This document shows positions 1 through 64,000 of a stretch of 64,000 nucleotides of DNA, piece after piece. Each line of letters begins with the position of its first letter. Positions within the stretch are counted from its first letter, which is position 1. Source of the DNA: an uncultured virus (IMG/VR IMGVR_UViG_3300003860_000003) (lineage: Duplodnaviria; Heunggongvirae; Uroviricota; Caudoviricetes); the IMG/VR virus record IMGVR_UViG_3300003860_000003, positions 1 to 64,000 of that record. One strand, written 5' to 3'. The position numbers and the translations under genes were made by a program. The notes under the pieces are model-generated. The model ran no database searches and was not told where the DNA came from. It saw only the letters and a list, made by a program, of their open reading frames with translations.

Positions 1-145
1 ATTTTAAGTTCTTTTTAACATATCATTAACATCACACGTATCTTTAATTTGTTTGTTTCTAATATATTAATGCTCCATATTTTTAAGAATTTAACAATGT
101 CTTAAAAGTATATGCATTAACCTTATTTTTAATCACTTAAGATCT

Positions 146-158
146 GTATATATAAATA
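146..158 (+). promoter_or_regulatory. putative late promoter (TATAAATA core at 151-158)
   Basis: GTATATATAAATA upstream of the protease gene; matches the T4 late promoter consensus and the motif recurring through the window. Confidence 0.6.
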
Positions 159-201
159 GAATATTGTATAAAATTCAAACTAACATAAAATAAAGAAAAT
201 T

Positions 202-2547
202 ATGGCAGAAAAATCACTTTTGATCCTTGAAAGATCATCTCAAAACCTACAGAAAATTACCAAAAACGGTAAGACTATGTTAGAAGGTGTTTTTGCTGAG
301 TTTGGAGTTGAAAATAGAAATGGTCGTATTTACGAAGAAAAAGAGTATTTACCCCACTTAGAATATTTGAAGAAAGACATTACTAATGGTAACCTTCTTG
401 GTGAATTAGATCATCCTGAAAGATTTGAAGTTGCATTAGGTGGTGTATCTCATAGAATATCTGAGTTGTGGTATGATCAACAAAAACGTCAAGTTTTAGG
501 TCGTATTGAAGTACTCGAAACACCGAAGGGGCAAATTGCTAAATCATTATTAGAAGCAGGAGTTCCACTTTCAATCTCTTCAAGAGCCGCTGGTACGGTT
601 AACGAAGACAAAACAGTAGCTATACAGCAGATTTACACATATGACTTGGTTGCCAAACCAGGTTTCGAGTCTGCACAGCTTCACAAAGTTAATGAAGGTG
701 CCAATCCAAAACAAGCCTATATTAATGAATTAGTAAAACAACTTAACGAATCCTCTTCAACACGTAAAGATCATAGTATCAATTCTAAGCTCGGTATTTT
801 AAATGAAGACATCTCTATTATTGATGTTACTGATAAATATCCATCAGTTCCACTACGTGAAGAAGCAAAACAATTAATTAAAAATAATCACGAAAATCAA
901 ATGGCAGAAACAAAACCAATGATGAATGAAGAAGCTATCCAGAAATGGACCGAATTATTCAATCAAGAGCTTGGCGCCATTAAGGAAAAACTAGAAAATT
1001 CAAATGACTCTCCTGATAAATCAGGAAAATTGGAAAAATATGTTGAAAAAATACGTAAAATCCAAGAAGATTCATTAAATTGGCAATCCGAAATCGCTAA
1101 AGCTGTAAATGAACTCGCTACTTATGCTGATACATTAGCAGAAAAGAGCAATAATCACTATAAACTAACTAAGAAGATTGCAGATACTGTAGATCATAAT
1201 GCTAAAACTCTAAATGCAACCCAAGACTGGACTGCAGAAGTAGCAAAGGTCACAAATGCAATTGGAGAAACTGTAGATCATAACGCAGAAATGCTTGATG
1301 GTCTTAATGAGTGGACAACTCAAATCGCAAAAGGTGTTAATGCACTTAACGAATGGGGTACAGAAAAAGCCCAAGCTATTAACGGCATGCATGAATGGAC
1401 TTCATCCATTGCTAAAAATCTTAATCATTCTGTAAACTGGACAGAAGATATGTTTGGCAGAGCTATAAGTAAAGAAGATGCCATGAAACTTATTGAATAC
1501 GTTGAATTAGTTTCAGAATCAAAGAAAAGTCCAGAACTAAAATCAAAAATCGACGAAATGCTAAAAACACATTCAATTACAGCAAAACCACTTAACGAAG
1601 CAAATCTTAAAGGAATATCAGTTATTACAGCAGATACTCTTAAGAAAGCTGGCAATGTGAAAGTTGATACCGCACATCAGAAAAACACTAGCGTAGAATT
1701 TGATGGTAAAATTATTACAGCAAAATTAAGAAACGTTAAAGTTGGTAAAGAAAAAATGCCTGTTGGAAACGATAAATTACAAATGAATCCTTCTAAAGCA
1801 GGTGCATCACTTCCAAAAGATGGGGGTTGTTGCAATGATCCAAAAGATCTTAAAACTGATCTTAAAGTTGTTAAAACTATAGGAAAAGGAAAAGAAAGTG
1901 TATCTGGTGATGGTCCTAAAAAGAACTATACTAGTGCACAAAATCTTAAATTAAATGTTAAACCTGGCGGAAAAGGATTAACAAACGAAAGCTTAAATCA
2001 AACTTCTGATATTCAAGCTAGAAAAACAAATCTTGATAGTAAACTTGAAGCAATTATTCAATCTTTAGAAAAAGAAAAAGGATTAGATGAAAGTGTAAAA
2101 GAGCAATATCCATTCACTCAGCTTTTAAGTGAAACTGATAGAAAAAGATTTGCTGGTCTAGACGCAACTGATAAAGAAAAAGTAGCAAACGAAATTTCAA
2201 AAGTTCCAACAACTGATTCTAAAGTAATTATGCAATTATGGGAAAATGCAGTTGCAAAAAATCAAACTAATGAACCTTTATGGTTAGCATTAGCTCCTAA
2301 AGCTTATAAAGATCTTTATAACTCTTCAGAAGTAATTAGAGAAACGATTAATGCAAAAGCTGAATACTTTACATTGAATACACAGTATCAGATCGAAAAT
2401 TTCTGGGAAACTAGCGGATTAATTACTAAACCTAATCTTACTCTTAATGAGTCTGTCATCGCAAAAACTCCAGAAGAAAGTGAACAAAAATTAGATACTT
2501 ATGTTGCGTCCATTGGTGATTATATGAAAAATCGTTATAATAACTAA
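202..2547 (+). CDS. prohead core protease (T4 gp21-like) with long C-terminal scaffold-like extension
   Basis: N-terminal ~165 aa carry gp21 motifs (LEGVF, NRNGRIY, GELDHP, VSH, ISSRAAG, YDLVAKPG); lies directly upstream of the capsid gene. Confidence 0.92.
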   Translation: MAEKSLLILERSSQNLQKITKNGKTMLEGVFAEFGVENRNGRIYEEKEYLPHLEYLKKDITNGNLLGELDHPERFEVALGGVSHRISELWYDQQKRQVLGRIEVLETPKGQIAKSLLEAGVPLSISSRAAGTVNEDKTVAIQQIYTYDLVAKPGFESAQLHKVNEGANPKQAYINELVKQLNESSSTRKDHSINSKLGILNEDISIIDVTDKYPSVPLREEAKQLIKNNHENQMAETKPMMNEEAIQKWTELFNQELGAIKEKLENSNDSPDKSGKLEKYVEKIRKIQEDSLNWQSEIAKAVNELATYADTLAEKSNNHYKLTKKIADTVDHNAKTLNATQDWTAEVAKVTNAIGETVDHNAEMLDGLNEWTTQIAKGVNALNEWGTEKAQAINGMHEWTSSIAKNLNHSVNWTEDMFGRAISKEDAMKLIEYVELVSESKKSPELKSKIDEMLKTHSITAKPLNEANLKGISVITADTLKKAGNVKVDTAHQKNTSVEFDGKIITAKLRNVKVGKEKMPVGNDKLQMNPSKAGASLPKDGGCCNDPKDLKTDLKVVKTIGKGKESVSGDGPKKNYTSAQNLKLNVKPGGKGLTNESLNQTSDIQARKTNLDSKLEAIIQSLEKEKGLDESVKEQYPFTQLLSETDRKRFAGLDATDKEKVANEISKVPTTDSKVIMQLWENAVAKNQTNEPLWLALAPKAYKDLYNSSEVIRETINAKAEYFTLNTQYQIENFWETSGLITKPNLTLNESVIAKTPEESEQKLDTYVASIGDYMKNRYNN

Positions 2548-2629
2548 TTTTAGTGCACTAAGTATAAAAAACAACAGTTTATATAAAAATAAATAAAACA
2601 AATTTAAAAAATAAAATAACGAAATAAAA

Positions 2630-4402
2630 ATGAAACAATTAAACGAACAACAAATTGTGCAAAAATGGTCTCCAATGATTGAAACTGTAACTGGTCTTAA
2701 AGATAAAAACAGATTGAGTTGGATTTCTAAATACGCACATTTTCATGCATTAAATGAAGCTGCTATGGGTGGTGTATCCGTTCCTTATGCAACTCTTTAC
2801 AACGTACCAGGTGTTGGTACTGCAGTTCCTGCATCAGTTGCAGCTACTACAGGAGCTCAATTTACAGGTACAACTGTTAAAGGTTCAGGTGACAAATGGC
2901 CTGCACTTCTTCCTATGGCTCTTCAAGTAGCCGCTAGAACAATAGGTTTTGACCTTGTTAACGTGGTTCCTATGCCAGGTCCAACAGGAGTTGTATCCTA
3001 TTTAGATTATGTATACGCTGGAGGAAAACAACCATTTGGCGCACAACCAGCAGTTAGTCCTGCAACAGCAAATCCTGCTACTTTCCAAGGTTCTGCTGCT
3101 TATGGTCAATACGATGCTCCTCATGCATTCAAAATTCAACTTGATGCATCTGTTCAAGCTCTTATTACAGCAGGAACAATTACTAATGGAACATCTTTAA
3201 TATTTAACTCAGCAACAAACGTATCTACAGGTGCTTCTACATTAACAGCTACTTATATTGGAAAATCAAGAATTGATGGTTTCCCAATGTTTAAAACTGG
3301 AACATTTGGAACAGCAGGTGATAATTTGGCTGATATTTTCAATGGTACAGGAAACGTCGCTCCTCTATTAAATCAATCATTACTTTATAATGTTACTACT
3401 TATCCTACACTTATTTCCACATTGGAAGATCAAGTACAAGGATTTACCGGTGCAGGTCAAACAGATAATGCTGACTGGGGAGGAACATTCGTCTCAGGCA
3501 CTACTCTTTATGAACCTATGGAAAGAGGCGTTGGTGAAATGGAATATCCAAGAGCTCTTGGTCTTCAGGTATTTACTAAATTTGTACAAGTAGGCACATT
3601 CCAAGTATCAGTTTCTGTTACTCAGGAACAAATTCAAGATCTTAATAAACAATGGGGTATTGATGTTATCGCAATGGTAGAAAATGCTGGAATCAACGAA
3701 ATTAGCCAAGCTATTAACAAACACATTCTTTCAAGATTGTTCGGTCACGGTTGGAAAAACCATATCAAAGCTAACGCTGTTGAAGGTATTAACCTTAACA
3801 TGAACTGTACATCTACAGGTTCTCTTAATTCAACTGCATTTGCATATAATGATGCTGGTTCTGTTACTACAGGAGCAATGACTGTTCCAGGATTCGCAAA
3901 ATATACATCAGTAGTTGGTGCAACATTTGAAAACCAAGACACAATTATCAAAAGAGTTATGGCTAATATTCTTGCAGCTGGTAACGTTATCATGCAAAGA
4001 GGAAGAAGAGGTCCTGCTAACTTTATTGTTACTAACCTTAAAATTGCTACAGCTCTTCAAACAAATGCTGGTTACACATTCTCACCTATAACCAATACAT
4101 TTACTCAATCTAACGGTTCATTGTATCCTCTCGGAACAATCGCTGGAATGACTCTTTATGTAGATCCTAACATGCTTTATTCTGATACCAGAGTACTTGT
4201 AGGAAGAAAAGGTGCTATTGATGAACCAGGAACAGTATTCTGCCCATACCTTATGGCTGAAAGCGTTAAGCTTATTACTGAAGGTACAGGTGCTCCTAAA
4301 GTTATCATCAAAACTAGATACGCTTTAGTTGACGCAGGTTTCCACCCAGAAACTCAATATATTACACTTTGGTTTGAAACTAATAGTGGTTCAGTTATTT
4401 AA
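2630..4402 (+). CDS. major capsid protein (T4 gp23-like)
   Basis: KWSPM, DLVNVVPMPGPTG, QDL, EISQAINKHIL, RRGPANFIV, GTIAGMTLYVDP, FCPY, KTRYAL are gp23-family motifs; strongly biased codons. Confidence 0.95.
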   Translation: MKQLNEQQIVQKWSPMIETVTGLKDKNRLSWISKYAHFHALNEAAMGGVSVPYATLYNVPGVGTAVPASVAATTGAQFTGTTVKGSGDKWPALLPMALQVAARTIGFDLVNVVPMPGPTGVVSYLDYVYAGGKQPFGAQPAVSPATANPATFQGSAAYGQYDAPHAFKIQLDASVQALITAGTITNGTSLIFNSATNVSTGASTLTATYIGKSRIDGFPMFKTGTFGTAGDNLADIFNGTGNVAPLLNQSLLYNVTTYPTLISTLEDQVQGFTGAGQTDNADWGGTFVSGTTLYEPMERGVGEMEYPRALGLQVFTKFVQVGTFQVSVSVTQEQIQDLNKQWGIDVIAMVENAGINEISQAINKHILSRLFGHGWKNHIKANAVEGINLNMNCTSTGSLNSTAFAYNDAGSVTTGAMTVPGFAKYTSVVGATFENQDTIIKRVMANILAAGNVIMQRGRRGPANFIVTNLKIATALQTNAGYTFSPITNTFTQSNGSLYPLGTIAGMTLYVDPNMLYSDTRVLVGRKGAIDEPGTVFCPYLMAESVKLITEGTGAPKVIIKTRYALVDAGFHPETQYITLWFETNSGSVI

Positions 4403-4423
4403 TAACTAAACTTTAGATAAACG

Positions 4424-4452
4424 AAAAAAGAGGCACATTGCCTCTTTTTTTT
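4424..4452 (+). terminator. intrinsic terminator after the capsid gene
   Basis: AAAAAAGAGGCA-CAT-TGCCTCTTTTTTTT hairpin plus U tract. Confidence 0.9.
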
Positions 4453-4454
4453 AT

Positions 4455-4465
4455 GAATATATAAA
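4455..4465 (+). promoter_or_regulatory. putative late promoter GAATATATAAA
   Basis: recurring motif about 30 nt upstream of the ATG. Confidence 0.6.
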
Positions 4466-4494
4466 ATATAAAAAAATAAAATAAACTATAAAAC

Positions 4495-4932
4495 ATGATA
4501 CGTGAAAAAACTAATGCTGATTTAACTAGAGATGTTAGCACACTATTAGATGGATATGTAATGGCTCAAGGCGCACAAGGAATAACTGGTATTCAAGGTA
4601 CTCAGGGATTACAAGGAATAACAGGTTCACAAGGAGCTCAAGGTATTCAAGGTATTCAAGGAATAACAGGTGCTCAAGGAGTACAAGGAATTCAAGCAAT
4701 TCAGGGCATAACTGGAGCTCAAGGTATTCAAGGTATTCAAGGAATAACGGGTGCTCAAGGAGTACAAGGAATTCAAGCAATTCAGGGCATAACTGGTGAT
4801 CAAGGTGCACAAGGAATACAAGGTATTCAAGGCGTTCAAGGGACAGCACCTGCGGGTCTTACTGGATCAATAAATTTTGGAGATGCTTCGGTGTTTAATA
4901 TAGTAGATGGTCTTATAGTTTCAGCAGTTTAA
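4495..4932 (+). CDS. small collagen-like (Gly-X-Y) protein, probable head fibre/decoration
   Basis: about 30 GAQ/GIT/GIQ triplets; adjacent to the capsid gene. Confidence 0.8.
4633..4794 (+). repeat. 81-bp tandem duplication within the collagen-like gene
   Basis: 4633-4713 and 4714-4794 differ at one base; both carry the Gly-to-Ala (QAI) interruption. Confidence 0.85.
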
Positions 4933-4934
4933 AA

Positions 4935-5681
4935 TTAATGTTTAAAATTTCGGTGATGATGAAATAATTGAGAATAGGGTGAATTTAAGAATTTGCCCTT
5001 TTCTTCGTTTCCCCATTGAGTAGGATCTCTAAACAACTCAAAATTATTTCTTACAGATAAAATAGTTAAAACAGACTGATCATGTCTATGATCTTTAAAT
5101 TCTATAAAATTTGCTTTTCCGCACATATTAGGATCATCAGTTACAATTCTTGTATCTCTTAAATATCTTAACCATTCTTTTAAGAAATTTATATTATCTT
5201 CATTTTTTACCCATAATGAAACTGCACCATTAGTCATAGGAGCATTCCAGTACTTTTCTTCATCAGCATCTGTTAATATAAAACAATCTCTTTTAGTCCA
5301 TATTTTAGCAATATGATTTGCGCCAACCCAGGGTACTTTAAAAATAATTTTACCCTTATTAATATTGCTTTTAGCGATATCAAATAAAGGACTAAGGTTA
5401 TCTATTACTTTAAGTCCTGCATCACTGTAGAGGACTGTATCACCATTCTCGAGCGTTTCAAATGTCTTTAAGATAAGATAAGGTTTCCATATCCAAAATC
5501 CTGCACCTCTATGTTGAGATAATATGAAAGAATTTTTTCTCCAAAATTCTTCAATTTTTAATTCATTTTGAGTATATCTAATAAATTGATCTATTTTTCC
5601 TACTACTAAAGATGATTCTTCTAATACATCTAAACTTTTATAATAATCTTCATTTCCGAATGATATGTGTACTTTTTTCAT
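4935..5681 (-). CDS. putative glycosyltransferase
   Basis: RGAGFWIWKPY, YSDAG, HRHDQS motifs of a viral/bacterial GT-A-like family. Confidence 0.6.
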   Translation of the reverse strand: MKKVHISFGNEDYYKSLDVLEESSLVVGKIDQFIRYTQNELKIEEFWRKNSFILSQHRGAGFWIWKPYLILKTFETLENGDTVLYSDAGLKVIDNLSPLFDIAKSNINKGKIIFKVPWVGANHIAKIWTKRDCFILTDADEEKYWNAPMTNGAVSLWVKNEDNINFLKEWLRYLRDTRIVTDDPNMCGKANFIEFKDHRHDQSVLTILSVRNNFELFRDPTQWGNEEKGKFLNSPYSQLFHHHRNFKH

Positions 5682-6325
5682 AATTCTATTGGTTCTCCTA
5701 TAAAATGATTTTCTTCTCTCATGTGAGGTATTTTTTTTGCGTTTTCACGATATCTATCCCAATCATCATGAATACATGCAGATTCTTTAATTAAAGGATA
5801 TATCATTCTTGCAAGAAATTCTTGATCAGAAGCATATATATTATTATATTGTAATGTGTTAAATTGTTTTAACAGATCATCATAATCTATTCTATTTATA
5901 AATTCTTTTGTTGCTCCCCACACACCGCCCATAATTTTAGTATTATGATGAATATGATCTCTTATAATATGAAATTCCTTTTCAGAAAATTCCCAATCTT
6001 TTACACAATTTACTTCTCGTTGAGATAATCTTCCATCACAATCTCTAACTATAAATCTTTCTACATCACTATCCTTAAGAACTTCAAATCTCCAAAACAT
6101 TCCTGGAGCGTCCATATGTTTAATTACAGGATTTTCATGTTTTATAATTATTTCAGCACCATCGTGATATAATTCTGAAATATATCTATGATTTATTGAT
6201 TCATGATAATAAAATCTACAAATCCAATCTGGAAATAATTGTTTTTGTAATTTAATATTTTCAATAGCTCCTTGCAAATATTTTGGATTATCGCCCCAAA
6301 GTGAAAAACTAATTATTTTTTTCAT
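5678..6325 (-). CDS. putative glycosyltransferase-like protein
   Basis: ISFSLWG..PKY, MFWRF, RDCD (DxD), DQEFL. Confidence 0.55.
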   Translation of the reverse strand: MKKIISFSLWGDNPKYLQGAIENIKLQKQLFPDWICRFYYHESINHRYISELYHDGAEIIIKHENPVIKHMDAPGMFWRFEVLKDSDVERFIVRDCDGRLSQREVNCVKDWEFSEKEFHIIRDHIHHNTKIMGGVWGATKEFINRIDYDDLLKQFNTLQYNNIYASDQEFLARMIYPLIKESACIHDDWDRYRENAKKIPHMREENHFIGEPIEL

Positions 6326-7391
6326 ATAATTCTGTTTGTATTAATGAGACAACTTTATTAGCAATTAAAGGAGCTGATATAAATTTACCTTCTAAAATTG
6401 AATAAATTCCTTTATATTTTTTATGTGAAACAATTCTTGTAGTTCTTGCATCAGTAGTAATTTTAACTGGTATTGGTCGTGATCCATACCAAGATTCAAC
6501 ATATTCAAGATCTTTAAAAAATGGAAAATATTCTGAGCCGTGTTCTATAATCTTTTTAAAATTTGTTTCATATTTTTTTGGAGTGTAATAATAGCCTTCT
6601 TCTTTTGATAAAATGGAATTGACAACATCATATAATAAATATAAATTTGTAATTTCATTAGCATATTCCATTATAGAAAAAAACTTTCCATCCATAATTG
6701 TTAATGATGGTAAAGAAACTGGACTTTTTACAACTACTACTTCAGTATCTTGTAAATAATATTCTGTCATATCTTCTTCTAATCCTAAAATTTTAAGAGT
6801 ATTATTTGAAAAAGCATAGGTTGCATTTATTATTAAATCAGTTTTAAAAGTACCATTTGTTGTAATAACAGTATAATCTGAATTTGTCGAAAATGGATAA
6901 AATCCAGTTACTTTAGCGTTAACATGTATAGAAATTCCATTGTTTAATAATTCAGAAAAGAGTAGTGTTTTTAATTTTTTTATATCAAATATAGGTTCAT
7001 TTACTAATATAGCACCAGTAATATGTTCTTCATAAACATATCCCGTAGGCATTTCTATTTTATATGGTACATTAATATGATTACAAAAATTCTCATATTC
7101 TTCAAATGTTACATTTGAAATATCTGAAATAAGATAATAATTTTTTTTAGGATAAACTAGAACATCGTTATACTTTTGTTTAAATAAGTCTAATCCATTC
7201 ATACATTCTAATGCGGTTTCATATGATCGTGGATAATGAAATCCTAAATGAGCACGATTATGTGTAGCATTAGATGTGCCTGACATTATAGCATTATTTT
7301 GTTCTAATACTGTAACATCAAATCCGTTATTAGCTAATGTAATTGCTGTACTTAATCCATGAATACCTGCACCAATGACTATTACTCTCAT
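6309..7391 (-). CDS. FAD-dependent oxidoreductase (DAO-like)
   Basis: VIVIGAGIHG dinucleotide motif, HLGFHYPRS, INATYA. Confidence 0.85.
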   Translation of the reverse strand: MRVIVIGAGIHGLSTAITLANNGFDVTVLEQNNAIMSGTSNATHNRAHLGFHYPRSYETALECMNGLDLFKQKYNDVLVYPKKNYYLISDISNVTFEEYENFCNHINVPYKIEMPTGYVYEEHITGAILVNEPIFDIKKLKTLLFSELLNNGISIHVNAKVTGFYPFSTNSDYTVITTNGTFKTDLIINATYAFSNNTLKILGLEEDMTEYYLQDTEVVVVKSPVSLPSLTIMDGKFFSIMEYANEITNLYLLYDVVNSILSKEEGYYYTPKKYETNFKKIIEHGSEYFPFFKDLEYVESWYGSRPIPVKITTDARTTRIVSHKKYKGIYSILEGKFISAPLIANKVVSLIQTELYEKNN

Positions 7392-8236
7392 AATTTATTA
7401 AATTCAGTTGTAATTAAGTTTTCCCAATAAGGCATATAAATTTTTTCATTATTAACTATTTTATTATTATATGCTTCAAGTAAGTTATAGTTTACTTCTG
7501 TCCAATCATTTACCTGAATCATTGGCATATCTTCACAATTATTATAAATTCTGTGTCGTATAACTATAGGAACACATCCAAAATACATAGCTTCAAATGG
7601 TTGATGAATAGAAACGCCATGTCCTGGAGGACACACCATAAATTTATAACGTGATACGTGATCACAATATTGATAATATGTAAGTTTAGCTATTTTATTA
7701 TCATTTTCTTTATTATCTTCTTCTCCTCCTTGTCTATCCCAGATATATTGAACATTATTATTTCGTAATTTTTGTAGTATTCCAGTACGAGCAACAGGAT
7801 TATTTGGAGTATACCAGTTACAATAAAGTATTTTTTCATTTTTAGGATTAGCACGTAATATTTCTAAGTTTTCTGATAACCACTGATGATCTGTTGATTT
7901 TCCTTTTTGATTTCCTTTATGATTTTCTATACCAATTGGAATTGGAATAAGATCGGGGTGATCATATACAGCATTTTGAGCAAACCATTTTTTAATACAA
8001 GAAGGACGACTTTTAAATATATTTTCTGTTATCGCATAATCGGACATATGCGTTATTAAAACATATTTATTAGATGAAAATTTTAATTGATTAAATACAT
8101 CTTGAATAAAATCTGTTTTAACATATATAATAGCATTTTTTCGTAATATATCATTTGTCCAATGCAAATTATCCCAAGGGAATATAGAATACGTTGCAAA
8201 ATCGCAAAATTTATTTCCATTTATAAAATCAAACAT
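7388..8236 (-). CDS. putative glycosyltransferase (exostosin/GT47-like C-terminus)
   Basis: WFAQN, PIPIG, YKFMVCPPGHG...FEAMYFGCVPIV; start placed at MFDFING (ORF track extends to 8284). Confidence 0.6.
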   Translation of the reverse strand: MFDFINGNKFCDFATYSIFPWDNLHWTNDILRKNAIIYVKTDFIQDVFNQLKFSSNKYVLITHMSDYAITENIFKSRPSCIKKWFAQNAVYDHPDLIPIPIGIENHKGNQKGKSTDHQWLSENLEILRANPKNEKILYCNWYTPNNPVARTGILQKLRNNNVQYIWDRQGGEEDNKENDNKIAKLTYYQYCDHVSRYKFMVCPPGHGVSIHQPFEAMYFGCVPIVIRHRIYNNCEDMPMIQVNDWTEVNYNLLEAYNNKIVNNEKIYMPYWENLITTEFNKL

Positions 8237-8237
8237 T

Positions 8238-8996
8238 TTAAAAAAGAGTATTATATTGTTTATGTAATGCAGGTACTTTAGCAAGTTCTGCTTGTCCTGC
8301 GAAATGTGTAAAATAGTTATCTCTAAAAAAATCTTCTAGAAGTATATTATCTATATTATCCCAAGCTATTAATGCCCAAAGAGCATTAAATTTATTAGGT
8401 AAAATTTTATATAAATTATTTTTTTGCATTTCATAACTTATACAAGTTTCTTCAAAAATGTAGCCTCTTTTATGTGTTTTTGATTTTTCTATATATTTTT
8501 TATATATGCCTTCTAAAAAATCTGCATGTATTTTTGGTTGCATTACCATTACGCCTGTATTAAAAACCATATCTGTTTCAATATCTAAATCACATAATTT
8601 ATAAAATTCAACAGCATTTGCTTCCCATTTCTGTCTCTTATGTAGTTCTAATCTTTTAGCTTTTGTTGGTTGAGAAAATTCATCAACCATTCCAATAAGA
8701 TTCTCATAATCCATATAATTATGCAACGGTGGAGCCCAAACACTAATTAAAATATCTGCATCAACAAATATTATTAAATCATAGTCTTTTGACCATTCTT
8801 GACTACATACTAATATCTTATTAAAAGTAATAGTAGATTTAAGTTGATTATTTTTATCTTTATCTAAAAAATCTGTAATTACTTTAAAATCATATTTATA
8901 TCTTTTGGCGTAGTTTTCTTGACTTTGTTTAAATAATAATTCATATTGTTTTAAATAAGCTTCTCCTATCGCAAGTGTTACTAAAAGTACTTTCAT
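8238..8996 (-). CDS. putative GT-A glycosyltransferase (GT8/GT34-like)
   Basis: FVDAD, FNTGVMV, NKFN, HFAG; start placed at MKVLL (track 9014). Confidence 0.7.
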   Translation of the reverse strand: MKVLLVTLAIGEAYLKQYELLFKQSQENYAKRYKYDFKVITDFLDKDKNNQLKSTITFNKILVCSQEWSKDYDLIIFVDADILISVWAPPLHNYMDYENLIGMVDEFSQPTKAKRLELHKRQKWEANAVEFYKLCDLDIETDMVFNTGVMVMQPKIHADFLEGIYKKYIEKSKTHKRGYIFEETCISYEMQKNNLYKILPNKFNALWALIAWDNIDNILLEDFFRDNYFTHFAGQAELAKVPALHKQYNTLF

Positions 8997-8997
8997 T

Positions 8998-9600
8998 TTA
9001 TTTCTGTTTAACATTAACTATCATACAACCATTTCTTTCATTAATATTATCATAAATTACAGTAAAATCATCTAAATTATCGAGTATAAATTTTCTACTT
9101 TCCGTGTGTTTATATGTAAGAGTATCATCTAATACAATGTAATCACATCTTTTCCATAATTTAGTAAATTCTATATATCCTGAAAATTCTCCTCCATCCA
9201 TTACACATAAATTAATTTTCTCGGGCACCATATTAAATACATAAGGAGCCTTTGATAAATTTACTAAATCTTCTTCTAACCATTTATGATTGCCATAAAT
9301 TTCTCGTTGCTTTATTAGTTCTTCATAAGATACTAAAGATCCATAAACTAAATCAAAATTGTTTAAAGGAGGAAATAAATTAAATTTTGCTTGTTTATAA
9401 AAATTTCTATCAATTTCAAACGATAAAACTTTATAATCTTTTTTTCTACTCTCTAATATTCCTTCATAAATACATCGAGTACTTCCATTACCATTCCATG
9501 TTCCAATATCAACTACTGTAGAAATTTCAGGAAGTGTTGTTAATTCATATATTTTTTTTCCTATTACCGTTTCTCTATTTAATTGCCCAGGTCTGTCCAT
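8998..9600 (-). CDS. class I SAM-dependent methyltransferase-like protein
   Basis: VVDIGTWNGNGST, MDGGEF, LDDT. Confidence 0.65.
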   Translation of the reverse strand: MDRPGQLNRETVIGKKIYELTTLPEISTVVDIGTWNGNGSTRCIYEGILESRKKDYKVLSFEIDRNFYKQAKFNLFPPLNNFDLVYGSLVSYEELIKQREIYGNHKWLEEDLVNLSKAPYVFNMVPEKINLCVMDGGEFSGYIEFTKLWKRCDYIVLDDTLTYKHTESRKFILDNLDDFTVIYDNINERNGCMIVNVKQK

Positions 9601-9612
9601 ATTTTTATTTTT

Positions 9613-10173
9613 TTATGATTTATAAACTGTCCAAGTTGAATCATCTGATTCAATTTTAATTTCACCCATTGGAAAAAATTCTCCTACTGCTTTTTTTACG
9701 CCTCCATCGCCCCACCAATAATCATGACCGCCGATAATACCACCCTTTTTAATTTTGGGATACCACAAATTTAATTCTTCAATGACTATTTCATATAGAT
9801 GTTCTCCATCAATAAATAAAAAATCTACGCTTTCATCTTCAAATTCTTTATAAGCATCTAAACTACTCATTTGTATAGGAGTAATGTATTCTTTTACTGG
9901 CTCAATATTTCGTATAAATTCTTCATAAAAATTATATCCCTTTGGAGTTTTAAGATCAGGGCTATTAAATATCATTTGCCCATCAACGATAAATAAATCA
10001 ATTCCATAGATTTTAATATTTTTATTTGCTTTTTTTACTTCTTCAGCTAAGTATACAATAGACTTCCCTTTAAATGTGCCAATTTCAACAAAGATAGCAT
10101 TATCATATTTTTTAACCATTTCATCATATAATGTTTGAAATGTAAACCAACCATAAATTTTTTCCCAATACAT
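9613..10173 (-). CDS. SAM-dependent methyltransferase (Methyltransf_24-like)
   Basis: VEIGTFKGKS, FIDGEHLYE, GGIIGGHDY. Confidence 0.85.
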   Translation of the reverse strand: MYWEKIYGWFTFQTLYDEMVKKYDNAIFVEIGTFKGKSIVYLAEEVKKANKNIKIYGIDLFIVDGQMIFNSPDLKTPKGYNFYEEFIRNIEPVKEYITPIQMSSLDAYKEFEDESVDFLFIDGEHLYEIVIEELNLWYPKIKKGGIIGGHDYWWGDGGVKKAVGEFFPMGEIKIESDDSTWTVYKS

Positions 10174-10182
10174 AAGTTTTAT

Positions 10183-10887
10183 TTATATATTACTATTAAA
10201 TATTTTATATAATTGTTTCATTTTTTCAACATCCATGTTTCTATTTCCATTAACAGTTTTACATCTAAATGTATATTCATCATTATGTTTTAAAAAAAAT
10301 AACGGATCTTGTAATCGTAGAATAGAATTTTCTAAGATATCAAATCTTTTAAAATTTTTAAAAAGATATGTATATGAATCTTTAAAAATTTTATTTTTTA
10401 AAAGATATTCTATTGCCATATCTTCGGGTTCTTTAACGGGGTTTGTCGCATTTCTATTTTCTAATATTTTTCCAATAACATCTTTTGAAAAAACCGCAGT
10501 TATTCCTGTAAATGTTCCTGGAACTACATTACTAGGAATAGCAGATCCAAATAAATCGATGGGTTTTTGCTCAGATAAAATTTTATGAAGATATTTTGTT
10601 CTTACATATGTACTAACATTAGTTCTAAACATTATATCAAAATCAATATTATCAAAAACTAGTTGAAATGCATCACAAGTTTTTTTAAACATCGGAATTC
10701 CATATGCATCAGATGTGGTTAAAAATATATTATTTCCTACAATTTCATTTTTAGGTTTATCTCCATAATAATACATTATTTGAATATCATTAGAAACATC
10801 TTGCCCCCACGTGGGTAGTATACCATTTTCTATTAAATTTGTGCTGGTTTGGTCATTTGCCCCTAATATTAAAATTAAAAGTTTCAT
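10183..10887 (-). CDS. putative glycosyltransferase (GT31-like)
   Basis: TWG, KT...F, FRTNVSTYV, EDMAI. Confidence 0.55.
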   Translation of the reverse strand: MKLLILILGANDQTSTNLIENGILPTWGQDVSNDIQIMYYYGDKPKNEIVGNNIFLTTSDAYGIPMFKKTCDAFQLVFDNIDFDIMFRTNVSTYVRTKYLHKILSEQKPIDLFGSAIPSNVVPGTFTGITAVFSKDVIGKILENRNATNPVKEPEDMAIEYLLKNKIFKDSYTYLFKNFKRFDILENSILRLQDPLFFLKHNDEYTFRCKTVNGNRNMDVEKMKQLYKIFNSNI

Positions 10888-10888
10888 T

Positions 10889-11590
10889 TTATATTTTTTT
10901 AGAATTCATATTATTTATTTCTTCCCAATTAATACCGGGAGATAAAAATGGTTCATGTACATGAGTAGATACGCCAGGTATTGGTTGATATAATCTTATT
11001 CCTTTTTCAAACATGTTTCTAAAAAATACTCTATCACGCCATCCATAAGTTTTAAAATTTGATATTATAATAGATTTTAATTCTTTTGATACAGCCCACG
11101 TTAAAGTAGTACTTTCAGCAGTTCTCCAATGTCTTCCATTATAAAAATAAATAGATTCTTTGTCTTTAGTAATGTCGTCAGTTCTAACATATCTGTCTAT
11201 ACAATCATATCCTGTTATTAAACCAAATTTTTTTACACCCATATATAAATGATCAATCGCTTCTGTAATATGCAAATAATCATCTTCGACAAAATATATG
11301 TCAGTATCTATATCATCAGAAAAATCAAGTTGATATTTTAATGAATTAGGTCCTGAATTTAATTTATTATAAATAATAGTATATCCACATTCTTCTATAA
11401 AATCTGATAAAATACATTTATCACCATCCATAAAAACAATAACATTTATATCGTTTTTATATTTACTACTCAAAATACTTTTATATAATGAATTAAAACA
11501 ATTTATTTTATTAAACCAAGATGGCCTTTCTTTACGTGTTAAAGGATATATTAATTCTTTATCACAGGCTCTATAAAGAATAGTTAGCAT
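10889..11590 (-). CDS. putative GT-A glycosyltransferase
   Basis: YFVEDDYLH, PIPGVSTH. Confidence 0.6.
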   Translation of the reverse strand: MLTILYRACDKELIYPLTRKERPSWFNKINCFNSLYKSILSSKYKNDINVIVFMDGDKCILSDFIEECGYTIIYNKLNSGPNSLKYQLDFSDDIDTDIYFVEDDYLHITEAIDHLYMGVKKFGLITGYDCIDRYVRTDDITKDKESIYFYNGRHWRTAESTTLTWAVSKELKSIIISNFKTYGWRDRVFFRNMFEKGIRLYQPIPGVSTHVHEPFLSPGINWEEINNMNSKKI

Positions 11591-11596
11591 ATTTTT

Positions 11597-12661
11597 TTAT
11601 TTACTAAATTGTTCTAAATCGCAAATCATCATTTTTCTAACTAATTCATGAAATGTTGTTGTTGGTTTCCACTTAAGTTTAGTTTTTGCTTTATAATAAT
11701 CTCCTACAAGATGTTCTACTTCAGCAGGCCTATAATATTTAGGATCAATTTCTATAAGTATTATATTATTATACATAAGTTTTTCATCTACGCCTTCTCC
11801 TATCCATTTAACTTTTCCACTAAATGGAGTATATTTAATAGCTTCATCAATAAATTCTTTTATCGTGTGAGTTTCTCCTGTTGCAATAACAAAGGTTTCT
11901 GGATTTTCTTGTTGAAGCATCATCCACATAGCCTCAACATAATCTGGTGCATATCCCCAATCTCTTTTAGAATAAAGATTTCCCATAGACAATGGCGGAA
12001 CAATTTGTTTATAATTTTGAACAACCTGATAACTATTTGAGAATTTAGATAATCCGATTGTTATTTTTCTTGTAACAAATGTTTCGCCTCGTCTTTCACT
12101 TTCATGATTAAAAAGTATGCCATTAATTGCAAATATTCCATAAGATTCTACATAATTTTCAAGAATCCAATATGAATATAATTTTGCTACTCCATATGGA
12201 CTTCTTGGGTGAAATCTTGTAGTTTCTTTTTGAGGAATTTCTGAGGCTTTTCCAAATAATTCTGATGTACATGCATTATATAATTTTGTTTTTGGAGAAT
12301 GTTTTCTTATAGATTCAAGAATATTTAATGTTCCAATTGCATCTACTTCTGCTGTATATCTTGGAAGATCAAAAGAAACTTTAACATGTGATTGCGCTGC
12401 TAAATGATAAATTTCAGTAGGCTGAAGATTTTTTATAAGATCATCAATTGCTAATGCATCAGTTACATCACCAAAATGTAATGTTAAATTTGAATTTGAA
12501 AAAATATGATCAATGCGTTGTGTATTAAAAGAAGATGCTCTTCTTATTATGCCATGCACAATATATCCCTTTGATAAAAGTAGTTCAGCCAAATAGGAAC
12601 CATCTTGCCCGTTGATACCAGTCACCAGGGCAATTTTTTTATTGCTTAATTTTATACTCAT
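11597..12661 (-). CDS. gmd: GDP-mannose 4,6-dehydratase
   Basis: TGINGQDGSYLAE, LAAQSHV, PRSPYGVAK, FNHESERRGETFVTRKI, RDWGYA. Confidence 0.97.
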   Translation of the reverse strand: MSIKLSNKKIALVTGINGQDGSYLAELLLSKGYIVHGIIRRASSFNTQRIDHIFSNSNLTLHFGDVTDALAIDDLIKNLQPTEIYHLAAQSHVKVSFDLPRYTAEVDAIGTLNILESIRKHSPKTKLYNACTSELFGKASEIPQKETTRFHPRSPYGVAKLYSYWILENYVESYGIFAINGILFNHESERRGETFVTRKITIGLSKFSNSYQVVQNYKQIVPPLSMGNLYSKRDWGYAPDYVEAMWMMLQQENPETFVIATGETHTIKEFIDEAIKYTPFSGKVKWIGEGVDEKLMYNNIILIEIDPKYYRPAEVEHLVGDYYKAKTKLKWKPTTTFHELVRKMMICDLEQFSK

Positions 12662-13400
12662 ACAACATATTTATTATCGATTTAAAAAATTCTATCCAAC
12701 TATCTCTATGAGAATTTGTTTTCATATGATCACTTTTACACAAAGTTACTAAGTTTTCTTCTATACTATTATGTTTATTATAATCTATATGATGCACAAC
12801 ATACCCAGATTTTCCACAAATAACACATTTATAATTATCTCTAATTCTTACTTTAGTTTTAAGTTCTTCATTAAATAGTGTATCATAAGGCTCATTACTT
12901 ATTCCTCCAAACCATGAACCATTTTTTTCTCTTCTAATTTTATCGCCCTGCCCAAACATAGGATTATTTTTATCTTTACAATCTCTATGGTTTTCACTTA
13001 TTTTTGCTAATGACTCGGGTTTATGTTTTTTTCCAAAGAAAGGATTTTTTAAACCACGTAATGATTCACTTATTTTTTTATTATGTTCTTTAGTATGTTT
13101 TTTACCTTTTTTATTTTCTTTAATTTGATTTAATTTTTCGTCTGCTATCTCTTTTCCAAATTTATTTATCCAAATATCATAATATGATCTTCCAAACATT
13201 GGATTTTTTTCTCCAATTAATCCTTTCTTTTTGTTTATTTCATCAAAATGTTTTTTTCCTTTATTTCTTTTTCCATTATTTCTTTTTGCACAAATAGAAC
13301 AACAAAACCTCTTTTTTGATTTTTTATTTATTATAAATTCATTACTGCATTCTTCGCAGAGTCTTTTTTCAAATATAATTTCTTGTTTTTTTCTTCCCAT
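12639..13400 (-). mobile_element. free-standing HNH endonuclease with NUMOD3-like repeats
   Basis: CxxC N-terminus, NPMFG/NPFFGKKH repeats, RDNYKCVICG..VHHIDY...NLVTLC..H; overlaps the gmd start. Confidence 0.88.
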
Positions 13401-13455
13401 AATATATAAAATCGTTTATTGTATATATTATTTTAATTACTGACATAATTGATAT

Positions 13456-13503
13456 TTAATGTGGGCCAGTTATCCCGGTGATAAGCGCTATTTTTTTATT
13501 CAT
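13456..13503 (-). pseudogene. orphaned original 5' end of gmd (MNKKIALITGITGPH*)
   Basis: manual translation; matches NKKIALVTGING of intact gmd with different codons. Confidence 0.85.
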
Positions 13504-13508
13504 TAAAA

Positions 13509-14288
13509 TTATTTTTTAAGTATTTTATATATACATTCATTATCATATTGATCTATATATGATTTTGTATATAAAGTTTTAAAATTTGTTTCTATTATAT
13601 CTTCAATATATTTATACGTTAATTTTAAAGGATGTCCAGAATCATAAATTCTTTCATAAAATTCATCAATATTTTTTTCTTTAATAAATTTATCATGAAA
13701 AATAAAAATACCATTATCACATAATATATTAGATATTTTTTTAAATATTTCATCAACATCAAAACAATGTTCTATTACATTTATCATTACAACTAATTGA
13801 TATTCTTTTGTTGTTATATAATTTTCTATAGCACAATTATATAAATTAACTTTTAACATATTTAAATAACCGTTTTTATATGCACAGGATGGAGAATGAT
13901 TGATATATTCGTTTATAAGCGGATCTAATAAATCAATATTTTTAATAGGCAGATGATATATTTTTGGAACTATTAATCGTAAATTAGTAAATGGCCCACA
14001 TCCTAATTCAATTATATTAAGATATGTGTTAGGAAGCATAAAATTTAATTCTTCATATCCACCAAAGTGTTTTTCATGCTCTTCATTATGATCAGTTTCC
14101 ATGTTTTTAGCTGCAGAATCACACCAAGTTTTTCGTTCATATGATTGCGCTTCATTCCAACGTTCAATATCTACTTTAGGAACACCTACATTTTTTATAA
14201 AATATTGTTTGTCATTATGTTCTTTTAATAATTTTTCAGCAGCTTCTCCTTCAAATATATTTACATCTTTATCTACATATATTTTCAT
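13509..14288 (-). CDS. class I SAM-dependent methyltransferase
   Basis: IELGCGP, LLDPL, NVIEH. Confidence 0.8.
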   Translation of the reverse strand: MKIYVDKDVNIFEGEAAEKLLKEHNDKQYFIKNVGVPKVDIERWNEAQSYERKTWCDSAAKNMETDHNEEHEKHFGGYEELNFMLPNTYLNIIELGCGPFTNLRLIVPKIYHLPIKNIDLLDPLINEYINHSPSCAYKNGYLNMLKVNLYNCAIENYITTKEYQLVVMINVIEHCFDVDEIFKKISNILCDNGIFIFHDKFIKEKNIDEFYERIYDSGHPLKLTYKYIEDIIETNFKTLYTKSYIDQYDNECIYKILKK

Positions 14289-14294
14289 TTTTAA

Positions 14295-15590
14295 TTATAT
14301 TATTTCAAATTTAGGACATGGTATAATAAAATGCCCACCCTTTTCTAAATATGATTTTTCTCTTTCTTTAAATTCATCTATAAAATGCCAAGGTAAAACG
14401 AGTAAATAATCTGGATGAATATTTCTCATGGTTTCTTCAGAATGAATAGGTATATTTGTACCTATTGTTTTTAGTCCAAATTTATAAGGGCTTCTTTCTG
14501 CAGCGCCATCTATCCACAAATTATCTAATCCAAACCACTGAAGAAGTGTATTACCTTTAGTTGATGCGCCATAAACCCATATACTTTTTCCTGATTCATG
14601 TGCTTTCATAACAAATTCGCAAGTCTGTTTTTTTAACTCTTGAATATCATTCCAAAAGTTTATATAGGATTCCTTATCTTTAAGATTTAATGTCTTCTCA
14701 TATTCCCTGAGTGATTGTAGACGCATTTGAGCTACATCTCTATATGGTGAAGATCCAAAAGATTCTGGCTTTGCTTTTTGTTTTTGAATATATGTTCTAA
14801 AGCTTCCGCCATTAACATCATTTAATATAACATCGACTACTTTAAATCCAATCTGCCTTAACATATATTCCATTGAATATAAAGAATGATAAAATACATG
14901 TTCATGACAAATATTATCAAATGCAAGTTGTTTAATCATTAATGGCATATAACTTTGTTGAATAACAAATAAACCATCATCTTCCATAATATCGTAAACA
15001 TCTTTAAGAAATAAAAGAGGATCTTCAAGATCATAAAACATAGCAATACATGTAACAATAGAAGCTTTAGTTAATTCTCCAGATATTATTGGTTCCCATT
15101 TTTCATAAACATCTTTTGAGAAAAAATCTTTAACTGCAATATCACAATTATTTTTTGCTTCAATTTGAAAACTTCCTTCTGCTGGATCTATTCCTATCCG
15201 TTCATATTTCTTATTATTGACAAATGATAATAATGTTCCATCATTTGATGCTATGTCTAAAAATACTAATTTATCATAAGGATCATCTACATCATTTTTT
15301 GCCTTTATTTTAGATAAATTCATACAAGAATTAGCAATATCAAAAAGTTCCATTTTCATAGTAGTATTAGTACCCGAACGATACCAATATTTGCCATACA
15401 TAAAATCTTTATCTGCATTTTCTTTTAACTGAAGGCACTGAGTATCTGGAGATAACATCAATGTTAAATCCCATTTTTTTGTTCCTCTATAGTCTCCTTC
15501 TGTTTTAATAAAATCTGATATATAAAGATCTCCTAACGAAAATAATTCTATAAGGGGAGAATTTGTTATTCTACAATTTGTATTTTTCAT
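14295..15590 (-). CDS. NDP-sugar C-methyltransferase (Methyltransf_13/14 type)
   Basis: YWYRSG, LDIASNDGTLL, FDNICHEH, VNGGS, YGASTKGNTLL, LVLPWHF. Confidence 0.9.
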   Translation of the reverse strand: MKNTNCRITNSPLIELFSLGDLYISDFIKTEGDYRGTKKWDLTLMLSPDTQCLQLKENADKDFMYGKYWYRSGTNTTMKMELFDIANSCMNLSKIKAKNDVDDPYDKLVFLDIASNDGTLLSFVNNKKYERIGIDPAEGSFQIEAKNNCDIAVKDFFSKDVYEKWEPIISGELTKASIVTCIAMFYDLEDPLLFLKDVYDIMEDDGLFVIQQSYMPLMIKQLAFDNICHEHVFYHSLYSMEYMLRQIGFKVVDVILNDVNGGSFRTYIQKQKAKPESFGSSPYRDVAQMRLQSLREYEKTLNLKDKESYINFWNDIQELKKQTCEFVMKAHESGKSIWVYGASTKGNTLLQWFGLDNLWIDGAAERSPYKFGLKTIGTNIPIHSEETMRNIHPDYLLVLPWHFIDEFKEREKSYLEKGGHFIIPCPKFEII

Positions 15591-15954
15591 ATTGTTTTTC
15601 TTCTATTATACTTGAGTTATATTGAAGATTGATTTGTCTTTTTACTTCTGATCGTTTATCATTCCAAAAATAAACTGATCGAGCCAATTCAATAAATTCA
15701 TCATTATGGAAATCTTTATTTTTTTCTTTTATTCGTATTTTATCTTCTATATTCCATATGTGACTGTTTATATTGTATAATTCTGTATGATATATTCCAT
15801 CAATATCAAAATTTTCAGCAATATCTTGAAGAATATCTAATTCTTTTTGAATATTTTCTAATTTAATTGTATCTTTAACATTTTCTTTTTTAATAAGCAA
15901 AATCGATATTTTATCATATAATTCTCCTAATGATACAGGTACAAGTATTTCCAT
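15571..15954 (-). CDS. DUF6165-like protein
   Basis: PVSLGELYDKISIL.IK, WNIED.IR, ELARSVY..ND.R. Confidence 0.7.
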   Translation of the reverse strand: MEILVPVSLGELYDKISILLIKKENVKDTIKLENIQKELDILQDIAENFDIDGIYHTELYNINSHIWNIEDKIRIKEKNKDFHNDEFIELARSVYFWNDKRSEVKRQINLQYNSSIIEEKQYEKYKL

Positions 15955-15970
15955 TTTATAGATTATTAAA

Positions 15971-16687
15971 TTATTTTAAAATTGTCCAATTTAATTTAAA
16001 TTGATGATTAGGATTTTCTCCCATATCTGTTCTTGCATAATGATGATAAAATAAATGATCATTTTTTATTTGCATAGTATCTATTAAACAGGAAAAAGAA
16101 CTATTCATTACATGAACTTCTTTAGCATGTTCTATTGTGTATATAAAATCAAATATTCCCACATCTTTATAATCAGTTGCTCTAATAATTTTAATTCCTT
16201 TTTCTATAGTTTCAGGTTTAAAATATCTTCCTCTTTCTCTATCGTCATGAACAAATAAATATTCTTCTTCATCTTTTAAATTAAGTCTATTATAATATGC
16301 ATTTTTCTCAGATTCAATATCTCTTTCAAAGTAAAATTTATTCCATTTATCTTCAAATGGAACATCAGCTGCTACATAGAATCCGTGATCAAATGATAAG
16401 AATGCCTTTTCTACATCTAATTTTCTAAACCATTCTGGAGTTATTCCTATAATTTTATAATTATTATTAGGATTTATTTGCATAAAAAATCTTACATCTG
16501 GATCATCTAATGGTAGCACTTTTAATTTTGTTAGATCTTTATACAAACGTACAACATTAGTATTATTTCGTGGTTTTGCAAATAAAAATACTTTATCGTA
16601 TCTTTCTGCATAGGTTCTTACTATTCCATTGCAAAGAAAATGATCGCCTAACCCAAGATGATGGTAAATGTATATTGAATTTTCCAT
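15971..16687 (-). CDS. hypothetical glycan-related protein, paralog 1 of 3
   Basis: HLGLGD, KW..FYFERD, YTIEHAKEVH shared with 25081 and 25822. Confidence 0.65.
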   Translation of the reverse strand: MENSIYIYHHLGLGDHFLCNGIVRTYAERYDKVFLFAKPRNNTNVVRLYKDLTKLKVLPLDDPDVRFFMQINPNNNYKIIGITPEWFRKLDVEKAFLSFDHGFYVAADVPFEDKWNKFYFERDIESEKNAYYNRLNLKDEEEYLFVHDDRERGRYFKPETIEKGIKIIRATDYKDVGIFDFIYTIEHAKEVHVMNSSFSCLIDTMQIKNDHLFYHHYARTDMGENPNHQFKLNWTILK

Positions 16688-16692
16688 ATATT

Positions 16693-17364
16693 TTATATAG
16701 TGTTTCTGAAGTATTGTTTTGCTTTATGTTCTCTTTCTAATTTAAGATCCCATATATATGTATAATCATCTGATGGGTAAGTAACAAAGGGATAATATGT
16801 AAAAGATGCAAGTTTCTTATTACTTATAATGCTATTATACATATCATCTGTTGTAGTTTCAAATTGCGATAAATGATCAATTAATTTTTGATATGCTGTA
16901 TTTTTTATCATCATTGAATGTGTGCACTCTGTAAAAATAGAAAGAACAATATTAGGTAGATCTAATAAAGGTTTAGGCGCAAATCCTAAACGTGGAATTC
17001 CTGAAAGATATACGTGTTCCCAAAATGCAGGAAGAATTCTAATTAAAAAATTTATTCTTTTTTCAAAATCATCAGCCATGATTATATCATCTTCTAATAC
17101 AATTAAATATGGCCAATCTTTTTCTTGTGCAATTTTAAGTGCATTTATATGAGACATAGTACATGCTATTTCTCCTGGCTTAAATTTTTCACCAAAACGA
17201 TACCCTCCCTGTAAAGATATTCTTTTATTAAGTTCTTGTTCAGAAAGGTTTTTTCCATCAACAGCATCCATTATTATTGCATCAATCTTTCTTTCTTCTA
17301 ATTGAGCTTTTATACGTTCTCTTCTATTTACAGCTCTTTCGAGACTGATTACAACTATATTCAT
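16693..17364 (-). CDS. glycosyltransferase family 25
   Basis: VISLERAVNRR, DAVDG, GEIACTMSH, LEDD. Confidence 0.88.
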   Translation of the reverse strand: MNIVVISLERAVNRRERIKAQLEERKIDAIIMDAVDGKNLSEQELNKRISLQGGYRFGEKFKPGEIACTMSHINALKIAQEKDWPYLIVLEDDIIMADDFEKRINFLIRILPAFWEHVYLSGIPRLGFAPKPLLDLPNIVLSIFTECTHSMMIKNTAYQKLIDHLSQFETTTDDMYNSIISNKKLASFTYYPFVTYPSDDYTYIWDLKLEREHKAKQYFRNTI

Positions 17365-17367
17365 AAT

Positions 17368-18135
17368 TTAAAATTTATGAGGCATTCCCCCTATTAATAT
17401 TTCATATCTTTGTTTACAAAGTTCACATGTTCTACATAACAAATCAGACATACTCTTATTAGAGAGCTGTGTTATAATAGTTCTATCTAAGTTATTGTAA
17501 TTAGTTTCGTTTAAATTTCCTAATTTATGTTTTAATCCATAATCCATACAACATATATAAACATCGCCATTAGGCATAACTAAATTATGATTAAAATCTT
17601 CAGGCGCAGATGAACAAAATACAGGTCCTTTTACTGGTGTCATTTCAAATAGATTGCCGCCTCTTGACCAAAGAGTAAGTCCTTTTTTAGATTTATCTGG
17701 AGATTCAATAAATGCTAATCCAAATTTTTGTTTAGATCGTATTGAACTTTCAAATAATGTTCTTTTTACATTAAATTTTTCTGAATTAAATGATTTACCA
17801 TCGTATTGATGAAAAACTACACTATCAAAATATAGTCCTTTTAAAACTTCAACATCATTTTCTGTAAAACCTGTAAGAGTAGTATATAAAACAGTGTTAT
17901 ATCCATTTTCAATAGAATATTTCATCATCAAAGATGATTCTTTATTTAAAAATGCTTCTGAAAAACCTGAAAAATCAATGCCAACATTTTTGGGAACATT
18001 GGCCATTATCTTTTTAAAATCTTCAAAACTCATTTTTTTCTTTTTGTCTGTATATGCTTTTATGAGTAACTCTTGCGGACAATACGAACACATATTGCTG
18101 CATCCAACGATTGTTGTAATTTCTAATTTTTTCAT
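17368..18135 (-). CDS. radical SAM / SPASM-domain protein
   Basis: CSNMCSYC; NGDVYICCMD...LGN...CRTC; start placed at MKKLEITT (track 18168). Confidence 0.88.
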   Translation of the reverse strand: MKKLEITTIVGCSNMCSYCPQELLIKAYTDKKKKMSFEDFKKIMANVPKNVGIDFSGFSEAFLNKESSLMMKYSIENGYNTVLYTTLTGFTENDVEVLKGLYFDSVVFHQYDGKSFNSEKFNVKRTLFESSIRSKQKFGLAFIESPDKSKKGLTLWSRGGNLFEMTPVKGPVFCSSAPEDFNHNLVMPNGDVYICCMDYGLKHKLGNLNETNYNNLDRTIITQLSNKSMSDLLCRTCELCKQRYEILIGGMPHKF

Positions 18136-18140
18136 TAATA

Positions 18141-19007
18141 TTATTTTTTTATTATATTTATTAGCCAATCTTTAAAACCATCAATATTATTTAAATGTTT
18201 TTGACGCTGTTCATCTGTAAATACTGGCTTTGAATACATATCTCGAAATAAAATAGGATCTCTTTCCATAGAATGAACTAATTCATGCGCTGCTTGTTGT
18301 CCAAGTTTTCCTACATTTATAAATGCTTCTTTATTCCAGTCTTCGTTTACTTTAGGATCGCCCCAATATAAAGGTAAACTGCCTGCTAGAAATGCATCCA
18401 TTAGCTTTTCAGTACAATAATAAGGATATGAATTATTTTCAAATACTATAGCATATTTATGTTTATATTGTTGAAAAAATTCATATTTTGCTTGTCTCCA
18501 ATATTTTCCTTGTGAAGCTTTTATTAAATCATAACTATTTGTCTTATATCTTCCATATGAAAACCATTGCAGCCAAGATACAAAACTAAAACTATCATAA
18601 AATCCGTTTCTAAAGAAATTACCAGGATTTGATACAACAAAAGAACCACCTCTATCAAAATGTTCATAGTTAATTCTTGGTCCAAATAATGCTTCTTTTT
18701 GAACAGGACTTAGAATCATATATAATTGCCATAAAGGTAATCTATAATTTGTTTCAGTTTGAGGATCAAAAGATATAGAATAATCAGATTTAAAATTTGT
18801 TGGTCTATAATTTTCACCAAGATAAAGAATTTTTTTACACTTATAATTAGGAGTTTCTCGCATACCACCAAATATAGAATGTATAATTACATCAGGATTA
18901 TTTTTTGTTATTTCTACATCAAAATGATTTTGAAGAATCGGTAAAAATATATTTTCATCTGTTATTTCTGGCCAAAAATCTAAAAAGGCTACTTTTAATT
19001 TGTCCAT
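18141..19007 (-). CDS. GT10 alpha-1,3-fucosyltransferase-like protein
   Basis: GEN, YRLPLW, IVFENNSYPYYCTEKLMDAFLAGSLPLYWG. Confidence 0.9.
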   Translation of the reverse strand: MDKLKVAFLDFWPEITDENIFLPILQNHFDVEITKNNPDVIIHSIFGGMRETPNYKCKKILYLGENYRPTNFKSDYSISFDPQTETNYRLPLWQLYMILSPVQKEALFGPRINYEHFDRGGSFVVSNPGNFFRNGFYDSFSFVSWLQWFSYGRYKTNSYDLIKASQGKYWRQAKYEFFQQYKHKYAIVFENNSYPYYCTEKLMDAFLAGSLPLYWGDPKVNEDWNKEAFINVGKLGQQAAHELVHSMERDPILFRDMYSKPVFTDEQRQKHLNNIDGFKDWLINIIKK

Positions 19008-19019
19008 ATTATTTTATAT

Positions 19020-19958
19020 TTAAAGATTTAATAAACTATTAATTCTTTCTAGTACTTGTATATTCTTAAATCCATCAAAAGCGTTAGATATAGGTTTAAT
19101 ATTATTATTTCTTATACACTCAAAGAAATGTCTACATTGTTTTTCTAATGGTGATATAGTATTATTATACTGTACAATATCGATTTCTCTAGTTATATTA
19201 TCTATTAAAACTATTGACTTGTCATCAAATATTGCTTGTTTTTTAGACCCATTTATAATTATTTCTCTTACTTTATTTGGATATTTATTACAAACTTCAA
19301 TATACACATTTATTATATGTAAATTAGGATCATTATAAATATATGGTGAATTTAATTTATTTTTATTATTATATTCTAAATTAAATACGCAATGAGTAAT
19401 ATCCCCCATTATATTTTTCATTTCATAACTATACTTATCACCAAAAAAATAATCTAATATGTATATATCGTGCGCGCCAGCTTCCCATAACGCATTTAAA
19501 TATTTATAACTTGTACTTAATCTTTTTGAAAAAAAAGATTCAACTTTACCTATTTTTTTGTTATCTATTAATTTTTTTAATTGTACTATACCGTCATGAT
19601 GTAAATAAATATGTCCGGGCATTAATATAAGTTCTTCTTCTATTGCTATATGAAATAATTTTGAAGCTTCTTCAGAAGTTCTTGTAAATGGTTTTTCTAA
19701 TAATACATGCTTTCTTGCTATTAGGCAGTCTTTTGCTATTTCATAGTGTGTTTCAAGTGGTGTTGCAATTATAATGCATTCTACATCTTTATCATGCAGA
19801 ATATCTTTATAGTTGTTAGTGAATTTTGTATTTGTTGGTGCAAATTTTTCTGTATCAGTTTTTGCACATACCCAGGATAAATTTATATCTTCTATACTCA
19901 TTAAAGTATGTACATATTTTTTACCCCAATATCCTGTTCCAATTAATGCTACATTCAT
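19020..19958 (-). CDS. Gfo/Idh/MocA oxidoreductase (probable NDP-sugar 3-ketoreductase)
   Basis: IGTGYWG, IATP..TH, HVLLEKP; adjacent to the 2,3-dehydratase. Confidence 0.85.
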   Translation of the reverse strand: MNVALIGTGYWGKKYVHTLMSIEDINLSWVCAKTDTEKFAPTNTKFTNNYKDILHDKDVECIIIATPLETHYEIAKDCLIARKHVLLEKPFTRTSEEASKLFHIAIEEELILMPGHIYLHHDGIVQLKKLIDNKKIGKVESFFSKRLSTSYKYLNALWEAGAHDIYILDYFFGDKYSYEMKNIMGDITHCVFNLEYNNKNKLNSPYIYNDPNLHIINVYIEVCNKYPNKVREIIINGSKKQAIFDDKSIVLIDNITREIDIVQYNNTISPLEKQCRHFFECIRNNNIKPISNAFDGFKNIQVLERINSLLNL

Positions 19959-19970
19959 AATTTATATTAT

Positions 19971-21284
19971 TTATATTATTGAAATTAAACTTCTTGATTC
20001 TACATTAAACATTCCGTAAGGTAAAAATTTGTTTATTTGATCTTTATTAAGCCAAATATAATTATCAGGAATATCTATTTCATCATCTATCTCAATTAGC
20101 ATATTTCTAGTTTGTAAATGATAAAATCTTCCCCCTTCTTCTGACTGTTTTACATCATATAAAATTTGTGAATTTTTTGGATATATGAATCTATCAAAAA
20201 ATTCAAGTTGATCTTCATATCCTATATATTGTTTATAATTTGAATATGATACAGTTGGCGATAAATCAATAATATCTATATTACCTGGTAATACTTTTAC
20301 TTGAAATAAATAATGATTATCGCCTTTAAATTTTTTCATTATAAGTCCTATTAATCCTTCGTTTTCATCTTTAAACATAGGCTGGCACCAAGAAAATATT
20401 TCTCTGTTTTTTGTTTCAACTTTTATTCCTATTACTGTAAAAAACTTATCAGCTCTATAAAAATTATAAATTCTATTTTTAGCTATATGCCAATCTTTTA
20501 ATTGTGATAATGATACCTTTTCTATTTGTAATTCATATTTCATTTTTTGATCAATAAACCAACGTATTACTTCTTGATCAGCATATAATGGCATGCCAAA
20601 ATCATAATCAAGAGGAATAGTAGACAACACAGATCTTGCATCCATGTTTACAAAATTTTCTAAATGCAAAAGGTTTTTTATTTCTCCTAATGTTAACCAA
20701 AAGAAATTTTCTGGAATTACAAATTCATCATATATTTCTACAATCATATTACGATTTCTTTTTCTAAGAAATCTTCCACCTTGTTCTGATTGTAATTGGT
20801 CAATTAATATTTTTGATTTTTTATTTTCGGCAAAATACTCTAAATATAATGTAGATTTTCCCTTATGAACTTGTAAAAAATTACTTTTTGTTGCCTGCAC
20901 AGTTGGAGATAATTGTAAAAGATTTATATTGCCTGGTTCCATTTTAAGTTGCATTAAAAAATAACGCACGCCATTACGTACTTTAGTAATTATACCCAAT
21001 ATTCCTATTTCATGTTGATTGATAATAGGCTGATCCCAATCATGTTTATTTCCATAATTTGTATGAACTTTTATTCCCTCAATTTTGAAAAATTTTCCAG
21101 ATTCATGAACTATTTCTTTATTATTTATATTCCATTTTTTTATTTCTTTTAAATCAATTTCATGAACCTTAAAATAATTGTTCTCTCTTATATATTGATA
21201 AGAATTCATAAAAGAAATTAGACTTTGAAATTTATTTTCTGTTGTTAAAGAATTTTTAAATTCATAAAATGGAGTAGTTATCAT
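19971..21284 (-). CDS. NDP-hexose 2,3-dehydratase
   Basis: two-fold repeated domain: WDQPII..EIGILG, EPGN...QLSPTVQAT, QSEQGGRF and QSEEGGRF. Confidence 0.92.
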   Translation of the reverse strand: MITTPFYEFKNSLTTENKFQSLISFMNSYQYIRENNYFKVHEIDLKEIKKWNINNKEIVHESGKFFKIEGIKVHTNYGNKHDWDQPIINQHEIGILGIITKVRNGVRYFLMQLKMEPGNINLLQLSPTVQATKSNFLQVHKGKSTLYLEYFAENKKSKILIDQLQSEQGGRFLRKRNRNMIVEIYDEFVIPENFFWLTLGEIKNLLHLENFVNMDARSVLSTIPLDYDFGMPLYADQEVIRWFIDQKMKYELQIEKVSLSQLKDWHIAKNRIYNFYRADKFFTVIGIKVETKNREIFSWCQPMFKDENEGLIGLIMKKFKGDNHYLFQVKVLPGNIDIIDLSPTVSYSNYKQYIGYEDQLEFFDRFIYPKNSQILYDVKQSEEGGRFYHLQTRNMLIEIDDEIDIPDNYIWLNKDQINKFLPYGMFNVESRSLISII

Positions 21285-21964
21285 AGTATGTTATGTAATT
21301 TATCTAAATTCATAGTAACATTTTTAGGATGATTAAATTCATTACTATTATCAAGTTGACAGCCGGGATTAGTTTTAATAGCTAATTTAAAATATGTTTT
21401 TGGATTAGTTCCTACATTATAAACTCCAGTAGCTTCTTTTTTTATCAATTCTATTATTAAATTTGCAATAACATCAACATAATCAGAATTCGTTTTTATA
21501 TCATCCCATGCTTTTTTCCATGGAAATGGGCGAGGTTTAAATGTAGTTCTTAATAATAAATAATTCTTTCCTACTGCTTGAATATATCCATCAGCTAAAA
21601 GTTTTGTATATGTATACCAACTTTCAAAATGAACTGGAATATCATCTTCAGAATGAGAATTATTTGAATTAGCATAAACATAATCAGTACTAATTTGAAC
21701 CAATTTTTTATGAAAACTATTACAATAATTCATTAAATGAATAACACCAACATAATTAATATTCCAGTTCTTTTTTCTTTCATTTTCATATGTTTTTGTA
21801 TATCCTATACAATTTATAACAACATCATATGATCTAAGTTTTTCTAAATATGTAAATGGATAAGTAAAATCTATATCATCTTTTTTACGACTAATATAAT
21901 CCCATCCCGTTTGTTTAATTAGTTCTGTTGCTAATTTACCATCACCAAGTATTAAAATTTTCAT
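21281..21964 (-). CDS. RmlD-like NDP-4-keto-sugar reductase
   Basis: ILGDGKLA, ISTDYVY, YTYTK (YxxxK). Confidence 0.82.
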   Translation of the reverse strand: MKILILGDGKLATELIKQTGWDYISRKKDDIDFTYPFTYLEKLRSYDVVINCIGYTKTYENERKKNWNINYVGVIHLMNYCNSFHKKLVQISTDYVYANSNNSHSEDDIPVHFESWYTYTKLLADGYIQAVGKNYLLLRTTFKPRPFPWKKAWDDIKTNSDYVDVIANLIIELIKKEATGVYNVGTNPKTYFKLAIKTNPGCQLDNSNEFNHPKNVTMNLDKLHNIL

Positions 21965-23071
21965 TTAATTCCCATTTTTATGTAAATAATCTTTAAGCGT
22001 TTTACATATGTATTTTATTTCTTTTTTAGTTAAATCAGGAAAGGATGGAAGAATAAAGGCAGTTTCAAATAATTGTTTTGAAACTGAAAAATCAGGAAAA
22101 TGACTAAAATGACTATGATAATTCATTGGAGGAAACATAGGTCTTGTTTCTACATTACCTGTATAAAGAAAATATTTTAGTGCATCTGTTTTTTCTTTAT
22201 TGAAAGTTTTCATTCTTATTCCAAACATCCAATGAGAATGTTTACAAACTTCTGATGATTCTTGAAATTCAATTTCTTCCACATTTTCCAATTCTTCTTT
22301 ATATAAATTAAAAACATTATTTTTTAATTCAAGTATTTCATCTAATATTTCAAGTTGACCATATAAAAGACCAGCTTCAACGTTAGTCATTCTATAATTA
22401 TATCCTAAGCCAGAAAAAACAAAATTTCTTGATGTAACTCCTTGTGATTTTACTCTTTTAATTTCATTAGCAATTTCTTCATCATTTGTGCAAAATGCGC
22501 CGCCTTCTCCTGTTGTAATAGTTTTACCTCCAAAAAAAGATATAGCAGATGCTAATGCCTGTGAACCCGCTTTATAGTTTCCATAACTACCTAAAAACCC
22601 TTCACAATTATCTTCAACAATAATCATATTAGGACAATGAAATTTTATATAGGGAATATTTATGATATTGCCCATATTATGAACTGCTAAAAATGCAGCA
22701 TCTGGATGTTCCTTATGAGCTTTTATTAAATACTCATAATTAATATTCCACGTATTAATATCTGCTTCTACTGGAATTAATTCATAAATAGGATTAGTGA
22801 TAAACATATTCCAAGCTGCTACAAAAACATTTGAAGGAACAATAAGTTTTTTAATTTCAGGATATTTAAACTCAAGAGCCTTTGCAACCAAATGTACTGC
22901 AGAAGTGCCATGATCGGTTGTTAATACATATTTACATTGAGAAATTTCACTTAATTTTTCTTCAACCATTTGTATGTATTTTCCGTAACATGAAATCCAT
23001 GTTGAATCAAGAGCTTCATGCGCATATTTTAGAACTCTCTTTGGTAAATAAGGTCTGTATGATGGTATCAT
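21965..23071 (-). CDS. DegT/DnrJ/EryC1/StrS aminotransferase (perosamine-synthase-like)
   Basis: GTSAVHL, EDNCE, SFFGGKTITTGEGG, GYNYRMTN. Confidence 0.93.
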   Translation of the reverse strand: MIPSYRPYLPKRVLKYAHEALDSTWISCYGKYIQMVEEKLSEISQCKYVLTTDHGTSAVHLVAKALEFKYPEIKKLIVPSNVFVAAWNMFITNPIYELIPVEADINTWNINYEYLIKAHKEHPDAAFLAVHNMGNIINIPYIKFHCPNMIIVEDNCEGFLGSYGNYKAGSQALASAISFFGGKTITTGEGGAFCTNDEEIANEIKRVKSQGVTSRNFVFSGLGYNYRMTNVEAGLLYGQLEILDEILELKNNVFNLYKEELENVEEIEFQESSEVCKHSHWMFGIRMKTFNKEKTDALKYFLYTGNVETRPMFPPMNYHSHFSHFPDFSVSKQLFETAFILPSFPDLTKKEIKYICKTLKDYLHKNGN

Positions 23072-23072
23072 T

Positions 23073-23375
23073 TTAATAAGTTTTATGAGGGTTTTGTGTA
23101 TATTTTAAAAAATCGTCTCCGCTTAATCCTGTATTAATCATATCAATTAATTTTTCATCAATTTCATGTATCAATGAACTTCTTTGATAATTAAGATCTG
23201 TGGTTTTTTTGAGCATTTCCCACATTTCTTTTGCACCTTCTTCTGATTTAAAATATTTTTCTTTATATTCTTCAAAAGTCATTCTTCTTATTTCATATAA
23301 AATTTCTTGACTATTCCATAATTTTAAATCAACTGTAGTTAATTTATCTATAAGTGATCCTACTGTATCTGCCAT
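23073..23375 (-). CDS. DUF4254-like small protein
   Basis: TVGSLIDKL...LKLW, QRSSL..EID, C-terminal KTY. Confidence 0.55.
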   Translation of the reverse strand: MADTVGSLIDKLTTVDLKLWNSQEILYEIRRMTFEEYKEKYFKSEEGAKEMWEMLKKTTDLNYQRSSLIHEIDEKLIDMINTGLSGDDFLKYTQNPHKTY

Positions 23376-23376
23376 A

Positions 23377-23823
23377 TTATAATGTTTTAAATCCTATAAA
23401 TGTATTTTCATCAAAATCAGATAATACATATCCTAATTTATTATAAAGAGAAATTGCTTTATAGTTTTTTCTATAAACTCTTAGTCTTATTTTTTTAGCA
23501 TTTCTATCAACACAAATTTGATGTAGGTGATTCATCAATGTTTCTGATAATTTTTTTCCTTGATAATTAATATCTATCATTATTCCTAAGCTTGGAATAT
23601 CATATCCTTCGCTCCATCCTCTAAGTAAACCATATCCAGCAATATTATTATCATCCATTAAAAATACAAAATAATCTTTTGGTTTAGAAGCTATTTCTTT
23701 TAATAATGCATCATAAGAATATTCATGCGGACTAAAAAATGCATACGCGTATTTATTATCTATAAAAAATTTTTCTATAGAAGATTTTAAAAATTCTATG
23801 TTAGATAATTGAATAAATTTCAT
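23377..23823 (-). CDS. GNAT N-acetyltransferase
   Basis: YQGKKLS, L.V...N.KAISLYNKLGY. Confidence 0.88.
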   Translation of the reverse strand: MKFIQLSNIEFLKSSIEKFFIDNKYAYAFFSPHEYSYDALLKEIASKPKDYFVFLMDDNNIAGYGLLRGWSEGYDIPSLGIMIDINYQGKKLSETLMNHLHQICVDRNAKKIRLRVYRKNYKAISLYNKLGYVLSDFDENTFIGFKTL

Positions 23824-24440
23824 TTTTTAATATAAAAATCATTTACTGCTAATCTTCTATCTTTTTTATATCCAAACATATCTAAATAAATTTCTATATC
23901 TGGGTCATTATAATTATTTTCAATTATTAATAATTTAGGAATCCATTTTTCAATAGAAAATCCTTTTAGTACATCTAATTCTGTTCCTTCTGTATCAATA
24001 CTTATAAAATCTAGTGTATCATATTTATAAAAATGTTCAATACAATAGTCTAATGTTATAGCCTTAACGATTATAGGTATTATTGACATATTATATCCTA
24101 AATCTTTGTGTTGATTAAATAGTCTATCATCTATTTTTAAAGAACTTATAGCATCTTGATGAATATACGAGTCTTTAATATCTACTATATTAAAAATTAA
24201 ATCATCATTAACATTTGATATAGCGTAATTAATGCTATGTAATCTATTATTAATTAATTGTTTAAAATAATGAGGATTTGGTTCAACACATAAACTATAC
24301 CATCCACTTTTTTCAAAATAATTAGTATTGCTATTACCTACGCCATCCATTGCGCCAACTTCTATACAACCACCAATATAATTTTTTTCAAAATATTCTT
24401 CTATTATTTTATCTTCTCCTGTTTGGCTATAATAATTCAT
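23820..24440 (-). CDS. FkbM-family methyltransferase
   Basis: YSQ.GED, IEVGAMDG..NSNT, VEPN, SIDTEGTE. Confidence 0.9.
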   Translation of the reverse strand: MNYYSQTGEDKIIEEYFEKNYIGGCIEVGAMDGVGNSNTNYFEKSGWYSLCVEPNPHYFKQLINNRLHSINYAISNVNDDLIFNIVDIKDSYIHQDAISSLKIDDRLFNQHKDLGYNMSIIPIIVKAITLDYCIEHFYKYDTLDFISIDTEGTELDVLKGFSIEKWIPKLLIIENNYNDPDIEIYLDMFGYKKDRRLAVNDFYIKK

Positions 24441-25078
24441 CTCGCAGTGTTTAGTATATGAAGATATTCATCATAAGAAATTAATTGTAATGTTTTTTTT
24501 CGATTTTCATCAAATTCTTTCCAACCAAAATTATCAACATTAAATGGCAATGGATTATTTGGTAATAATTTTTGTTGTGTTAAAATTCCACATCCTCCAC
24601 AATCTTCATCAACTGTAAAACATGAATAATCTCTTAATTCATTTTTTAATCGTACATATGCACGATAAACTGTTCCATTCCATCTTCCTCCAGAATCTAC
24701 ACCGTTAAGAAAATCTTTATATGGTATTGTATTTTTTTCTTCTAATGGATTACAATCATGCATTACAATAAATCCATTTTTATTAAGATGTTTTAATGCA
24801 TTTTTAACATCTCTATAGCATTGATGTTCTTCATGTAATGCATCTATAAAAATAACATCATATTTTTGATTTCCTACATGTTTTTCAAAAAAACAATCGC
24901 TATCCACATAATATGTATACCAAGTGGAAGCTCCAAGAAGATTATCAACTGAATGCTTTAATTTTGCATTAATTTTATTAAAATTATTTTCTGGATAATA
25001 CACTCCTATTTCAAGATAAGATTCAAAATCAAAATTATCAAAAATAGAATTTATTATATCTGTTCTGCTACCTTCCAT
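24437..25078 (-). CDS. SAM-dependent methyltransferase (Methyltransf_24-like)
   Basis: YLEIGV, DVIFIDALH, HDCNP, WNGTVY. Confidence 0.82.
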   Translation of the reverse strand: MEGSRTDIINSIFDNFDFESYLEIGVYYPENNFNKINAKLKHSVDNLLGASTWYTYYVDSDCFFEKHVGNQKYDVIFIDALHEEHQCYRDVKNALKHLNKNGFIVMHDCNPLEEKNTIPYKDFLNGVDSGGRWNGTVYRAYVRLKNELRDYSCFTVDEDCGGCGILTQQKLLPNNPLPFNVDNFGWKEFDENRKKTLQLISYDEYLHILNTAR

Positions 25079-25080
25079 AT

Positions 25081-25818
25081 TTAAAATTTATCTATTACTT
25101 TCCAATTTAATCTCATTGCTGCTTGTTCTACTGGATTAGGTCTTGTGTATTTATGATAAATTAAATTGTTATGATTTATATTCATTAAATCTATAAAAGA
25201 TCTTAATCCAGTATTAATAATATGCACTTCTTTAGCTTTTTCAATAGTGTATAAAATATCTAACACGCTTACTTCAGGATATTTTGCTAATTCAATTACT
25301 CTATACATATCACTAACATACTTCCTATTTATACATATTCCATTATTTCTTTTTGGATCTTCATGTAAAAATAAATATTGTTGATTTTCTTTTAATCCAA
25401 ATATATCATAATATGCTTCTTTTTCTTTTTTGGGATCTCTTTCAAAGTAAAAATTATCCCATTTTAAATAAAATGGAACACCACCAAGAATATACCAAAA
25501 TCTATCTCCTATCATATTATCTCCTAATGTATATGGTAAATCTTGATTTTCAAACCATGGCTTAACTTGTTCATACCACCAACCGCTACTAATAATTTTA
25601 TCATATTCATTATCTGCAAATCGTTCAGTTGTTAAAACTACATTAGGAATACTTGAAAATAATCTTTTAATATTATCATTATGAGAAGAACTTACTAAAG
25701 TTCCTTGTGCGTTATCACTAATAGTTAATATTACTTCATCATATTGTTTTGAATATTCTTTAATAATTCCAAATGTTACAACATGATCTCCAAATTGCGT
25801 ATGTGTATATACTTTCAT
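25081..25818 (-). CDS. hypothetical glycan-related protein, paralog 2 of 3
   Basis: shares FGD, KWDNFYFERD, YTIE.AKEVH. Confidence 0.65.
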   Translation of the reverse strand: MKVYTHTQFGDHVVTFGIIKEYSKQYDEVILTISDNAQGTLVSSSHNDNIKRLFSSIPNVVLTTERFADNEYDKIISSGWWYEQVKPWFENQDLPYTLGDNMIGDRFWYILGGVPFYLKWDNFYFERDPKKEKEAYYDIFGLKENQQYLFLHEDPKRNNGICINRKYVSDMYRVIELAKYPEVSVLDILYTIEKAKEVHIINTGLRSFIDLMNINHNNLIYHKYTRPNPVEQAAMRLNWKVIDKF

Positions 25819-25821
25819 ATT

Positions 25822-26553
25822 TTATGTTATTAAATTCCAAGGTAATCTTAAATTTATACTATCAAATATTGATGGTCTTACATACATATGATAATATAAA
25901 GCAGGGTGCTGAATATTCATTAAATCAATAAATGTTAATGTACTTGTATTAAAAGTATGCACTTCTTTAGCATGTTCAATAGTATATAAAATATCTAATA
26001 TGCTAATATCTTGATAATTAAAAAAATCTATCCATTTAATATTTGCATTTAGATGTTTTTTATTAATATTATAATTTCTTACAGGATCTTCATGAAAAAA
26101 TAAAAATTCTTGATTATCTTTTAAGCCCAAGATATCATAAAAAACTTCTTTTTCTTTATTTAAATCTCTTTCAAAATAAAAATTATCCCATTTTAAATTA
26201 AATGGCAAACTAGCATTTAAATACCATTGTCTATCAAACCACCAATCATCTTTAAACCATTCTGGTGGAGGTAATGATGGATCTTGATACCATGGAAGAA
26301 CTTTATCAAACCAGTATTTAGTATGAGCTATTTTATGATCAGCAGCGTGAATTTCTTCTTTATAGACTTCATCTATTAATTCTACATTTTTCAGGCTAGA
26401 ATATAAACGAGTAATTGAATTAAATGTATTTTTATTCATTACATCAGAATACACTTTTACTTCATTATATCTTTTTGCAAATTCTTTAAGAATTCCATAA
26501 CAGATACACTGATCGCCAAATCCGTGATATGTATAAACTTTAATCTTTTCCAC
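25822..26553 (-). CDS. hypothetical glycan-related protein, paralog 3 of 3
   Basis: GTG start; shares HGFGD, KWDNFYFERD, YTIEHAKEVH. Confidence 0.65.
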   Translation of the reverse strand: MEKIKVYTYHGFGDQCICYGILKEFAKRYNEVKVYSDVMNKNTFNSITRLYSSLKNVELIDEVYKEEIHAADHKIAHTKYWFDKVLPWYQDPSLPPPEWFKDDWWFDRQWYLNASLPFNLKWDNFYFERDLNKEKEVFYDILGLKDNQEFLFFHEDPVRNYNINKKHLNANIKWIDFFNYQDISILDILYTIEHAKEVHTFNTSTLTFIDLMNIQHPALYYHMYVRPSIFDSINLRLPWNLIT

Positions 26554-26742
26554 TTAATCTGTTAAACTATTAACATATGCTTCACTATAAATTTCTTCTA
26601 TAATTTTTATTATATTTTCTTGTTCTTTTTTTGTTAAATTTGTATTACATAAAAAACGATCTAATTTAATTAAAAGATTTTCTGATAACGATAAATATAG
26701 AGTTGACTTCTCTATTACATCTACAAAGGGTTCTTTTGCCAT
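26554..26742 (-). CDS. hypothetical protein
   Basis: fills a gap in the co-oriented operon. Confidence 0.6.
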   Translation of the reverse strand: MAKEPFVDVIEKSTLYLSLSENLLIKLDRFLCNTNLTKKEQENIIKIIEEIYSEAYVNSLTD

Positions 26743-26755
26743 AATTATTTATATT

Positions 26756-27535
26756 TTAGTTTACAAAATCAAAATCTTCTATTGCTTCAGGCAACATATT
26801 TTCAAATACTTCACAATGATCCCAACACCAAGGCCAAATAGGATGTAAATTTTTAGATTCTATAGTCCAAGGTAGCCACACCTTATTATACCAATCATCT
26901 ACGTTAAAATCATTATTATGACTCCAAGTTTTTATTTTTTTATATACTTCTTCATTTGTTAATACATAAGATCCGTGATAGCATATTATATCAGGAATTG
27001 TTACACGATTTTTTGTATGAGTATCTCTAATGTAATCATATTTATCAACTCTGCGTAAATTAACAACTGTTTGATTTGTGCCGCCTATTCTATGCGGTTT
27101 TGATGGATCTATTAAAACATATTTAAATGATTTCCAAAATGCATAAAGATTTATATCAAATACATCATAATTTTCATATGTATGAACATAATCAATTATT
27201 TTATCAAAATCATTATGAAAATAAAATTCATCTGCATCATGAACCATTAAAAAATCATATCCATCTTTTTTAGCACGTTGAAGACAAGCATTTCTTTGAT
27301 CAGTATCACTCATCCAATCTCCTTCAATAATGGTTATTTTGTCCATATAAGGAGAATTTTTAATGATATTCAAATCAAATGAATTTGTATAAGTTTCTCT
27401 TGCTTGTGGATTATATCCCCATGGTAATTTACTATACATTACATAGATATTATCTACATGAGGATAGGCATTCTCAAGATTTCGCATGATCCATTTTTCT
27501 TGATCGAATGTCATTACATACGTTGCAAATGTCAT
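26756..27535 (-). CDS. GT2-like glycosyltransferase
   Basis: QRN..L, HDADEFY, H.SYV, KIKTWSH. Confidence 0.78.
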   Translation of the reverse strand: MTFATYVMTFDQEKWIMRNLENAYPHVDNIYVMYSKLPWGYNPQARETYTNSFDLNIIKNSPYMDKITIIEGDWMSDTDQRNACLQRAKKDGYDFLMVHDADEFYFHNDFDKIIDYVHTYENYDVFDINLYAFWKSFKYVLIDPSKPHRIGGTNQTVVNLRRVDKYDYIRDTHTKNRVTIPDIICYHGSYVLTNEEVYKKIKTWSHNNDFNVDDWYNKVWLPWTIESKNLHPIWPWCWDHCEVFENMLPEAIEDFDFVN

Positions 27536-27547
27536 AAAGTAAAGGTA

Positions 27548-27748
27548 TTAAACGGTTGGAGTTTCTTTTGGAACTATAATCCACATAACTACATAAGTTA
27601 CTATAAACGGAAATATTGTAAACATACTTCCAAATATAAAAATCAGTCTCCAAATAAGTGGATCTACTCCAAAAAATTTGCCGAGACCGCCACAAACACC
27701 ACCAATCCATTTGTTTGGTTTTAGTGTTCTTTTAAGTAATGTTGTCAT
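27548..27748 (-). CDS. PspC-domain membrane protein
   Basis: WIGGVCGGLGKFFGVDP..WRL.F...YVVMWIIVP is the PspC signature. Confidence 0.9.
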   Translation of the reverse strand: MTTLLKRTLKPNKWIGGVCGGLGKFFGVDPLIWRLIFIFGSMFTIFPFIVTYVVMWIIVPKETPTV

Positions 27749-27764
27749 TTTTTATTTTATTTAT

Positions 27765-27935
27765 TCACCATTTTGTTTTTATCCATTCTTTTTTATTATG
27801 ATCCCATCTATATAACCAATATCTTCCTGAAGGATCAATATCAGCGAATTCTGTAAATTCGCCTTCTAATATTACAGAAGCATCTTCAATTATAATTTTA
27901 GCTTCATTATGTTCTTCTTTAATCAAGTTTTTCAT
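27765..27935 (-). CDS. small hypothetical protein (56 aa, not in ORF track)
   Basis: manual translation MKNLIKEEHNEAKIIIEDASVILEGEFTEFADIDPSGRYWLYRWDHNKKEWIKTKW; fills an operon gap. Confidence 0.55.
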   Translation of the reverse strand: MKNLIKEEHNEAKIIIEDASVILEGEFTEFADIDPSGRYWLYRWDHNKKEWIKTKW

Positions 27936-28206
27936 ACGTTAAATTAAATATATCAGGTTTACATGGATAAATTTCATTATGAATTCCTTTAATAATATAA
28001 TCATTTTTTTCGCCACGCATTCTTCCTTCATCTGTCATAATTTCTATACTATTATTAAGAAAGAAAATTTTTCCTTTTTCATAATTTTCTTTTATCCAAT
28101 TAGGAAGTGCACTCCAATTATTTTTTGCGTTATATATAAGTTCTGTCACAGATTCTGCTTCTATTATTACTGGCAGTTTTCTATATTTACTCATAATCTG
28201 TTTCAT
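27919..28206 (-). CDS. conserved phage hypothetical protein
   Basis: YRKLPVIIEA...T.EG.M...DYIIKG...EIYPCKPDIF..TYE, a widespread phage family. Confidence 0.75.
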   Translation of the reverse strand: MKQIMSKYRKLPVIIEAESVTELIYNAKNNWSALPNWIKENYEKGKIFFLNNSIEIMTDEGRMRGEKNDYIIKGIHNEIYPCKPDIFNLTYEKLD

Positions 28207-28906
28207 TTATTCCTAATAAAAATACACTCTTGTTTTTTTCATAATTTTTATTTTCTCCTCGAATACTTGATGTAAGTATTTTTGAAGGAACTACTAACGG
28301 AGGGCTTGCGATAACAAAATTATAATTCATTTGTGTCATCATAGTCCAAGATCCTCTATCTGCAATCATTGGTGTTTCATCTTGAAGTTTAATATATCCT
28401 TCCATTGCCCTTCTATTTAATCCATATGCTAAAAAAGACCAACTTGCAAATCCTTTTGTCCATCTCGGTTTTAATCTAACATTTTGAGGTTCAAATTGAT
28501 ACATAAAAGAATAAAGCAAAATTCCATCTGTTCCTTCAGGAATAGTATCTAAATATTTAGGAAGTAATGTAGTAAAATCTTTATGAAATGCGCAATCATC
28601 TTCAAATACAAAAATACTTTCAGCACCATCTAATAAAGCAGATTTAATAACATTATAATGACTTAAGAAACATCCAAATTCATTAGGAAATTCTTCATTA
28701 AATCTTACATAATTTATATCCCTTCTGTTATAGATTTGTGCATAAGGTTTTACAAAATGATGTGCATGTCCTTGAATTACAGGCCTATAAAATTCAGCGT
28801 CTATATTATTTTTAATAAATTGTGCCAACATATATTTATACTTGTCATCTCTTTCTTTAAGACAAATACAAACTCGTTTATCATATCGTTCGTCTATTAA
28901 ACTCAT
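28187..28906 (-). CDS. glycosyltransferase family 25
   Basis: ICLKER.D, EFGCFLSH, VFEDD. Confidence 0.82.
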   Translation of the reverse strand: MSLIDERYDKRVCICLKERDDKYKYMLAQFIKNNIDAEFYRPVIQGHAHHFVKPYAQIYNRRDINYVRFNEEFPNEFGCFLSHYNVIKSALLDGAESIFVFEDDCAFHKDFTTLLPKYLDTIPEGTDGILLYSFMYQFEPQNVRLKPRWTKGFASWSFLAYGLNRRAMEGYIKLQDETPMIADRGSWTMMTQMNYNFVIASPPLVVPSKILTSSIRGENKNYEKNKSVFLLGINETDYE

Positions 28907-28922
28907 AATTTATATCTTATGA

Positions 28923-29204
28923 TTATTGTTCTAATGATAATATTTTACGCACAAAATCTTCTAACCAAAATCTATAGTCTCGTTTATAATGTATTCTTCC
29001 TTTTTTATAAAACGTGGCGTAATTTCCAGTTTCTTTTTTGAAATACTCACGTTGCCAAGTAGTTAAATACAATGGTGGATAATCACCGCCATATTCTTCA
29101 AGCCATTTAGCATATTCTTGAGTTAGGTTTCCACGATAATCCATTTTAGTTGGATATAATCCTGTGTCAAATTTATATTTAATCCTTAGATCTGTGTTCG
29201 TCAT
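28923..29204 (-). CDS. hypothetical protein with internal duplication
   Basis: KFDTG..EYAKWLE and KKETG..DYRFWLE halves. Confidence 0.6.
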   Translation of the reverse strand: MTNTDLRIKYKFDTGLYPTKMDYRGNLTQEYAKWLEEYGGDYPPLYLTTWQREYFKKETGNYATFYKKGRIHYKRDYRFWLEDFVRKILSLEQ

Positions 29205-29478
29205 AATTTTTCTGTGTTAATTCAATTTGTTCAAGTCTTTCAATTACTTCTTCTGGTAAATCAGGCTCTGTTGGGAAAATACATTCTATAGATGTAGGCT
29301 GATAATGTACAGGTAAAACTATACTTTTAATTATAGTATTTGTATTTTCCTGTAATTCATTATCAAATGATTCATCTAAAATTCTTTTAAAATCTGATAA
29401 ATGTTCTTGAATTTCTTGATAAGATAATTCATCATTTACACTTAAATAACATACTAAAATTATTAATTTCTTTTTCAT
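29179..29478 (-). CDS. hypothetical protein
   Basis: overlapping in-operon ORF. Confidence 0.65.
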   Translation of the reverse strand: MKKKLIILVCYLSVNDELSYQEIQEHLSDFKRILDESFDNELQENTNTIIKSIVLPVHYQPTSIECIFPTEPDLPEEVIERLEQIELTQKNYDEHRSKD

Positions 29479-30401
29479 TTGTTTATGATTTTATCAATGT
29501 ATTCAAATTTTCTATATTGGTCTTTATAATTTTTACCAACGCCTGCGATTGCGTATCTCATTTCTAATATAACCTTTGGAGCACCAAGACCTTCCGTTTG
29601 CATATAACTATAAGATTCTTTAAAAAATAGTTTTATGCCAGGCTGATTTGTATTATTTCTTCTTCCTATGTATACATTAGTATCTTGATATAACATATAA
29701 GGATCTACATAAATAGTCACGCCTGCAATAGTTCCAATTGGATAAATACTGCCATTTGTAGATACAGGTTTATTTAAAGTAGCATATACAAAATTAGATG
29801 AACTCTGTAAAAGCATAGCAGTTTTTAAACTACATATAACAAAATTTCCACTTCCCCATCTACTATTTGCTGCAATATTATTGGCTTCTTTTAAAATTCT
29901 ATAATTTAACTCTTTAGAAGTTTGAATTTTTATTTTTTTTCTATATTGTTTTTTAACAAGTTTATATGCCCATACTTTAAACTTATCCCAACGGGTATAT
30001 TCTTTAATATAATTTTCTGTAGCAGCTTCTCCAATTTTTGATATATAATGTTTTGTTAATTGTTGAGAAGCTTCATTTATCAATGCTTTTTTAACAACTT
30101 CGTTTAAGTCTAAATTAAATTTATCTTTAAATTCTTTAGCTTGTTCTGAAGTTATATGCGTGCCTACTCTAGAAGTGCTAACTTGTATTGTTTGTTTTTG
30201 TTTTTCTAGAGAAATGGTGTCAGACTCTTTATTATAATTAAATTCCAAATATGGAACTTCAAACACCGGATTATCTACAATCTGTATTTCTCCTAATGGA
30301 TAAATGTTACTTTTTTCAATTATAATATCATTTAGAGTTTCTTTTTCTTCTACTGCTATTTTAGCAGGTTCTTCTACTTTTACTTTTTTAGGTCGTGCCA
30401 T
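29475..30401 (-). CDS. truncated major capsid protein paralog (gp23/gp24-like)
   Basis: RWGSGNFVICSLKTA, NGSIYPIGTIAGVTIYVDPYMLY.DT, TEGLGAPKVIL..RYA closely match the C-terminal half of 2630-4402. Confidence 0.88.
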   Translation of the reverse strand: MARPKKVKVEEPAKIAVEEKETLNDIIIEKSNIYPLGEIQIVDNPVFEVPYLEFNYNKESDTISLEKQKQTIQVSTSRVGTHITSEQAKEFKDKFNLDLNEVVKKALINEASQQLTKHYISKIGEAATENYIKEYTRWDKFKVWAYKLVKKQYRKKIKIQTSKELNYRILKEANNIAANSRWGSGNFVICSLKTAMLLQSSSNFVYATLNKPVSTNGSIYPIGTIAGVTIYVDPYMLYQDTNVYIGRRNNTNQPGIKLFFKESYSYMQTEGLGAPKVILEMRYAIAGVGKNYKDQYRKFEYIDKIINK

Positions 30402-30402
30402 T

Positions 30403-31647
30403 TTAAAATAAGGGTTTAGTTTTTATTTGTTTTGCTTTTTCTAATCCTGAAATACCATCTATAAGATTTTGAAATATAAATTCACTATCACAATGATTTC
30501 GTGTAACTTCAAAACTACAATCTAAATATTGTTTATGAAGTTTCTTATCAGAATATATATTGTTAATTTTTTCTACTATTTCCTTTACATTTGTTAAATC
30601 TTTTTTAACAAAAAGTCCATAAGTATCAAGTTCTACAAATCTTTTATCAGTTTTCTTACCATTTTCATATATGTAACAATTTTCTGCCCAATGATAATCA
30701 AACATAGGAACTGTTCCTACTCCAATTATTTCACATTGAGCATATTCAAAATTATCTCCATATGCATCTGCATTAAGATGATAAAAATCTGCGCCTACTA
30801 ATGATTTGCTTAATGTTTCCATTCCATCTACATAATCATAAGGACCATATATATAAACATGTTCATAACTTCTATCAGCATCTAAAGCTGACATTCCAGT
30901 TTTAAAGAAATTTTTATCAACCTGAATGATATCATGTTTGGGAATTTTATTTTCGATATCATCATAAAAGATATTCAAAGCGCCAAGTGATCTTTCAACA
31001 CCTTTCATTTCAAGTAATATATCATTATCTTTAGCATAAGGAAGAAAAGCAAATAATCTGTCAGGTTGTTTAAATGTAGCATATCTACCAAGATATGTAA
31101 TTTTTTTAACATGATCTTCTTTACGATATTTTGCTAACTGAGAGAAATTAAATCCTACTTGAAGTTGAATAAATTTAGATCTAACAGCGCCTCCATATAC
31201 ATCTACAAGTTTATTATAGAAAGGAGATGTAATACTATGAGATACTATACCATCACAAAGACCACACATCTCAATAAAATTAGCATTTCTATGAATAGAA
31301 GCTATTTTATGATCATTTTGAAATATAATCTTTTTGGTTTTTATACCCTTGACCATTTTAAGAAATCCATCAATAGCCCATTCTGAATGTTTAATACTTG
31401 GAACACTATTGATAAACACATAATCAAATTTATTCAATACATCTGAAAAATTATCAATGTTATCTTTTGTAATCATAGATGGTTTTTGAGGAAATGTTTG
31501 AAATCCTCCACGTCCCCATTTTTTATCATCCATGATATAGATAATATGTTCAATTTGTTTTTTAGATAAAAATGTCGATAATTCAATAACATATCGTTGA
31601 ATTCCGGCGCCTTCTGCGCCTCTTCCCATTACTAAAGCTATTTTCAT
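30403..31647 (-). CDS. agt: DNA alpha-glucosyltransferase (T4 Agt-like)
   Basis: MGRGAEGAG, INSVP, QNDH...RN, SHS, GRYATFK, GVERS, EYAQCE..GTVPMF parallel T4 Agt motifs. Confidence 0.85.
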   Translation of the reverse strand: MKIALVMGRGAEGAGIQRYVIELSTFLSKKQIEHIIYIMDDKKWGRGGFQTFPQKPSMITKDNIDNFSDVLNKFDYVFINSVPSIKHSEWAIDGFLKMVKGIKTKKIIFQNDHKIASIHRNANFIEMCGLCDGIVSHSITSPFYNKLVDVYGGAVRSKFIQLQVGFNFSQLAKYRKEDHVKKITYLGRYATFKQPDRLFAFLPYAKDNDILLEMKGVERSLGALNIFYDDIENKIPKHDIIQVDKNFFKTGMSALDADRSYEHVYIYGPYDYVDGMETLSKSLVGADFYHLNADAYGDNFEYAQCEIIGVGTVPMFDYHWAENCYIYENGKKTDKRFVELDTYGLFVKKDLTNVKEIVEKINNIYSDKKLHKQYLDCSFEVTRNHCDSEFIFQNLIDGISGLEKAKQIKTKPLF

Positions 31648-31871
31648 ACGTCTCTAAATATTCTGTTCAATTCTGTTAAAATTTCATCTCTACCATATAC
31701 ACTATATTGTGTTTCATCTAATTTTTTTACCAATAATTTTGGTTTCATTGGATCTTTTGCAAGAACTTCTTGTATAATTGCAATAGATTTAATTCCTACT
31801 GATTTAAGAGTTTCATCATCTATTTTTTCAGCAAAATCTTTAAGATAATCGATATATTCTTGTGCATTCAT
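31644..31871 (-). CDS. hypothetical protein
   Basis: ATGA-coupled in-operon ORF. Confidence 0.65.
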   Translation of the reverse strand: MNAQEYIDYLKDFAEKIDDETLKSVGIKSIAIIQEVLAKDPMKPKLLVKKLDETQYSVYGRDEILTELNRIFRDV

Positions 31872-32002
31872 TTTTCTCTTTTATTAAGATATTTTTTATA
31901 TTTTGTTTTTCCACATTTAGAACATTTCCATTCACTTTTTTTGTCTTCGTAGATATTTCTTACGAAGACTAATTCATGTTTTGGACATTTGTTTTCGTTC
32001 AT
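31868..32002 (-). CDS. 44-aa putative zinc-binding protein (not in ORF track)
   Basis: MNENKCPKHELVFVRNIYEDKKSEWKCSKCGKTKYKKYLNKREK; start and stop overlap both neighbours. Confidence 0.6.
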   Translation of the reverse strand: MNENKCPKHELVFVRNIYEDKKSEWKCSKCGKTKYKKYLNKREK

Positions 32003-32808
32003 TAGAATAAAGATTTAGGTTTTGCACTTTTTTCGTAGCTATATTCACTTGTTATATCATTAACATTCATTTTAGTTTTACGATCATAGCCTCCCATGTT
32101 ACTAAAATTTTCATCCGGAGAATATAAAGTTTTTGTATGATTTAATGATTTCTTTTTACCATCAATTTCTGATGTTCCTTCTATTTGATATGTACAAAAT
32201 GGAATTACTGCATATGCTTTAATTTCCTGTTTTTGAACACCTTCAACTAATAATGAATCGCATGTATCTTCGCATTCCATCATTTTTTTAATAACTGGTG
32301 TATATCCTTTACGCGTGACTATAAAGGAATGAGTTGCGTAAAGACTCATTTTCTGAGCATCCCATACATGTTCAGATATTTTATATTTCTTACTTAAATG
32401 ATCGCTTGTCACAATAGCTCCAATATAAATTAAATCTGCATCGTCTGGAACTTCTTCAATCAATTTTAATCTATCTGCAAAATCAGGAGATAATATGACA
32501 TCATCTTCAAGTAAAAGTATTCCTTTAAGATTCATCATCTGAGCATGTTTCATTGCTGCTATATGAGATAACCCACAACATAACATACCCGGAAGATATT
32601 TAGGTCTACTGGGATTAAAATTAGAAAATGCTTTAAGAGGAGCACGTGTCATTGTTTTCATTGACGGATTTGCTATTTGCTGTCCATCAAATGCGGGAAA
32701 GATACGATAGGGAAGATTAAAATTTTTAAGTTGAGATTCAACCATGTCAATTCTGTTTTGACACCTCTCAAGACCAATTATGATAATTTCGTCAAAGTGT
32801 TTGCTCAT
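32002..32808 (-). CDS. glycosyltransferase family 25 (first gene of the cluster)
   Basis: IGLERCQNR, AFDG, CCGLSH, LLEDD; ends KPKSLF. Confidence 0.85.
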   Translation of the reverse strand: MSKHFDEIIIIGLERCQNRIDMVESQLKNFNLPYRIFPAFDGQQIANPSMKTMTRAPLKAFSNFNPSRPKYLPGMLCCGLSHIAAMKHAQMMNLKGILLLEDDVILSPDFADRLKLIEEVPDDADLIYIGAIVTSDHLSKKYKISEHVWDAQKMSLYATHSFIVTRKGYTPVIKKMMECEDTCDSLLVEGVQKQEIKAYAVIPFCTYQIEGTSEIDGKKKSLNHTKTLYSPDENFSNMGGYDRKTKMNVNDITSEYSYEKSAKPKSLF

Positions 32809-32842
32809 AAAATTTTATTGTAAATATAAACAAATATTTTAT

Positions 32843-32877
32843 ATTATACGCTGATATCTTGTTAAAGTTTTGTTAAA
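32843..32877 (-). promoter_or_regulatory. putative promoter of the glycan operon
   Basis: minus strand TTTAACA-AAAC-TTTAACA-N11-TATAAT upstream of 32808. Confidence 0.45.
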
Positions 32878-32878
32878 T

Positions 32879-32908
32879 AACAAAGGGAACCGAAGTTCCC
32901 TTTGTTTT
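32879..32908 (-). terminator. intrinsic terminator with C(UUCG)G tetraloop
   Basis: minus strand AACAAAGGGAAC-TTCG-GTTCCCTTTGTT downstream of 32924-34231. Confidence 0.88.
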
Positions 32909-32923
32909 AAATTTTATATTTTA

Positions 32924-34231
32924 TTAATCTTCATCTGATAAACGTAATGGACGTCTCATTGTATCTCTTCCAATTATTTTTCCTAATTCTTCTTCATGTG
33001 TATCGTCATCATCTTCTTCATCATCTTCATCTTCAGGATATTCTTCTTCATCTTCTTCTTCACCAAGATCCTCAAGATCTTCATCATCTAATTCATCTTC
33101 ATCTTCTATGTCAATATCATCTTCGTCTTCATCATCTTTATCAAGTTCTGATAAAATATCTTCATCTGTAGCAACTGTTCCAGCTGCATCAAATGCACTT
33201 GATCCTCCATCAAATAAATCAGCTAATTGTTCAGAAGCTAATTCTAAGAAATCATCTACTACATCTTCTTCAATTTCATATTCAGATATAAGATAATCTC
33301 TTACTTCATCAAGCCAAGACTGCATTTCATCATCTTCTGGCATATCTTCTTCAAGAGCTTCACCTAAGAATTTTTGAACTTTAGTTTGTTTTTCAGCTTG
33401 AACTTTTTTCTTCTCTGTTTTTTCAGCTTCAGCTTTTTCTTGTTCTTTTTGTTTCTTATATTGTAATATAGCATTTTTCATTGATCCTTTAAAAGTGTCA
33501 TTATAGAATGCTTGAAATCCTTGAACTACATTATTAGAACCACATCTAAAAATTTCTTCTTTATCATCACCTGACATGTCATATACTACTAAATATGTTT
33601 GGGGCGCTGTAAGATCTGGCGAAGGTTCTTCAACTGGTGCTTGATCCATTGGAGGTTCTTCTACTGGAGATTGATCAGTTAATCCTGAATTTCCCGATTG
33701 ATCAGGAGCAGGCTCTTCTAATTCTTGTGTATTAGGATCTGCTGGAACTTCATTTGGAGCAGGACTAGTATTAGGTTCTGTTATGGGTTCATCTGTTAAA
33801 CCAAGATCAAGACCTAAATCGTCTTCTTCTTTTGTAGCTTCCATTAATTCTTTGCCTTCAATAATCTCTTCTACTGGTTCATCTGTTGCTCCTAATCCAC
33901 CTTCTATACTACCATCAGATAATGTTTCTACTGGTAATTCAAGAACACCTACAACGTAATTACCATCATACATTTTATAGACATCTCCATTAGAAAATGC
34001 CTTTTTAGTTTGCTGATTTTCTTCCCAGAATTCTTTATACTTAAGAATTTCACCTTTAGCATCTTTTTTAAAGTCATCAAAATTCTTTATGACCTTATCT
34101 ATAATAGCTAAACCATCTTTTTCTTTAGATTGTAGATTTTGCTTATCAGTACCAGGTTCTTCTTTTTCTTCTAAAAGTTTGAAGAATTTATAATCATTAA
34201 ATTCTTTTAAAGATTCATATACATGTTTCAT
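32924..34231 (-). CDS. highly acidic protein, probable internal head/core protein
   Basis: MKHVYESLKEF leader, Pro-rich linker, D/E-rich tail, own late-type promoter. Confidence 0.65.
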   Translation of the reverse strand: MKHVYESLKEFNDYKFFKLLEEKEEPGTDKQNLQSKEKDGLAIIDKVIKNFDDFKKDAKGEILKYKEFWEENQQTKKAFSNGDVYKMYDGNYVVGVLELPVETLSDGSIEGGLGATDEPVEEIIEGKELMEATKEEDDLGLDLGLTDEPITEPNTSPAPNEVPADPNTQELEEPAPDQSGNSGLTDQSPVEEPPMDQAPVEEPSPDLTAPQTYLVVYDMSGDDKEEIFRCGSNNVVQGFQAFYNDTFKGSMKNAILQYKKQKEQEKAEAEKTEKKKVQAEKQTKVQKFLGEALEEDMPEDDEMQSWLDEVRDYLISEYEIEEDVVDDFLELASEQLADLFDGGSSAFDAAGTVATDEDILSELDKDDEDEDDIDIEDEDELDDEDLEDLGEEEDEEEYPEDEDDEEDDDDTHEEELGKIIGRDTMRRPLRLSDED

Positions 34232-34247
34232 AGTAGTAATATTTTAT

Positions 34248-34287
34248 TTTATATATTCAAAGCTTTTTGTACTAGAATATATATAAA
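34248..34287. promoter_or_regulatory. divergent pair of late-type promoters
   Basis: GAATATATAAA on minus (34248-34258) and GAATATATATAAA on plus (34275-34287). Confidence 0.65.
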
Positions 34288-34305
34288 AATAAAAGTAAGA
34301 AGATT

Positions 34306-35295
34306 ATGAAATATAGTGAATACTTACAACTTTCTGAAGTTGTTGATATAAATGGAAATAGTTTATTTAAAGAATTGGGTTTAAATGAAGCCAATGAAAC
34401 AATTGCAGGAAAACCTGAAGATGTCGAAACAGAAAAAGGAAACCTTTTTACAAAATGGGGTAGAATTAAAAGAACTTTAAATAAAACTGCAAAAAGAACT
34501 CAAGACCAAGTAACAGAAAAAATAATAAATAAATATCTTCCTAATGTATTAAAATTAGAAAGAAGTGTAACTACTGCTTTAGCAGAAGCTATTAAAGAAA
34601 ATAAAAAAGGCGAAGAATTAAAGAAAATTTTAAATAATAAAATTAAAACGACATCGAATTTACAAAAAAGACAATTAGATGCTATTTATGGCGCAGTAGA
34701 TAAATTTTTATCTAATGCAGATGCTGCTTTTGATAAAAAAATTAGTAATGCAGAAACATCATCAACTATAACAGGAATATTAGATGCAACAGCTGCATTT
34801 TTTAAAGGTGGAAAAGATGCTGCTGCTCTTAAATTAAAAAATTATTGGCAATTATTACATACACAAATTCAAATGAATGCATATTCATACATTTCAAAAA
34901 CTATTGAAGCTGATGCAAGAAAAGTATTGACTAATGAAGAAGCCTACAAACTTTATGATGAAAGTTCTTATGCTAATAGATACAACGATGAGAAAATTCA
35001 AGAAACTACTACACAAACAGAAGAACAAAAGGCTAAAATACAAAAAGATCAAGAAGAAGCACAAACAGAAAAACAAACTCCTAAACTTGAAGTTGGAAAA
35101 AAATATAAAATTAATATTAAAGGCATAGGAGAAAAAGAAGTAGTAATAGTTAGTGTTGATGATAAATTAATAACATATAAGATAGTTGGAGAAAAAGAAA
35201 ACAATCAATGCGATATTAAATATGCTAAATCATTTGAAGGGCCTCTCACAGATGAAACTAAAGTAGAAGGTGAACAAACAGGTAAATTAGCATAA
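34306..35295 (+). CDS. hypothetical helical protein, possible virion internal protein
   Basis: MKYSEYLQLSE...LNE leader. Confidence 0.7.
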   Translation: MKYSEYLQLSEVVDINGNSLFKELGLNEANETIAGKPEDVETEKGNLFTKWGRIKRTLNKTAKRTQDQVTEKIINKYLPNVLKLERSVTTALAEAIKENKKGEELKKILNNKIKTTSNLQKRQLDAIYGAVDKFLSNADAAFDKKISNAETSSTITGILDATAAFFKGGKDAAALKLKNYWQLLHTQIQMNAYSYISKTIEADARKVLTNEEAYKLYDESSYANRYNDEKIQETTTQTEEQKAKIQKDQEEAQTEKQTPKLEVGKKYKINIKGIGEKEVVIVSVDDKLITYKIVGEKENNQCDIKYAKSFEGPLTDETKVEGEQTGKLA

Positions 35296-35311
35296 TAAAA
35301 TAATTTTAATA

Positions 35312-35923
35312 ATGAGTTTAAAGAGTACAGTAGAATTTTATAAACAATCAAAATATTTATATAAAAGTATTTCTGATGTATTTGATCAATTTGAATCAAA
35401 TCAAGTTTCTGAAATTCAAAAAGATACTATTATAAGCAGAACATTAGACGATATTGATCGTTTAAATAGTTTGTTAAATAAAATTAACATTCGTGAATTA
35501 GAAGGAAATTATCCTAAGTCTGAAATTGATAAAGTTGAACATAATATTGATTTTTATTACGAAGCTGCTGATTATATTGAAAAATACTTATTAGCAAAAA
35601 AATACTATGAATCTTTATTGAATGGAGTAAGAACATACATTAGAAAAATGGCTCTTCCTGAATATGAATATAAAAGATATGCAGGTACGGAAAATGAATT
35701 AAGTAAAAAGTTTACAGCAATGTTGCTTCATCCTAATCATATTTCTCAATTTATAAATCAAATTAAACGCATGGCAGTAGGAACAATGAGTTTTAATGAA
35801 TTCAAAAAAATCTTTGTAACAAATAAAGGAAAGATGCCAAAATATAAATCACAAACATTTCAATCATTTTCAGATTATAAAGATGATACTAATAAATCAA
35901 AGCCAATACAATATAAGCCATAA
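35312..35923 (+). CDS. hypothetical protein
   Basis: long ORF with genome-typical codon usage. Confidence 0.7.
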   Translation: MSLKSTVEFYKQSKYLYKSISDVFDQFESNQVSEIQKDTIISRTLDDIDRLNSLLNKINIRELEGNYPKSEIDKVEHNIDFYYEAADYIEKYLLAKKYYESLLNGVRTYIRKMALPEYEYKRYAGTENELSKKFTAMLLHPNHISQFINQIKRMAVGTMSFNEFKKIFVTNKGKMPKYKSQTFQSFSDYKDDTNKSKPIQYKP

Positions 35924-35940
35924 TTCATATAAAAATAGAT

Positions 35941-36666
35941 ATGAACAATTTTATCTCTTACGATTTATATAAAAAATATTCTGTTTTAAATGAAACATAT
36001 GATAGTTATATTGACTTAAAAAAATTAGCGCAAATAATTTTACGTAAAACTGAAAATAAAGAAATTAAATCAAATGAAACATATTTTATAAAAGATTTAG
36101 TAGACATAGAAAAAAGTGATACGTATAAAATGATACAAGATGTAGCAATTAGATTATATTTTCCTAATTTTGAATTTTCTGGTAGCTTTTTACCGCCCAC
36201 TGCTTTTAATAGAACTAATGCTCAATTAAAAAAATATGGACTTTTAAATGAATTACAATTTTCAAAGGGCTTAATAATAATTCATGGAAATAAATATGAA
36301 AGAATACTACATGAATTAAGTCATGCATATAATTGGTATCGTAGTAAAGGAAAAAATTCTAATATGCCCTTAAAAAAATCGTATCAAGCGCCTGGACTTT
36401 CAGGAGATCAGTTTAATCGTCGTTATTATAATAGTACTGAAGAAATACATTCTTTTTTCTTAGAAACCATTAGTAAATTAGATTTTTTTGATGAAAATGG
36501 GCATATTAAAAACATCAATAATCTATATAATGAATTTAAAAAGATATTCGGTGTACATTATGAACTATGGAATACTTTTTTAACTCCTAAAGTTAAAAAA
36601 ATATTAGCTCATAAATTTGCTCAATATTATCATAAGTTGAAAGAAAGAAATATATCAGATGAATAA
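35941..36666 (+). CDS. putative zinc metallopeptidase-like protein
   Basis: LHELSH (HExxH) with downstream YY...EE; N-terminal ...VLNE leader. Confidence 0.6.
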   Translation: MNNFISYDLYKKYSVLNETYDSYIDLKKLAQIILRKTENKEIKSNETYFIKDLVDIEKSDTYKMIQDVAIRLYFPNFEFSGSFLPPTAFNRTNAQLKKYGLLNELQFSKGLIIIHGNKYERILHELSHAYNWYRSKGKNSNMPLKKSYQAPGLSGDQFNRRYYNSTEEIHSFFLETISKLDFFDENGHIKNINNLYNEFKKIFGVHYELWNTFLTPKVKKILAHKFAQYYHKLKERNISDE

Positions 36667-36687
36667 ATATAAAAAATTAATTCAATC

Positions 36688-37392
36688 ATGAAATATAAAA
36701 TTAAAACATTTGATCAATTTGCTAAACTAGATGAAGAATTTTACAATCCGTTTGAAAAAACAGATATCGTAGTAAAACCTTCACATATTGCTGATAAAGG
36801 GGGTTTCTTGACAGCGCGTAAAGAAGTGTTCAATGTTAATCGTGTAGAATATTCTAAGAAAAAGAATGGAGGATATCTTGTGTTAGCTAAAACACAATAT
36901 GCTAAAGGAGAAATAGTTGAAATTGCGCCTATTATTTTTGTGGGTCTTGAAGCAAAAGCAGTTCCAAGATTAAAAGATTATATTTTTGAAATCGATAAAA
37001 ATAAAATGCAATACGGTATTGTGCTTGGATATGGCAGTTTATATGGGCATTCACCTCAACCAAATATCACATTTGCTTATAATAAAGATAATCGTCAAAT
37101 GTATTTTATCGCAGCAAGAACTATAAAAGCTGGAGAACAACTTACAATTGATTATGGAAAAGATTATTGGGAAGAACGTTCAGGATTTGGAACAATGGCT
37201 CCAGAAGAACTTAATAAAGTTACAGATGGTAAAGCAGTAGCAGCCAAAGGAGAAGTTGAAGAGAGTATAGGTCTTCAGCAAAATGCTGCCGATATAACTG
37301 ATGCGAATAGGGTAAAACAATTTTCGCAACCTAATGATAGATCCAACCCTGCAATTAGCGGAATTGCTATAAAGGGTCCGGGCCAGTCTTAA
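36688..37392 (+). CDS. SET-domain protein (putative lysine methyltransferase)
   Basis: GYGSLYGHSPQPN, ARTIKAGEQLTIDYG.DYW. Confidence 0.88.
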   Translation: MKYKIKTFDQFAKLDEEFYNPFEKTDIVVKPSHIADKGGFLTARKEVFNVNRVEYSKKKNGGYLVLAKTQYAKGEIVEIAPIIFVGLEAKAVPRLKDYIFEIDKNKMQYGIVLGYGSLYGHSPQPNITFAYNKDNRQMYFIAARTIKAGEQLTIDYGKDYWEERSGFGTMAPEELNKVTDGKAVAAKGEVEESIGLQQNAADITDANRVKQFSQPNDRSNPAISGIAIKGPGQS

Positions 37393-38069
37393 TTTAATAA
37401 ATTTTTATTTTTAAGAGTTTTAGAAATTTTAAGTGAACATTTTAAAACCCGTTCATCAATTTCTTTTGTTAATCCTTTATTCCATGTAGTTTTTCCTATA
37501 TGAGATTGCCTATTTTTTTCATTTGATTCTAATGAATTTTTTACTCCTATTGCAGCTATTGACATTTTATTAATAGTATCATTTGAAAAACACCCGGGTT
37601 TTCCTTTATTCCAAGGAATGTTTCCTTTTAAACGTTTAGAAATGTTTTCGCCAAATTCTTTTTTCATTTTTTTTCCTTTGTTTTTACCTAACATTGATTT
37701 TCTTCTTTTTTCTTTTGTTTCTAACGATTGTTTTTTATTAATATGTGCGATAGTATTTAATTCTATTGCGTAAGCATAATCTCGAGCTGATAAAAATTTG
37801 TCATATTTTTTATTAAATGACATATAGAAAAAAGCACCGTATATTTTTGCGTTTTCTTTATAAATATATGTAAGTAATTTATGACAGACATAATGTTCCT
37901 TTGCTGTTAATAAAACCAAATTATCTTTATCATTATTTCCACCTAAGCATTTGGGCAAAATATGATGATTTTCATAATAAATATAATTTTCATTATTTCT
38001 ATTAAGTTTAATTCTATTTTCAGATTTTGCTCTCTGAATTATAGATTCATAGACTTTTTGATGATTCAT
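37389..38069 (-). mobile_element. free-standing HNH endonuclease with NUMOD3-like tail
   Basis: YENHHILPKCLGG.N...NLVLLTAKEHY.CH; PWNKG repeats; paralog of 51271. Confidence 0.9.
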
Positions 38070-38186
38070 GATTTCCAAACTTTATTTTAGACTAATATAT
38101 AATTAAAGGGGGACAGTTGGTTATCCAAACTACCAATTGGCTTGTCAGAGCCTCACCTCTTTTATTATATATTAATGTAGAGTTTT

Positions 38187-38199
38187 GAATATATAAATA
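38187..38199 (+). promoter_or_regulatory. putative late promoter
   Basis: GAATATATAAATA. Confidence 0.65.
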
Positions 38200-38212
38200 A
38201 AATAAATTAAAT

Positions 38213-38545
38213 TTGAAAGCGCAATATGTATTTGAAAAATTTGTAGAAGAATCTGATCCCATTTATGATATGGGTATTGGAATAACTCACACCAAGAAAA
38301 ATTTTCCTGATGATGTACGAATGTTTCAATATATAATAAAAATATTACCTCAAATTTTAAAAACTCCTACAATACCTAACGATATAATTAAATCTAATAC
38401 TTATTATATAAATGAAAAATATCATCATGATATACAAATGTTTATTAATGAATATTGTAAAATAAAAGGAGAAAACCCCTGGTTTGATTCTGAGATGTTA
38501 CAAAAAATGTTACAACGAAGAGGATTTAGAATTAGACAAACATAA
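38213..38545 (+). CDS. EKF..DPI.DMGIG-cassette protein
   Basis: TTG start; cassette at 38234-38281; body resembles the N-half of 41450. Confidence 0.75.
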   Translation: MKAQYVFEKFVEESDPIYDMGIGITHTKKNFPDDVRMFQYIIKILPQILKTPTIPNDIIKSNTYYINEKYHHDIQMFINEYCKIKGENPWFDSEMLQKMLQRRGFRIRQT

Positions 38546-38568
38546 ATATATAATAAAAAAATTAGTTT

Positions 38569-38913
38569 ATGGATTTAAACTTAATTAAAAGTATATCAAT
38601 CTCTTTGATGAAAAGAGATACTGATATAGAAGAAGGCAAAGCAGAATACCTTAAAAAAATATCTGCTAAATTTGAAATTCCTGAAAACTATATACTAAAC
38701 GAAGCATTGACTGAACAAATTGTCACGAGTATTTTCGATGATCTTTTAACCAGTGCACCAGATGAAGTAGATTCTATAGGTCTTTGGATAGAATATGGTT
38801 CTATTACTTTAGAGAACGCGATATCTCTACGGACCTTAGATGACATTTCGATGCATTCTAAACAAAATGTTAATCCCATTTTCGAGTTTTTTAAAATGAC
38901 CTTACCAGAATAA
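38569..38913 (+). CDS. hypothetical protein
   Basis: ORF preceded by AAATATATAATA motif. Confidence 0.65.
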   Translation: MDLNLIKSISISLMKRDTDIEEGKAEYLKKISAKFEIPENYILNEALTEQIVTSIFDDLLTSAPDEVDSIGLWIEYGSITLENAISLRTLDDISMHSKQNVNPIFEFFKMTLPE

Positions 38914-38951
38914 GATGGTTAGCTGGGCCCTAAATTTAACCATAATCCGGA

Positions 38952-39023
38952 TGGCGTGTAGTTTAATGTCAGAACAACGAAAATCATCTTCGTAGGTACA
39001 GGGTGGGATCCAGGTTCACGCCA
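38952..39023 (+). ncRNA. degenerate tRNA-like element
   Basis: 7-bp acceptor TGGCGTG/CACGCCA, T8A9, D stem GTTT/GAAC, anticodon stem ACGAA/TTCGT with 7-nt loop AATCATC; T arm broken. Confidence 0.5.
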
Positions 39024-39105
39024 TCTTTTTATCCCAAAAATTTTGATATATAGAACAAAACTAAACTAAAAATACGAATATAAAAGTAAAATTTTTTACT
39101 ACAAA

Positions 39106-40281
39106 ATGGAACAACAAATAGATTCGTCTAAAAACCAGTATCAACCAGCTCAGGAGATTATCGTTGATACTGAAGAACCCCCTCTTATCATCTCCGAAAA
39201 AACTCAATCTTTTAAAAATAGATTTTATTCAGATGTATCTGATACTAATTGGAATGATTGGCATTGGCAGATACGTAACAGTATAACTACATATGAAGAA
39301 TTGAGTCGTATATTTGGAGATTCAAATTATGAATTATCCAAGAATATAAATTTACCATTAAGAATTACTCCATATTATGCAAGTACAATCACTTCTCTTT
39401 CAGAAGGAATCGGAAAGTGCGTTATTCCAACCAATAACGAACTTCACGTAACTGAAAATGAGAAAAACGACTCGCTGAACGAAGAACATCAAAGTCCTGT
39501 GGAATGTATAGTTCATAGATATCCAGATCGTGTATTATTTCTAACCACGGACTTTTGTTCTTCAAATTGTCGATACTGTACAAGAAGTAGACTCATAAAT
39601 AGAGAACGAATTCCTAAGAAAGCGTGGGAAAAGGCGCTTCAGTATATTAGAGAACATACTGAGATACGAGATGTGTTATTATCTGGAGGAGATCCTTTAA
39701 CTATGAATGACGATAGTATAGAATATCTTCTTAAAGAAATTAAAGAAATAAAACACGTTGAGTTCTTAAGAATTGGAACTAAAGTTCCTGTTGTGTTACC
39801 TCAAAGAATTACGCCAGAGTTAACTAATATCTTAAAGAAATATCATCCTTTATTCATAAGTATTCATTTCTCTCATCCCGATGAAATAACTTCAGAAGTT
39901 AAACAAGCGTGTGAAAAGCTTGCGAATGCAGGAATTCCTTTAGGTTCTCAAACAGTATTACTCAAAGGCGTTAACGATGACCCACAAATTATGAAAAAGC
40001 TTATGAATAGTCTTCTTACAATTAGAGTTAGACCATATTATATATATGCATGCGATCTTGTTGCAGGTACAAGTCATTTTAGAACTACTATTAATAAAGG
40101 ACTTCAGATTATCTCAGCATTGAGAGGCTGGACGAGTGGTTACGCGTGTCCAACATTTATTGTAGATTCTCATTTAGGAAAAATTGAAGTCTGTGATAAC
40201 ATTATATCGCATAAAGATCATGTATATGAATTTAAAAGTTATACTGGAGAAATTTTAAGATATGAAGAAAATGTAGAATAA
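39106..40281 (+). CDS. kamA: KamA-family radical SAM lysine 2,3-aminomutase
   Basis: WNDWHWQ, LRITPYY, HRYPDRVL, CSSNCRYCTR, LSGGDPL, QTVLLKGVND, RPYY, HFRT, TSGYA. Confidence 0.92.
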   Translation: MEQQIDSSKNQYQPAQEIIVDTEEPPLIISEKTQSFKNRFYSDVSDTNWNDWHWQIRNSITTYEELSRIFGDSNYELSKNINLPLRITPYYASTITSLSEGIGKCVIPTNNELHVTENEKNDSLNEEHQSPVECIVHRYPDRVLFLTTDFCSSNCRYCTRSRLINRERIPKKAWEKALQYIREHTEIRDVLLSGGDPLTMNDDSIEYLLKEIKEIKHVEFLRIGTKVPVVLPQRITPELTNILKKYHPLFISIHFSHPDEITSEVKQACEKLANAGIPLGSQTVLLKGVNDDPQIMKKLMNSLLTIRVRPYYIYACDLVAGTSHFRTTINKGLQIISALRGWTSGYACPTFIVDSHLGKIEVCDNIISHKDHVYEFKSYTGEILRYEENVE

Positions 40282-41258
40282 TCTTTATTAGTAATTATTA
40301 AATAATTATACCCATTAAGAATAGTATATTTTTTCTTTGCTTCTATTTTTTCTTTATCTTTTTTTAAAAGATAAGAATTTTTTATTTCAACGATAAGATT
40401 TAAAGATGGAATGTAAAAATCTGGAAAATATAATCTGGATTCATTTTTATATTGATATTTTATTGTTGGGCCATTAACTATATCAGAATATACTGGGTAA
40501 AATTTTTCTAAAAAATCATATTCATAAGATGCTCTATAGTTTATAATAGTATTTTTATATTTTTTTGAATAACACGCGTTTTTTTGTTGTTTATCATGCA
40601 CTTCTTTATTCTGTGATGGATTTTTAACTCCATATTTATCTATACAAGTTTTTTCTATTTTATCTCTAACTTTTTTATTATTATTTGGATTTTCAACTCC
40701 ATATCTTTGCATACAAGTTTCTTTTATTTTATTTTTTACATCTATTCGTTGAAACGTATTTTTTACTCCGAAATTTTCTAAATTAGATATAATTATTTTT
40801 TCTTGAATTTTTAAAGACTGAAATGGATATTCTACTTCCAATTTTTTTAAATTATTTTGTTTTATTTCTTTTTGTATTTTTTCATTTTTCATAGGGCATT
40901 TATGCCCATATTTTTTTATCATCGTTTTATTTACTTTTTCTCTAATAGTTTTATCTTTAGTAGGAGAATTTACACCATATCTAAGTAATAAAGTTGCTTG
41001 AATTTTATGTGTTCTAAATTTTTTAGTGCAGTCAGATGAACAACAATTTTTATAACCTTTTCCTAATCCTATAAATGTTGTTTCTTTTTTACAAATTTTA
41101 CAAGTATTTTCATCATTTTCTTTTAGCCATTTATCATAATATGTTTTTTGAGAATAGTGATTAAGTCTTATATGTTTACTTAACCCATCGATTTTAACAA
41201 ATGTGCGTTGGCATTCTTCACATATAAATAAATTCTTTTCTTTTTTGAATTCTTTCAT
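40239..41258 (-). mobile_element. free-standing PD-(D/E)xK endonuclease with Zn finger and KYGV-type repeats
   Basis: C2H2 N-terminus, repeated (K/R)YGV.NP units, YFPDFYIP..NLIVEIK; antisense and overlapping the kamA 3' end. Confidence 0.82.
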
Positions 41259-41265
41259 TTTTTAT

Positions 41266-41276
41266 TTTATATATTC
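41266..41276 (-). promoter_or_regulatory. late-type promoter carried by the endonuclease element
   Basis: GAATATATAAA on minus strand just upstream of 41258. Confidence 0.6.
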
Positions 41277-41294
41277 ATGAAAAAATTTAGGTTT

Positions 41295-41426
41295 GTTCCT
41301 CAGTTTATTATTGATACTCCGGGTGGTAAAATACCTATGTTACCAGATTATTACGTTGGACGTGAAGGAAATTGTGTAAAATTAAAAAACTATGAAGGAC
41401 GTGAATTTATATATTATGAAGATTAA
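41295..41426 (+). pseudogene. orphaned original 3' end of kamA (43 aa)
   Basis: VPQFIIDTPGGKIPMLPDYYVGREGNCVKLKNYEGREFIYYED* resembles the canonical KamA C-terminus; no start codon at its 5' end. Confidence 0.9.
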
Positions 41427-41449
41427 ATATATAAATAAAAGTCTCTTTA

Positions 41450-42313
41450 ATGCGAGCACAATATATTAACGAAAAATTTATAGAAGAGTCGGATCCCATT
41501 CATGACTTAGGAATAGGAATTTATGCGAAACGTAGATTTAAAGATGAAGATGACGCTGCAGATTGGTTTTTTAAATATTTAACTGTTATTTTAGGTACAG
41601 ATAAAATCCCTGATGATATCATTTTTCCTGAAGATGAAAATACTGCATTTAATTGGAAATATTATAATATATTAGATGAATACGCTAAGAATTATACTAA
41701 AATGGAAAACAGACATACTGGTAATCCTTTTGCATATATTTATATGGGTGTAAGAAATAAATTATTAAAATTAGGATATCCTAAAAGACACCCAGATACA
41801 GGAAAACGTATAAAACCCCAAAAACATATAGATGAAAAATTTATTGAAAGTGATGATGCGATATATGATATGGGCATAGGATTAAAATCAAGATACAAAG
41901 ATTTAGTTAAATTATTTGGAAACGCTGATAAGAATCATTATATTTTTACAGTATATGTACGTAATGGATATATAGATTTCTGGTTTAATAATCCTAAAAT
42001 TAAAAACTTACCGAAAAATGAAATTGATAAGTTAGGTAAATATGTTAAAGATATTATTAATAACTTGGGATTTTCTTCCATTTTAATTAAACCGCGATTA
42101 ATTAGACATTATTTTAAAAAAGATGATGTAACATTACCACGAATAGTAAGATTTACTATAACGCCTACATTTAAAGACATAGTACCCCGCGCAAATTATA
42201 GAAGACAGCTTTCTAAACCTCCGTATTTTACAGATTATCATGAGTATGAATATGAACATGAAAAGAAATATAGACGTGAAATTAGAGCTATGGAAGGTGA
42301 TGATCAAAAATAA
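41450..42313 (+). CDS. two-module EKF..DPI.DMGIG-cassette protein
   Basis: cassettes at 41471-41518 and 41834-41881. Confidence 0.78.
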   Translation: MRAQYINEKFIEESDPIHDLGIGIYAKRRFKDEDDAADWFFKYLTVILGTDKIPDDIIFPEDENTAFNWKYYNILDEYAKNYTKMENRHTGNPFAYIYMGVRNKLLKLGYPKRHPDTGKRIKPQKHIDEKFIESDDAIYDMGIGLKSRYKDLVKLFGNADKNHYIFTVYVRNGYIDFWFNNPKIKNLPKNEIDKLGKYVKDIINNLGFSSILIKPRLIRHYFKKDDVTLPRIVRFTITPTFKDIVPRANYRRQLSKPPYFTDYHEYEYEHEKKYRREIRAMEGDDQK

Positions 42314-42321
42314 ATATTAAT

Positions 42322-42639
42322 ATGAAAAAACTTATTAAAGAATCTTTATATGAAAAATTTGAAGAACATTCAGATCCTATTAAAGATATGAAAATAGGTT
42401 TTAATAGAAATAGATATCTTACAGAAAAATTAAAAAGATATAATATAGAAGTTGATACTTATTATGAAGGATTTGCTTATTTAATACAAGAACTTTATAA
42501 TAGAGAAGGCGTAAATAACCTTGTAAATACAATTCTTGATAATACTCCTGCGGAATATCAAAAACAATTTATAGATGAATATGTTTATTCATTTCTTGAA
42601 GGAGAAGATTTAGAGATTTTACCAGAAGATGAAATTTAA
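42322..42639 (+). CDS. EKF..DPI.DMGIG-cassette protein
   Basis: MKKLIKESLYEKFEEHSDPIKDMKIG. Confidence 0.75.
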   Translation: MKKLIKESLYEKFEEHSDPIKDMKIGFNRNRYLTEKLKRYNIEVDTYYEGFAYLIQELYNREGVNNLVNTILDNTPAEYQKQFIDEYVYSFLEGEDLEILPEDEI

Positions 42640-42677
42640 TGAATATATATTAAAATAAACTAAAATAAATTAAAATT

Positions 42678-42926
42678 ATGGAAATTAAAGTAGAAGTTAA
42701 AGGCCCTCGTGGAATGATTCATGTAATTACGCACACCCTAGAAAGACAATTTCAAAATGTTACACAAGTTGATAAACCATTTGATAGATCAGATCCACGT
42801 AATAGACCAGATCCAAGAGAAAGCGAAGCAACAATTACAGTGAATGACCCCGCTGCTACTATTGAAAACGTTACTGAAGCATTAAGAAGATTTACTGACA
42901 GGGGAGTAGTTATATCTATAACCTAA
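42678..42926 (+). CDS. hypothetical protein
   Basis: preceded by GAATATATAT at 42641. Confidence 0.7.
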   Translation: MEIKVEVKGPRGMIHVITHTLERQFQNVTQVDKPFDRSDPRNRPDPRESEATITVNDPAATIENVTEALRRFTDRGVVISIT

Positions 42927-42953
42927 TTATGAATATATAAAATAAACTATAAT

Positions 42954-43361
42954 ATGAAAAAATTAGTATACGAAAGTCTTAATGAATTTATATCATCAGT
43001 AGCAAACGATAAAGATATATTTAAAGGACAAAAGAAAGTCGGTTTAACTGTTGAAGATGTTGATTCAAGAGAATTTCTTGTAGGAATGGAAGTTGAAAAA
43101 GAACACTCTTCTGATTTATCAGTAGTTGAAACAATTGTTCTTCAACATTTGTCTGAGAATGAAAAATATTATAGTGAAGGAATGAAAAAGGGTATTTTTG
43201 AAGAGCCTGCTGCTATAAATTTATATAAAAAATATTTTATTGATAAAGAAGAACCAGAAAAACCTAAATCTGCGAAAAAATCGCCTGAACCTGCTGCAGT
43301 ACCAGCAGAACCTGCAGCAGAAAAAGGCCCAGATTTAGGAGGTATGAATTTAGGAGGTTAA
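42954..43361 (+). CDS. DUF5661-like protein with capsid-targeting-like leader
   Basis: GMEVEKEH...HLSE...YY; MKKLVYESLNE leader; promoter motif at 42931-42941. Confidence 0.65.
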   Translation: MKKLVYESLNEFISSVANDKDIFKGQKKVGLTVEDVDSREFLVGMEVEKEHSSDLSVVETIVLQHLSENEKYYSEGMKKGIFEEPAAINLYKKYFIDKEEPEKPKSAKKSPEPAAVPAEPAAEKGPDLGGMNLGG

Positions 43362-43375
43362 AATTATTTTTAGAA

Positions 43376-43651
43376 ATGCCAATAAATCCGGAAAAAATAG
43401 AAAAAAAACTTTCCCCGTGGAGCAAGCTTATATCAAATGTTAAAGATGTAGTATATATCGTTTTATTTTTAGCATCAGTTATAGGTTGGATACGTTCTGA
43501 AACTGTTAAAAATACTAAGTTACAAGTTCAAGTAGAAACTTTAACAAAAGCAGTTAATGAAAATACCGATCAACTTGAAAAGGTTAATAGTGTTTTAACT
43601 GAACAACAATTATTGAATGGCAAGATTATACAATATATGCAAATGAAATGA
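43376..43651 (+). CDS. single-pass membrane protein with coiled coil
   Basis: VVYIVLFLASVIGWI followed by heptad-rich region. Confidence 0.65.
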   Translation: MPINPEKIEKKLSPWSKLISNVKDVVYIVLFLASVIGWIRSETVKNTKLQVQVETLTKAVNENTDQLEKVNSVLTEQQLLNGKIIQYMQMK

Positions 43652-44058
43652 AAAGAAAACTAATTACAATAGGATTATTATTTTTATTATACATGATTTT
43701 TGTATCATGTGGAGCTTGTATGTCAAGATCAAATCCGCCTAAAGAAATGTATAGTATAGATGAATATAGTGTTGATTCTACTATGCCAGTATTAAATATT
43801 TCAGAAGATACTATTACTATGTTAGTAATAACAACACCCGATGAAACTACATATGAAGATAAATCTTTAGATACAGAAGATGTACAACAAGAAGCTAAAA
43901 AAATAACAACTCAAAAGAAAATTGAACCCGTGGAAATTGATACATTAAGAAAAACTCAAAGAGCAATAAACTATAAACAATTAGAAAAAACTGAAGAAGT
44001 TCTTAAAGAACAACATAAAGAAATAGATTCTTTAATATTTGTAAAAAGTAAAAAATAG
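43648..44058 (+). CDS. putative lipoprotein
   Basis: basic N-terminus, hydrophobic stretch, FVSC/GAC lipobox-like Cys. Confidence 0.6.
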   Translation: MKRKLITIGLLFLLYMIFVSCGACMSRSNPPKEMYSIDEYSVDSTMPVLNISEDTITMLVITTPDETTYEDKSLDTEDVQQEAKKITTQKKIEPVEIDTLRKTQRAINYKQLEKTEEVLKEQHKEIDSLIFVKSKK

Positions 44059-44088
44059 TTGCATCCCCAAAGATAGAATCTTTGGCCT

Positions 44089-44119
44089 GACGCTCCTTAC
44101 GAGGGGCGTCTCTTTTTTT
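44089..44119 (+). terminator. intrinsic terminator
   Basis: GACGCTCCT-TACG-AGGGGCGTC then TCTTTTTTT; a second small hairpin lies just upstream. Confidence 0.85.
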
Positions 44120-44182
44120 AATAAATTAAAACTTTTAATCTCTTTAAAGGTATAATAATTAAACTATATTAAATATTTTAAC

Positions 44183-45394
44183 ATGCGTTACATAGCACAT
44201 ATACCTCTTGCTGGAGGTTTTGCTCTTGGAAATATGAATATAATAGGAAGCCCTCCTCTGGCAATTACATCCTATACTCCTTTTAAAGCTAATGACGATT
44301 TATTGAGAAGATATCTTTTGAAAAAAGGACACGATGTGCCTTATATTCAATTAGATAATATGAATGATAACGAAGTTCATAAACTACAAGAATTTTCTAA
44401 AAATCTTGATTTTGTCACAGCAGTTCCACCTTGTTCTGGATTATCTCAAGCTGCACAACGTCCTAAGGGTTCAAGAGGAACTGCAGAACCAAATGAATGG
44501 ATGTATAAATCAGCAGTCTTTATCTTAGATTTTTTAAGTCCAACTATTTATGCATTTGAAAATGCTCCGGGCCTTTATACAGGCAGTGGAGAAGATGTAA
44601 GAAATAATCTTATTAAAATTGCTGAAGCAAATGATTATGCAGTTACATTTTATAAAACAAATACGATAAAGCACGGAATTCCCCAATTTCGTCCTCGTAC
44701 ATTTGCAATATTTCTAAAAGGTAAATACGCTCCTATATTACATTCATATAATAGACCGATGCCAAATATTTCTAAATATTTAAAAGATATACCTAAAAGA
44801 GCAAGTTATCAAGATAAATATATGAATGAAGATTCAGATGTAAATGAATATGAAATAACAAAATTCTTTAAAAAAATATATGGAACTGATTGGAAAAATG
44901 AAATTTATAAAACATATAAAACTCATTTAACTTCATACGATTATCTTAAACGACAGGGATTATTATATGATTTTAAAGATTTTCTTGAAACTTTACCGAA
45001 CGCGTCTAATATAGTTAAAAAGAATACTGCTCATGTTATTAAAAAGACTGAGATGGGTAAAAATTTTAGACTTGGATATCGTGTTCTTGGATTAGATAGA
45101 GATTATGTGTACGCGGTGATATCTGAGATGATGAATAGAACACTTCATCCTTCAGAGGATAGACTTATTAATATAAGAGAATATATGCACCTGATGGGAT
45201 TACCTCATGATTATGAACTTGAAAGTATAAAGGAATATCCTAAAATAACTCAAAATGTTCCAGTTTGCACATGTGAGGATGTAACTCGAGAAATAGTTGA
45301 AATAATAAAAGGTAATCGTACATTATCTACTCAATCTGTTTATATGCAGGATAATACAAAAGAATTAAATAATAAATCAAAATCTTTATTCTAA
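44183..45394 (+). CDS. C5 cytosine DNA methyltransferase-like protein
   Basis: PLAGG (variant motif I), PPCSGLS (IV), FENAP (VI), PQFRPR (VIII), R...RE...LMGLP (IX), QNVP (X). Confidence 0.85.
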   Translation: MRYIAHIPLAGGFALGNMNIIGSPPLAITSYTPFKANDDLLRRYLLKKGHDVPYIQLDNMNDNEVHKLQEFSKNLDFVTAVPPCSGLSQAAQRPKGSRGTAEPNEWMYKSAVFILDFLSPTIYAFENAPGLYTGSGEDVRNNLIKIAEANDYAVTFYKTNTIKHGIPQFRPRTFAIFLKGKYAPILHSYNRPMPNISKYLKDIPKRASYQDKYMNEDSDVNEYEITKFFKKIYGTDWKNEIYKTYKTHLTSYDYLKRQGLLYDFKDFLETLPNASNIVKKNTAHVIKKTEMGKNFRLGYRVLGLDRDYVYAVISEMMNRTLHPSEDRLINIREYMHLMGLPHDYELESIKEYPKITQNVPVCTCEDVTREIVEIIKGNRTLSTQSVYMQDNTKELNNKSKSLF

Positions 45395-45807
45395 TGGGAT
45401 ATACAAGTATTGAACCGAGATTAAAAACTAATGCAATTGATGATAAAAAAGAACAATGGATGAAAAATTACGTAAGAGCAAGTTTATTAACTGAAGGAAT
45501 TTCAGGAAGTGTAGGACCTGTGGGTCAACCGGGAATGACAGGAATTCAAGGTCCTCCTGGAATGCCAGGAACTCATGCGTCATTTAGTCAACAAGGATAT
45601 ACTAATTTAGATAGTAGTACATATTCTACTTTAGTTAATTTAAAAAATGGAACATTAGATTCAAACTGTATTGAAGATGCTTTTCTTAAATTAGTTGATA
45701 AATATGGAATATATATGACTCACCCGCCTACAATAAATTCAGAAGAAACAGTTAATGAACCGTTAACTATATCAAGTGAAAAACTTTTACACTTGATGAA
45801 GTTATAA
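45394..45807 (+). CDS. hypothetical protein with short collagen-like stretch
   Basis: GISGSVGPVGQPGMTGIQGPPGMPG. Confidence 0.65.
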   Translation: MGYTSIEPRLKTNAIDDKKEQWMKNYVRASLLTEGISGSVGPVGQPGMTGIQGPPGMPGTHASFSQQGYTNLDSSTYSTLVNLKNGTLDSNCIEDAFLKLVDKYGIYMTHPPTINSEETVNEPLTISSEKLLHLMKL

Positions 45808-46068
45808 ATCTAATAAATGGAATGCGTACTGAATTAATAGATAAGGGACAAGCATATTGGAATACCCAAGATATAAGAACATATATTGATAAAAATGAAT
45901 TAATTGAAATACTTAAAAATTCATTATAATGGCTATACTTAAATCTGCATCTTTTGCAAGAGACACTGGATTAAAAGATAGATTTTCATGGTTATTATAC
46001 TTAAAGTCTAAACATACACTTAATTATTCTCAACAAAAAGAATTAGAAAAATTACTTAAAGAGAAAAA

Positions 46069-46110
46069 ATGAAATTAATAATTATTGAAGATGGAGATAG
46101 AGTTGAATAA
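46069..46110 (+). pseudogene. orphaned original 5' end of the dNMP kinase (MKLIIIEDGDRVE*)
   Basis: matches MKLIVIEGGDRLG at 47025; its ATG overlaps the TGA of the upstream small ORF. Confidence 0.85.
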
Positions 46111-46135
46111 AAATTATGAATATATAGAATAAAAC

Positions 46136-47056
46136 ATGATTTTAAGTGAAGTAATTAAATTAAAAAATTCTACAATAACTAATAAACAACGAATAATAAT
46201 TCAATGTGATGAATGTGATAATATATGGGATTCTTCTTTATTAAATCAACAACTAGGATTTCAGAAATATTATAAAGATTTATGCAGAAGCTGTAAGAAT
46301 AAACAGCAATATAAAGAAGGCATTCGAAATTCTAATAAATTAATTCAATATAATAAAAGTTTAAAAAATAAAACATTAGAAGAAATTTTAGGAATTGATG
46401 GTGCTATTATTGCTAAAGAAAAAAATTCTACAGCAAATAGTGGAAAAAATAATGCAAATTTTGGTGGTAAATATTCGCATGGATGGGCCTCATTAGATCA
46501 AAATGGAAAAACCATTGAACAAATCTGGGGTGAAGAAACAGGTAAACGATTACGACAACATTATAGTGAATCTCGTAAAGGCGATAAAAATAATATGTAT
46601 GGTAAGCCTTCTCCTCAGGGTTCAGGTAATGGTTGGAGTGGTTGGTATAAAGGGTGGTTTTTTAGATCTCTAAAAGAATTATCATATATGATATATGTTA
46701 TTGAAAGATTTAATTTAAAATGGGAAGGAGCTGAAAAAAAGAAATATAAAATTGAATATATTGACTATAACGGAAACAAAAGAACGTATTATCCAGATTT
46801 TTTAATTGAAGATAAATTTTTAATAGAAATTAAGCCTAAAAAATTATGGAATAGCGATACAGTTGCAAGAAAAAAAGAAGCCGCTGAGGTATTTTGTAAA
46901 CAACAAAATTTTAAATATAAATTAACTGAATGTGTAAAACAAGTATCTTTTGAAGAAATAAAAAATTTAATAGAAGATAAAAAATTAATATTTACAGAAA
47001 GATATAATAAAAAATTTATTAAATATGAAACTCATTGTGATCGAGGGGGGAGATAG
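46136..47056 (+). mobile_element. free-standing TnsA-like PD-(D/E)xK endonuclease with NUMOD3-like motifs
   Basis: CxxC pairs, NNMYGK, FRSLKE, TYYPDFLI...EIKP; promoter motif at 46118-46128; overlaps the kinase start. Confidence 0.85.
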
Positions 47057-47639
47057 ACTTGGTAAATCTACTCTTATTGAAGGTATTTGTAAAAAGTTTG
47101 ATTATAATAATATTACAATAAGACATTTTGGAAAACCTCCTAAAGGCATGACTGTTGAAGAAACTTTAGATTATCAATTTAAATGTTTTGATAATGAAAT
47201 TCAATTAGTTCATAAAATTAAAAATGTTTTTTGCTATTCTAGATATAATTATTATGAAGACATAATTATATGGAATAGATCACACTTAGGAGAATATGTA
47301 TATGGTCAAATGTTTAGAAACGTAGATGGTAATTTTTTGAAAAATAAATTAATGAACTGGGAAATTACTGAATTACCTTATGTTGACAATAAATTTGACA
47401 TATATCTTATTACTTTAACAGCAGATCCTTATTTCTTTTTACTTAAAGAAGATGGCGATTCTTTTTCACAAAATTTAGAACAAAAAACTAAAGAACTTGA
47501 ATTGTTTAAAGAAGCACATGATTTTTCAAAAATAAAAAATAAACTTATGTTAAAAGTAGATGAAGTAGTTGTTATGGAAGAAACTGCGTTTAGATCTAAA
47601 AAACAAATATTAAAAGAAGTAATACAATTTGTAAAATGA
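47025..47639 (+). CDS. deoxynucleoside monophosphate (thymidylate-type) kinase
   Basis: P-loop IEGGDRLGKST; NRSHLGEYVYG. Confidence 0.88.
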   Translation: MKLIVIEGGDRLGKSTLIEGICKKFDYNNITIRHFGKPPKGMTVEETLDYQFKCFDNEIQLVHKIKNVFCYSRYNYYEDIIIWNRSHLGEYVYGQMFRNVDGNFLKNKLMNWEITELPYVDNKFDIYLITLTADPYFFLLKEDGDSFSQNLEQKTKELELFKEAHDFSKIKNKLMLKVDEVVVMEETAFRSKKQILKEVIQFVK

Positions 47640-47962
47640 GAACAAGAAAAAAGGAGCCAACTCTTGATGATTTAATAGATGGTTGGTTAGTTCCTTATCA
47701 TAACACAACAATAGCTCAAGTAGAAAAAGAATGGGTGGGTGAAAAAGATTTTCGAGCATTTTATAAAAAATATGAAGTAACTCAAGCTCAACATGATGAA
47801 TGGTATGAATGGGCTGTAAATTTATTAGCAAAACACTTTGGATGGAGTAAAAAATTTACTCGTAAAATGTTTGCTTTTGAGTATCTTAATTGCTCGCCAT
47901 CTGTAAAACAAGATGAAACAAATAATACTTTAGAAAATGAGAAGAAAGTTGAAATTTTATAG
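47636..47962 (+). CDS. hypothetical protein
   Basis: ATGA-coupled ORF. Confidence 0.65.
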   Translation: MRTRKKEPTLDDLIDGWLVPYHNTTIAQVEKEWVGEKDFRAFYKKYEVTQAQHDEWYEWAVNLLAKHFGWSKKFTRKMFAFEYLNCSPSVKQDETNNTLENEKKVEIL

Positions 47963-48191
47963 ATATTGGTATGCGCCAATAGGATTTAAAGATTATCCCA
48001 CTTTTGAGTGGAATAAATGGCTTCCAAAATTTGATTACATGAAAAATGTTCAAGGATGGTGGCTTACAAGAACTTATACTTTATATTGGTTTATATGGGC
48101 GTTAACATATACAATTGTAATTCATAGTGATTATGATGTAGAAAGAAATGTAGCTCATGAAATGAATGTTAAAAAATATTTACACAAATAA
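47937..48191 (+). CDS. hypothetical aromatic-rich protein
   Basis: in-operon ORF. Confidence 0.55.
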   Translation: MRRKLKFYRYWYAPIGFKDYPTFEWNKWLPKFDYMKNVQGWWLTRTYTLYWFIWALTYTIVIHSDYDVERNVAHEMNVKKYLHK

Positions 48192-48194
48192 AAT

Positions 48195-48485
48195 ATGGCA
48201 CTAGAAAGAAAAGAACATAAGTTAGTTATCACTATTGATAATATTAGACCTGCTGATGCAATAGCATTAAAGAAAATGTTTAAATATATGGAACGCCTTG
48301 GAAATGCAGGAGCTTCAAGATTTTGTGCATTTTATGCTGATGGAGATGGATCTTTTCATCCTAAAGTTAGTTTTGATTATCCAATAGAACTTCCTGAAGT
48401 TCCAGAAGTTGATGGAGAAAAAGATGACGGATCATTTAAAATTGATAGTGATGATATTGCATGGATAGTTTATCATGATGAATAA
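48195..48485 (+). CDS. hypothetical phage protein
   Basis: LG..GASR....YADGDG.F motif. Confidence 0.7.
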   Translation: MALERKEHKLVITIDNIRPADAIALKKMFKYMERLGNAGASRFCAFYADGDGSFHPKVSFDYPIELPEVPEVDGEKDDGSFKIDSDDIAWIVYHDE

Positions 48486-48675
48486 AAAAATGAATGAATT
48501 AACTTGTCCCATTTGTAATTATATATTTGAAGTTGAAGATTACGATTCAGGAGATTGCCCGAATTGCAAAAATGCATATTATTATTGGGATTATGTTTTA
48601 GATGAAGAAACATATGAAGAATATCTTTCTGGATTTGATTGGGAAATATACAAAGAAAATGAAACCAAAGGATAA
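48475..48675 (+). CDS. small zinc-ribbon protein
   Basis: CPIC...CPNC. Confidence 0.65.
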   Translation: MMNKKMNELTCPICNYIFEVEDYDSGDCPNCKNAYYYWDYVLDEETYEEYLSGFDWEIYKENETKG

Positions 48676-48820
48676 AGAAGATAATGAATATTTAATGTCT
48701 CTTGAAATTGAAATGCTTCAAGAGTTTATCTATGAGATGAATTTATCTCAATTAGAAAAACTATCTTCATATGCAGTGAAACTATTAAAAGATAAAAGAT
48801 ATAAAAAATAAATAAAAACT

Positions 48821-49522
48821 ATGAAAGTAAAAGATATCAGAAATCAATTCGTTAAAAAATATAAAGAACAAAAATTTGAAACTGATAAATTTGGTGGAAA
48901 AGTTATTGATCTTATATGTGCACAATTTATAGCAGATGAATCATATATATTTGGAAAAACTAATGAAGAATATGTAAAAAATGAACTTGATTGGTATTTA
49001 TCTCAATCTTTGAATGTTAATGATATAAAAAATACGCCTACAATATGGAAAAACGTCGCAGACCCAAGCGGATTTATAAATTCTAATTATGGTTGGTGTG
49101 TTTTTTCAAAAGAAAATGGTTATCAATATAAAAATTGTTTAACAGAATTAACACAACAAAAAAGTTCAAGACGAGGTGTAATGATTTATAATCGTCCTAC
49201 TATGTGGGAAGATTATAATAAAAATAATAAAAATGATTTTATGTGTACTTATGCTGTTCAATTTTTGATTAGAAATAATATTTTATATTCTTATGTGTTA
49301 ATGAGATCTAATGATGCATGGGCAGGCTATAGAAATGATTACGCATGGCATAAATATATCTTAGACAAATTGGGTGATGATTTACATATAAATAAAAGAG
49401 CAATTATATGGAATAGTGGAAGTTTACATTTATATGAAAAACAATTTTATTTACTTGAACATTATATAGAAACTGGTAATGCCTGTATAACTCGAAAAGA
49501 TTTTTTAAAATATAATGTATAA
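48821..49522 (+). CDS. dCMP hydroxymethylase (T4 gp42-like, thymidylate synthase fold)
   Basis: ELDWY.SQ, INSNYGW, SRRGVMIYNRP.M, DFMCT, MRSND..GYRND, GSLHLYE; Asp in RND indicates dCMP specificity. Confidence 0.88.
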   Translation: MKVKDIRNQFVKKYKEQKFETDKFGGKVIDLICAQFIADESYIFGKTNEEYVKNELDWYLSQSLNVNDIKNTPTIWKNVADPSGFINSNYGWCVFSKENGYQYKNCLTELTQQKSSRRGVMIYNRPTMWEDYNKNNKNDFMCTYAVQFLIRNNILYSYVLMRSNDAWAGYRNDYAWHKYILDKLGDDLHINKRAIIWNSGSLHLYEKQFYLLEHYIETGNACITRKDFLKYNV

Positions 49523-49528
49523 TAGCTA

Positions 49529-50194
49529 ATGATTAATGATGATTGTGGGTTTGTCTACGAATGGACAAATAATATAAATGGAAAAAAATATATAGGATCA
49601 CATCTTGGAGATGTTCAAGATAATTATATAGGATCAGGAACTGTGTTTATAAATGCTATTAAAAAATACGGAGTTGATAATTTTGAAAGAAAAATACTTT
49701 ATATAGGAAATAAATTTAGAGAAATAGAAGATAAAACATTAAAAGAAGTAGATGCCAAAAATAATCCATTATATTATAATTTAAAAAATGATGCAGTAGG
49801 CGGTGCGTTTTTTGGAGAAGATAATGGCATGTTTGGAAAAAAACATTCAAATGAAACGTTAATTAAAATGTCTGAAACATTAAAATCTAATTATACCGAA
49901 GAAAGAAAAATTAAGCATTCTAATGATATAAAAGGAGAAAAAAATGGAATGTATGGTAAAAATTATCAATCGTATGGAATTGTTAAACGTGCAAAAGAAA
50001 ATACTGGTAAAACATATGAAGAAATATTTGGAATAGAACGAGCTAAAAAAATTAAAGATGAAATGTCTTTAAAAAGAAAAGGAAAACCTAAAAATTTTAA
50101 AACACTAATATGCCCATATTGTAATTTAATAGGTAGAGGCCCAAATATGATAAGATATCATTTTATAAATTGCAAATTTAAAACTGATAAATAA
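49529..50194 (+). mobile_element. GIY-YIG (Seg-like) free-standing endonuclease with NUMOD3
   Basis: FVYEWTN.INGKKYIGSH, YIGSG, YYNL, NGMFGKKHS. Confidence 0.9.
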
Positions 50195-50220
50195 ATTACT
50201 AATATAAAATAAAAAAGAAT

Positions 50221-50883
50221 ATGAAAAAAGATTTATGCGAACTTATTGTTGTTATTGATGAATCAGGTTCAATGGGATCAGTTAGAAACGATACTATTGG
50301 AGGATTTAATACTTTTCTTGAAACACATCAAAAAATGCCAGGTGAAGCAAAGCTCACACTTGTTAAATTTGATACTAAATATGATATAGTTCATAACGGT
50401 CTTGATATTCAAAAAACACCTCCTTTAAATTCAAAAACTTATTCTCCAAGCGGTATGACTGCTCTTCTTGACGCAGTTGGAAAAACAATTGATGCAGTTG
50501 GAAAAAGACTTGATGCTACTCCCGAAGAAGAAAAACCAGAAAAAGTTATAATGGTTATTATGACTGATGGTGAAGAAAATTCATCTCGTGAATATAAAAT
50601 CGAAGATGTTAAAAGAAAAATGAAACATCAACAAGATGTATACAAATGGGATGTTGTATTTATGGGAGCTGATCAAGATGCTTGGGCGGCAGGTGGAGGA
50701 ATGGGTGTATCTAATAATGTAAATTATACAGTAAAAGATACTGGAAAAATGTTCAAAGCAGCTGCATATTATTCATCAAATTCAAGAGGTTTTAGTAGTA
50801 ATACTTCAATGGATAATTTTTCTTTATCAGAAGATGATTTAGATAAAGAACTTAATAAAATTAAAGATACGCCAAAACAATAA
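50221..50883 (+). CDS. von Willebrand factor A domain protein
   Basis: MIDAS DESGSM, TALLDA, MTDGEEN. Confidence 0.9.
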   Translation: MKKDLCELIVVIDESGSMGSVRNDTIGGFNTFLETHQKMPGEAKLTLVKFDTKYDIVHNGLDIQKTPPLNSKTYSPSGMTALLDAVGKTIDAVGKRLDATPEEEKPEKVIMVIMTDGEENSSREYKIEDVKRKMKHQQDVYKWDVVFMGADQDAWAAGGGMGVSNNVNYTVKDTGKMFKAAAYYSSNSRGFSSNTSMDNFSLSEDDLDKELNKIKDTPKQ

Positions 50884-50887
50884 TATT

Positions 50888-51274
50888 ATGACAAAAGACA
50901 ATCTAGATTGGACACACACAGGTATAAAAATCACAGATATACGTAAATTAAATAGACTATATGTTATAACTATTAGCGAATTTTCAATTACACCAGTAGA
51001 ACATCCGTTATTTGTTAAAGATGTAATTTTTGAAGAAAGATTAAAATCATATTTTCTTAAAGATGCATATAAAGTTACTAGAGAAGAAATACTTTCTGTT
51101 AATTGGAATATGTATATTACTAAAAATTATTATATTAAAATAAATGATGATGGAAGTGTATCTAAATTTGAACACGATTTAAATAAATGGTATGTATCTT
51201 ATTTAGAAATAGATGGAAAACTTGGAACTTTTGCATCAATTTACAGAGATAAAAATATTAAAGAAAAAGAATGA
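50888..51274 (+). CDS. hypothetical protein
   Basis: in-operon ORF. Confidence 0.65.
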   Translation: MTKDNLDWTHTGIKITDIRKLNRLYVITISEFSITPVEHPLFVKDVIFEERLKSYFLKDAYKVTREEILSVNWNMYITKNYYIKINDDGSVSKFEHDLNKWYVSYLEIDGKLGTFASIYRDKNIKEKE

Positions 51275-51918
51275 ATTATCAAAAAATATATAAATCTATA
51301 ATTCAAAATTCAAAATCAGAAAATAGATTAAAAGAAACAAGTGTATATTATGAAAATCATCATATATTACCAAAATGTTTAGGGGGTAATGATAATGAAG
51401 AAAATAAAGTTTTATTAACAGCTAAAGAACACTTTATTTGTCATAAATTATTAACATATATTTATAATGAAAATCGAAAAATTGCATACGCCTTTCTTAG
51501 AATGGCATCTAGTAAAAAACTGAAATATAATATATCAGCAAAAGATTATGAATATGCTATTGAAAAAATTAAAAGTATACCCATGACTGAAGAACAACGA
51601 AAAAATATAAGCGAAAAAACAAAATTAGCAATGAAAAGAATAGAAGTAATAGAAAAAATGCAAAAACCTCATACAGAAGAACACAAAATTAAAAATAGTA
51701 AATCACATATTGGTAAAATAGCATCTATTGAAACAAAAGAAAAAATGAGTAAAAAAAGAAAAGGAAAAAATTCAGGGTATAAAGGGAAAAGTTCTTCAAT
51801 AGAAACTAGACAAAAAATAAGTATAGGAAATAAAAATAAAACAGTATCATTAGAATCAAGATTAAAAATAACAGAAGGATTAAAAAAATATTGGAAACTT
51901 AAAAAACAAAACTTATGA
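51271..51918 (+). mobile_element. free-standing HNH endonuclease with NUMOD3-like tail
   Basis: YENHHILPKCLGG...LLTAKEHFICH; paralog of 37389. Confidence 0.9.
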
Positions 51919-52286
51919 AAATACATTTAATTTGTCCCGTAAGAGGTGTAACAGATGATCAACAACAAGAAATAGATACTTATGTTGAATTATTAAAAGG
52001 AGAAGGCCATACTGTTCATAATCCCAAATACGCTGTCGATCAAACTGATCCAACTGGCTATTTTATTTGTAGAAAACATATGGAATTTATGCAACAAGCT
52101 GATAGAGTTGATATTTTCTGGGATGTAAATAGTAAAGGATCTCACTTCGATTTAGGTATGGCATTTGCGATGTCAAAACCCGTTAAACTTGTTAAATTAT
52201 ATACTCCTGATACTGAAGAAAAATCATACGTAAAAGTAATTAAAGAAATGGAAAATAGAAATTCTTATCCTGTTCAAGAAAATTAA
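51915..52286 (+). CDS. nucleoside 2-deoxyribosyltransferase-like protein
   Basis: V.NP...DQ, AD.V, SKGSHFDLGMAFA..KP. Confidence 0.65.
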   Translation: MKIHLICPVRGVTDDQQQEIDTYVELLKGEGHTVHNPKYAVDQTDPTGYFICRKHMEFMQQADRVDIFWDVNSKGSHFDLGMAFAMSKPVKLVKLYTPDTEEKSYVKVIKEMENRNSYPVQEN

Positions 52287-52301
52287 AATTAAATTATAAA
52301 A

Positions 52302-52637
52302 ATGGACACATCAAATCAAAAACCCCCATCAGCTCAGATTAAACTTACGCCTGATATGATGAAAGCTTTTAAAACTCTGACCTGTGATTGTGGGGGACAA
52401 TTATTTAAACCGGGCATAGTATTTAAAAAAGTATCTGCTCTTATTGCTCCATCTGGAAACGAAGAATTATATCCTTTAGAAGTTATAATTTGTCAAAAAT
52501 GTGGAAAAGTTCCTAATGAATTAAATCCACAAGGAGTATTACCAGAATCAGTATTGGCTGAAAAACAAGAAGAATTTAAACTTCAAGAACCAAATGAAAA
52601 AAGAATGCCACCAACTAGTAATTTAAAAATAACTTAA
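52302..52637 (+). CDS. hypothetical zinc-binding protein
   Basis: CDCGG...CQKCG. Confidence 0.7.
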   Translation: MDTSNQKPPSAQIKLTPDMMKAFKTLTCDCGGQLFKPGIVFKKVSALIAPSGNEELYPLEVIICQKCGKVPNELNPQGVLPESVLAEKQEEFKLQEPNEKRMPPTSNLKIT

Positions 52638-52649
52638 ATAATTAAAAAC

Positions 52650-52847
52650 ATGAACCAATATTACAAAGCAACAGTAAAAATGTCTTTTGAAGACAAAAAA
52701 GGAAACTTGAAATATAGGAAAGATTCTTATATTGTATTTGCAATGTCTCCTACTGATGTTGAAGCAAAAATTGCTAAACATTTAGGAGTTGAAGATTATG
52801 AAATTGTAGGAATTAATACTACAAATATTGCAGATATAATTAAGTAA
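52650..52847 (+). CDS. DUF4494-like small protein
   Basis: Y...VK...D.KG..K...Y.V.A.S.T..E pattern. Confidence 0.55.
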   Translation: MNQYYKATVKMSFEDKKGNLKYRKDSYIVFAMSPTDVEAKIAKHLGVEDYEIVGINTTNIADIIK

Positions 52848-52862
52848 TTAACCATGAATAAA

Positions 52863-52900
52863 ATAACATCACTTATTAATAATAACATAAGTGATGTTAT
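52863..52900. repeat. perfect 14-bp inverted repeat
   Basis: ATAACATCACTTAT-N10-ATAAGTGATGTTAT, intergenic. Confidence 0.8.
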
Positions 52901-53004
52901 CGTTATGATTTTTTGATATTATCCTTACCGTGAAACTCTTAAATTCTCAATAATATATAAAATAAAATAAAACAATTTTATTGTTTAATTTAAAATTATT
53001 TATA

Positions 53005-53364
53005 ATGGGAATGGGAAGTTATAATAAATCTAAATTTGTTTTTTCAGAAACATTTAATAATACTACTGGAAAAACTTCAGGAAGTGGATTTGCTGGAATA
53101 ATACTTGTATTGGTGGGTGCAGCATCATTTATTGCAGCAATGGTAGGATGGTTCATAGAAAAACCAGATGTTATAGAGGTAATGGGTAAAATAATAATAC
53201 TTTTATCTCTTGCAAGTGCTTTATTAGGATTAAGAAAATTTGTGGGTTCTAAAGATAGTGTTGTAGTAGATCCAGAACCTCAACCAGATGATAATAGCAC
53301 AGATGTTGTTATAGTAGGTTCAAAAAAACCAAATGAAAAACCAGATGAAAAACCTAAAGGATAA
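53005..53364 (+). CDS. two-TM membrane protein (holin-like topology)
   Basis: two hydrophobic helices and a charged tail; late-type promoter at 52951-52961. Confidence 0.6.
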   Translation: MGMGSYNKSKFVFSETFNNTTGKTSGSGFAGIILVLVGAASFIAAMVGWFIEKPDVIEVMGKIIILLSLASALLGLRKFVGSKDSVVVDPEPQPDDNSTDVVIVGSKKPNEKPDEKPKG

Positions 53365-53369
53365 TATTT

Positions 53370-53708
53370 ATGCCACATAATTTTGATTTTTCAGAACTTA
53401 TAAACATAAAAACTATTGAAATTAATCCCGAAGGATGGGTAACTCCGCTGTATGTAGAATATGGAATATTTGATAAAAATCCTTTAACTGATATATTACA
53501 TTATTATTGGAGAGTTAGAGGAACTTTACATACATTCACAATTCCCGTATCTAGAATAGATTATTTAAGTTCAGGTGACTATAAAAAATTTTTTGAATAT
53601 GTGTTGGAAAATTTTCGGGAAGATTATATTTCGTGGAAAGACGAAGGATTCATTACTGATTGGTCTAGAGAATATCAAGAACAATACTCAAGATTCATCA
53701 TTGTATGA
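53370..53708 (+). CDS. hypothetical protein
   Basis: in-operon ORF. Confidence 0.65.
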   Translation: MPHNFDFSELINIKTIEINPEGWVTPLYVEYGIFDKNPLTDILHYYWRVRGTLHTFTIPVSRIDYLSSGDYKKFFEYVLENFREDYISWKDEGFITDWSREYQEQYSRFIIV

Positions 53709-53755
53709 TATGCAAATAAAACGCATAAAAAATGTAACAATTAAAAATAAAGAAA

Positions 53756-54454
53756 ATGAACAACGATAAACGTTATTTTCAATGGATTGCAGGAGATCAA
53801 AAAGGTCAAATACAAATATTTGATAGAGTTGAACAAGATGAAGAAAATGTGTATATAGTTTTTAAGGATAGCTCAAGAATAAATGAATCTTTTGTTGCAG
53901 AATTAAACAAAACTGATCTTACTGGAAAATTAATGGCAGAAATAGATCATCCTAATAACTGTTGGCAGTTTAAAGAAGAATGGGTTGGAAGAGAAGAAGA
54001 AGTATGGGAAACTAATGCCGATGGAGAAAAAGTTTGTGTTCAACCATTTGTTCCAGGTAAAAAAATTATAAGATTAACTCCTCCTAAAAAATCTGCACCA
54101 CGAGCTTCTAATTTTGGAAATATATCAAATCCAATATCGCCTCCGCCTATTCCTCCTGAATTTCGTACAATTGAAAACTCTAGCTCAGCAGATACTTCAG
54201 ATCCAATATACATTTTAATGTCAAAAAGTAAAAAAGTTGATAGCGAAATTTTTATGAATTTGACTATTTCATTACCACCTAAAAATTTATACAATATTGC
54301 TAAAGAATCCTTTGATGATGGCGACAAAAAATTTGTGGAATATATAATACAAAATATAACTGTTAAAGAAATAAAAGATGCATTAAAAACAGCTATAACA
54401 GATATGTATGAAACTCAATCTAATAGTATAAATGGCAATATACTACAAGTATAA
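53756..54454 (+). CDS. hypothetical protein
   Basis: long ORF with Pro-rich linker. Confidence 0.7.
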   Translation: MNNDKRYFQWIAGDQKGQIQIFDRVEQDEENVYIVFKDSSRINESFVAELNKTDLTGKLMAEIDHPNNCWQFKEEWVGREEEVWETNADGEKVCVQPFVPGKKIIRLTPPKKSAPRASNFGNISNPISPPPIPPEFRTIENSSSADTSDPIYILMSKSKKVDSEIFMNLTISLPPKNLYNIAKESFDDGDKKFVEYIIQNITVKEIKDALKTAITDMYETQSNSINGNILQV

Positions 54455-54466
54455 AAATAATTAGTT

Positions 54467-55024
54467 ATGATGGAAAACAAAAAAATAGAACGTAAAACTG
54501 TACTTGAGGGTAAATTTGAAGATGTAGTCTCTATAGACGAACACTTCTTTTTAATCTCAAAGAAACATCGTGCTGCAGTATTACCTTATACTATTGATTC
54601 TAAAGGTTTACTTGATAAAGTAGGAGTAGTTAAAGATTATAATTATATTTTTGAAGACTATGATTATACTCTTATAAATGGATATATTTCTCAAGATGAT
54701 GGCACTAATTTAGTTGCAGCAAATAGAGTATTATTTGAAGTTATAGGAATGAATCTTACAAATGCAGATGATTGGATGTATTTAGGCAGTCTTTATAATA
54801 ATTTAACTTCAGATTCTCCTATAGATTTATATTGTGTAGATTTAACTGCAAAAGGTATAAAAGAAACAGAAGAAATAGAAACTACAAAAAATAAGGCGCA
54901 ATTTAAAATGATTGATTCTAGTTACGTTATAACATCTGATGATACATTGTTACTTGCAGGTTACTTAAGATTATTTAATTATTTCTATATTAATAGTTTG
55001 GAAAATAAAACATATTCAAAATAA
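54467..55024 (+). CDS. degenerate Nudix-fold-like protein
   Basis: G....D.T...AA.R.L.E..G resembles a decayed Nudix box. Confidence 0.45.
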   Translation: MMENKKIERKTVLEGKFEDVVSIDEHFFLISKKHRAAVLPYTIDSKGLLDKVGVVKDYNYIFEDYDYTLINGYISQDDGTNLVAANRVLFEVIGMNLTNADDWMYLGSLYNNLTSDSPIDLYCVDLTAKGIKETEEIETTKNKAQFKMIDSSYVITSDDTLLLAGYLRLFNYFYINSLENKTYSK

Positions 55025-55045
55025 TATTTATTAAAAATTAAAATT

Positions 55046-55330
55046 ATGAATAGAAGAGAAAGACGTCAAATGTCACACAATTTAGGTATTATTCAATATC
55101 AACAAAAACTTCCAAGAGAAAAGAAATTTGATTTAATACGAGAAAATATAATACAAGGCAAACAACGTGAAAAAGAAGTTGCTGAAGAAATTAGAAAACA
55201 AACTAATGCATTTTTAGAAGAAAAAGAATCTAGTATTATTCATTCATTAGCAGAAGATATTGCAAAAAGAAAAAAAATTCCAATAATGGATGCATTAGAA
55301 GAAGCAAGAAAAGAATATCTTCAAAGTTAA
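55046..55330 (+). CDS. hypothetical protein
   Basis: MNRRERR start typical of small phage proteins. Confidence 0.7.
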   Translation: MNRRERRQMSHNLGIIQYQQKLPREKKFDLIRENIIQGKQREKEVAEEIRKQTNAFLEEKESSIIHSLAEDIAKRKKIPIMDALEEARKEYLQS

Positions 55331-55347
55331 ACTTAAATTAAAAAAGA

Positions 55348-55797
55348 TTGAAATTTTACGTAACTATAGAAGGAACTACAAAACTTAAACGATCATTCCT
55401 TAATTTAAAATTGTTTTCAGTAATTTATATTCCTGAAGTATTAGAACAATTTGGATATACATATTCTATGATTGATAATTATGGGTCGTTTATTATAAGT
55501 AATCATATAACTAATTTGATACGAATGCATGCTAAATCTAAACGAATAAGAGGCATAATATATTCAAATCCGGAAATAAACGAAAATATTATAAATAATT
55601 TATTTGAAACTATTGCAGAAATAGATACTATAAATGAAGTTGTTTTATTAGATGATTATAATATTCCTAAATTAGAATATTTGTATCCAGTTTTTGATGA
55701 AATTGTATTTTTCCCATCAATTAAAAAAATTAGACTCATTGAGTGTAGATCTATAATAAATACTATAGAAAAAATAAATAAAGAAATTAAAACATAA
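55348..55797 (+). CDS. hypothetical protein
   Basis: TTG start, in-operon. Confidence 0.65.
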   Translation: MKFYVTIEGTTKLKRSFLNLKLFSVIYIPEVLEQFGYTYSMIDNYGSFIISNHITNLIRMHAKSKRIRGIIYSNPEINENIINNLFETIAEIDTINEVVLLDDYNIPKLEYLYPVFDEIVFFPSIKKIRLIECRSIINTIEKINKEIKT

Positions 55798-55822
55798 TAA
55801 TTTGTTTTTAATTTTATATCTT

Positions 55823-55850
55823 AAACCTGATCAATGCGATCAGGTTTTTT
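55823..55850 (+). terminator. intrinsic terminator
   Basis: AAACCTGATC-AATGC-GATCAGGTTT-TTT. Confidence 0.85.
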
Positions 55851-55854
55851 GTTT

Positions 55855-55865
55855 GAATATATAAA
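55855..55865 (+). promoter_or_regulatory. putative late promoter
   Basis: GAATATATAAA directly after the terminator and before structural genes. Confidence 0.65.
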
Positions 55866-55880
55866 TTAAAAAGAATTAAT

Positions 55881-58241
55881 ATGGCAAAGGAAACTGCAGC
55901 AGAAATATTCGAAAGATGGAGAGCAAAAGCCGAAGCATGGATGGGATGGTTAGATTTAGCACAAAATAATGCATGCATAAGAGATGCGGTGGCAGCTACT
56001 TATGTAGCAGATAAAACTGCATTAGATAAAGCAGGAGATCTTAATATTCACGGGCAATATGTATATAAAAATTTTCAGAAAACAGAAAATGCTCATATGT
56101 ATGATGCTGCTAATTATGTATGGGTAGAAGGCTTACATACTCAAATATTAATGAGATGCGCAGGAATTGAAGCGGCTAAACCAGGATTAGATAATATCGA
56201 AACTTCTCATGATACAGATATAAATTATACAAATAACGTAGGTCCTAGTCCTTTTGATAGAAGATTAGATAGAATAGAAGAACAAATGGCTAATGATGGA
56301 TTACATGCTAAATTATATACTCCATTTTCTTCAGAATTTAAAGAAGTTACAAGTTCAGGATATCTTATGAGCAATGAAACTATTCGTACTCTTCCTGATG
56401 AAGCTACAAAAAATAAATTATTAACAGTAAGAGACACATTATATAATAAGCTTAAAGCAGATGATTTTTATTACGGTGTTCCAGCTTTACAAAACACTTA
56501 TGCGCTTATAAGATTATATGGATCTAACGCTGGATCAAAATTAATAAATCAAAAAAATGAAAGAAGATGGTATGAAGTTGATACTTCTCCTCAACAAGCA
56601 TATAATTATGCAAGTACACCAACTACATCAGCATTAATAGATTGGGGAAATGGAGATCCTTATGGGAGAACTCCTTATCATTTTACAGATTTTGTTTTTG
56701 CAAAATATTGGAATAAAATTGCAAATAATAGATTAATTACTCTTAGAAGATATCCTGCGCCGATATTAGATAATTTAAAATTTCCAGGAATGAAAGGCGG
56801 CGCAAATTATGGATCTACTAGTTCAGATATAAATGAAGACAGAGGAACTTCATCAGATGAAACTACAGAATTTGCACCAATGGCTTCTGCAATAACTTAT
56901 TTAGGAGGCGATACAGGAAACAGTTTAAATAATTTATTAAAATTTACAACGGGAGTTTTATGGGAACCTGTTCAAGCAGCTATATGGGAAGTTACTGCTG
57001 ATTCTGTACCTAGTAGTACAGATGGATTGGGTAAAATTTTTCCAGCAATGGCTAATATGGCTAAATTATTAGATGTAGCTACTGGAAATTTTGATCCAAC
57101 AGTAGCACAAAATGATGGACAATTACCGCCAGATCCATATAAAGATGGCCCATTTGAAAATAGAATACAAGGTCCTATAAATAGAATTGATGCAGTAACA
57201 AAACGTAAACCTGGTATGAAATTTGAAATGGATACTTTAAATCTTACGTTTGAATACGTTGCAAGACCTGTAGGTGGAATTAATCCTAAAGCTGTTTTGC
57301 TTGATATTTTATCCAATTTCTTAGTAATAGGATCTGCAAGTGCTGTATTCTTTGGGGGAGCTCATAGATTTATGGCAGCTCCCGCAGCTCACCCATTAAT
57401 AGGATCATCAAATATGCTTTATAAAGGTGATGTTTTAGGATACTCAAAAAGTGTTATTCAAAAATTTACAGGAGATGGAGGTAGTGGTACAGCTAATGCA
57501 GCATTTGATAGTATTTGGAAAACTGCTAAAATGGTTTTTAGTCAATTGTTTAGTGGAGAAAAAGGAAGTGGATTCGGCGCATTTACTTCATTATTTACCG
57601 GTGCTGGAGAAAATTTAATAAAAAATGCATTTGCACATAGAACTGCTGGTCAAGTTCCTTATTTAAGTGGTCTTAAAGCAATTTTAACAGGAGAGCCTGT
57701 AGGAGAATGGCACATTACTATTGGTAATCCTTTAAATCCTATAGCAATGATAGGAAATTTAGTTTGTGACGGTGTTACAGTTGAATTCAATGATGAACTT
57801 GGGCCAGATGATTTTCCAACAGAAATTAAAATAATAGTTAGTCTAAAACATGCTATGGCTAGAGATAAAGATGCTATTGAATCTATGTTTAATCGTGGTA
57901 TGGGTAGAATATATAATCTTCCTGATTCATTAGGTTCTTCTGATTATGAAACAGTAGTTGATGCAGCTACAGGAAAGGATAAAGGAGAATTACGATACAT
58001 AGGAAGTATGCCAAAAGGAAGAATGGGTGTTTTATATCAACAAGGAATGGATAGCCGTAATATTCCTAAAAGTCAATTAGAAGCACGCCCAAATGTATTA
58101 GCAGGAAGTGTAAGTGTATGGAATAGAGAAGCTTTTAGAATAGGTATATCAGAAAATTCTAATGCTACTCTTAGTCAAAATGAATTATTTAAAAGTTCTT
58201 ATCGAACTTCTAAATGGATTGCTAAGAAAGCTCATTCATAA
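55881..58241 (+). CDS. large putative virion structural (baseplate/tail) protein
   Basis: late promoter; Gly/Ala-rich; directly upstream of a gp53-like gene. Confidence 0.55.
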   Translation: MAKETAAEIFERWRAKAEAWMGWLDLAQNNACIRDAVAATYVADKTALDKAGDLNIHGQYVYKNFQKTENAHMYDAANYVWVEGLHTQILMRCAGIEAAKPGLDNIETSHDTDINYTNNVGPSPFDRRLDRIEEQMANDGLHAKLYTPFSSEFKEVTSSGYLMSNETIRTLPDEATKNKLLTVRDTLYNKLKADDFYYGVPALQNTYALIRLYGSNAGSKLINQKNERRWYEVDTSPQQAYNYASTPTTSALIDWGNGDPYGRTPYHFTDFVFAKYWNKIANNRLITLRRYPAPILDNLKFPGMKGGANYGSTSSDINEDRGTSSDETTEFAPMASAITYLGGDTGNSLNNLLKFTTGVLWEPVQAAIWEVTADSVPSSTDGLGKIFPAMANMAKLLDVATGNFDPTVAQNDGQLPPDPYKDGPFENRIQGPINRIDAVTKRKPGMKFEMDTLNLTFEYVARPVGGINPKAVLLDILSNFLVIGSASAVFFGGAHRFMAAPAAHPLIGSSNMLYKGDVLGYSKSVIQKFTGDGGSGTANAAFDSIWKTAKMVFSQLFSGEKGSGFGAFTSLFTGAGENLIKNAFAHRTAGQVPYLSGLKAILTGEPVGEWHITIGNPLNPIAMIGNLVCDGVTVEFNDELGPDDFPTEIKIIVSLKHAMARDKDAIESMFNRGMGRIYNLPDSLGSSDYETVVDAATGKDKGELRYIGSMPKGRMGVLYQQGMDSRNIPKSQLEARPNVLAGSVSVWNREAFRIGISENSNATLSQNELFKSSYRTSKWIAKKAHS

Positions 58242-58258
58242 AATAATAAAATATAATT

Positions 58259-58840
58259 ATGTTTTTAAATAGTCTTGACACAAAACCGAAATTTACTAGA
58301 CCCGATGGAATAGAAATTAAAGATTTAACTGCATCTATGTTTGATCTTAAATCTCAAAATTATGTAGCGTATAATATTTATAAAGTTCCAAAACAATTTG
58401 CAATGAGACCAGATTTAATTTCAGCAGCAGTTTATAATAATACTTTATATGCAGAAGTTATTTTAAAATATAACGGAATTTCAAACCCTTTTTCTATAGC
58501 AGAAAATGATTTAATTTTAATTCCTAATTTAGATTCTGTAAAGACTATGATATCTTCTCAACAAGGTACCGGAGTTGATGGAGCTAAACTTATAAGAGAT
58601 AGTTATAAATATATAGATCCTACAAAAATACCAAAACAAAATAATGATTTTCAAGATAGACAAATTGTAAGTGGTGCTCCTGAGGGCGCATTGCCACCAA
58701 ATATTGCAGAAGAAGGAGAAACTCAAATAACATATAGAAACGGTAGAGTACATTTTGGAGCAGGCACAGATACATGTTTACAAAATGGAATGACAACTAG
58801 TGAATTTTTAATTAATGCAATAAAAAGTAAAAATACGTAA
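58259..58840 (+). CDS. baseplate wedge protein (T4 gp53/LysM-like)
   Basis: RPDLIS..VY......ILKYNGISNPF....LILIP. Confidence 0.75.
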   Translation: MFLNSLDTKPKFTRPDGIEIKDLTASMFDLKSQNYVAYNIYKVPKQFAMRPDLISAAVYNNTLYAEVILKYNGISNPFSIAENDLILIPNLDSVKTMISSQQGTGVDGAKLIRDSYKYIDPTKIPKQNNDFQDRQIVSGAPEGALPPNIAEEGETQITYRNGRVHFGAGTDTCLQNGMTTSEFLINAIKSKNT

Positions 58841-60543
58841 TGGCTGAAATAATACAGAGTATACCATCTGTTCCTACAAGTGCTGTTAATTCAGTAACTA
58901 AATCAAACGCGTCAAAGGATATTCCTGTACAACGAGTAATAATACCGCCTGTTAATAATACATCTACTACAACTACGCAACTTCAAGAACAACAAACAAC
59001 AGTGTTAAATAGAATTATAACAGTATTTCCTAAAACAATTGAATTAGATGAATTATCATTGCCCGGAGAAAAAAATATAAAAACACAAAAAGTAGAGGAT
59101 GTTATATCTATGGAATTTCCTCTTATAAAAATTAATGATTATATTTTCAATAGAGAAGAGATATTAAATTTTTCAATTGATTGTACAGAATTTTTACCCA
59201 AAATTTCATTAGATTGTGCATTTATAAGTCAATTATTTTTAGCAAAAGAAATGCCAAAAGATGGAGATATAATTTCAGTTGCTATACGTAATAAAACAGA
59301 TACATTAAAAATTATTCGCAATGATTATGTTATTACTGGAGTACATGTATTACCAACTTCAACTGAAAGAAAAGAACTAATTAGAATGTCTTTTTATGGA
59401 GAATTATTTATTCCAGGACTTAAAAGTCAAAAAAATGACTATCATTTTGAAGGAACTACACTTGAAGCAGCTAAAGATTTTGCAAAAAGATATAAATTAG
59501 GATTTTCATCTAATGAAGATGATACTAATGATAAACAAATTTGGCTCAAAGCTAATATAGCAGGAGATATTTTTATTAATAATTTAATTGAAAGAGCATG
59601 GAGAGATAATAAATCTTTTTACGCATGTTGGATAGACGTGTATTATAATCTAAATTTTATTAATCTTAATAAACAATTAATGTCAGCAGAATCAGAAGTA
59701 GATGTTGCGGCGTTAATTTCAAATTTTGATAAAAACTGGAATTATGGTGCTAATACAGAAGAAGAAAAAACTAGGCCAATGGTAAAAGTTTTTTCAAATT
59801 ATTTAAGTTTTAGAACTACGCCCTTTTATATTATAACTTGGAGACCAATAAATAAATCATCAAATATAACATTTCAAATTGGAACAAAAATGACATGTGA
59901 GATGTTTGAACATAATAAAGATGTATATGAAAATCCAAAAACGGAAAAAAATAAAAATTATTGGGCAATAACAGTAGAACCTACATATGATGAAGATAAA
60001 TCAAATAAAATGATTTTATTAAGAGGCCGCGCTAAATTTGATGCTTCTACTAATACTAAAGATTTAAAACGTGCTAATTATAGTTATACAGATATTTATG
60101 AAAAATATCCTTGGTTAGGAGTACAATATACTATTAGTAATCCTGATAATGATAATTTACAATGGACAGGAAATCATCATAAGAGTTATCAGCTTGCTAA
60201 AGTTCAAAATTTAATTAATAACAAAGAACTTGATAAATTAAATGTACATGTAGAAGTTAATGGAAATAATTTTAATATAATACGAGGAGATAAATTACCT
60301 ATGGCTATAATTAAAGTAGATTCTATTGAAAATATGAAAATAAATCCTGACGCAGAGTTTAATGATATGTTAGATAGATTTTATAGTGGATGGTACATTG
60401 TTAAAGGTTTTGTTTTATCATGGAGTAGTACTAGCAAAAGTGATGAAATTAGTTTTAGTAATTTTACACAAGAATTTATTTTAACAAGAAGAGAATGGCC
60501 ACCACCTTTACCCGTGCAAGCAGTTAATAAAACAAAAATTTAG
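58840..60543 (+). CDS. putative baseplate hub-type protein
   Basis: position after gp53-like gene; C-terminal YSGWYIV....QE..L.RREW resembles hub proteins. Confidence 0.5.
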   Translation: MAEIIQSIPSVPTSAVNSVTKSNASKDIPVQRVIIPPVNNTSTTTTQLQEQQTTVLNRIITVFPKTIELDELSLPGEKNIKTQKVEDVISMEFPLIKINDYIFNREEILNFSIDCTEFLPKISLDCAFISQLFLAKEMPKDGDIISVAIRNKTDTLKIIRNDYVITGVHVLPTSTERKELIRMSFYGELFIPGLKSQKNDYHFEGTTLEAAKDFAKRYKLGFSSNEDDTNDKQIWLKANIAGDIFINNLIERAWRDNKSFYACWIDVYYNLNFINLNKQLMSAESEVDVAALISNFDKNWNYGANTEEEKTRPMVKVFSNYLSFRTTPFYIITWRPINKSSNITFQIGTKMTCEMFEHNKDVYENPKTEKNKNYWAITVEPTYDEDKSNKMILLRGRAKFDASTNTKDLKRANYSYTDIYEKYPWLGVQYTISNPDNDNLQWTGNHHKSYQLAKVQNLINNKELDKLNVHVEVNGNNFNIIRGDKLPMAIIKVDSIENMKINPDAEFNDMLDRFYSGWYIVKGFVLSWSSTSKSDEISFSNFTQEFILTRREWPPPLPVQAVNKTKI

Positions 60544-60551
60544 AAGAAGAT

Positions 60552-62708
60552 ATGAAAACTATGTATAATCAATTTAGAGGCGCATCTCCAAAGATAGCTG
60601 AAAAATATACTTTATCAAAACGTTTTGATGAACCAACATACTATTCTTTTAAATTAATATTCGGATCTCAATCAGATGTAAATTATAATAGTGCATCTAA
60701 CAGTGCATTATATGATGTAATGCCACATCCTTTATTTTTTATTGCAGATACACTTAAAACTATTGGTGGATTTACTGGAAATTCTGTTTATAGCTCTTTT
60801 ACTCCTGAAAATTCTTATTCTGCTGTTTCGTATTTAGAAAATGCTAATGAACCAACACGTGCTGAAATGTTAAGAGAATTTATATTAAAATTTGAAAATT
60901 TACAATATGATTTTCCTTATTATTTTCAATCAATTGATGGTGTTAACGAATTGTTAAAAGTTGATCCTACTAAAGGCCAAAGAATTCTTAATGATAAAAG
61001 AATAAATATCACATGTCTTGAAGGATTAGATGGAAGAATGAGTTATTTAATGAATCTTTATAAAAAAATTGCTTGGGATGATGTTTATCAAAGATGGGTT
61101 CTTCCTGATATGATGAGATATTTTACATTAAAAATTTATCTTAGTGAATTTAGAACTTTTCATTTAGCTAAATTATCAGAAAGTGCAACAGCTTCTGGAT
61201 ACGGAGATAATTTAAAAAGTGCTGCATCAGATTCACCTTTATTTTTAACTATACTTGATGATATATTACCTACATGGGAAATTACGTGTGAAATGTGCGA
61301 GTTTGATATTACAGATGTAACATATGAACATTTAAATGGTTTAACAATTGCAGGCGATCCAACACCCGGTGCTATAAAATTTGGAGTTAAAATTGGTAAC
61401 ATTAAAGAATTACAAACATATCCTGTATTTAAACATATGTTTTTAAGTGATAGAAAATTAAATGGTGTTAATAGATCAAAGGATGAAATTTCAACACTAA
61501 GTGAAAATCCTATAAATGCGTATCAATATCCCGTAGCTCTACAATTAGCACAAGATAGAGATCCTGGAAGTCCTTTAACTCAACATAAATCTGGGAGACC
61601 ATATAATGAAAGAATAAATCAAAATACTACAGGCGATACAAGATATACTCAAAGTAATGCATATAATGATAGAATTCCAGAAAATCAAGATGCTGTAAGA
61701 CCAGAAACATGGGTGGGTAACGCAATTGATATAGGAAAAGCATTAGGAACAAATTTTGTAAAGAAAATTATTGATAAAGCAAAAATAACAACGATTCCAA
61801 ATTTAGGAGTTTCTTTAACAGAAATTACAACAGCTCTTCAATCAAAAAACATAGTTTCTGCATTAGGTTTAATTAGAAAAGGAATAAATGAAGTAGCGAA
61901 TGAATATAATAATGCGCCGTCTTCTCGTCTTGAACAGCCCATTCAAACAGATATGATAATGAGACAATTTATAACTGAACTTTCTAAAATTTCTAAATCA
62001 GATGCAACAGATGAAAATACAATAGCATTAATAGAAGCTGCAAATATTGTATTAAATGAAAAAGGAGTTTGGGAAAAAATAAAAGATTATTCTATGGCTA
62101 CAAATTTAACTGGACAAGGTGAAATCAATATACTTAAAAGTGTTGAAGGCGCTGCTCAATATAGAGCTGCAGTAATCGAGCAATCTTTATTATCATCTAC
62201 TAATAGACCATTAGATAATAATGCGGGTATACCTCATGTAGCTCCTAATGCAGTATCAGGAAATTTAAATGAAGAACCAACAATGTTAAGAGGAACTGCA
62301 TCAAGTAATCTAAATGATCAATCATTAGTATCTGATATTAATCGTGGAACATCATCAGAACGTTTAGATTCAAATACAGAAGGTTCTGCTTTAAATGAAG
62401 GAAAAGCGTCTGAACGTTTATCTTCAACTACAGAAGGATCAGGTGTTACTAGAGGAAAAGCATCTGATCATTTATCAGAAAATGTAGATGGCGGAATGAA
62501 ATTACAAAAATCATCAACAGGTTTGTCTAATGAAATTGCAGATGGCGCAGCAATTAAAATGGAAACACCAAATGTTAGAACAAAAACAATACCTACAACT
62601 AGAATAATAGAAGCAACACCATCAACTATATTAAATAATAAAATAGAAGGCGATCTTTTAAAACAACCTAAAGTAAGTCAAGCAACTAATAGTAAATTAG
62701 AACAATGA
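60552..62708 (+). CDS. putative tail/baseplate-associated protein with repetitive C-terminus
   Basis: YYFQSIDG, ITCLEGLD tube-like N-domain; RG.AS..L..N.EG repeats. Confidence 0.45.
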   Translation: MKTMYNQFRGASPKIAEKYTLSKRFDEPTYYSFKLIFGSQSDVNYNSASNSALYDVMPHPLFFIADTLKTIGGFTGNSVYSSFTPENSYSAVSYLENANEPTRAEMLREFILKFENLQYDFPYYFQSIDGVNELLKVDPTKGQRILNDKRINITCLEGLDGRMSYLMNLYKKIAWDDVYQRWVLPDMMRYFTLKIYLSEFRTFHLAKLSESATASGYGDNLKSAASDSPLFLTILDDILPTWEITCEMCEFDITDVTYEHLNGLTIAGDPTPGAIKFGVKIGNIKELQTYPVFKHMFLSDRKLNGVNRSKDEISTLSENPINAYQYPVALQLAQDRDPGSPLTQHKSGRPYNERINQNTTGDTRYTQSNAYNDRIPENQDAVRPETWVGNAIDIGKALGTNFVKKIIDKAKITTIPNLGVSLTEITTALQSKNIVSALGLIRKGINEVANEYNNAPSSRLEQPIQTDMIMRQFITELSKISKSDATDENTIALIEAANIVLNEKGVWEKIKDYSMATNLTGQGEINILKSVEGAAQYRAAVIEQSLLSSTNRPLDNNAGIPHVAPNAVSGNLNEEPTMLRGTASSNLNDQSLVSDINRGTSSERLDSNTEGSALNEGKASERLSSTTEGSGVTRGKASDHLSENVDGGMKLQKSSTGLSNEIADGAAIKMETPNVRTKTIPTTRIIEATPSTILNNKIEGDLLKQPKVSQATNSKLEQ

Positions 62709-63751
62709 AATTCTACGCATATAGAAAATGGTTAAATGAAAAGTTTTCTGATCAATCTGATCCAATAAAAGATTTGGGTATAGGCCGTCCTTATTTACAA
62801 AATTTATGGAAAGAGGAAATAAAAAGAATGGGGCCTATAAGTACAACAACGTTCTATAATAAAAATTTTCGAGATAAAAAGAAAACAGATGCTGAAAAAA
62901 CTATATGTGTTATGCTTCTTTATTTTACTTTAAAAGAACTGACAATTAACGCAAATGATAATATAGCATTTAAAAATGCATTCGAACATACTGAAAACGC
63001 ATATAGTCATGAATGGGAAAATATTAAAGTAATAGATATGGTTGAACAAGTTATTAAATTATTAAATAGTAAATATCATACAAACATTTCGCCAAATACG
63101 TCAGTAAATGAAAAATTTAAAGAAGAATCAGATCCAGTTCATGATATGGGTATTGGAATTGAAAGAATAATGGATGATTATTTTAGAGATAAATTATATC
63201 CTTTATATTTTAATGATATTCGCTCAAGATTAAGACAAAGTATTGTAGATAATAAAATAGAATTCGTTAAATATCTTATACCAAAAGTTCCTAATTTAAA
63301 TTATAATTATGGTGATTATTTAGAAACAGCAGTAAATTATAATAACTTTGAAATAGTTAAAATGTTAGTTGAAGCAGGAGCAAATGTAAATGCAAATCCT
63401 TGTATACTTAGAAATACAACGGTATATGACAATATACCTATGTTAGAATATTTAATTAACAATGGCGCAAATACTGGCATTGGATATAATAGAGATTTAT
63501 TTTTAGTAGCAGTTAATGCTGGACATAAAAATGTTATACAATATCTGTTAGATAATATAGATATAGATAAAGAAATTTTAGATGCTGCATTAACTAGTGC
63601 TTGTGACAGAGGAGATTTGAAAATGATAGAATTTTTAGTAGAAAAAGGCGCAAAAGTAAATAGTCTTTTAAAAATGTTATTGAAAAAATGGTCTCAACAA
63701 CGTAGAAGAATAAGAGTTTATGACTTATTAAAAAAATATGAATTATTTTAA
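62705..63751 (+). CDS. two-module cassette protein with ankyrin repeats
   Basis: cassettes at 62738-62785 and 63110-63157; EIVKMLVEAGANVN, LEYLINNGAN, IEFLVEKGAKVN. Confidence 0.85.
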   Translation: MKFYAYRKWLNEKFSDQSDPIKDLGIGRPYLQNLWKEEIKRMGPISTTTFYNKNFRDKKKTDAEKTICVMLLYFTLKELTINANDNIAFKNAFEHTENAYSHEWENIKVIDMVEQVIKLLNSKYHTNISPNTSVNEKFKEESDPVHDMGIGIERIMDDYFRDKLYPLYFNDIRSRLRQSIVDNKIEFVKYLIPKVPNLNYNYGDYLETAVNYNNFEIVKMLVEAGANVNANPCILRNTTVYDNIPMLEYLINNGANTGIGYNRDLFLVAVNAGHKNVIQYLLDNIDIDKEILDAALTSACDRGDLKMIEFLVEKGAKVNSLLKMLLKKWSQQRRRIRVYDLLKKYELF

Positions 63752-63753
63752 CG

Positions 63754-64000
63754 ATGACAAAATTTTCAGCATATAGAAAATGGATAAATGAAAAATTTTC
63801 AGAAGAATCCGATCCTATACAAGATATGGGAATTGGAATGGAACACGCTATTAATACTTGGTTTGAAAAAAGCGGCCGTAGTTATCCAAATGCAAGTTCT
63901 TCTGCTCATTCTAAATTATTAGCATGCATATCATCTAATAAACCTGAATTTGTTTCTTATTTATATAGACAAGCAAAAAAATCTATTACACGTAGTAATT
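63754..64000 (+). CDS. partial EKF..DPI.DMGIG-cassette protein (runs off window)
   Basis: MTKFSAYRKWINEKFSEESDPIQDMGIG..., open to the end. Confidence 0.75.
   Translation, partial: MTKFSAYRKWINEKFSEESDPIQDMGIGMEHAINTWFEKSGRSYPNASSSAHSKLLACISSNKPEFVSYLYRQAKKSITRSN

Follow-up and report, generated by a model that had tools for sequence, protein, structure and literature searches.

A NUMOD3–HNH endonuclease gene between a displaced and a substitute start of the GDP-mannose 4,6-dehydratase gene in a T4-like jumbo phage

The gmd locus of the window

The DNA analyzed here is a 64,000-nt stretch (the window) of the uncultured virus IMGVR_UViG_3300003860_000003, whose viral record comprises 133 kb; it encodes a Gp23 capsid protein and a prohead protease, which identify it as part of a T4-like jumbo phage. 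On its minus strand a methyltransferase gene (13509..14288 in the ORF list; Pfam Methyltransf_23, E 2.8e-07) is followed by a 15-codon orphan ORF, a leader, an HNH endonuclease gene and gmd, all in the same orientation. The orphan (13503..13456, minus strand) encodes MNKKIALITGITGPH and a stop with the codons ATG AAT AAA AAA ATA GCG CTT ATC ACC GGG ATA ACT GGC CCA CAT TAA. It consists of the 13 codons with which gmd natively began (MNKKIALITGITG), now displaced, followed by PH and the stop codon (13456..13503), and its homology to gmd stops after the GGC at 13465. As a first-pass annotation of this DNA had reported, the orphan ATG (13503) lies 5 nt past the stop of the methyltransferase gene (13509).

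Between the orphan and the HNH gene lies the AT-rich leader of 55 nt (13401..13455, minus strand), which by alignment is kept from the junction onward in two of the related loci described below, L172 and L173. It contains the motif ATATATACAATAAAC (13414..13428, minus strand) 13 nt 5′ of the HNH ATG. This motif has six matches in the window against 0.59 expected, all of them 1–13 nt 5′ of an ORF start, and is probably a promoter or initiation signal of the phage. Since the leader bears this recurrent pre-ORF motif, the nuclease of the window probably has its own phage-type signal. A scan for sigma-70 promoter-like sites gave 7 against 13.4 expected, and the accompanying terminator scan found no terminators.

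The HNH gene (12639..13400, minus strand; Pfam, PHROG) is intact and encodes a NUMOD3–HNH endonuclease of 253 aa. According to the ORF coordinates, its 3′ end overlaps the new start of gmd by 23 nt (12639..12661, minus strand), and this overlap supplies the extension MSIKLS of gmd. The GDP-mannose 4,6-dehydratase gene itself (11597..12661, minus strand) is full length, with 354 aa and a match to Pfam GDP_Man_Dehyd over profile positions 1–332 of 332 (E 4.4e-128). Its N-terminus reads MSIKLSNKKIALVTGINGQDGSYL (ATG AGT ATA AAA TTA AGC AAT AAA AAA ATT GCC CTG GTG ACT GGT ATC AAC GGG CAA GAT GGT) and includes a substitute copy of the displaced codons, NKKIALVTGING (12608..12643, minus strand). The earlier claim that the gmd N-terminus is duplicated across an HNH gene is borne out by the minus-strand sequence, in which orphan and working copy are identical in 10 of 12 residues. 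A 405-kb contig that underlies L002/L082 is base-for-base identical to the window over 9 kb and was therefore not counted as an independent copy.

The HNH protein of the window contains a modular DNA-binding region of NUMOD3 repeats and, at its C-terminus, the HNH nuclease, with NUMOD3 scoring 50.6 bits against a Pfam cut-off of 20.4; HNH_3 scores 18.9 bits, under its cut-off of 24.8. Nine PHROG HNH families match the protein with E values down to 5e-10, and the HNH domain of IscB matches with E 5e-4. This protein and that of the related locus L083 agree fully in the motif HHIDYNKHN...NLxTLCxxDH and in two CxxC pairs, and both possess the residues of the beta-beta-alpha-metal HNH motif, namely H-H, N, H and the zinc-binding cysteine pairs. 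The element is very probably a free-standing homing endonuclease gene, neither intron nor intein. An intein was considered and rejected because a stop follows the orphan, the HNH gene is out of frame with it (103 nt separate the two ATGs) and no HINT match was obtained. In isolated annotated phages, blastn with the locus recovered gmd bodies only (60–80% identity, 70 records). A tblastn search with the window HNH protein matched one metagenomic huge phage (33% identity), in which the HNH gene precedes a DnaK-like gene and has no orphan.

Empty sites, recurrence and the break point

The survey of related loci took in the 80 best of the 472 metagenome relatives and, from genomes, 12 of 60 loci. 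The nearest HNH-free relative, L003, has a gmd gene that is 83% identical to that of the window downstream of the motif and starts with MNKVALITGITGQDG in A/T-ending codons; with neither an HNH gene nor an orphan, it constitutes an empty site. This start indicates that the ancestral residues are in the orphan, not in the working copy. L003 and the filled locus L230 have an upstream gene in common, the only match among the eight upstream stretches compared, and one site is polymorphic for presence and absence, being empty in L003 and filled in the window and L230.

HNH homologs lie immediately 5′ of gmd at six further distinct loci, with 39–64% identity in the best tblastn segments: L083 (= L084, L085, L175), L172, L173, L174, L176 and L230. 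The arrangement is found in 6/80 metagenome loci (the best 80 of 472) and in 3/10 viral loci. As in the window, the HNH 3′ end overlaps the gmd start in L172, L173, L174, L176 and L230, and five of the six further loci keep an orphan. In L083, the orphan MNKKRKAVISGIAGQ is followed past the break by LVVD and a stop, and the working copy is MKKRKAMITGING; in L173, MAKNKIALITGITG is followed by VH and a stop. The L172 orphan (..IIISGITG, then LH and a stop) has no ATG, GTG or TTG start, and an intein is present further inside gmd at this locus. The orphan of L176, MSDKKRVLITGITGQ, continues in frame into the HNH gene, and that of L230, MKKIALITGITG, is fused to a truncated HNH gene that precedes the new start MKNNKIALVSGCTG. 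L174, which has a divergently oriented gene upstream, is without an orphan. On this comparison of sequences, the layout recurs across loci and is not a singleton.

In L077 (giant-virus bin) only a scar is present: the orphan MKYALITGITG, followed by RQKKLKD and a stop, and a 38-codon ORF together form an insertion of ~215 nt relative to L079, L067, L068 and L059, which are empty. None of the ~145 HNH-free gmd loci has an orphan, none was found in relatives of the L083 gmd gene (65–74% identity), and reading upstream of gmd in L098, L102, L109 and L155 revealed no HNH gene. L155 was also rejected as a candidate insertion, its long tblastn match being the neighboring dehydratase-family gene.

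The insertion lies 13 codons into gmd, where the nucleotide-binding loop GxxGxxG is encoded, immediately behind its second glycine codon. The gmd homology of every orphan ends at the second glycine codon of this loop or at the next codon: the break follows GGN in the window, L172, L173, L230 and L077, and lies one codon later (Gln) in L083 and L176. Residues past the break vary by locus (PH, LH, VH, LVVD, RQKKLKD). The orphan frame is intact from ATG to break in nine of ten orphans, the exception being L172, and in the window, L083, L176 and L230 the orphan begins in close coupling to the upstream gene. In L176, L230 and L179, the last a locus with another target gene, the orphan is in frame with the HNH gene. 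Junction and leader are conserved in an alignment of the window, L172 and L173, whose upstream genes are unrelated, and L230 begins like these three. The empty site in L003 and the recurrence with a common break point uphold the earlier proposal of an HNH invasion at the gmd 5′ end that left the native start as an orphan in its place in the operon.

The gmd genes involved are down to 44% identical, which indicates that the nuclease tracks the motif and not a single gene lineage. Between loci, HNH identity (44–67%) is similar to gmd identity (46–81%), so that the two genes may have resided together for long, with repeated loss. The initial residues of the working copy are like those of the orphan in the same genome (NKKIAL in the window, KKRKA in L083), a local likeness that fits exchange between close relatives better than a cassette with a fixed N-terminus crossing lineages.

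Members of the same HNH clade show this layout at three more genes, encoding an Amidase_3 protein (L179), a radical-SAM-like protein (L232) and a cytidylyltransferase (L254, Methanolobus bin; NUMOD3 109.9 bits), and in all three the break falls in a conserved motif near the gene start. In L179 the orphan MKIVIDPGH is fused in frame to the HNH gene and hardly differs from the working copy at the nucleotide level, showing that recoding is not a requirement; in L232 the copies differ even by codon-family switches at serine and arginine. A testable downstream ORF was available in 63 of the 80 metagenome loci, and once the gmd loci, L179 and L232 are set aside, the best upstream matches of these scored ≤37 and were chance-like. 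The other six viral HNH loci (L086–L091) have unrelated contexts and no gmd.

Codon divergence and the GC3-rich patch

The third base differs in all nine codons after NKK (9/9; orphan NKKIALITGITG, gmd NKKIALVTGING), in agreement with the first-pass codon reading. Over the eight codons before Gln, orphan and working copy are identical in 14/24 nt and 6/8 residues. When distinct HNH-free low-GC gmd genes are compared pairwise (2428 pairs), on average 4.96 of these eight third positions differ, and all eight differ in 2.6% of the pairs (P = 0.026). The divergence between orphan and working copy is therefore that of two unrelated gmd alleles, slightly greater, and is not far beyond saturation. 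The duplication is therefore not a recent one; the copies are as distant as two unrelated alleles, each maintained by selection on the protein. Of the recoding that had been claimed, the differently coded working start stands, and an active process is not required at this degree of divergence.

The divergence is local, because the window gmd and L003 have 172 of 285 same-residue codons in common and 0/6 in the motif. A mosaic comparison of the same two genes showed the first 30 codons to be the least similar (nucleotide identity 0.67–0.69 vs 0.72–0.92 elsewhere), with no sharp boundary seen. The window patch matches HNH-linked alleles in 17, 16 and 16 of 24 nt and L003 in 13/24, numbers too small to be given weight.

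Both copies are GC-rich for this genome, as had been noted: GC3 over the eight codons before Gln is 0.62 in the window orphan and 0.75 in the working copy, compared with 0.127 for the whole of gmd and 0.08–0.17 for eight neighboring genes. Codon counts place a GC3-rich tract at gmd codons 11–37 (12551..12631, minus strand); six of the eight codons 11–18 end in G or C, and the best 30-codon stretch of gmd, with 11 GC3 codons, ties for the top among 31 window genes. To compare loci, the GC3 of the remaining gene was subtracted from that of the eight target codons. The difference is +0.65 in the window, +0.52 in L172, +0.44 in L174, +0.38 in L173, +0.07 in L083 and +0.01 in L176, and 145 HNH-free gmd genes have a mean of -0.066, a 95th percentile of 0.19 and a 99th percentile of 0.32. 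Four of the six HNH-linked gmd genes thus exceed the 99th percentile, a stronger signal than the third-base differences between the two copies, and L083 and L176 are without a patch. L230 (patch GC3 0.38) lies outside this count, its contig ending after 50 codons. One HNH-free gene, L098, does have a GC3 patch; it may represent a resistant allele from which the insert is missing, through loss or from the outset.

Import from a GC-rich donor does not account for the patch, as the GC3 of the window HNH gene is 0.13, and neither does avoidance of repeat recombination, as L174 has a patch without an orphan. From the codon data we infer immunity to the linked nuclease as the simplest reading of the patch. 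The GC3 of 0.62 in the window orphan is reached by one of the 53 top-listed HNH-free low-GC alleles, and orphans at the other six loci range from 0.12 to 0.50. Repeated rounds of invasion, which the first-pass annotation had suggested, are possible; the one indication is the GC3 of the window orphan.

Proposed mechanism and relation to known systems

Very probably, a NUMOD3–HNH homing endonuclease gene inserted near the start of gmd, which owes its intactness to a substitute start. From the observed anatomy, empty site, recurrence, common break point and GC3 patch, we infer cleavage, immunity and a repair route as follows. In insert-free phages, the nuclease would recognize the part of gmd that codes for ALITGITGQDGS, where the gene is most conserved, and would cut gmd at this motif. 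Recombinational repair would then copy into the cut gene a cassette composed of the leader with its phage-type motif, the HNH gene, the overlapping new ATG and recoded versions of the displaced codons, and the first 13 codons of the recipient would be left upstream as the orphan. Because the cassette re-supplies both start and codons, gmd remains whole without an intron or intein. The orphan would escape the nuclease through loss of the right half of the site, and the working copy through changes in the left half, where codons end in G/C, V replaces I and N replaces T. The orphan probably serves also as a left homology arm, and in L176, L179 and L230 the nuclease would borrow the start codon of its target via the orphan. 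The cassette would thus sit like an intron-borne endonuclease, with the gene repaired by a new start and substitute codons.

A more far-reaching interpretation of the same sequences, tentative and on balance doubtful, treats the locus as the fossil of an arms race at synonymous sites. In this AT-rich phage, mutation pressure would drive the target towards A/T-ending, cuttable codons, and ongoing attack would maintain the G/C-ending patch. The G/C-ending window orphan would be an older immune allele, later overcome by a nuclease of shifted specificity, so that two successive invasions would be recorded. The cassette would represent a third in-gene lifestyle beside introns and inteins, with a functional orphan that acts as left homology arm and, in L176, L179 and L230, also provides the nuclease start codon.

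The orphans could instead be scars of one-sided repair. In this scenario, which we regard as unlikely though a serious contender, the HNH gene normally lies between genes, before an immune gmd; the right break end pairs with gmd, the left end joins donor DNA 5′ of the HNH gene without homology, and each orphan is functionless debris. The orphan-free state exists in L174, the start-less orphan of L172 is as expected of decaying debris, upstream genes differ among loci, and T4 intron homing offers a documented precedent for one-sided, illegitimate repair (Parker 1999, cited in PMC2988022). The T4 case, as described there, resembles the present one in that a cassette enters with homology on one side; it concerns a laboratory intron and predicts no common junction. 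Independent joins should differ, yet the window, L172 and L173 have one junction and leader, and L230 begins alike. An orphan-bearing donor, once present, offers homology, and one-sided repair and insertion with a substitute start therefore differ mainly in the first event.

Splicing would also account for an N-terminal fragment upstream of gmd, if the orphan were exon 1 of a self-splicing group I intron, with 13465 joined to 12607 and the second N-terminus incidental. The orphan does end where gmd could continue in frame across a canonical ITG-QDG junction, and short unannotated first exons are known beside phage endonuclease genes, as in the ICP1 terminase (PMC10448857, accessible text). Nevertheless, Rfam gave no match at E up to 10 in 11500–14500 apart from three chance snoRNA/pseudoknot matches below threshold; non-coding sequence is limited to 55 nt 5′ of the HNH ORF, with none 3′ and the HNH stop within the new gmd start, too little for a catalytic core; and gmd is complete without splicing (Pfam profile 1–332 of 332). 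In each of the seven distinct HNH-linked loci the second N-terminus retains both GxxGxxG and the hydrophobic strand, and this conservation despite heavy synonymous change suggests that it is translated. Moreover, L174 has no exon 1, L172 has an exon 1 without a start codon, and the orphan runs in frame into the HNH gene in L176, L179 and L230, which makes an intron extremely improbable. A role for the orphan as a gene or signal of its own, such as a leader peptide, an upstream ORF or a nuclease-bound operator controlling HNH/gmd expression, would fit the intact frame in 9/10 orphans and the coupling of their starts to the upstream gene in the window, L083, L176 and L230. It is nonetheless highly unlikely, given that the orphan never occurs without an HNH gene or remnant (0 of ~145 HNH-free gmd loci), that its state varies (free, start-less, fused or absent) and that the residues after the break differ among loci. 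Finally, the window derives from a metagenome assembly whose sole identical copy, the 405-kb contig, is non-independent, and assembly of reads of two gmd alleles into a chimera could in principle produce the layout; with the same layout in unrelated assemblies of other samples and all three ORFs intact, we give such an artefact almost no weight.

By analogy, the closest known system is that of the mORF hybrids of fungal mitochondria, of which the phage locus is a mirror image. Such hybrids are known in Allomyces macrogynus atp6 and in Glomus atp6, atp9, cox2 and nad3, with 64–81% nucleotide identity between the duplicated ends and 91–98% between the native end and that of a sister species (PMC3630166, accessible text). 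As far as that source describes them, both systems combine an endonuclease ORF within a coding region, one duplicated gene end, a gene-joined copy that is divergent in nucleotides and conserved in residues, a displaced native end beside the insert, insert-free close relatives and an endonuclease that is sometimes in phase with the host gene (PMC3630166). The described mORF order is gene core, foreign end, mORF and native end, with the C-terminus replaced, whereas the phage order is native start, HNH gene, new start and gene core; here the N-terminus is replaced, and the new copy must therefore carry its own start codon. The mORF nucleases described are LAGLIDADG or GIY-YIG enzymes of organelles, in contrast to a NUMOD3–HNH enzyme of a tailed phage. 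The phage locus thus works like an mORF hybrid, outside the mORF families.

Homing is established in T4-like phages, where the free-standing T-even endonucleases SegF, SegG and MobE carry out intronless homing (PMC2988022). By host and by class of enzyme, these T4 nucleases come closest to the one described here. In the accessible account, these resemble the phage locus in having a free-standing nuclease beside its presumed target gene in a T4-like phage, a linked allele altered at the presumed target, and host signals that are embedded in or overlap the nuclease gene. The T4 enzymes are described there as intergenic, cutting hundreds to thousands of bp away, with no duplicated gene end (PMC2988022); the insert of the phage locus lies within a coding sequence and coincides with the presumed target, as with intron-borne enzymes, and the gene start is duplicated. 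Genes split by homing endonucleases, Aeh1 nrdA by mobE and T4 gene 60 by mobA (PMC2988022; see also PMC3045599), likewise hold a free-standing endonuclease in a coding region with function kept. Their two polypeptides reassemble, whereas gmd is unsplit and its displaced piece is re-supplied in cis. A literature search, with subscription journals excluded, returned no phage account of a duplicated gene end beside an endonuclease in the accessible text of its sources, which included PMC2248197, PMC10448857, PMC8351571 and PMC2988022.

The layout explains short orphan ORFs and odd N-terminal extensions beside HNH genes, which are a possible trap for gene callers and pangenome pipelines. The orphan break point marks the likely cut site, so that the predicted target is the DNA for the Rossmann loop of gmd, and such targets would be of interest in the search for natural nucleases whose recognition sequences are long and predictable. 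The GC3-rich patch would offer a sequence-only measure of the pressure that a nuclease exerts on a gene. In the usual account, homing endonucleases persist in genes only by means of introns or inteins, or else sit between genes. The genomic arrangements described here show what appears to be a further solution in tailed phages, in which insertion at a conserved motif near the start is combined with a replacement start, so that the gene would never be broken. The pattern is one of a family, with one HNH clade, four target genes, a common break point and a putative immune patch.

A recurrent upstream motif

The motif ATATATANAATAAAC occurs six times in the window with at most one mismatch, against 0.59 matches expected (13414–13428, 34242–34256, 41260–41274, 42933–42947, 46120–46134 and 52953–52967), and every match lies 1–13 nt upstream of an ORF start. 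It recurs in the leader of the HNH gene in L172 and in L173, relatives in which the endonuclease gene directly precedes gmd, and probably serves the window phage as a promoter or initiation signal.

A possible nuclease gene and probable DNA modification genes

Among the ORFs preceded by ATATATANAATAAAC is one on the minus strand at 40239–41258, which matches DUF7487 (E 8.8e-41) and, weakly, the N-terminal domain of a TnsA-like endonuclease. This ORF could represent a further nuclease gene or mobile gene. Two other genes of the window, one DNA alpha-glucosyltransferase-like (30403–31647; AGT, E 1.6e-11) and one for a C-5 cytosine methylase (44183–45394), suggest that the phage modifies its own DNA.

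gmd and HNH genes in other genomes

In L003, the nearest HNH-free relative, the stretch L003:1–2122 has gmd flanked by homologs of window genes 15971–16687 and 15571–15954. In the window these two genes adjoin each other, with gmd some 3 kb beyond them; the sugar-gene cluster has therefore been reshuffled between these two relatives. In L081, gmd is immediately preceded by a 23-codon ORF (L081:1181–1270; MNIIVTGGCGFIGSTLRVERTYK, then a stop codon), which resembles an orphaned gene start, though from another short-chain dehydrogenase or epimerase gene. An HNH gene whose product is 33% identical lies directly 5′ of a DnaK-like gene (MNKKSTRIAGIDLGT...) in a metagenomic phage of 636 kb (LR756504.1; L252:1501–2500). 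There is no orphan at that locus, and this placement is ordinary intergenic.

Intein-bearing and HNH-free gmd alleles

The HNH-linked gmd of L172 (L172:1017–3317) also contains an intein, with Intein_splicing and PT-HINT matches at residues about 180–569 of a 767-aa ORF that runs out at the contig end; two kinds of selfish element thus occupy one gene. AFITGING is encoded by the HNH-free gmd genes of L098 (447–560) and L109 (3001–3100), and that of L098 has a patch rich in G/C-ending codons (GC3 0.62 vs 0.15 in the remainder of the gene). Both may be resistant alleles that lack the nuclease.

What the first reader, a model, noticed from the sequence alone, without database searches (positions are those of the whole stretch)
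11597..47639. Intron-less 'insert-and-repair' endonuclease elements that split a gene at its conserved motif and supply a recoded replacement terminus (3 cases, different nucleases)
Seen: an HNH gene in gmd, a Zn-finger PD-(D/E)xK gene in kamA and a TnsA-like PD-(D/E)xK gene in the dNMP kinase. Each is flanked on one side by an orphan copy of the host gene's terminus and on the other by an intact gene whose terminus encodes similar amino acids with different codons, overlapping the nuclease 3' end. Each nuclease has its own late-type promoter motif (13419-13430, 41266-41276, 46118-46128). The split points are the Gmd GxxGxxG, the kinase P-loop and just upstream of the KamA PLP-lysine loop. Established: homing endonucleases target conserved codons and usually rely on introns/inteins to avoid killing the gene. 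Inference: here the element avoids splicing by carrying a recoded gene end, which both restores function and destroys its own cut site.
Basis: partly seen in the sequence, partly recalled or inferred. Interest (0 to 1): 0.9.

Follow-up and report, generated by a model that had tools for sequence, protein, structure and literature searches.

The report
Homing nucleases carrying replacement gene ends
Three selfish DNA-cutting-enzyme genes sit inside three useful genes of a giant uncultured phage, and each keeps its host gene whole by bringing a substitute gene end and leaving the original end stranded, a trick known from fungal mitochondria.

Summary
In a 28% G+C, T4-like jumbo phage contig, an HNH gene (in gmd), a zinc-finger PD-(D/E)xK gene (in kamA) and a TnsA-like PD-(D/E)xK gene (in a thymidylate-kinase-like gene) each lie between an orphan gene end and an intact gene whose own end overlaps the nuclease's 3' end. 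A scan of the 133-kb contig finds exactly these three orphans. Relatives without the nucleases have orphan-like ends joined directly to the gene body. This is strongest for kamA: 95 of 119 homologues carry the orphan-type end and 20 the current type. Two of the three nuclease families show the same layout in other phage contigs. The replacement N-termini are among the most codon-atypical stretches in the genome.

The best reading is intron-less homing by free-standing endonuclease cassettes that carry a cleavage-resistant replacement end. Cleavage and immunity are inferred, not shown. For kamA the new end is a divergent allele, not a recoding.

The principle is already described for fungal mitochondrial mobile ORFs (Allomyces atp6; Glomus atp6, atp9, cox2, nad3). 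My literature searches found no phage description. This scan has noted the same layout in at least eight other phage genomes. I rate it a new variant of a known kind, of moderate interest.

The parts
11597..12661 (-). gmd (GDP-mannose 4,6-dehydratase), intact, 354 aa
   Evidence: PF16363 E 4e-128, profile 1-332 of 332
12572..12661 (-). Replacement gmd N-terminus (codons 1-30), codon-atypical. Homology with the orphan ends at codon 18 (12608).
   Evidence: GC3 0.31 against a genome mean of 0.125; log relative adaptiveness -1.02, 0.1 percentile. Codons 11-22 rank 2nd of 41,227 twelve-codon windows.
12639..13400 (-). HNH + NUMOD3 homing-endonuclease gene, 253 aa. Its 3' end overlaps the gmd start by 23 nt.
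   Evidence: NUMOD3 E 1.8e-13. HNH_3 is below cut-off (18.9 against 24.8 bits). Seven PHROG HNH families, best E 5e-10.
13415..13429 (-). Promoter-like motif AATATATACAATAAA upstream of the HNH gene
13456..13503 (-). Orphan gmd N-terminus (15 codons and a stop)
   Evidence: score 56; no distant gene end reaches it. Resembles the start of the closest HNH-free gmd, L067.
39106..40281 (+). kamA-family radical SAM gene, intact, 391 aa
   Evidence: Radical_SAM E 4.6e-15; LAM_C E 1e-5, 26.1 bits, just under Pfam's 26.7-bit cut-off. Homologues 60-77% identical.
40147..40281 (+). Replacement kamA C-terminus (44 codons, 'class B' allele)
   Evidence: GC3 0.07 against 0.22-0.27 for the kamA body. 43-64% identical to the ends of the 20 class-B homologues and 25-38% to class-A ends.
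40239..41258 (-). C2H2 zinc-finger + DUF7487 / PD-(D/E)xK endonuclease gene, 339 aa, convergent with kamA (43-nt overlap)
   Evidence: DUF7487 E 8.8e-41; TnsA-like N 23.8 bits, below the 26.5 cut-off. PHROG 'homing endonuclease' E 1.7e-26. Shares the Y-(F/Y)-P-D-F...E-I-K core with the third nuclease.
41261..41275 (-). Promoter-like motif AATATATAAAATAAA upstream of the kamA-associated nuclease
41295..41426 (+). Orphan kamA C-terminus (43 codons and a stop; lies in ORF 41277-41426)
   Evidence: LAM_C E 3e-7. 70-86% identical to the ends of the closest class-A homologues.
46069..46110 (+). Orphan kinase N-terminus (13 codons and a stop). Its ATG overlaps the stop of the upstream ORF 45929-46072.
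   Evidence: score 47. Genome-typical codons, GC3 0. 33 of 39 nt match the nuclease-free allele in L224, by my own count from the printed codons.
46119..46133 (+). Promoter-like motif AATATATAGAATAAA upstream of the TnsA-like nuclease gene
   Evidence: A near-identical leader stands before the relative in L005.
46136..47056 (+). Zn-ribbon + NUMOD3-like + TnsA-like PD-(D/E)xK endonuclease gene, 306 aa
   Evidence: PF08722 34.7 bits against a 26.5 cut-off. Model residues 157-305 align to TnsA 1t0f_A with Z 8.4. D221, E231 and K233 are invariant in 19 relatives.
47025..47639 (+). Thymidylate-kinase-like dNMP kinase, intact, 204 aa. Codons 1-16 (47025-47072) are recoded.
   Evidence: PF02223 E 6e-7. 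Codons 2-16: GC3 0.33 (0.38 over codons 1-16) against about 0.11 for the rest; log adaptiveness 0.5 percentile.

Best explanation
These are three independent free-standing homing-endonuclease cassettes of about 0.86-1.15 kb: 12608-13464, 40147-41294 and 46105-47060. Each consists of a promoter-like leader, a nuclease gene and a replacement end of the invaded gene that overlaps the nuclease's 3' end. Each sits exactly at codons for a conserved motif.

Inferred mechanism: the nuclease cuts nuclease-free alleles at the motif codons. The break is repaired from a cassette-bearing genome, which copies the nuclease together with its linked, cleavage-resistant gene end. The gene therefore stays whole without splicing. 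The displaced native end remains as an orphan and then serves as the homology arm for later precise homing.

Shown: the anatomy, the polarity (orphan is native, current end is imported), recurrence in other genomes, and absence of an intron or intein.

Inferred: cleavage, resistance of the new end, and the repair pathway.
For: - Anatomy and uniqueness.
- Nuclease domains.
- Empty kamA alleles: the 12 closest viral-contig loci, and 5 metagenome loci (one of them, L264, from the same contig as one of the 12), have the orphan-type end contiguous with the body and no adjacent nuclease. Among 119 homologues, 95 are orphan-type, 20 current-type and 4 unplaced. Ranks 2-19 are orphan-type (one ambiguous).
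- Variable crossover points: class-B proteins switch class at different places by eye in the alignment. The window switches 44 residues from the end, while P0021, P0024, P0025 and P0060 switch from about residue 230. This looks like co-conversion tracts.
- Composition: the kamA new end has GC3 0.07, like the nuclease (0.09), against 0.22 for the body.
- Empty gmd allele: L067.
- Same element elsewhere: a 45%-identical HNH sits at the same gmd codon in L057-59, with its own orphan. Both HNH-linked alleles read G-I-N-G. An Asn at that position is found in 5 of 78 HNH-free loci.
- Kinase: the orphan has native codon usage and keeps the ATGA coupling to the upstream gene. The current start is recoded.
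- Relatives of the kinase nuclease sit at P-loop codons of three kinase types, with duplicated N-termini in L005, L006, L007 and L008-12. Mismatched-flank controls reach at most 41.
- The same family also sits inside a split intein at a P-loop in L015, read in full; L013 and L022 show the same intein start.
- No intron-like RNA.
Against:
- No second nuclease-filled kamA site was found. 0 of 7 relatives of that nuclease show flank duplications. The genomic context of the class-B mosaic proteins is unknown.
- The gmd orphan is itself codon-atypical (GC3 0.42). It is only 17 of 24 nt identical to L067 over the motif, against 13 of 24 for the current end (my own count). Polarity for gmd therefore rests mainly on amino acids and position.
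- For the kinase, orphan and current end are both close to the family consensus at protein level.
- In both gmd elements the residues before the motif are shared between orphan and new end within a genome. A cassette that always imports a foreign start does not predict this.
Confidence: 0.8

Rival explanations
1. Reverse polarity. The current gene ends are native, and the 'orphans' are scraps of the nuclease's previous host gene that travelled with it and landed beside an intact gene.
For: The gmd orphan has foreign-looking codon usage (GC3 0.42). The orphans are short, and two of the three are too short for a tree.
Against: The kamA orphan is 70-86% identical to the ends of the closest relatives of this gene's own body; the current end is 25-38% identical to them. 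The kinase orphan has genome-typical codons, while the current start is in the 0.5 percentile. The kinase orphan keeps the native ATGA junction with its upstream gene, as does the gmd orphan in L057.
Confidence: 0.07
2. The nucleases are ordinary intergenic free-standing endonucleases. The orphans are one-off scars of illegitimate repair, not a heritable part of a mobile unit, so the cassette does not regularly move as 'nuclease plus gene end plus orphan arm'.
For: Most relatives of the three nucleases show no flank duplication: 6 of 9 HNH relatives, 7 of 7 kamA-nuclease relatives, and about 34 of 42 kinase-nuclease relatives. L200 has a nuclease remnant simply downstream of an otherwise whole kamA.
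Against: The same orphan-plus-nuclease-plus-new-end layout, at the same codon, recurs in a distant gmd lineage (43% aa identity) with a 45%-identical HNH. It recurs at P-loops of three kinase types. Orphans that decay with time would also explain the relatives that lack them.
Confidence: 0.1
3. Assembly artefact, or a gene in pieces that needs splicing, protein splicing or subunit reassembly.
For: The contig comes from a metagenome.
Against: All three host genes are full-length over their Pfam profiles. There are no Rfam hits at gathering score or at E<=1 around the cassettes, and no intein motifs. Equivalent layouts occur in independent assemblies: L057-59 come from three contigs and L008-12 from five.
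Confidence: 0.03

Closest known systems
Mobile endonuclease ORFs (mORFs) that form gene hybrids in fungal mitochondria: Allomyces macrogynus atp6; Glomus atp6, atp9, cox2, nad3; Rhizopus atp9; Mortierella cox2. Source: PMC3630166, passages read. The 1994 Allomyces paper was seen only as its reference 48.
   Same: An endonuclease ORF is inserted in a protein gene without an intron. It carries a foreign gene end that is read in frame with the body. The native end is left beyond the ORF and clusters with close relatives, while the inserted end is divergent, partly through synonymous changes.
   Different: Those cases are mitochondrial, use LAGLIDADG or GIY-YIG enzymes, and replace C-termini only. 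Here the host is a phage and the enzymes are HNH and PD-(D/E)xK. Two of the three cases replace the N-terminus, so the start codon lies inside the nuclease's 3' end. One nuclease is antisense to its host gene. Each has its own promoter-like leader.
Intron-less homing and marker exclusion by free-standing endonucleases of T4-like phages (seg and mob genes). Source: review PMC2988022, passages read.
   Same: Stand-alone nuclease genes in a T4-like genome. Some T4 endonuclease genes, such as the three intron-encoded ones, have their own middle or late promoters. The nuclease cleaves a neighbouring conserved gene in nuclease-free phages. Flanking sequence is co-converted, and the host allele is resistant through sequence divergence.
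   Different: T4 elements lie between genes and leave no orphan. The review text contains no word beginning 'duplicat'.
Endonuclease insertions that split genes: mobE in Aeh1 nrdA, mobA with T4 gene 60/39, seg in gene 43 (PMC2988022). Also 'fractured genes' with split inteins (PMC2677866, passages read).
   Same: A nuclease is inserted in a functionally critical motif of a conserved enzyme gene. Relatives of the kinase-associated nuclease occur in a fractured AAA ATPase (L015).
   Different: In those cases the gene stays in two pieces, or is mended at protein level. Here the gene is mended at DNA level by a spare end.

Membership tests
Free-standing homing endonuclease genes (intron-less homing) | Encodes a nuclease domain of a homing-endonuclease type with modular DNA-binding parts | tested here: met
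   HNH with NUMOD3. TnsA-like PD-(D/E)xK with a Zn ribbon and NUMOD3-like repeats. DUF7487/PD-(D/E)xK with a C2H2 finger.
Free-standing homing endonuclease genes (intron-less homing) | Not embedded in an intron or intein | tested here: met
   No Rfam family at gathering score in the window, or at E<=1 in 11500-47700. ORFs are separate, and no intein motifs flank them.
Free-standing homing endonuclease genes (intron-less homing) | Sporadic presence or absence at the same site among related genomes | tested here: met
   The nuclease is absent beside 79 of 80 other gmd loci apart from L057-59. It is absent beside the 66 other kamA loci, apart from a 73-residue remnant after kamA in L200. It is absent from 28 other kinase loci.
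Free-standing homing endonuclease genes (intron-less homing) | Site-specific cleavage of the nuclease-free allele and resistance of the host allele | not testable with these tools
   Needs enzyme assays. Only recoding or divergence of the presumed site is seen.
Gene-hybrid mORF elements (fungal mitochondria) | An element-borne replacement end is read in frame with the body, and the native end is retained beyond the ORF | tested here: met
Gene-hybrid mORF elements (fungal mitochondria) | The native (orphan) end groups with close relatives, and the inserted end is foreign | tested here: met
   Clear for kamA. Supported by codon usage for the kinase. Supported by amino-acid sequence only for gmd.
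Gene-hybrid mORF elements (fungal mitochondria) | Mitochondrial host, LAGLIDADG or GIY-YIG enzyme, C-terminal replacement | tested here: not met
   The contig is a T4-like phage (Gp23, prohead protease). The enzymes are HNH and PD-(D/E)xK. Two of three replacements are N-terminal. It therefore works like an mORF but is not a member by descent.
TnsA-like PD-(D/E)xK nucleases | TnsA N-terminal catalytic fold with a D...E-x-K triad | tested here: met
   Kinase nuclease: PF08722 34.7 bits against a 26.5 cut-off. Best structural match TnsA 1t0f_A, Z 8.4, 135 residues aligned, rmsd 7.2. D221, E231 and K233 invariant. kamA nuclease: only 23.8 bits, so inconclusive for that one.
Vsr-like / EDxHD homing endonucleases (fractured genes; I-Bth0305I) | Vsr-type catalytic core | tested here: inconclusive
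   Vsr 1cw0_A Z 5.3; I-Bth0305I 3r3p_B Z 4.7, both below TnsA. No Pfam Vsr hit at E<=5. Relatives do occupy a fractured-gene layout.
HNH endonucleases | HNH (beta-beta-alpha-metal) motif | tested here: met
   PHROG HNH families, best E 5e-10. The H-H...N...H and C-x-x-C pattern is visible in residues 190-235. Pfam HNH_3 is below its cut-off.

The most novel reading that the evidence does not exclude
Replacement-end homing cassettes may be a general, so far undescribed mode of endonuclease spread in phages. In this reading the orphan end is a functional homology arm, and codons of universal motifs (Rossmann GxxGxxG, Walker A, the PLP loop) are caught in a synonymous-recoding arms race. The doubly atypical gmd codons, and nuclease-free kinases with GC-rich P-loop codons, would be its traces. 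The same TnsA-like nuclease family would protect its P-loop target in three ways: a recoded spare start, a split intein, or a conserved 6-nt stop-containing insert that ribosomes must read through or hop over.
Probability: 0.3. Interest if true: 0.8.

Novelty: new variant of a known kind. Interest (0 to 1): 0.55.

Why it matters
It shows how selfish nucleases can enter the most conserved codons of essential enzyme genes in phages without introns or inteins. That would explain some short orphan gene fragments, rare-codon patches and mosaic gene ends in phage genomes.

Each case also supplies a natural pair of presumed sensitive (orphan plus body) and resistant (current) target sequences. These are direct, testable predictions of target sites for poorly known nuclease families, notably TnsA-like PD-(D/E)xK enzymes. 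They could be checked at the bench and are of interest as site-specific nucleases.

Tried and rejected
- An all-against-all short-peptide BLAST of the six-frame translation was too noisy in this AT-rich genome. I replaced it with the scan of intergenic peptides against gene ends.
- Single-protein scans of viral contigs with kamA and the kinase returned only the window's own contig. Alignment-based scans were needed.
It returned only nuclease-free class-A loci and distant kamA genes, and no filled site.
- Sliding identity of gmd against L067 does not mark off the imported tract.
- GenBank phage records hold no relative of the kinase nuclease, and only one uncultured 636-kb phage matches the HNH. 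There is no close DNA relative of the gmd region.
- No flank duplication was found for 7 relatives of the kamA nuclease.
- In the flank scan, L021 (44) and L043 (42) exceed the control maximum of 41. Their alignments are low-complexity or gapped and not at a gene end, so I did not count them.
- Vsr-like membership is inconclusive. Foldseek alone gave no match at E<=0.001.
- Literature searches for a phage precedent found none (passages of PMC10448857 and PMC2988022). The library omits most subscription journals, so this is not proof of absence.

Full report
**What the window is.** The 64-kb window is the first half of a 133,176-bp, 28% G+C virus contig. The same sequence lies in a 405,016-bp IMG/VR contig. 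It encodes a Gp23-type major capsid protein and a prohead protease, so it is a T4-like jumbo phage. It also carries a long sugar-modification gene cluster that includes gmd. GenBank phage records hold no close DNA relative.

- On the minus strand, an HNH/NUMOD3 gene (12639-13400) overlaps the start of an intact gmd (11597-12661) by 23 nt. A 15-codon orphan gmd start (13456-13503) lies upstream. The orphan and the current start share 10 of 12 residues around the Rossmann motif. Nine of the 12 codons differ, seven of them synonymously.
- kamA (39106-40281) overlaps, tail to tail by 43 nt, a zinc-finger PD-(D/E)xK gene (40239-41258, minus strand). Beyond the nuclease lies an orphan kamA C-end (homologous from 41295 to 41426). 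That orphan shares only 14 of 42 residues with the current end.
- A TnsA-like gene (46136-47056) overlaps the start of a thymidylate-kinase-like gene (47025-47639) by 32 nt. A 13-codon orphan start (46069-46110) lies upstream. Its ATG still overlaps the stop of the preceding ORF.

Pfam and PHROGs support the domain calls.

**More than chance.** I scored every intergenic peptide of the 133-kb contig against the first and last 60 residues of genes within 2.5 kb. The three orphans score 56, 55 and 47, and no distant gene end reaches these values. The only other high hits are two paralogue pairs (one a tandem gene with a GTG start) and a lysine-rich low-complexity match. The contig therefore holds exactly these three cases. 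Two further endonuclease-like genes in the window have no orphan: 49529-50191, SegE-like GIY-YIG, and 51271-51915, NUMOD3.

**Which end is native: kamA.**

- The 12 closest kamA loci in viral contigs have bodies 68-77% identical to the window's. Their ends follow the body directly, are 57-83% identical to the orphan and 34-42% to the current end, and have no adjacent nuclease.
- Five metagenome loci show the same; one of them, L264, comes from the same contig as L148.
- Of 119 protein homologues, 95 have ends closer to the orphan, 20 closer to the current end, and 4 could not be placed. Ranks 2-19 are all orphan-type, one ambiguously.
- The current-type ('class B') proteins are mosaics. They switch from class-A-like to class-B-like sequence at different points, judged by eye in the alignment. 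This is what variable co-conversion tracts would leave.
- In the window the switch coincides with a drop in GC3 from 0.22-0.27 (body) to 0.07 (new end). The nuclease gene has 0.09.

**Which end is native: gmd.** The closest relative (L067, 82% aa) shows no HNH hit; only 687 nt upstream of its gmd are held, less than a full HNH gene. It starts with an orphan-like sequence that runs on into Q-D-G-S-Y-L.

**Which end is native: the kinase.** Protein sequences cannot decide, because both ends match the family consensus. Codon usage can.

- The orphan uses genome-typical codons (GC3 0). By my count from the printed codons, it matches a nuclease-free allele (L224) at 33 of 39 nt.
- The current codons 2-16 have GC3 0.33 (0.38 over codons 1-16) against about 0.11 for the rest, and lie in the 0.5 percentile of codon adaptiveness.
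- Among all 41,227 twelve-codon windows of the contig's genes, the gmd start ranks 2nd. The kinase start ranks 16th of the non-overlapping list.
- The nuclease genes themselves have ordinary codon usage. The odd codons are therefore local to the presumed target site and are not a sign of a foreign donor genome.

**Recurrence elsewhere.**

- A 45%-identical HNH sits at the same gmd codon in L057-59, a gmd lineage only 43% identical to the window's. It has its own orphan, which again overlaps the upstream gene's stop. Both HNH-linked alleles read G-I-N-G where the orphans and most gmd genes read G-I-T/A-G. An Asn at that position occurs in 5 of 78 HNH-free loci.
- Relatives of the kinase nuclease were tested in 42 loci. 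They have duplicated N-termini ending at P-loop codons in L005 (a guanylate-kinase-like gene), L007, L006 and L008-12 (an AAA_33-like kinase). Scores are 40-95 against a mismatched-flank maximum of 41. L006 is borderline by score but clear on inspection.
- In L005 the leader before the nuclease is almost the same as in the window, so it travels with the gene.
- In L015 the same family lies inside a split intein at the P-loop of an AAA ATPase; L013 and L022 show the same intein start at a P-loop upstream of the nuclease. This is the 'fractured gene' layout of Dassa et al. (PMC2677866, passages read).
- For the kamA nuclease, 0 of 7 relatives show flank duplications. L200 has a 73-residue remnant antisense just after kamA.

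**What the nucleases are.** The kinase nuclease model has pLDDT above 90 over residues 170-300. It aligns best to TnsA (1t0f_A: Z 8.4, 135 residues, rmsd 7.2). Vsr scores Z 5.3 and I-Bth0305I Z 4.7. D221, E231 and K233 are invariant in 19 relatives. It shares only this core with the kamA nuclease, and shares NUMOD3-like repeats with the HNH protein. No intron-like RNA is detectable.

**The promoter-like motif.** TATATANAATAAA occurs 6 times in the window against 0.38 expected. Three copies lie 3-20 nt upstream of the nuclease start codons, and the others lie just upstream of other genes. A one-base-longer variant precedes the capsid gene. That is compatible with a late promoter, but timing is not shown.

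**Mechanism.** The best-supported reading is intron-less homing. The nuclease cuts nuclease-free alleles in the motif codons, and repair copies nuclease plus linked resistant end. The orphan, once formed, supplies the homology on the other side.

For gmd and the kinase, resistance would come from recoding the half-site carried by the new start. For kamA it would come from a naturally divergent allele.

Steps shown: anatomy, polarity, recurrence, and absence of splicing elements. Steps inferred: cleavage, immunity and repair route.

Two points remain unexplained. The gmd orphan is itself rich in rare codons. And in both gmd elements the residues before the motif are shared between orphan and new start within a genome. 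These could reflect earlier rounds of invasion, or gene conversion limited by self-cleavage.

**What is known.** The design is described for fungal mitochondrial mobile ORFs: a foreign C-end is fused to the gene, and the native end is left downstream and not expressed. The examples are Glomus atp6, atp9, cox2 and nad3, Allomyces atp6, Rhizopus atp9 and Mortierella cox2 (PMC3630166, passages read).

T4-type free-standing endonucleases share the homing logic but lie between genes or split genes. The T4 review contains no word beginning 'duplicat' (PMC2988022, passages). The ICP1 study of nuclease boundaries mentions no displaced ends in the three places that matched my terms (PMC10448857). Searches found no phage description, but the library is incomplete.

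This scan has already noted the same layout in at least eight other phage genomes. Those are unchecked notes and are not used as evidence.

**Verdict.** It is a new variant of a known kind: a phage setting, HNH and PD-(D/E)xK enzymes, N-terminal replacement and an antisense form. Interest is moderate.

Noticed in passing
L006, L007, L014, L018-L020, L024-L031, L033-L040, L043, L046-L048 (not in the window): In 26 of 48 loci (17 distinct sequences), an AAA_33-like kinase next to a relative of the kinase nuclease has an in-frame stop inside Walker A..R-G-V/L-P, stop, P/L-G-x-G-K-S/T. A 20-21-residue N-peptide (44 in L014) precedes the stop and a 117-128-residue open frame follows it. All three stop codons occur (15 TGA, 9 TAA, 2 TAG), always followed by C. 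Removing the stop and the next codon gives a canonical P-loop. This looks like a conserved 6-nt insert at the nuclease target that must be read through or hopped over. It resembles the T4 gene 60/MobA cassette (recalled; bioRxiv 10.1101/2022.08.31.505936 seen in a search listing only)..
   Followed up: partly
L015 1667-4624 (also L013, L022): An AAA ATPase is broken at G-K-P-G | T-G-K-T-T by a split intein (C-V-L-S-D... and ...I-V-S-H-N), with the TnsA-like nuclease gene between the halves. This is a 'fractured gene' whose nuclease looks TnsA-like rather than Vsr-like..
   Followed up: partly
window 49529-50191 and 51271-51915: Two more endonuclease-like genes without orphans: SegE-like GIY-YIG (26.2 bits against a 25 cut-off) after the thymidylate-synthase-like gene, and a NUMOD3-bearing ORF..
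   Followed up: no
L219 / L213 (kinase start); also L233-L238: Nuclease-free kinase alleles have GC-rich codons confined to the P-loop region (first 16 codons GC3 0.38 against 0.11 for the body in L219). They may be resistant alleles left after nuclease loss..
   Followed up: no
window 13465-13500: The gmd orphan itself uses rare, GC-ending codons (GC3 0.42, 0.6 percentile), unlike the kinase orphan. It may be a trace of an earlier round of recoding..
   Followed up: no
L200 2192-2413: A 73-residue remnant of the kamA-associated nuclease's zinc-finger N-terminus (44% identity) lies antisense directly after a whole kamA gene..
   Followed up: no
window 5000-32800: A T4-like jumbo phage carries a roughly 27-kb block of sugar-nucleotide and glycan genes: gmd, NDP-hexose 2,3-dehydratase, a DegT aminotransferase, several methyl- and glycosyltransferases, and tandem paralogues at 25081-25818 and 25822-26553. 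It also has a second Gp23-like gene at 29475-30401..
   Followed up: no
window 41450-42639; contig 71215-73144; L050-L052: A multi-copy family of small proteins sharing an E-x-S-D-P-I-x-D-(L/M)-G-I-G motif lies next to copies of the kamA-type nuclease, in this phage and in related contigs. L050 has three nuclease paralogues, each overlapping a convergent neighbour's 3' end..
   Followed up: no

Follow-up and report, generated by a model that had tools for sequence, protein, structure and literature searches.

A foreign C-terminal tail and an antisense endonuclease gene separate the kamA of a huge phage from its native ending

The kamA gene of a huge phage is a chimera. Its body is of one type, here called A, and the tail with which it is now read is of another, called B. 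The original A-type ending lies downstream, complete, behind a predicted homing endonuclease gene on the opposite strand. We consider it probable that this arrangement arose by gene conversion, driven by an endonuclease and likely one-sided, in which the donor was a kamA with a B tail. The locus was analyzed in a window of 64,000 nucleotides (positions 1 to 64,000 of IMG/VR record IMGVR_UViG_3300003860_000003), taken from a 133-kb viral record that is estimated to be 33% complete. A 405-kb contig bears a 100%-identical copy of the kamA locus.

As now expressed, kamA is an open reading frame of 391 amino acids (39106-40281, plus strand), whose product is predicted to be a radical SAM/PLP enzyme of the lysine-2,3-aminomutase family. 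The Pfam profile Radical_SAM matches the product with 56.6 bits (cut-off 29.5; 4.6e-15), and the cluster motif CxxxCxxC is present as CSSNCRYC at residues 151-158, with F at 150. Compared with the lysine 2,3-aminomutase of Clostridium subterminale (PDB 2A5H), the full protein is 48% identical over 368 columns; phmmer aligns it to 2A5H residues 7-368 (E 3.4e-111). The CxxxCxxC motif is common to both, as is the lysine that falls on K337 of 2A5H, a position counted from the printed alignment, which we take to be the PLP lysine. The phage enzyme is the shorter one; because the alignment stops at residue 368 of 416, it lacks the last ~48 residues of 2A5H. An AF2 model of KamA (mean pLDDT 84.5) finds 2A5H in Foldseek with E 2.8e-43 and TM 0.81, and its tail is modelled as beta-rich, with pLDDT 83-91 at residues 350-389. 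The substrate could be that of an EpmB-like enzyme or of another aminomutase.

Body and tail have different relatives. Residues 1-347 (39106-40146) are 75-81% identical to P0002-P0019, the 18 nearest bodies, whose tails are of type A in nearly every case (P0009 excepted), and in a body tree of 87 KamA relatives the sister of the window body is the A-type P0019. The tail in use, residues 348-391 and the stop codon (40147-40281), is only 27-36% (~30%) identical to the tails of those same 18 proteins. Its nearest matches are B-type tails, at 55-61%, which are borne by bodies 54-71% identical to that of the window, and the tail tree places it within the B side (SH-aLRT 96).

The native A-type tail is found at 41295-41426 on the plus strand, within an open reading frame at 41277-41426. 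It is 70-86% identical in amino acids to the tails of the 18 nearest-body relatives (P0009 is again the exception, at 40%), and its best matches, at 86%, are the tails of P0003 and P0005. At the DNA level, it is 61-78% identical to relatives' kamA tails; the corresponding figure of the tail in use is 45-59%. The sequence that follows it (41423-42313) is likewise native: it consists of the intergenic motif TTAAATATATAAATAAAA, whose first four bases overlap the end of the orphan, and the next gene (41450-42313, plus strand), and this flank is collinear with the sequence that follows an intact kamA in L012, L013, L014 and L025. The orphan stands in its native context.

An initial annotation, made from the letters of this DNA, had described a kamA with a replacement C-terminus whose canonical tail is stranded past an antisense endonuclease, and its coordinates hold; the discordance of body and tail, the collinear 3' flank and the assignment of the endonuclease all bear it out. 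It also had the two tails aligning nearly residue for residue. They align over 42 positions, broken by two gaps of one residue each; 14 of the 42 are identical (33%; pairwise E 1e-5), and their DNA is 51% identical. The orphan is, as had been proposed, the more canonical of the two, reading PGGKIP where the tail in use reads LGKIEV; alone, it matches the Pfam profile LAM_C, and with it the KamA C-terminus, above threshold (31.0 bits, cut-off 26.7; E 3e-7), and the chimeric protein scores 26.1 bits, just below the same cut-off. Nor was the annotation mistaken about the lysine retained in both. The orphan aligns to 2A5H residues 324-365 (E 1e-4) with its GGK lysine on chain residue 337; the B tail contributes D354 and K359, and K359 falls on the same residue. 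The chimeric KamA is presumably an active enzyme. The orphan's 43 codons and stop do contain no internal stop. An insertion that is recent fits as well, since the orphan, with at most 86% amino acid identity to relatives and 71-78% DNA identity to the five closest relatives' tails, is no more diverged than the body (81% in amino acids, 65-76% in DNA across the ~125 nt that lead up to the junction).

What separates the two pieces is a cassette of 1148 bp (40147-41294), made up of the new tail, the endonuclease gene and an upstream motif. Identity to relatives switches at both of its edges. The left switch falls within the conserved stretch GWTSGYA(C/V)P, at about 40120-40170; at the right edge, 41290-41295, identity climbs abruptly from 24-31% to 61-78%. 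The insertion is clean to a few bases. The cassette is also richer in AT than its flanks, with a GC content of 25.0% in the tail in use and 21.7% in the endonuclease gene, against 33.9% in the kamA body and 31.0% in the orphan. The motif, at 41261-41278 on the minus strand (reverse complement ATGAATATATAAAATAAA), precedes the ATG of the endonuclease gene by 3 nt and is an exact inverted copy of one found before a plus-strand gene at 42954. With up to 2 mismatches allowed, the window has 15 copies of its form GAATATATAAATAAA, where 5.06 would be expected and none of 100 shuffles reaches 15, and the locus L080 has TTTATTTTATATATTCATGAAA at the equivalent place upstream of its endonuclease. The motif is likely the promoter of the endonuclease gene. 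A scan of the 64-kb window with ARAGORN returned no tRNA. A group I or group II intron, or an intein, was considered and rejected: across 38500-42000 nothing in Rfam matched at E<=1, the inserted reading frame runs antisense, and a stop codon closes the tail in use. For the same reasons, splicing of the expressed protein to the orphan, an outcome raised in the initial annotation, finds no support.

The endonuclease gene (40239-41258, minus strand) encodes 339 amino acids and overlaps the 3' end of kamA, antisense, by 43 nt. Pfam, PHROG, conserved residues and structure comparison together assign it to the free-standing homing endonucleases. Its product combines a C2H2 zinc finger and another cluster of Cys residues with the helical YGV-N repeats of DUF7487 and a C-terminal PD-(D/E)xK nuclease. 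In Pfam, DUF7487 is matched at 8.8e-41, with TnsA-like (6.7e-5) and zf-C2H2 (0.0031; 18.3 bits against 25.2) both below their cut-offs; a profile of the endonuclease matched zinc fingers in the PDB at 1e-7 and nothing else. PHROGs 3339 and 12131 are both annotated "homing endonuclease", and PHROG 15137, also matched, "endonuclease". The catalytic residues D280, E291 and K293 (PDF...EIK) are invariant in nine of nine copies. The model has six of the helical YGV-N repeats, whose number differs among copies. As a whole, it has no Foldseek match at E<=0.001. Its residues 238-339, compared with VIA, reach PD-(D/E)xK nucleases at Z 7.9-8.7, among them I-Bth0305I (8.3), Vsr (8.2) and TnsA (7.9), a Z of ~8.3 being a level that the tool calls common among unrelated models. 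I-Bth0305I (PDB 3R3P) is a PD-(D/E)xK homing endonuclease to which the C-terminal domain of the model aligns over 89 residues with rmsd 3.4. It is intron-encoded, unlike the free-standing enzyme of the window, and the two have no sequence match. Judged by its family and its catalytic residues, the endonuclease gene is intact, and its product is predicted to cleave DNA.

Genes of this family occur in several copies and vary in their presence: three copies lie in the record from which the window comes, three in L006, and the family occurs at 213 places in 96 phage records. By eye, no kamA orphan stands near the other two copies of the window's record (L075, 1795-1950; the gap in L072 is 50 nt). 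An endonuclease of this family, or a stump of one, is present in four of 67 kamA loci (62 from phage and viral collections, 5 from metagenomes). Three of these have an intact endonuclease, and in all three it lies exactly between a B-type tail in use and an A-type orphan. Beside the window, these are L077, with an orphan of ~17 codons that lacks A-type codons 348-372, and L080, with a 69-codon orphan 82-84% identical to P0013 and P0015. The orphans begin at about codons 323 (L080), 348 (window) and 372 (L077), and in each locus the DNA derived from the donor reaches ~30-65 nt upstream of the ATG of the endonuclease gene; there, the window and L080 have 22 nt in common. The fourth, L063, retains an antisense N-terminal stump of 76 amino acids after a shortened kamA and has no orphan. 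The three endonucleases are 41-45% identical to one another and 36-48% identical to paralogs at other sites. Because their mutual identity is no closer than that to paralogs, those linked to kamA are not visibly a single kamA-specific lineage.

B tails also stand alone. L078, L079 and L081 have a B tail with neither endonuclease nor orphan, L030 has one without endonuclease, and LR756501 has a different endonuclease-like reading frame, GIY-YIG-like by eye, after its kamA. The association of B tail with endonuclease is biased, because the search that retrieved L077-L081 was specific for B tails. A second tail copy was sought in the 62 loci from phage and viral collections (L001, L002, L004, L012-L070; L060 ends before its kamA tail) and was found in L004 only, which is 100% identical to the window locus; one weak match each in L059 and L070, 3 kb upstream, comes from 1 query, is 35% identical across 31 aa (E 6e-3) and is taken as chance. 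A scan of viral contigs with single proteins for close relatives returned the same phage only, and a DNA search of the phage collection gave one partial match at 70% identity. No close donor of the B tail was found in these searches, the best tail match being about 60%.

Across the family, tail and body disagree repeatedly. In the tail tree of 87 proteins, A and B are separated by one split (SH-aLRT 96). In the tree of their bodies, the B label is scattered and requires at least 10 changes, of which at least 5 are forced by the starred branches; P0009, P0023, P0049, P0056 and P0059 are further B-tail proteins placed among bodies of type A. An AU test rejects a single B clade on the body tree, at a cost of 202 lnL and p-AU 0.0006; the B group was named from the tails, and the body tree had been seen before the test was made. 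Tail switching within the KamA family is a repeated event.

The history that we favor would run as follows. The kamA of this phage would once have ended in the A-type tail now at 41295-41426. In a mixed infection, it would have met a relative bearing a B-tail kamA together with a convergent, overlapping gene for a DUF7487/PD-(D/E)xK homing endonuclease. A double-strand break, made presumably by the window endonuclease or its ancestor, would have fallen where kamA is most conserved, probably near codons 345-348, a putative site 11 codons before that of the PLP lysine. The broken left end would then have invaded the donor kamA, copying the B tail, the endonuclease gene and ~36 nt holding the upstream motif. 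The right side, having no matching homology, would have been joined illegitimately to the recipient's own broken end, which is the sense in which such homing is called "one-sided". Because the right side would have been sealed onto this end, the native tail would survive intact but disconnected, and the outcome would be the clean insertion of 1148 bp. The new tail would put the gene back in frame and supply again both the Asp that binds the substrate and the PLP Lys, and, with the sequence at the break replaced, the new allele would be protected from being cut again. Several observations sit awkwardly with this history, among them the weak likeness of the three endonucleases, the three B-tail loci that have neither endonuclease nor orphan, and the failure of the searches to turn up a close donor. 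In L080, moreover, the orphan starts from codon 323 and so would not have lost a site at about codon 347; the endonucleases would then cut at different places, or the idea of the site is wrong. Further, the regular end of the donor DNA would not be predicted from random illegitimate joining, and a pre-formed cassette or later trimming would fit it at least as well.

A pre-formed cassette is what canonical, two-sided homing assumes. Here, a unit of B tail plus antisense endonuclease would enter at a fixed site, codon 347/348 of an A-type kamA; the endonuclease would recognize the uninterrupted site, and the orphan of the donor, with the DNA downstream, would serve as the right homology arm. The orphan would therefore be a working part of the element, not debris. 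An insertion clean to a few bases is like those at the homing sites of introns and inteins, the orphans of the window and L080 are uninterrupted and conserved as well as the body, and the donor DNA stops within the same short range of the endonuclease start in every case, with the 22 nt shared by the window and L080. The boundaries themselves, however, vary by locus, as the three orphan starts and the missing codons of L077 attest. The exact boundaries of the window recur in no second genome among the 62 and 5 loci, save in copies from the same phage, and the endonucleases of the three loci are only weakly alike. We regard this account as unlikely. We think it improbable, and more so, that homing played no part and that the 3' end of kamA is a hot spot where co-infecting phages exchange A and B, the endonuclease, a resident of the adjoining intergenic space, being the passenger of an unequal or illegitimate crossover that it did not cause. 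The B tails without an endonuclease are what such exchange would give, as are at least 5-10 switches on the body tree set against four loci with endonuclease or stump, and the unlike reading frame of LR756501. Yet the same order of B tail, endonuclease and A orphan is found in three of three loci with an intact endonuclease, the junction lies where the gene is best conserved, and nuclease genes do stand at the boundaries of genetic exchange between phages, to go by the title of one study (PMC10448857).

Two further explanations have very little probability. The initial annotation had suggested an invertible or excisable tail, so that the insert, by inversion, excision or splicing, would give KamA with either ending. 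The Asp and Lys positions are indeed retained in either tail, and no stop interrupts the orphan. However, tails so different as DNA, the absence of direct or inverted repeats bracketing the insert, the absence of any recombinase family in the 7 nearby ORFs scanned, the empty Rfam scan and the stop codon of the tail in use argue against a switch, as does an orphan that is down to ~17 codons in L077 and missing in L063; such a programmed ending is very improbable. Finally, the record is a metagenome assembly, and the contig might be a chimera of two phage strains. The identical arrangement is found, however, in the separate 405-kb record, and analogous ones on the unrelated contigs L077 and L080; the collapse of strains would, moreover, not yield a complete antisense gene between two copies of a tail. 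We give an artefact almost no credence.

If conversion by an endonuclease is the correct reading, a phage homing endonuclease can settle inside the coding sequence of an enzyme without destroying it, by bringing a substitute, exon-like tail. This would also account for the kamA tails of huge phages that disagree with the rest of their genes. For annotators, it carries a warning that a short "hypothetical" reading frame behind such an endonuclease may be the relic of a gene. For experimentalists, it supplies a natural pair of alleles, one with the A tail intact and one with the B tail plus endonuclease, for probing the target site of the DUF7487 endonuclease family. The role of phage KamA is, of course, not revealed by the finding itself. 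A bolder reading, possible but doubtful, is that the B tail belongs to the endonuclease element as its own module for rescue and immunity, and that the intact orphan provides the right homology arm when homing next takes place. Were this true, a divergent copy of the 44 codons with the substrate Asp and the PLP Lys would let the element enter a gene at its catalytic core, needing neither intron nor intein, keep the enzyme at work and erase its own target. The A/B polymorphism, with its at least 5-10 switches in huge-phage kamA, would then record repeated invasions and losses, and phage coding sequences would be open to a third general homing strategy, besides introns or inteins and the splitting of genes.

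Parts of this picture are familiar. A word search of open-access texts, which is no proof of absence, returned no phage case of a replacement tail with a stranded native one, and nothing related on phage kamA or radical SAM aminomutases. Free-standing homing endonucleases of the Seg and Mob kinds in T4-like phages are similar in being stand-alone genes, variably present amid conserved ones, and the available parts of the literature on them describe intronless homing, marker exclusion and the co-conversion of donor flanks into the recipient (PMC2988022, PMC2790892, PMC2330249). One-sided homing with illegitimate junctions is documented in phage T4, and the outcomes described in the part of that source available to us are replacement of flanks or splitting of genes, as with nrdA (Aeh1), gene 60/39 (T4) and gene 43 (phage 25) (PMC2988022). 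As far as those descriptions go, the window differs in that the native tail is kept, downstream of its substitute, and in having an endonuclease of a family other than GIY-YIG or HNH.

The closest parallel comes from fungal mitochondria, the setting from which the substitute-tail solution has so far been described. These are the mobile-ORF (mORF) "gene hybrids" of Allomyces macrogynus (atp6) and Glomus sp. (atp6, atp9, cox2, nad3), known to us from part of one account (PMC3630166). There, as in the window, an endonuclease reading frame lies in the 3' part of a gene, and the insert brings an in-frame, foreign C-terminal piece; the native piece is kept downstream and is far nearer to that of sister species, or relatives, than is the inserted one. 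The explanation published for the hybrids is endonuclease-mediated transfer (PMC3630166). The window differs from them, as there described, in being a phage and not an organelle, and in having a DUF7487/PD-(D/E)xK enzyme and not a LAGLIDADG or GIY-YIG one. In Glomus, the mORF is integral to the transcript of the gene, and the atp6 and nad3 mORFs are in phase with it (PMC3630166). The endonuclease gene of the window, unlike the mORFs, is antisense to kamA, has a start motif to itself and runs into the 3' end of the new tail. The target also sets the window apart from the hybrids in that account, for here it is a radical SAM/PLP enzyme, and the piece that was replaced bears the cofactor lysine.

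The kamA gene of this virus (39106-40281, + strand, 391 amino acids) converges on an antisense endonuclease gene (40239-41258, - strand, 339 amino acids) that overlaps its 3' end by 43 nt. Beyond the endonuclease, after a spacer of 36 nt, lies a stretch resembling a second KamA tail (41295-41426, + strand), within an ORF of 49 codons. We call this the orphan. As the initial annotation held, the two tails are homologous (14 of 42 aligned positions identical, E 1e-5), and the stranded peptide is a KamA C-terminus, with 31.0 bits against Pfam LAM_C at a cut-off of 26.7; the tail in use, at 26.1 bits, is slightly under it. Both also retain the GK lysine ascribed to them, each aligning it to chain residue 337 of the lysine 2,3-aminomutase of Clostridium subterminale (2A5H), which we take to be the PLP lysine.

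Which tail is native? Here, 120 KamA homologs were gathered and each was divided at residue 347/348 into body and tail. The 18 nearest bodies (P0002-P0019) are 75-81% identical to the window body; their tails are 70-86% identical to the orphan (except P0009, at 40%), and share just 27-36% identity with the tail in use. The latter is instead closest, at 55-61%, to type B tails (pattern DS..GKI[DE].. then NI[IV]S), and the bodies bearing the nearest of these are only 54-71% identical to the window body. In DNA, identity to relatives is 65-76% over the final ~125 nt of the body, 45-59% over the tail in use, and 61-78% over the orphan (71-78% for the five closest, L012, L013, L014, L016 and L061); sequence left of the orphan matches the relatives' body at the random level (24-31%). 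After the orphan's stop comes a motif, ATATATAAATAAAA, shared with relatives having an intact kamA, and the next gene's ATG is positioned as in those relatives, which places the orphan in the original 3' context of kamA. On these comparisons the orphan, a type A tail, is the native one, and the tail in use arrived with the insert.

The left switch point lies inside the conserved GWTSGYA(C/V)P stretch of kamA, and the right edge at 41290-41295. Both fall at the same codon, ~347/348, so this is a clean insertion of 1148 bp (40147-41294), with native codons neither lost nor duplicated. GC content is 25.0% in the tail in use and 21.7% in the endonuclease, versus 33.9% in the body and 31.0% in the orphan; the insert is thus more AT-rich than its neighbours. 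The window forms the first 64 kb of a viral record of 133,176 bases (estimated completeness 33%), and a separate 405-kb contig carries a 100%-identical copy of the kamA locus. Among named phage records, the top KamA matches are the uncultured huge phages LR756500 and LR756501 (51-55% identity).

The surroundings hold further features. A second, unrelated, free-standing HNH endonuclease gene (37389-38078, - strand; PHROG 655 "homing endonuclease", 1.1e-39) lies 1 kb upstream of kamA, antisense to its neighbours as is the endonuclease at kamA. Between gene 38569-38913 and kamA is a conserved, relatively GC-rich structured element (38915-39030, + strand), found at the same position in L077, L012, L014 and L016. 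A GGGCCC-loop hairpin is followed by a long outer stem, GATGGCGTG...CACGCCATC, which encloses inner hairpins and precedes a T-run. RNAalifold of five sequences gives 27 pairs, 12 with compensatory double changes. The element has neither an Rfam nor a tRNA assignment and may represent either a leader or a small RNA embedded in a terminator. A large paralog family of small proteins sharing an N-terminal EKFxEESDPIxDMGIG (66-nt repeat family D1), without Pfam or PHROG match, is encoded at 38213-38545, 41450-42313 (two internal copies of the unit, at 41455 and 41818) and 42322-42639, and also in L072, L075 and L077. The native downstream neighbour of kamA is one member.

The endonuclease ORF matches Pfam DUF7487 (8.8e-41), a C2H2 finger, PHROG families annotated as (homing) endonucleases and, under its cut-off, a TnsA-like nuclease N-terminal domain (6.7e-5). 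Across nine copies from five contigs, both zinc-binding clusters and a PDF...EIK motif (D280, E291, K293) are invariant, and the number of YGV-N repeats differs. The AF2 model (mean pLDDT 80.1) has a zinc finger, six helical repeats and an alpha/beta domain (residues 238-339). This domain gives Z 8.7 with 3HRL, 8.3 with the homing endonuclease I-Bth0305I, 8.2 with Vsr and 7.9 with TnsA, a level that can arise by chance, and Foldseek with the model returned no match at E<=0.001. The domain is thus probably a PD-(D/E)xK nuclease by its motif and a consistent match list, and not by any single match.

The endonuclease also appears to carry its own start signal. Three nt upstream of its ATG is an exact inverted copy of a motif preceding + strand genes. 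With <=2 mismatches, GAATATATAAATAAA occurs 15 times in the window versus 5.06 expected, with 0 of 100 shuffles reaching 15. The motif may be promoter-like; the TATAAATA contained in it is presumably the T4 late-promoter consensus.

In the phage collection the endonuclease family occurs at 213 places in 96 records, with up to 13 copies in a single Lak megaphage; L006 has three copies. The window's own full record (C1) has two further DUF7487 copies, both antisense to neighbours (C1:127086-128201 and C1:129694-130608, both - strand; L072 and L075). The second shares 35 nt with the 3' terminus of a gene on the + strand (MEKFPTYN...), which in L006 is overlapped likewise by a 62%-identical endonuclease; this points to site-specific, orthologous placement.

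Is the arrangement found elsewhere? Of 62 kamA loci drawn from viral and phage collections, L004 alone has a second tail, and its locus is 100% identical to the one described here. A metagenome scan with the B-tail pattern gave five new loci. L077 has a B tail, an antisense endonuclease with a 23-nt kamA overlap, then ~17 remaining A-type codons (LVLRNYKGRQFTYNED and stop), the conserved motif and the next gene. L080 has a B tail, an antisense endonuclease and a 69-codon A-type orphan starting from SHFRT (residue 323); P0013 and P0015 match this orphan at 82-84% identity, and the B-type P0024 matches the gene in use at 83%. L078, L079 and L081 have B tails with neither endonuclease nor orphan. 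Searched with the endonuclease set, 4 of all 67 kamA loci are positive (L004, L077, L080 and L063); L063 keeps only an antisense, 76-amino-acid zinc-finger N-terminal stump (2183-2413, - strand), directly 3' of a shortened kamA (1042-2169, 375 amino acids) whose tail end is abnormal. This looks like the usual homing-element life cycle of invasion, decay and loss. In LR756501 (L002), a GIY-YIG-like ORF, so judged by eye from its N-terminal motif, begins 34 nt past the kamA stop (5048-5761, + strand), which suggests that the kamA 3' end draws different endonuclease families.

Trees were made from 87 proteins, the top 90 matches minus three truncated ones (P0068, P0070, P0077). The tail tree separates A and B tails by a single split (SH-aLRT 96), partly circular, of course, as the labels came from the tails. 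On the body tree, B carriers call for no fewer than 10 changes, of which starred branches force at least 5, and an AU test, run after the free tree had been seen, rejects a tree uniting them (delta lnL 202, p-AU 0.0006). By this change count and this rejection, kamA bodies and tails have recombined repeatedly.

The chimeric protein, as judged from alignment and model, is a good KamA. It has a Radical_SAM domain (Pfam) and a CSSNCRYC motif, matches 2A5H over the full protein at E 3e-111, and its AF2 model (mean pLDDT 84.5; 83-91 for residues 350-389) superposes on 2A5H with TM 0.81. The replacement tail, modelled confidently as a beta-rich C-terminal domain, retains the Asp and Lys positions; D330 of 2A5H, aligned with D354 here, presumably contacts substrate. 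The B tail is the sole tail in the endonuclease-free L078, L079 and L081. We infer that the chimeric enzyme is functional. It and relatives of ~389 amino acids end at the equivalent of 2A5H residue 368 of 416, so that the clostridial enzyme extends ~48 residues beyond them. Among the ORFs covered by the Pfam and PHROG scans, no partner genes pointing to the phage's use of beta-lysine were found.

Quite probably, a B-tail donor supplied a homing-endonuclease cassette that took the place of the tail and left the native one stranded. The favoured route is one-sided double-strand-break repair; one-sided, illegitimate homing events are described in a review of T4 mobile elements (PMC2988022). A break would arise near codon 347/348, the left end would invade a donor kamA and copy the B tail and endonuclease, and the right end would be joined without homology. 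Little resection would give exactly the clean insertion of the window, right-end resection the state of L077, and a break or conversion tract farther upstream that of L080.

Three findings speak against this route. Donor DNA invariably stops 30-65 nt 5' of the ATG of the endonuclease; the kamA-linked endonucleases of the three loci share only 41-45% identity, no more than they share with paralogs at other sites; and the L080 orphan would keep any site near codon 347. Two less probable alternatives are a pre-formed cassette, with the orphan serving as right homology arm, and plain recombination, with the endonuclease a passenger. A programmed tail switch, such as the invertible or excisable tail that the initial annotation had proposed as one option, is poorly supported, as is an intron. 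So is an assembly artefact, since the arrangement occurs in independent contigs.

Described outcomes of phage endonuclease insertion include flank co-conversion and gene splitting (PMC2988022), and a literature word search found no phage example of a replacement plus a stranded tail, which does not exclude a published case. Among known systems, the nearest parallel is the mORF "gene hybrid", described from fungal mitochondria for atp6 of Allomyces macrogynus and for atp6, atp9, cox2 and nad3 of Glomus sp. There, an endonuclease ORF brings a foreign C-terminal piece, and the native piece, closer to the sister species, is kept downstream (PMC3630166). The present locus differs in that the host is a phage rather than an organelle, and in that its endonuclease is from a different family, is antisense with its own start motif, and overlaps the new tail at the 3' end.
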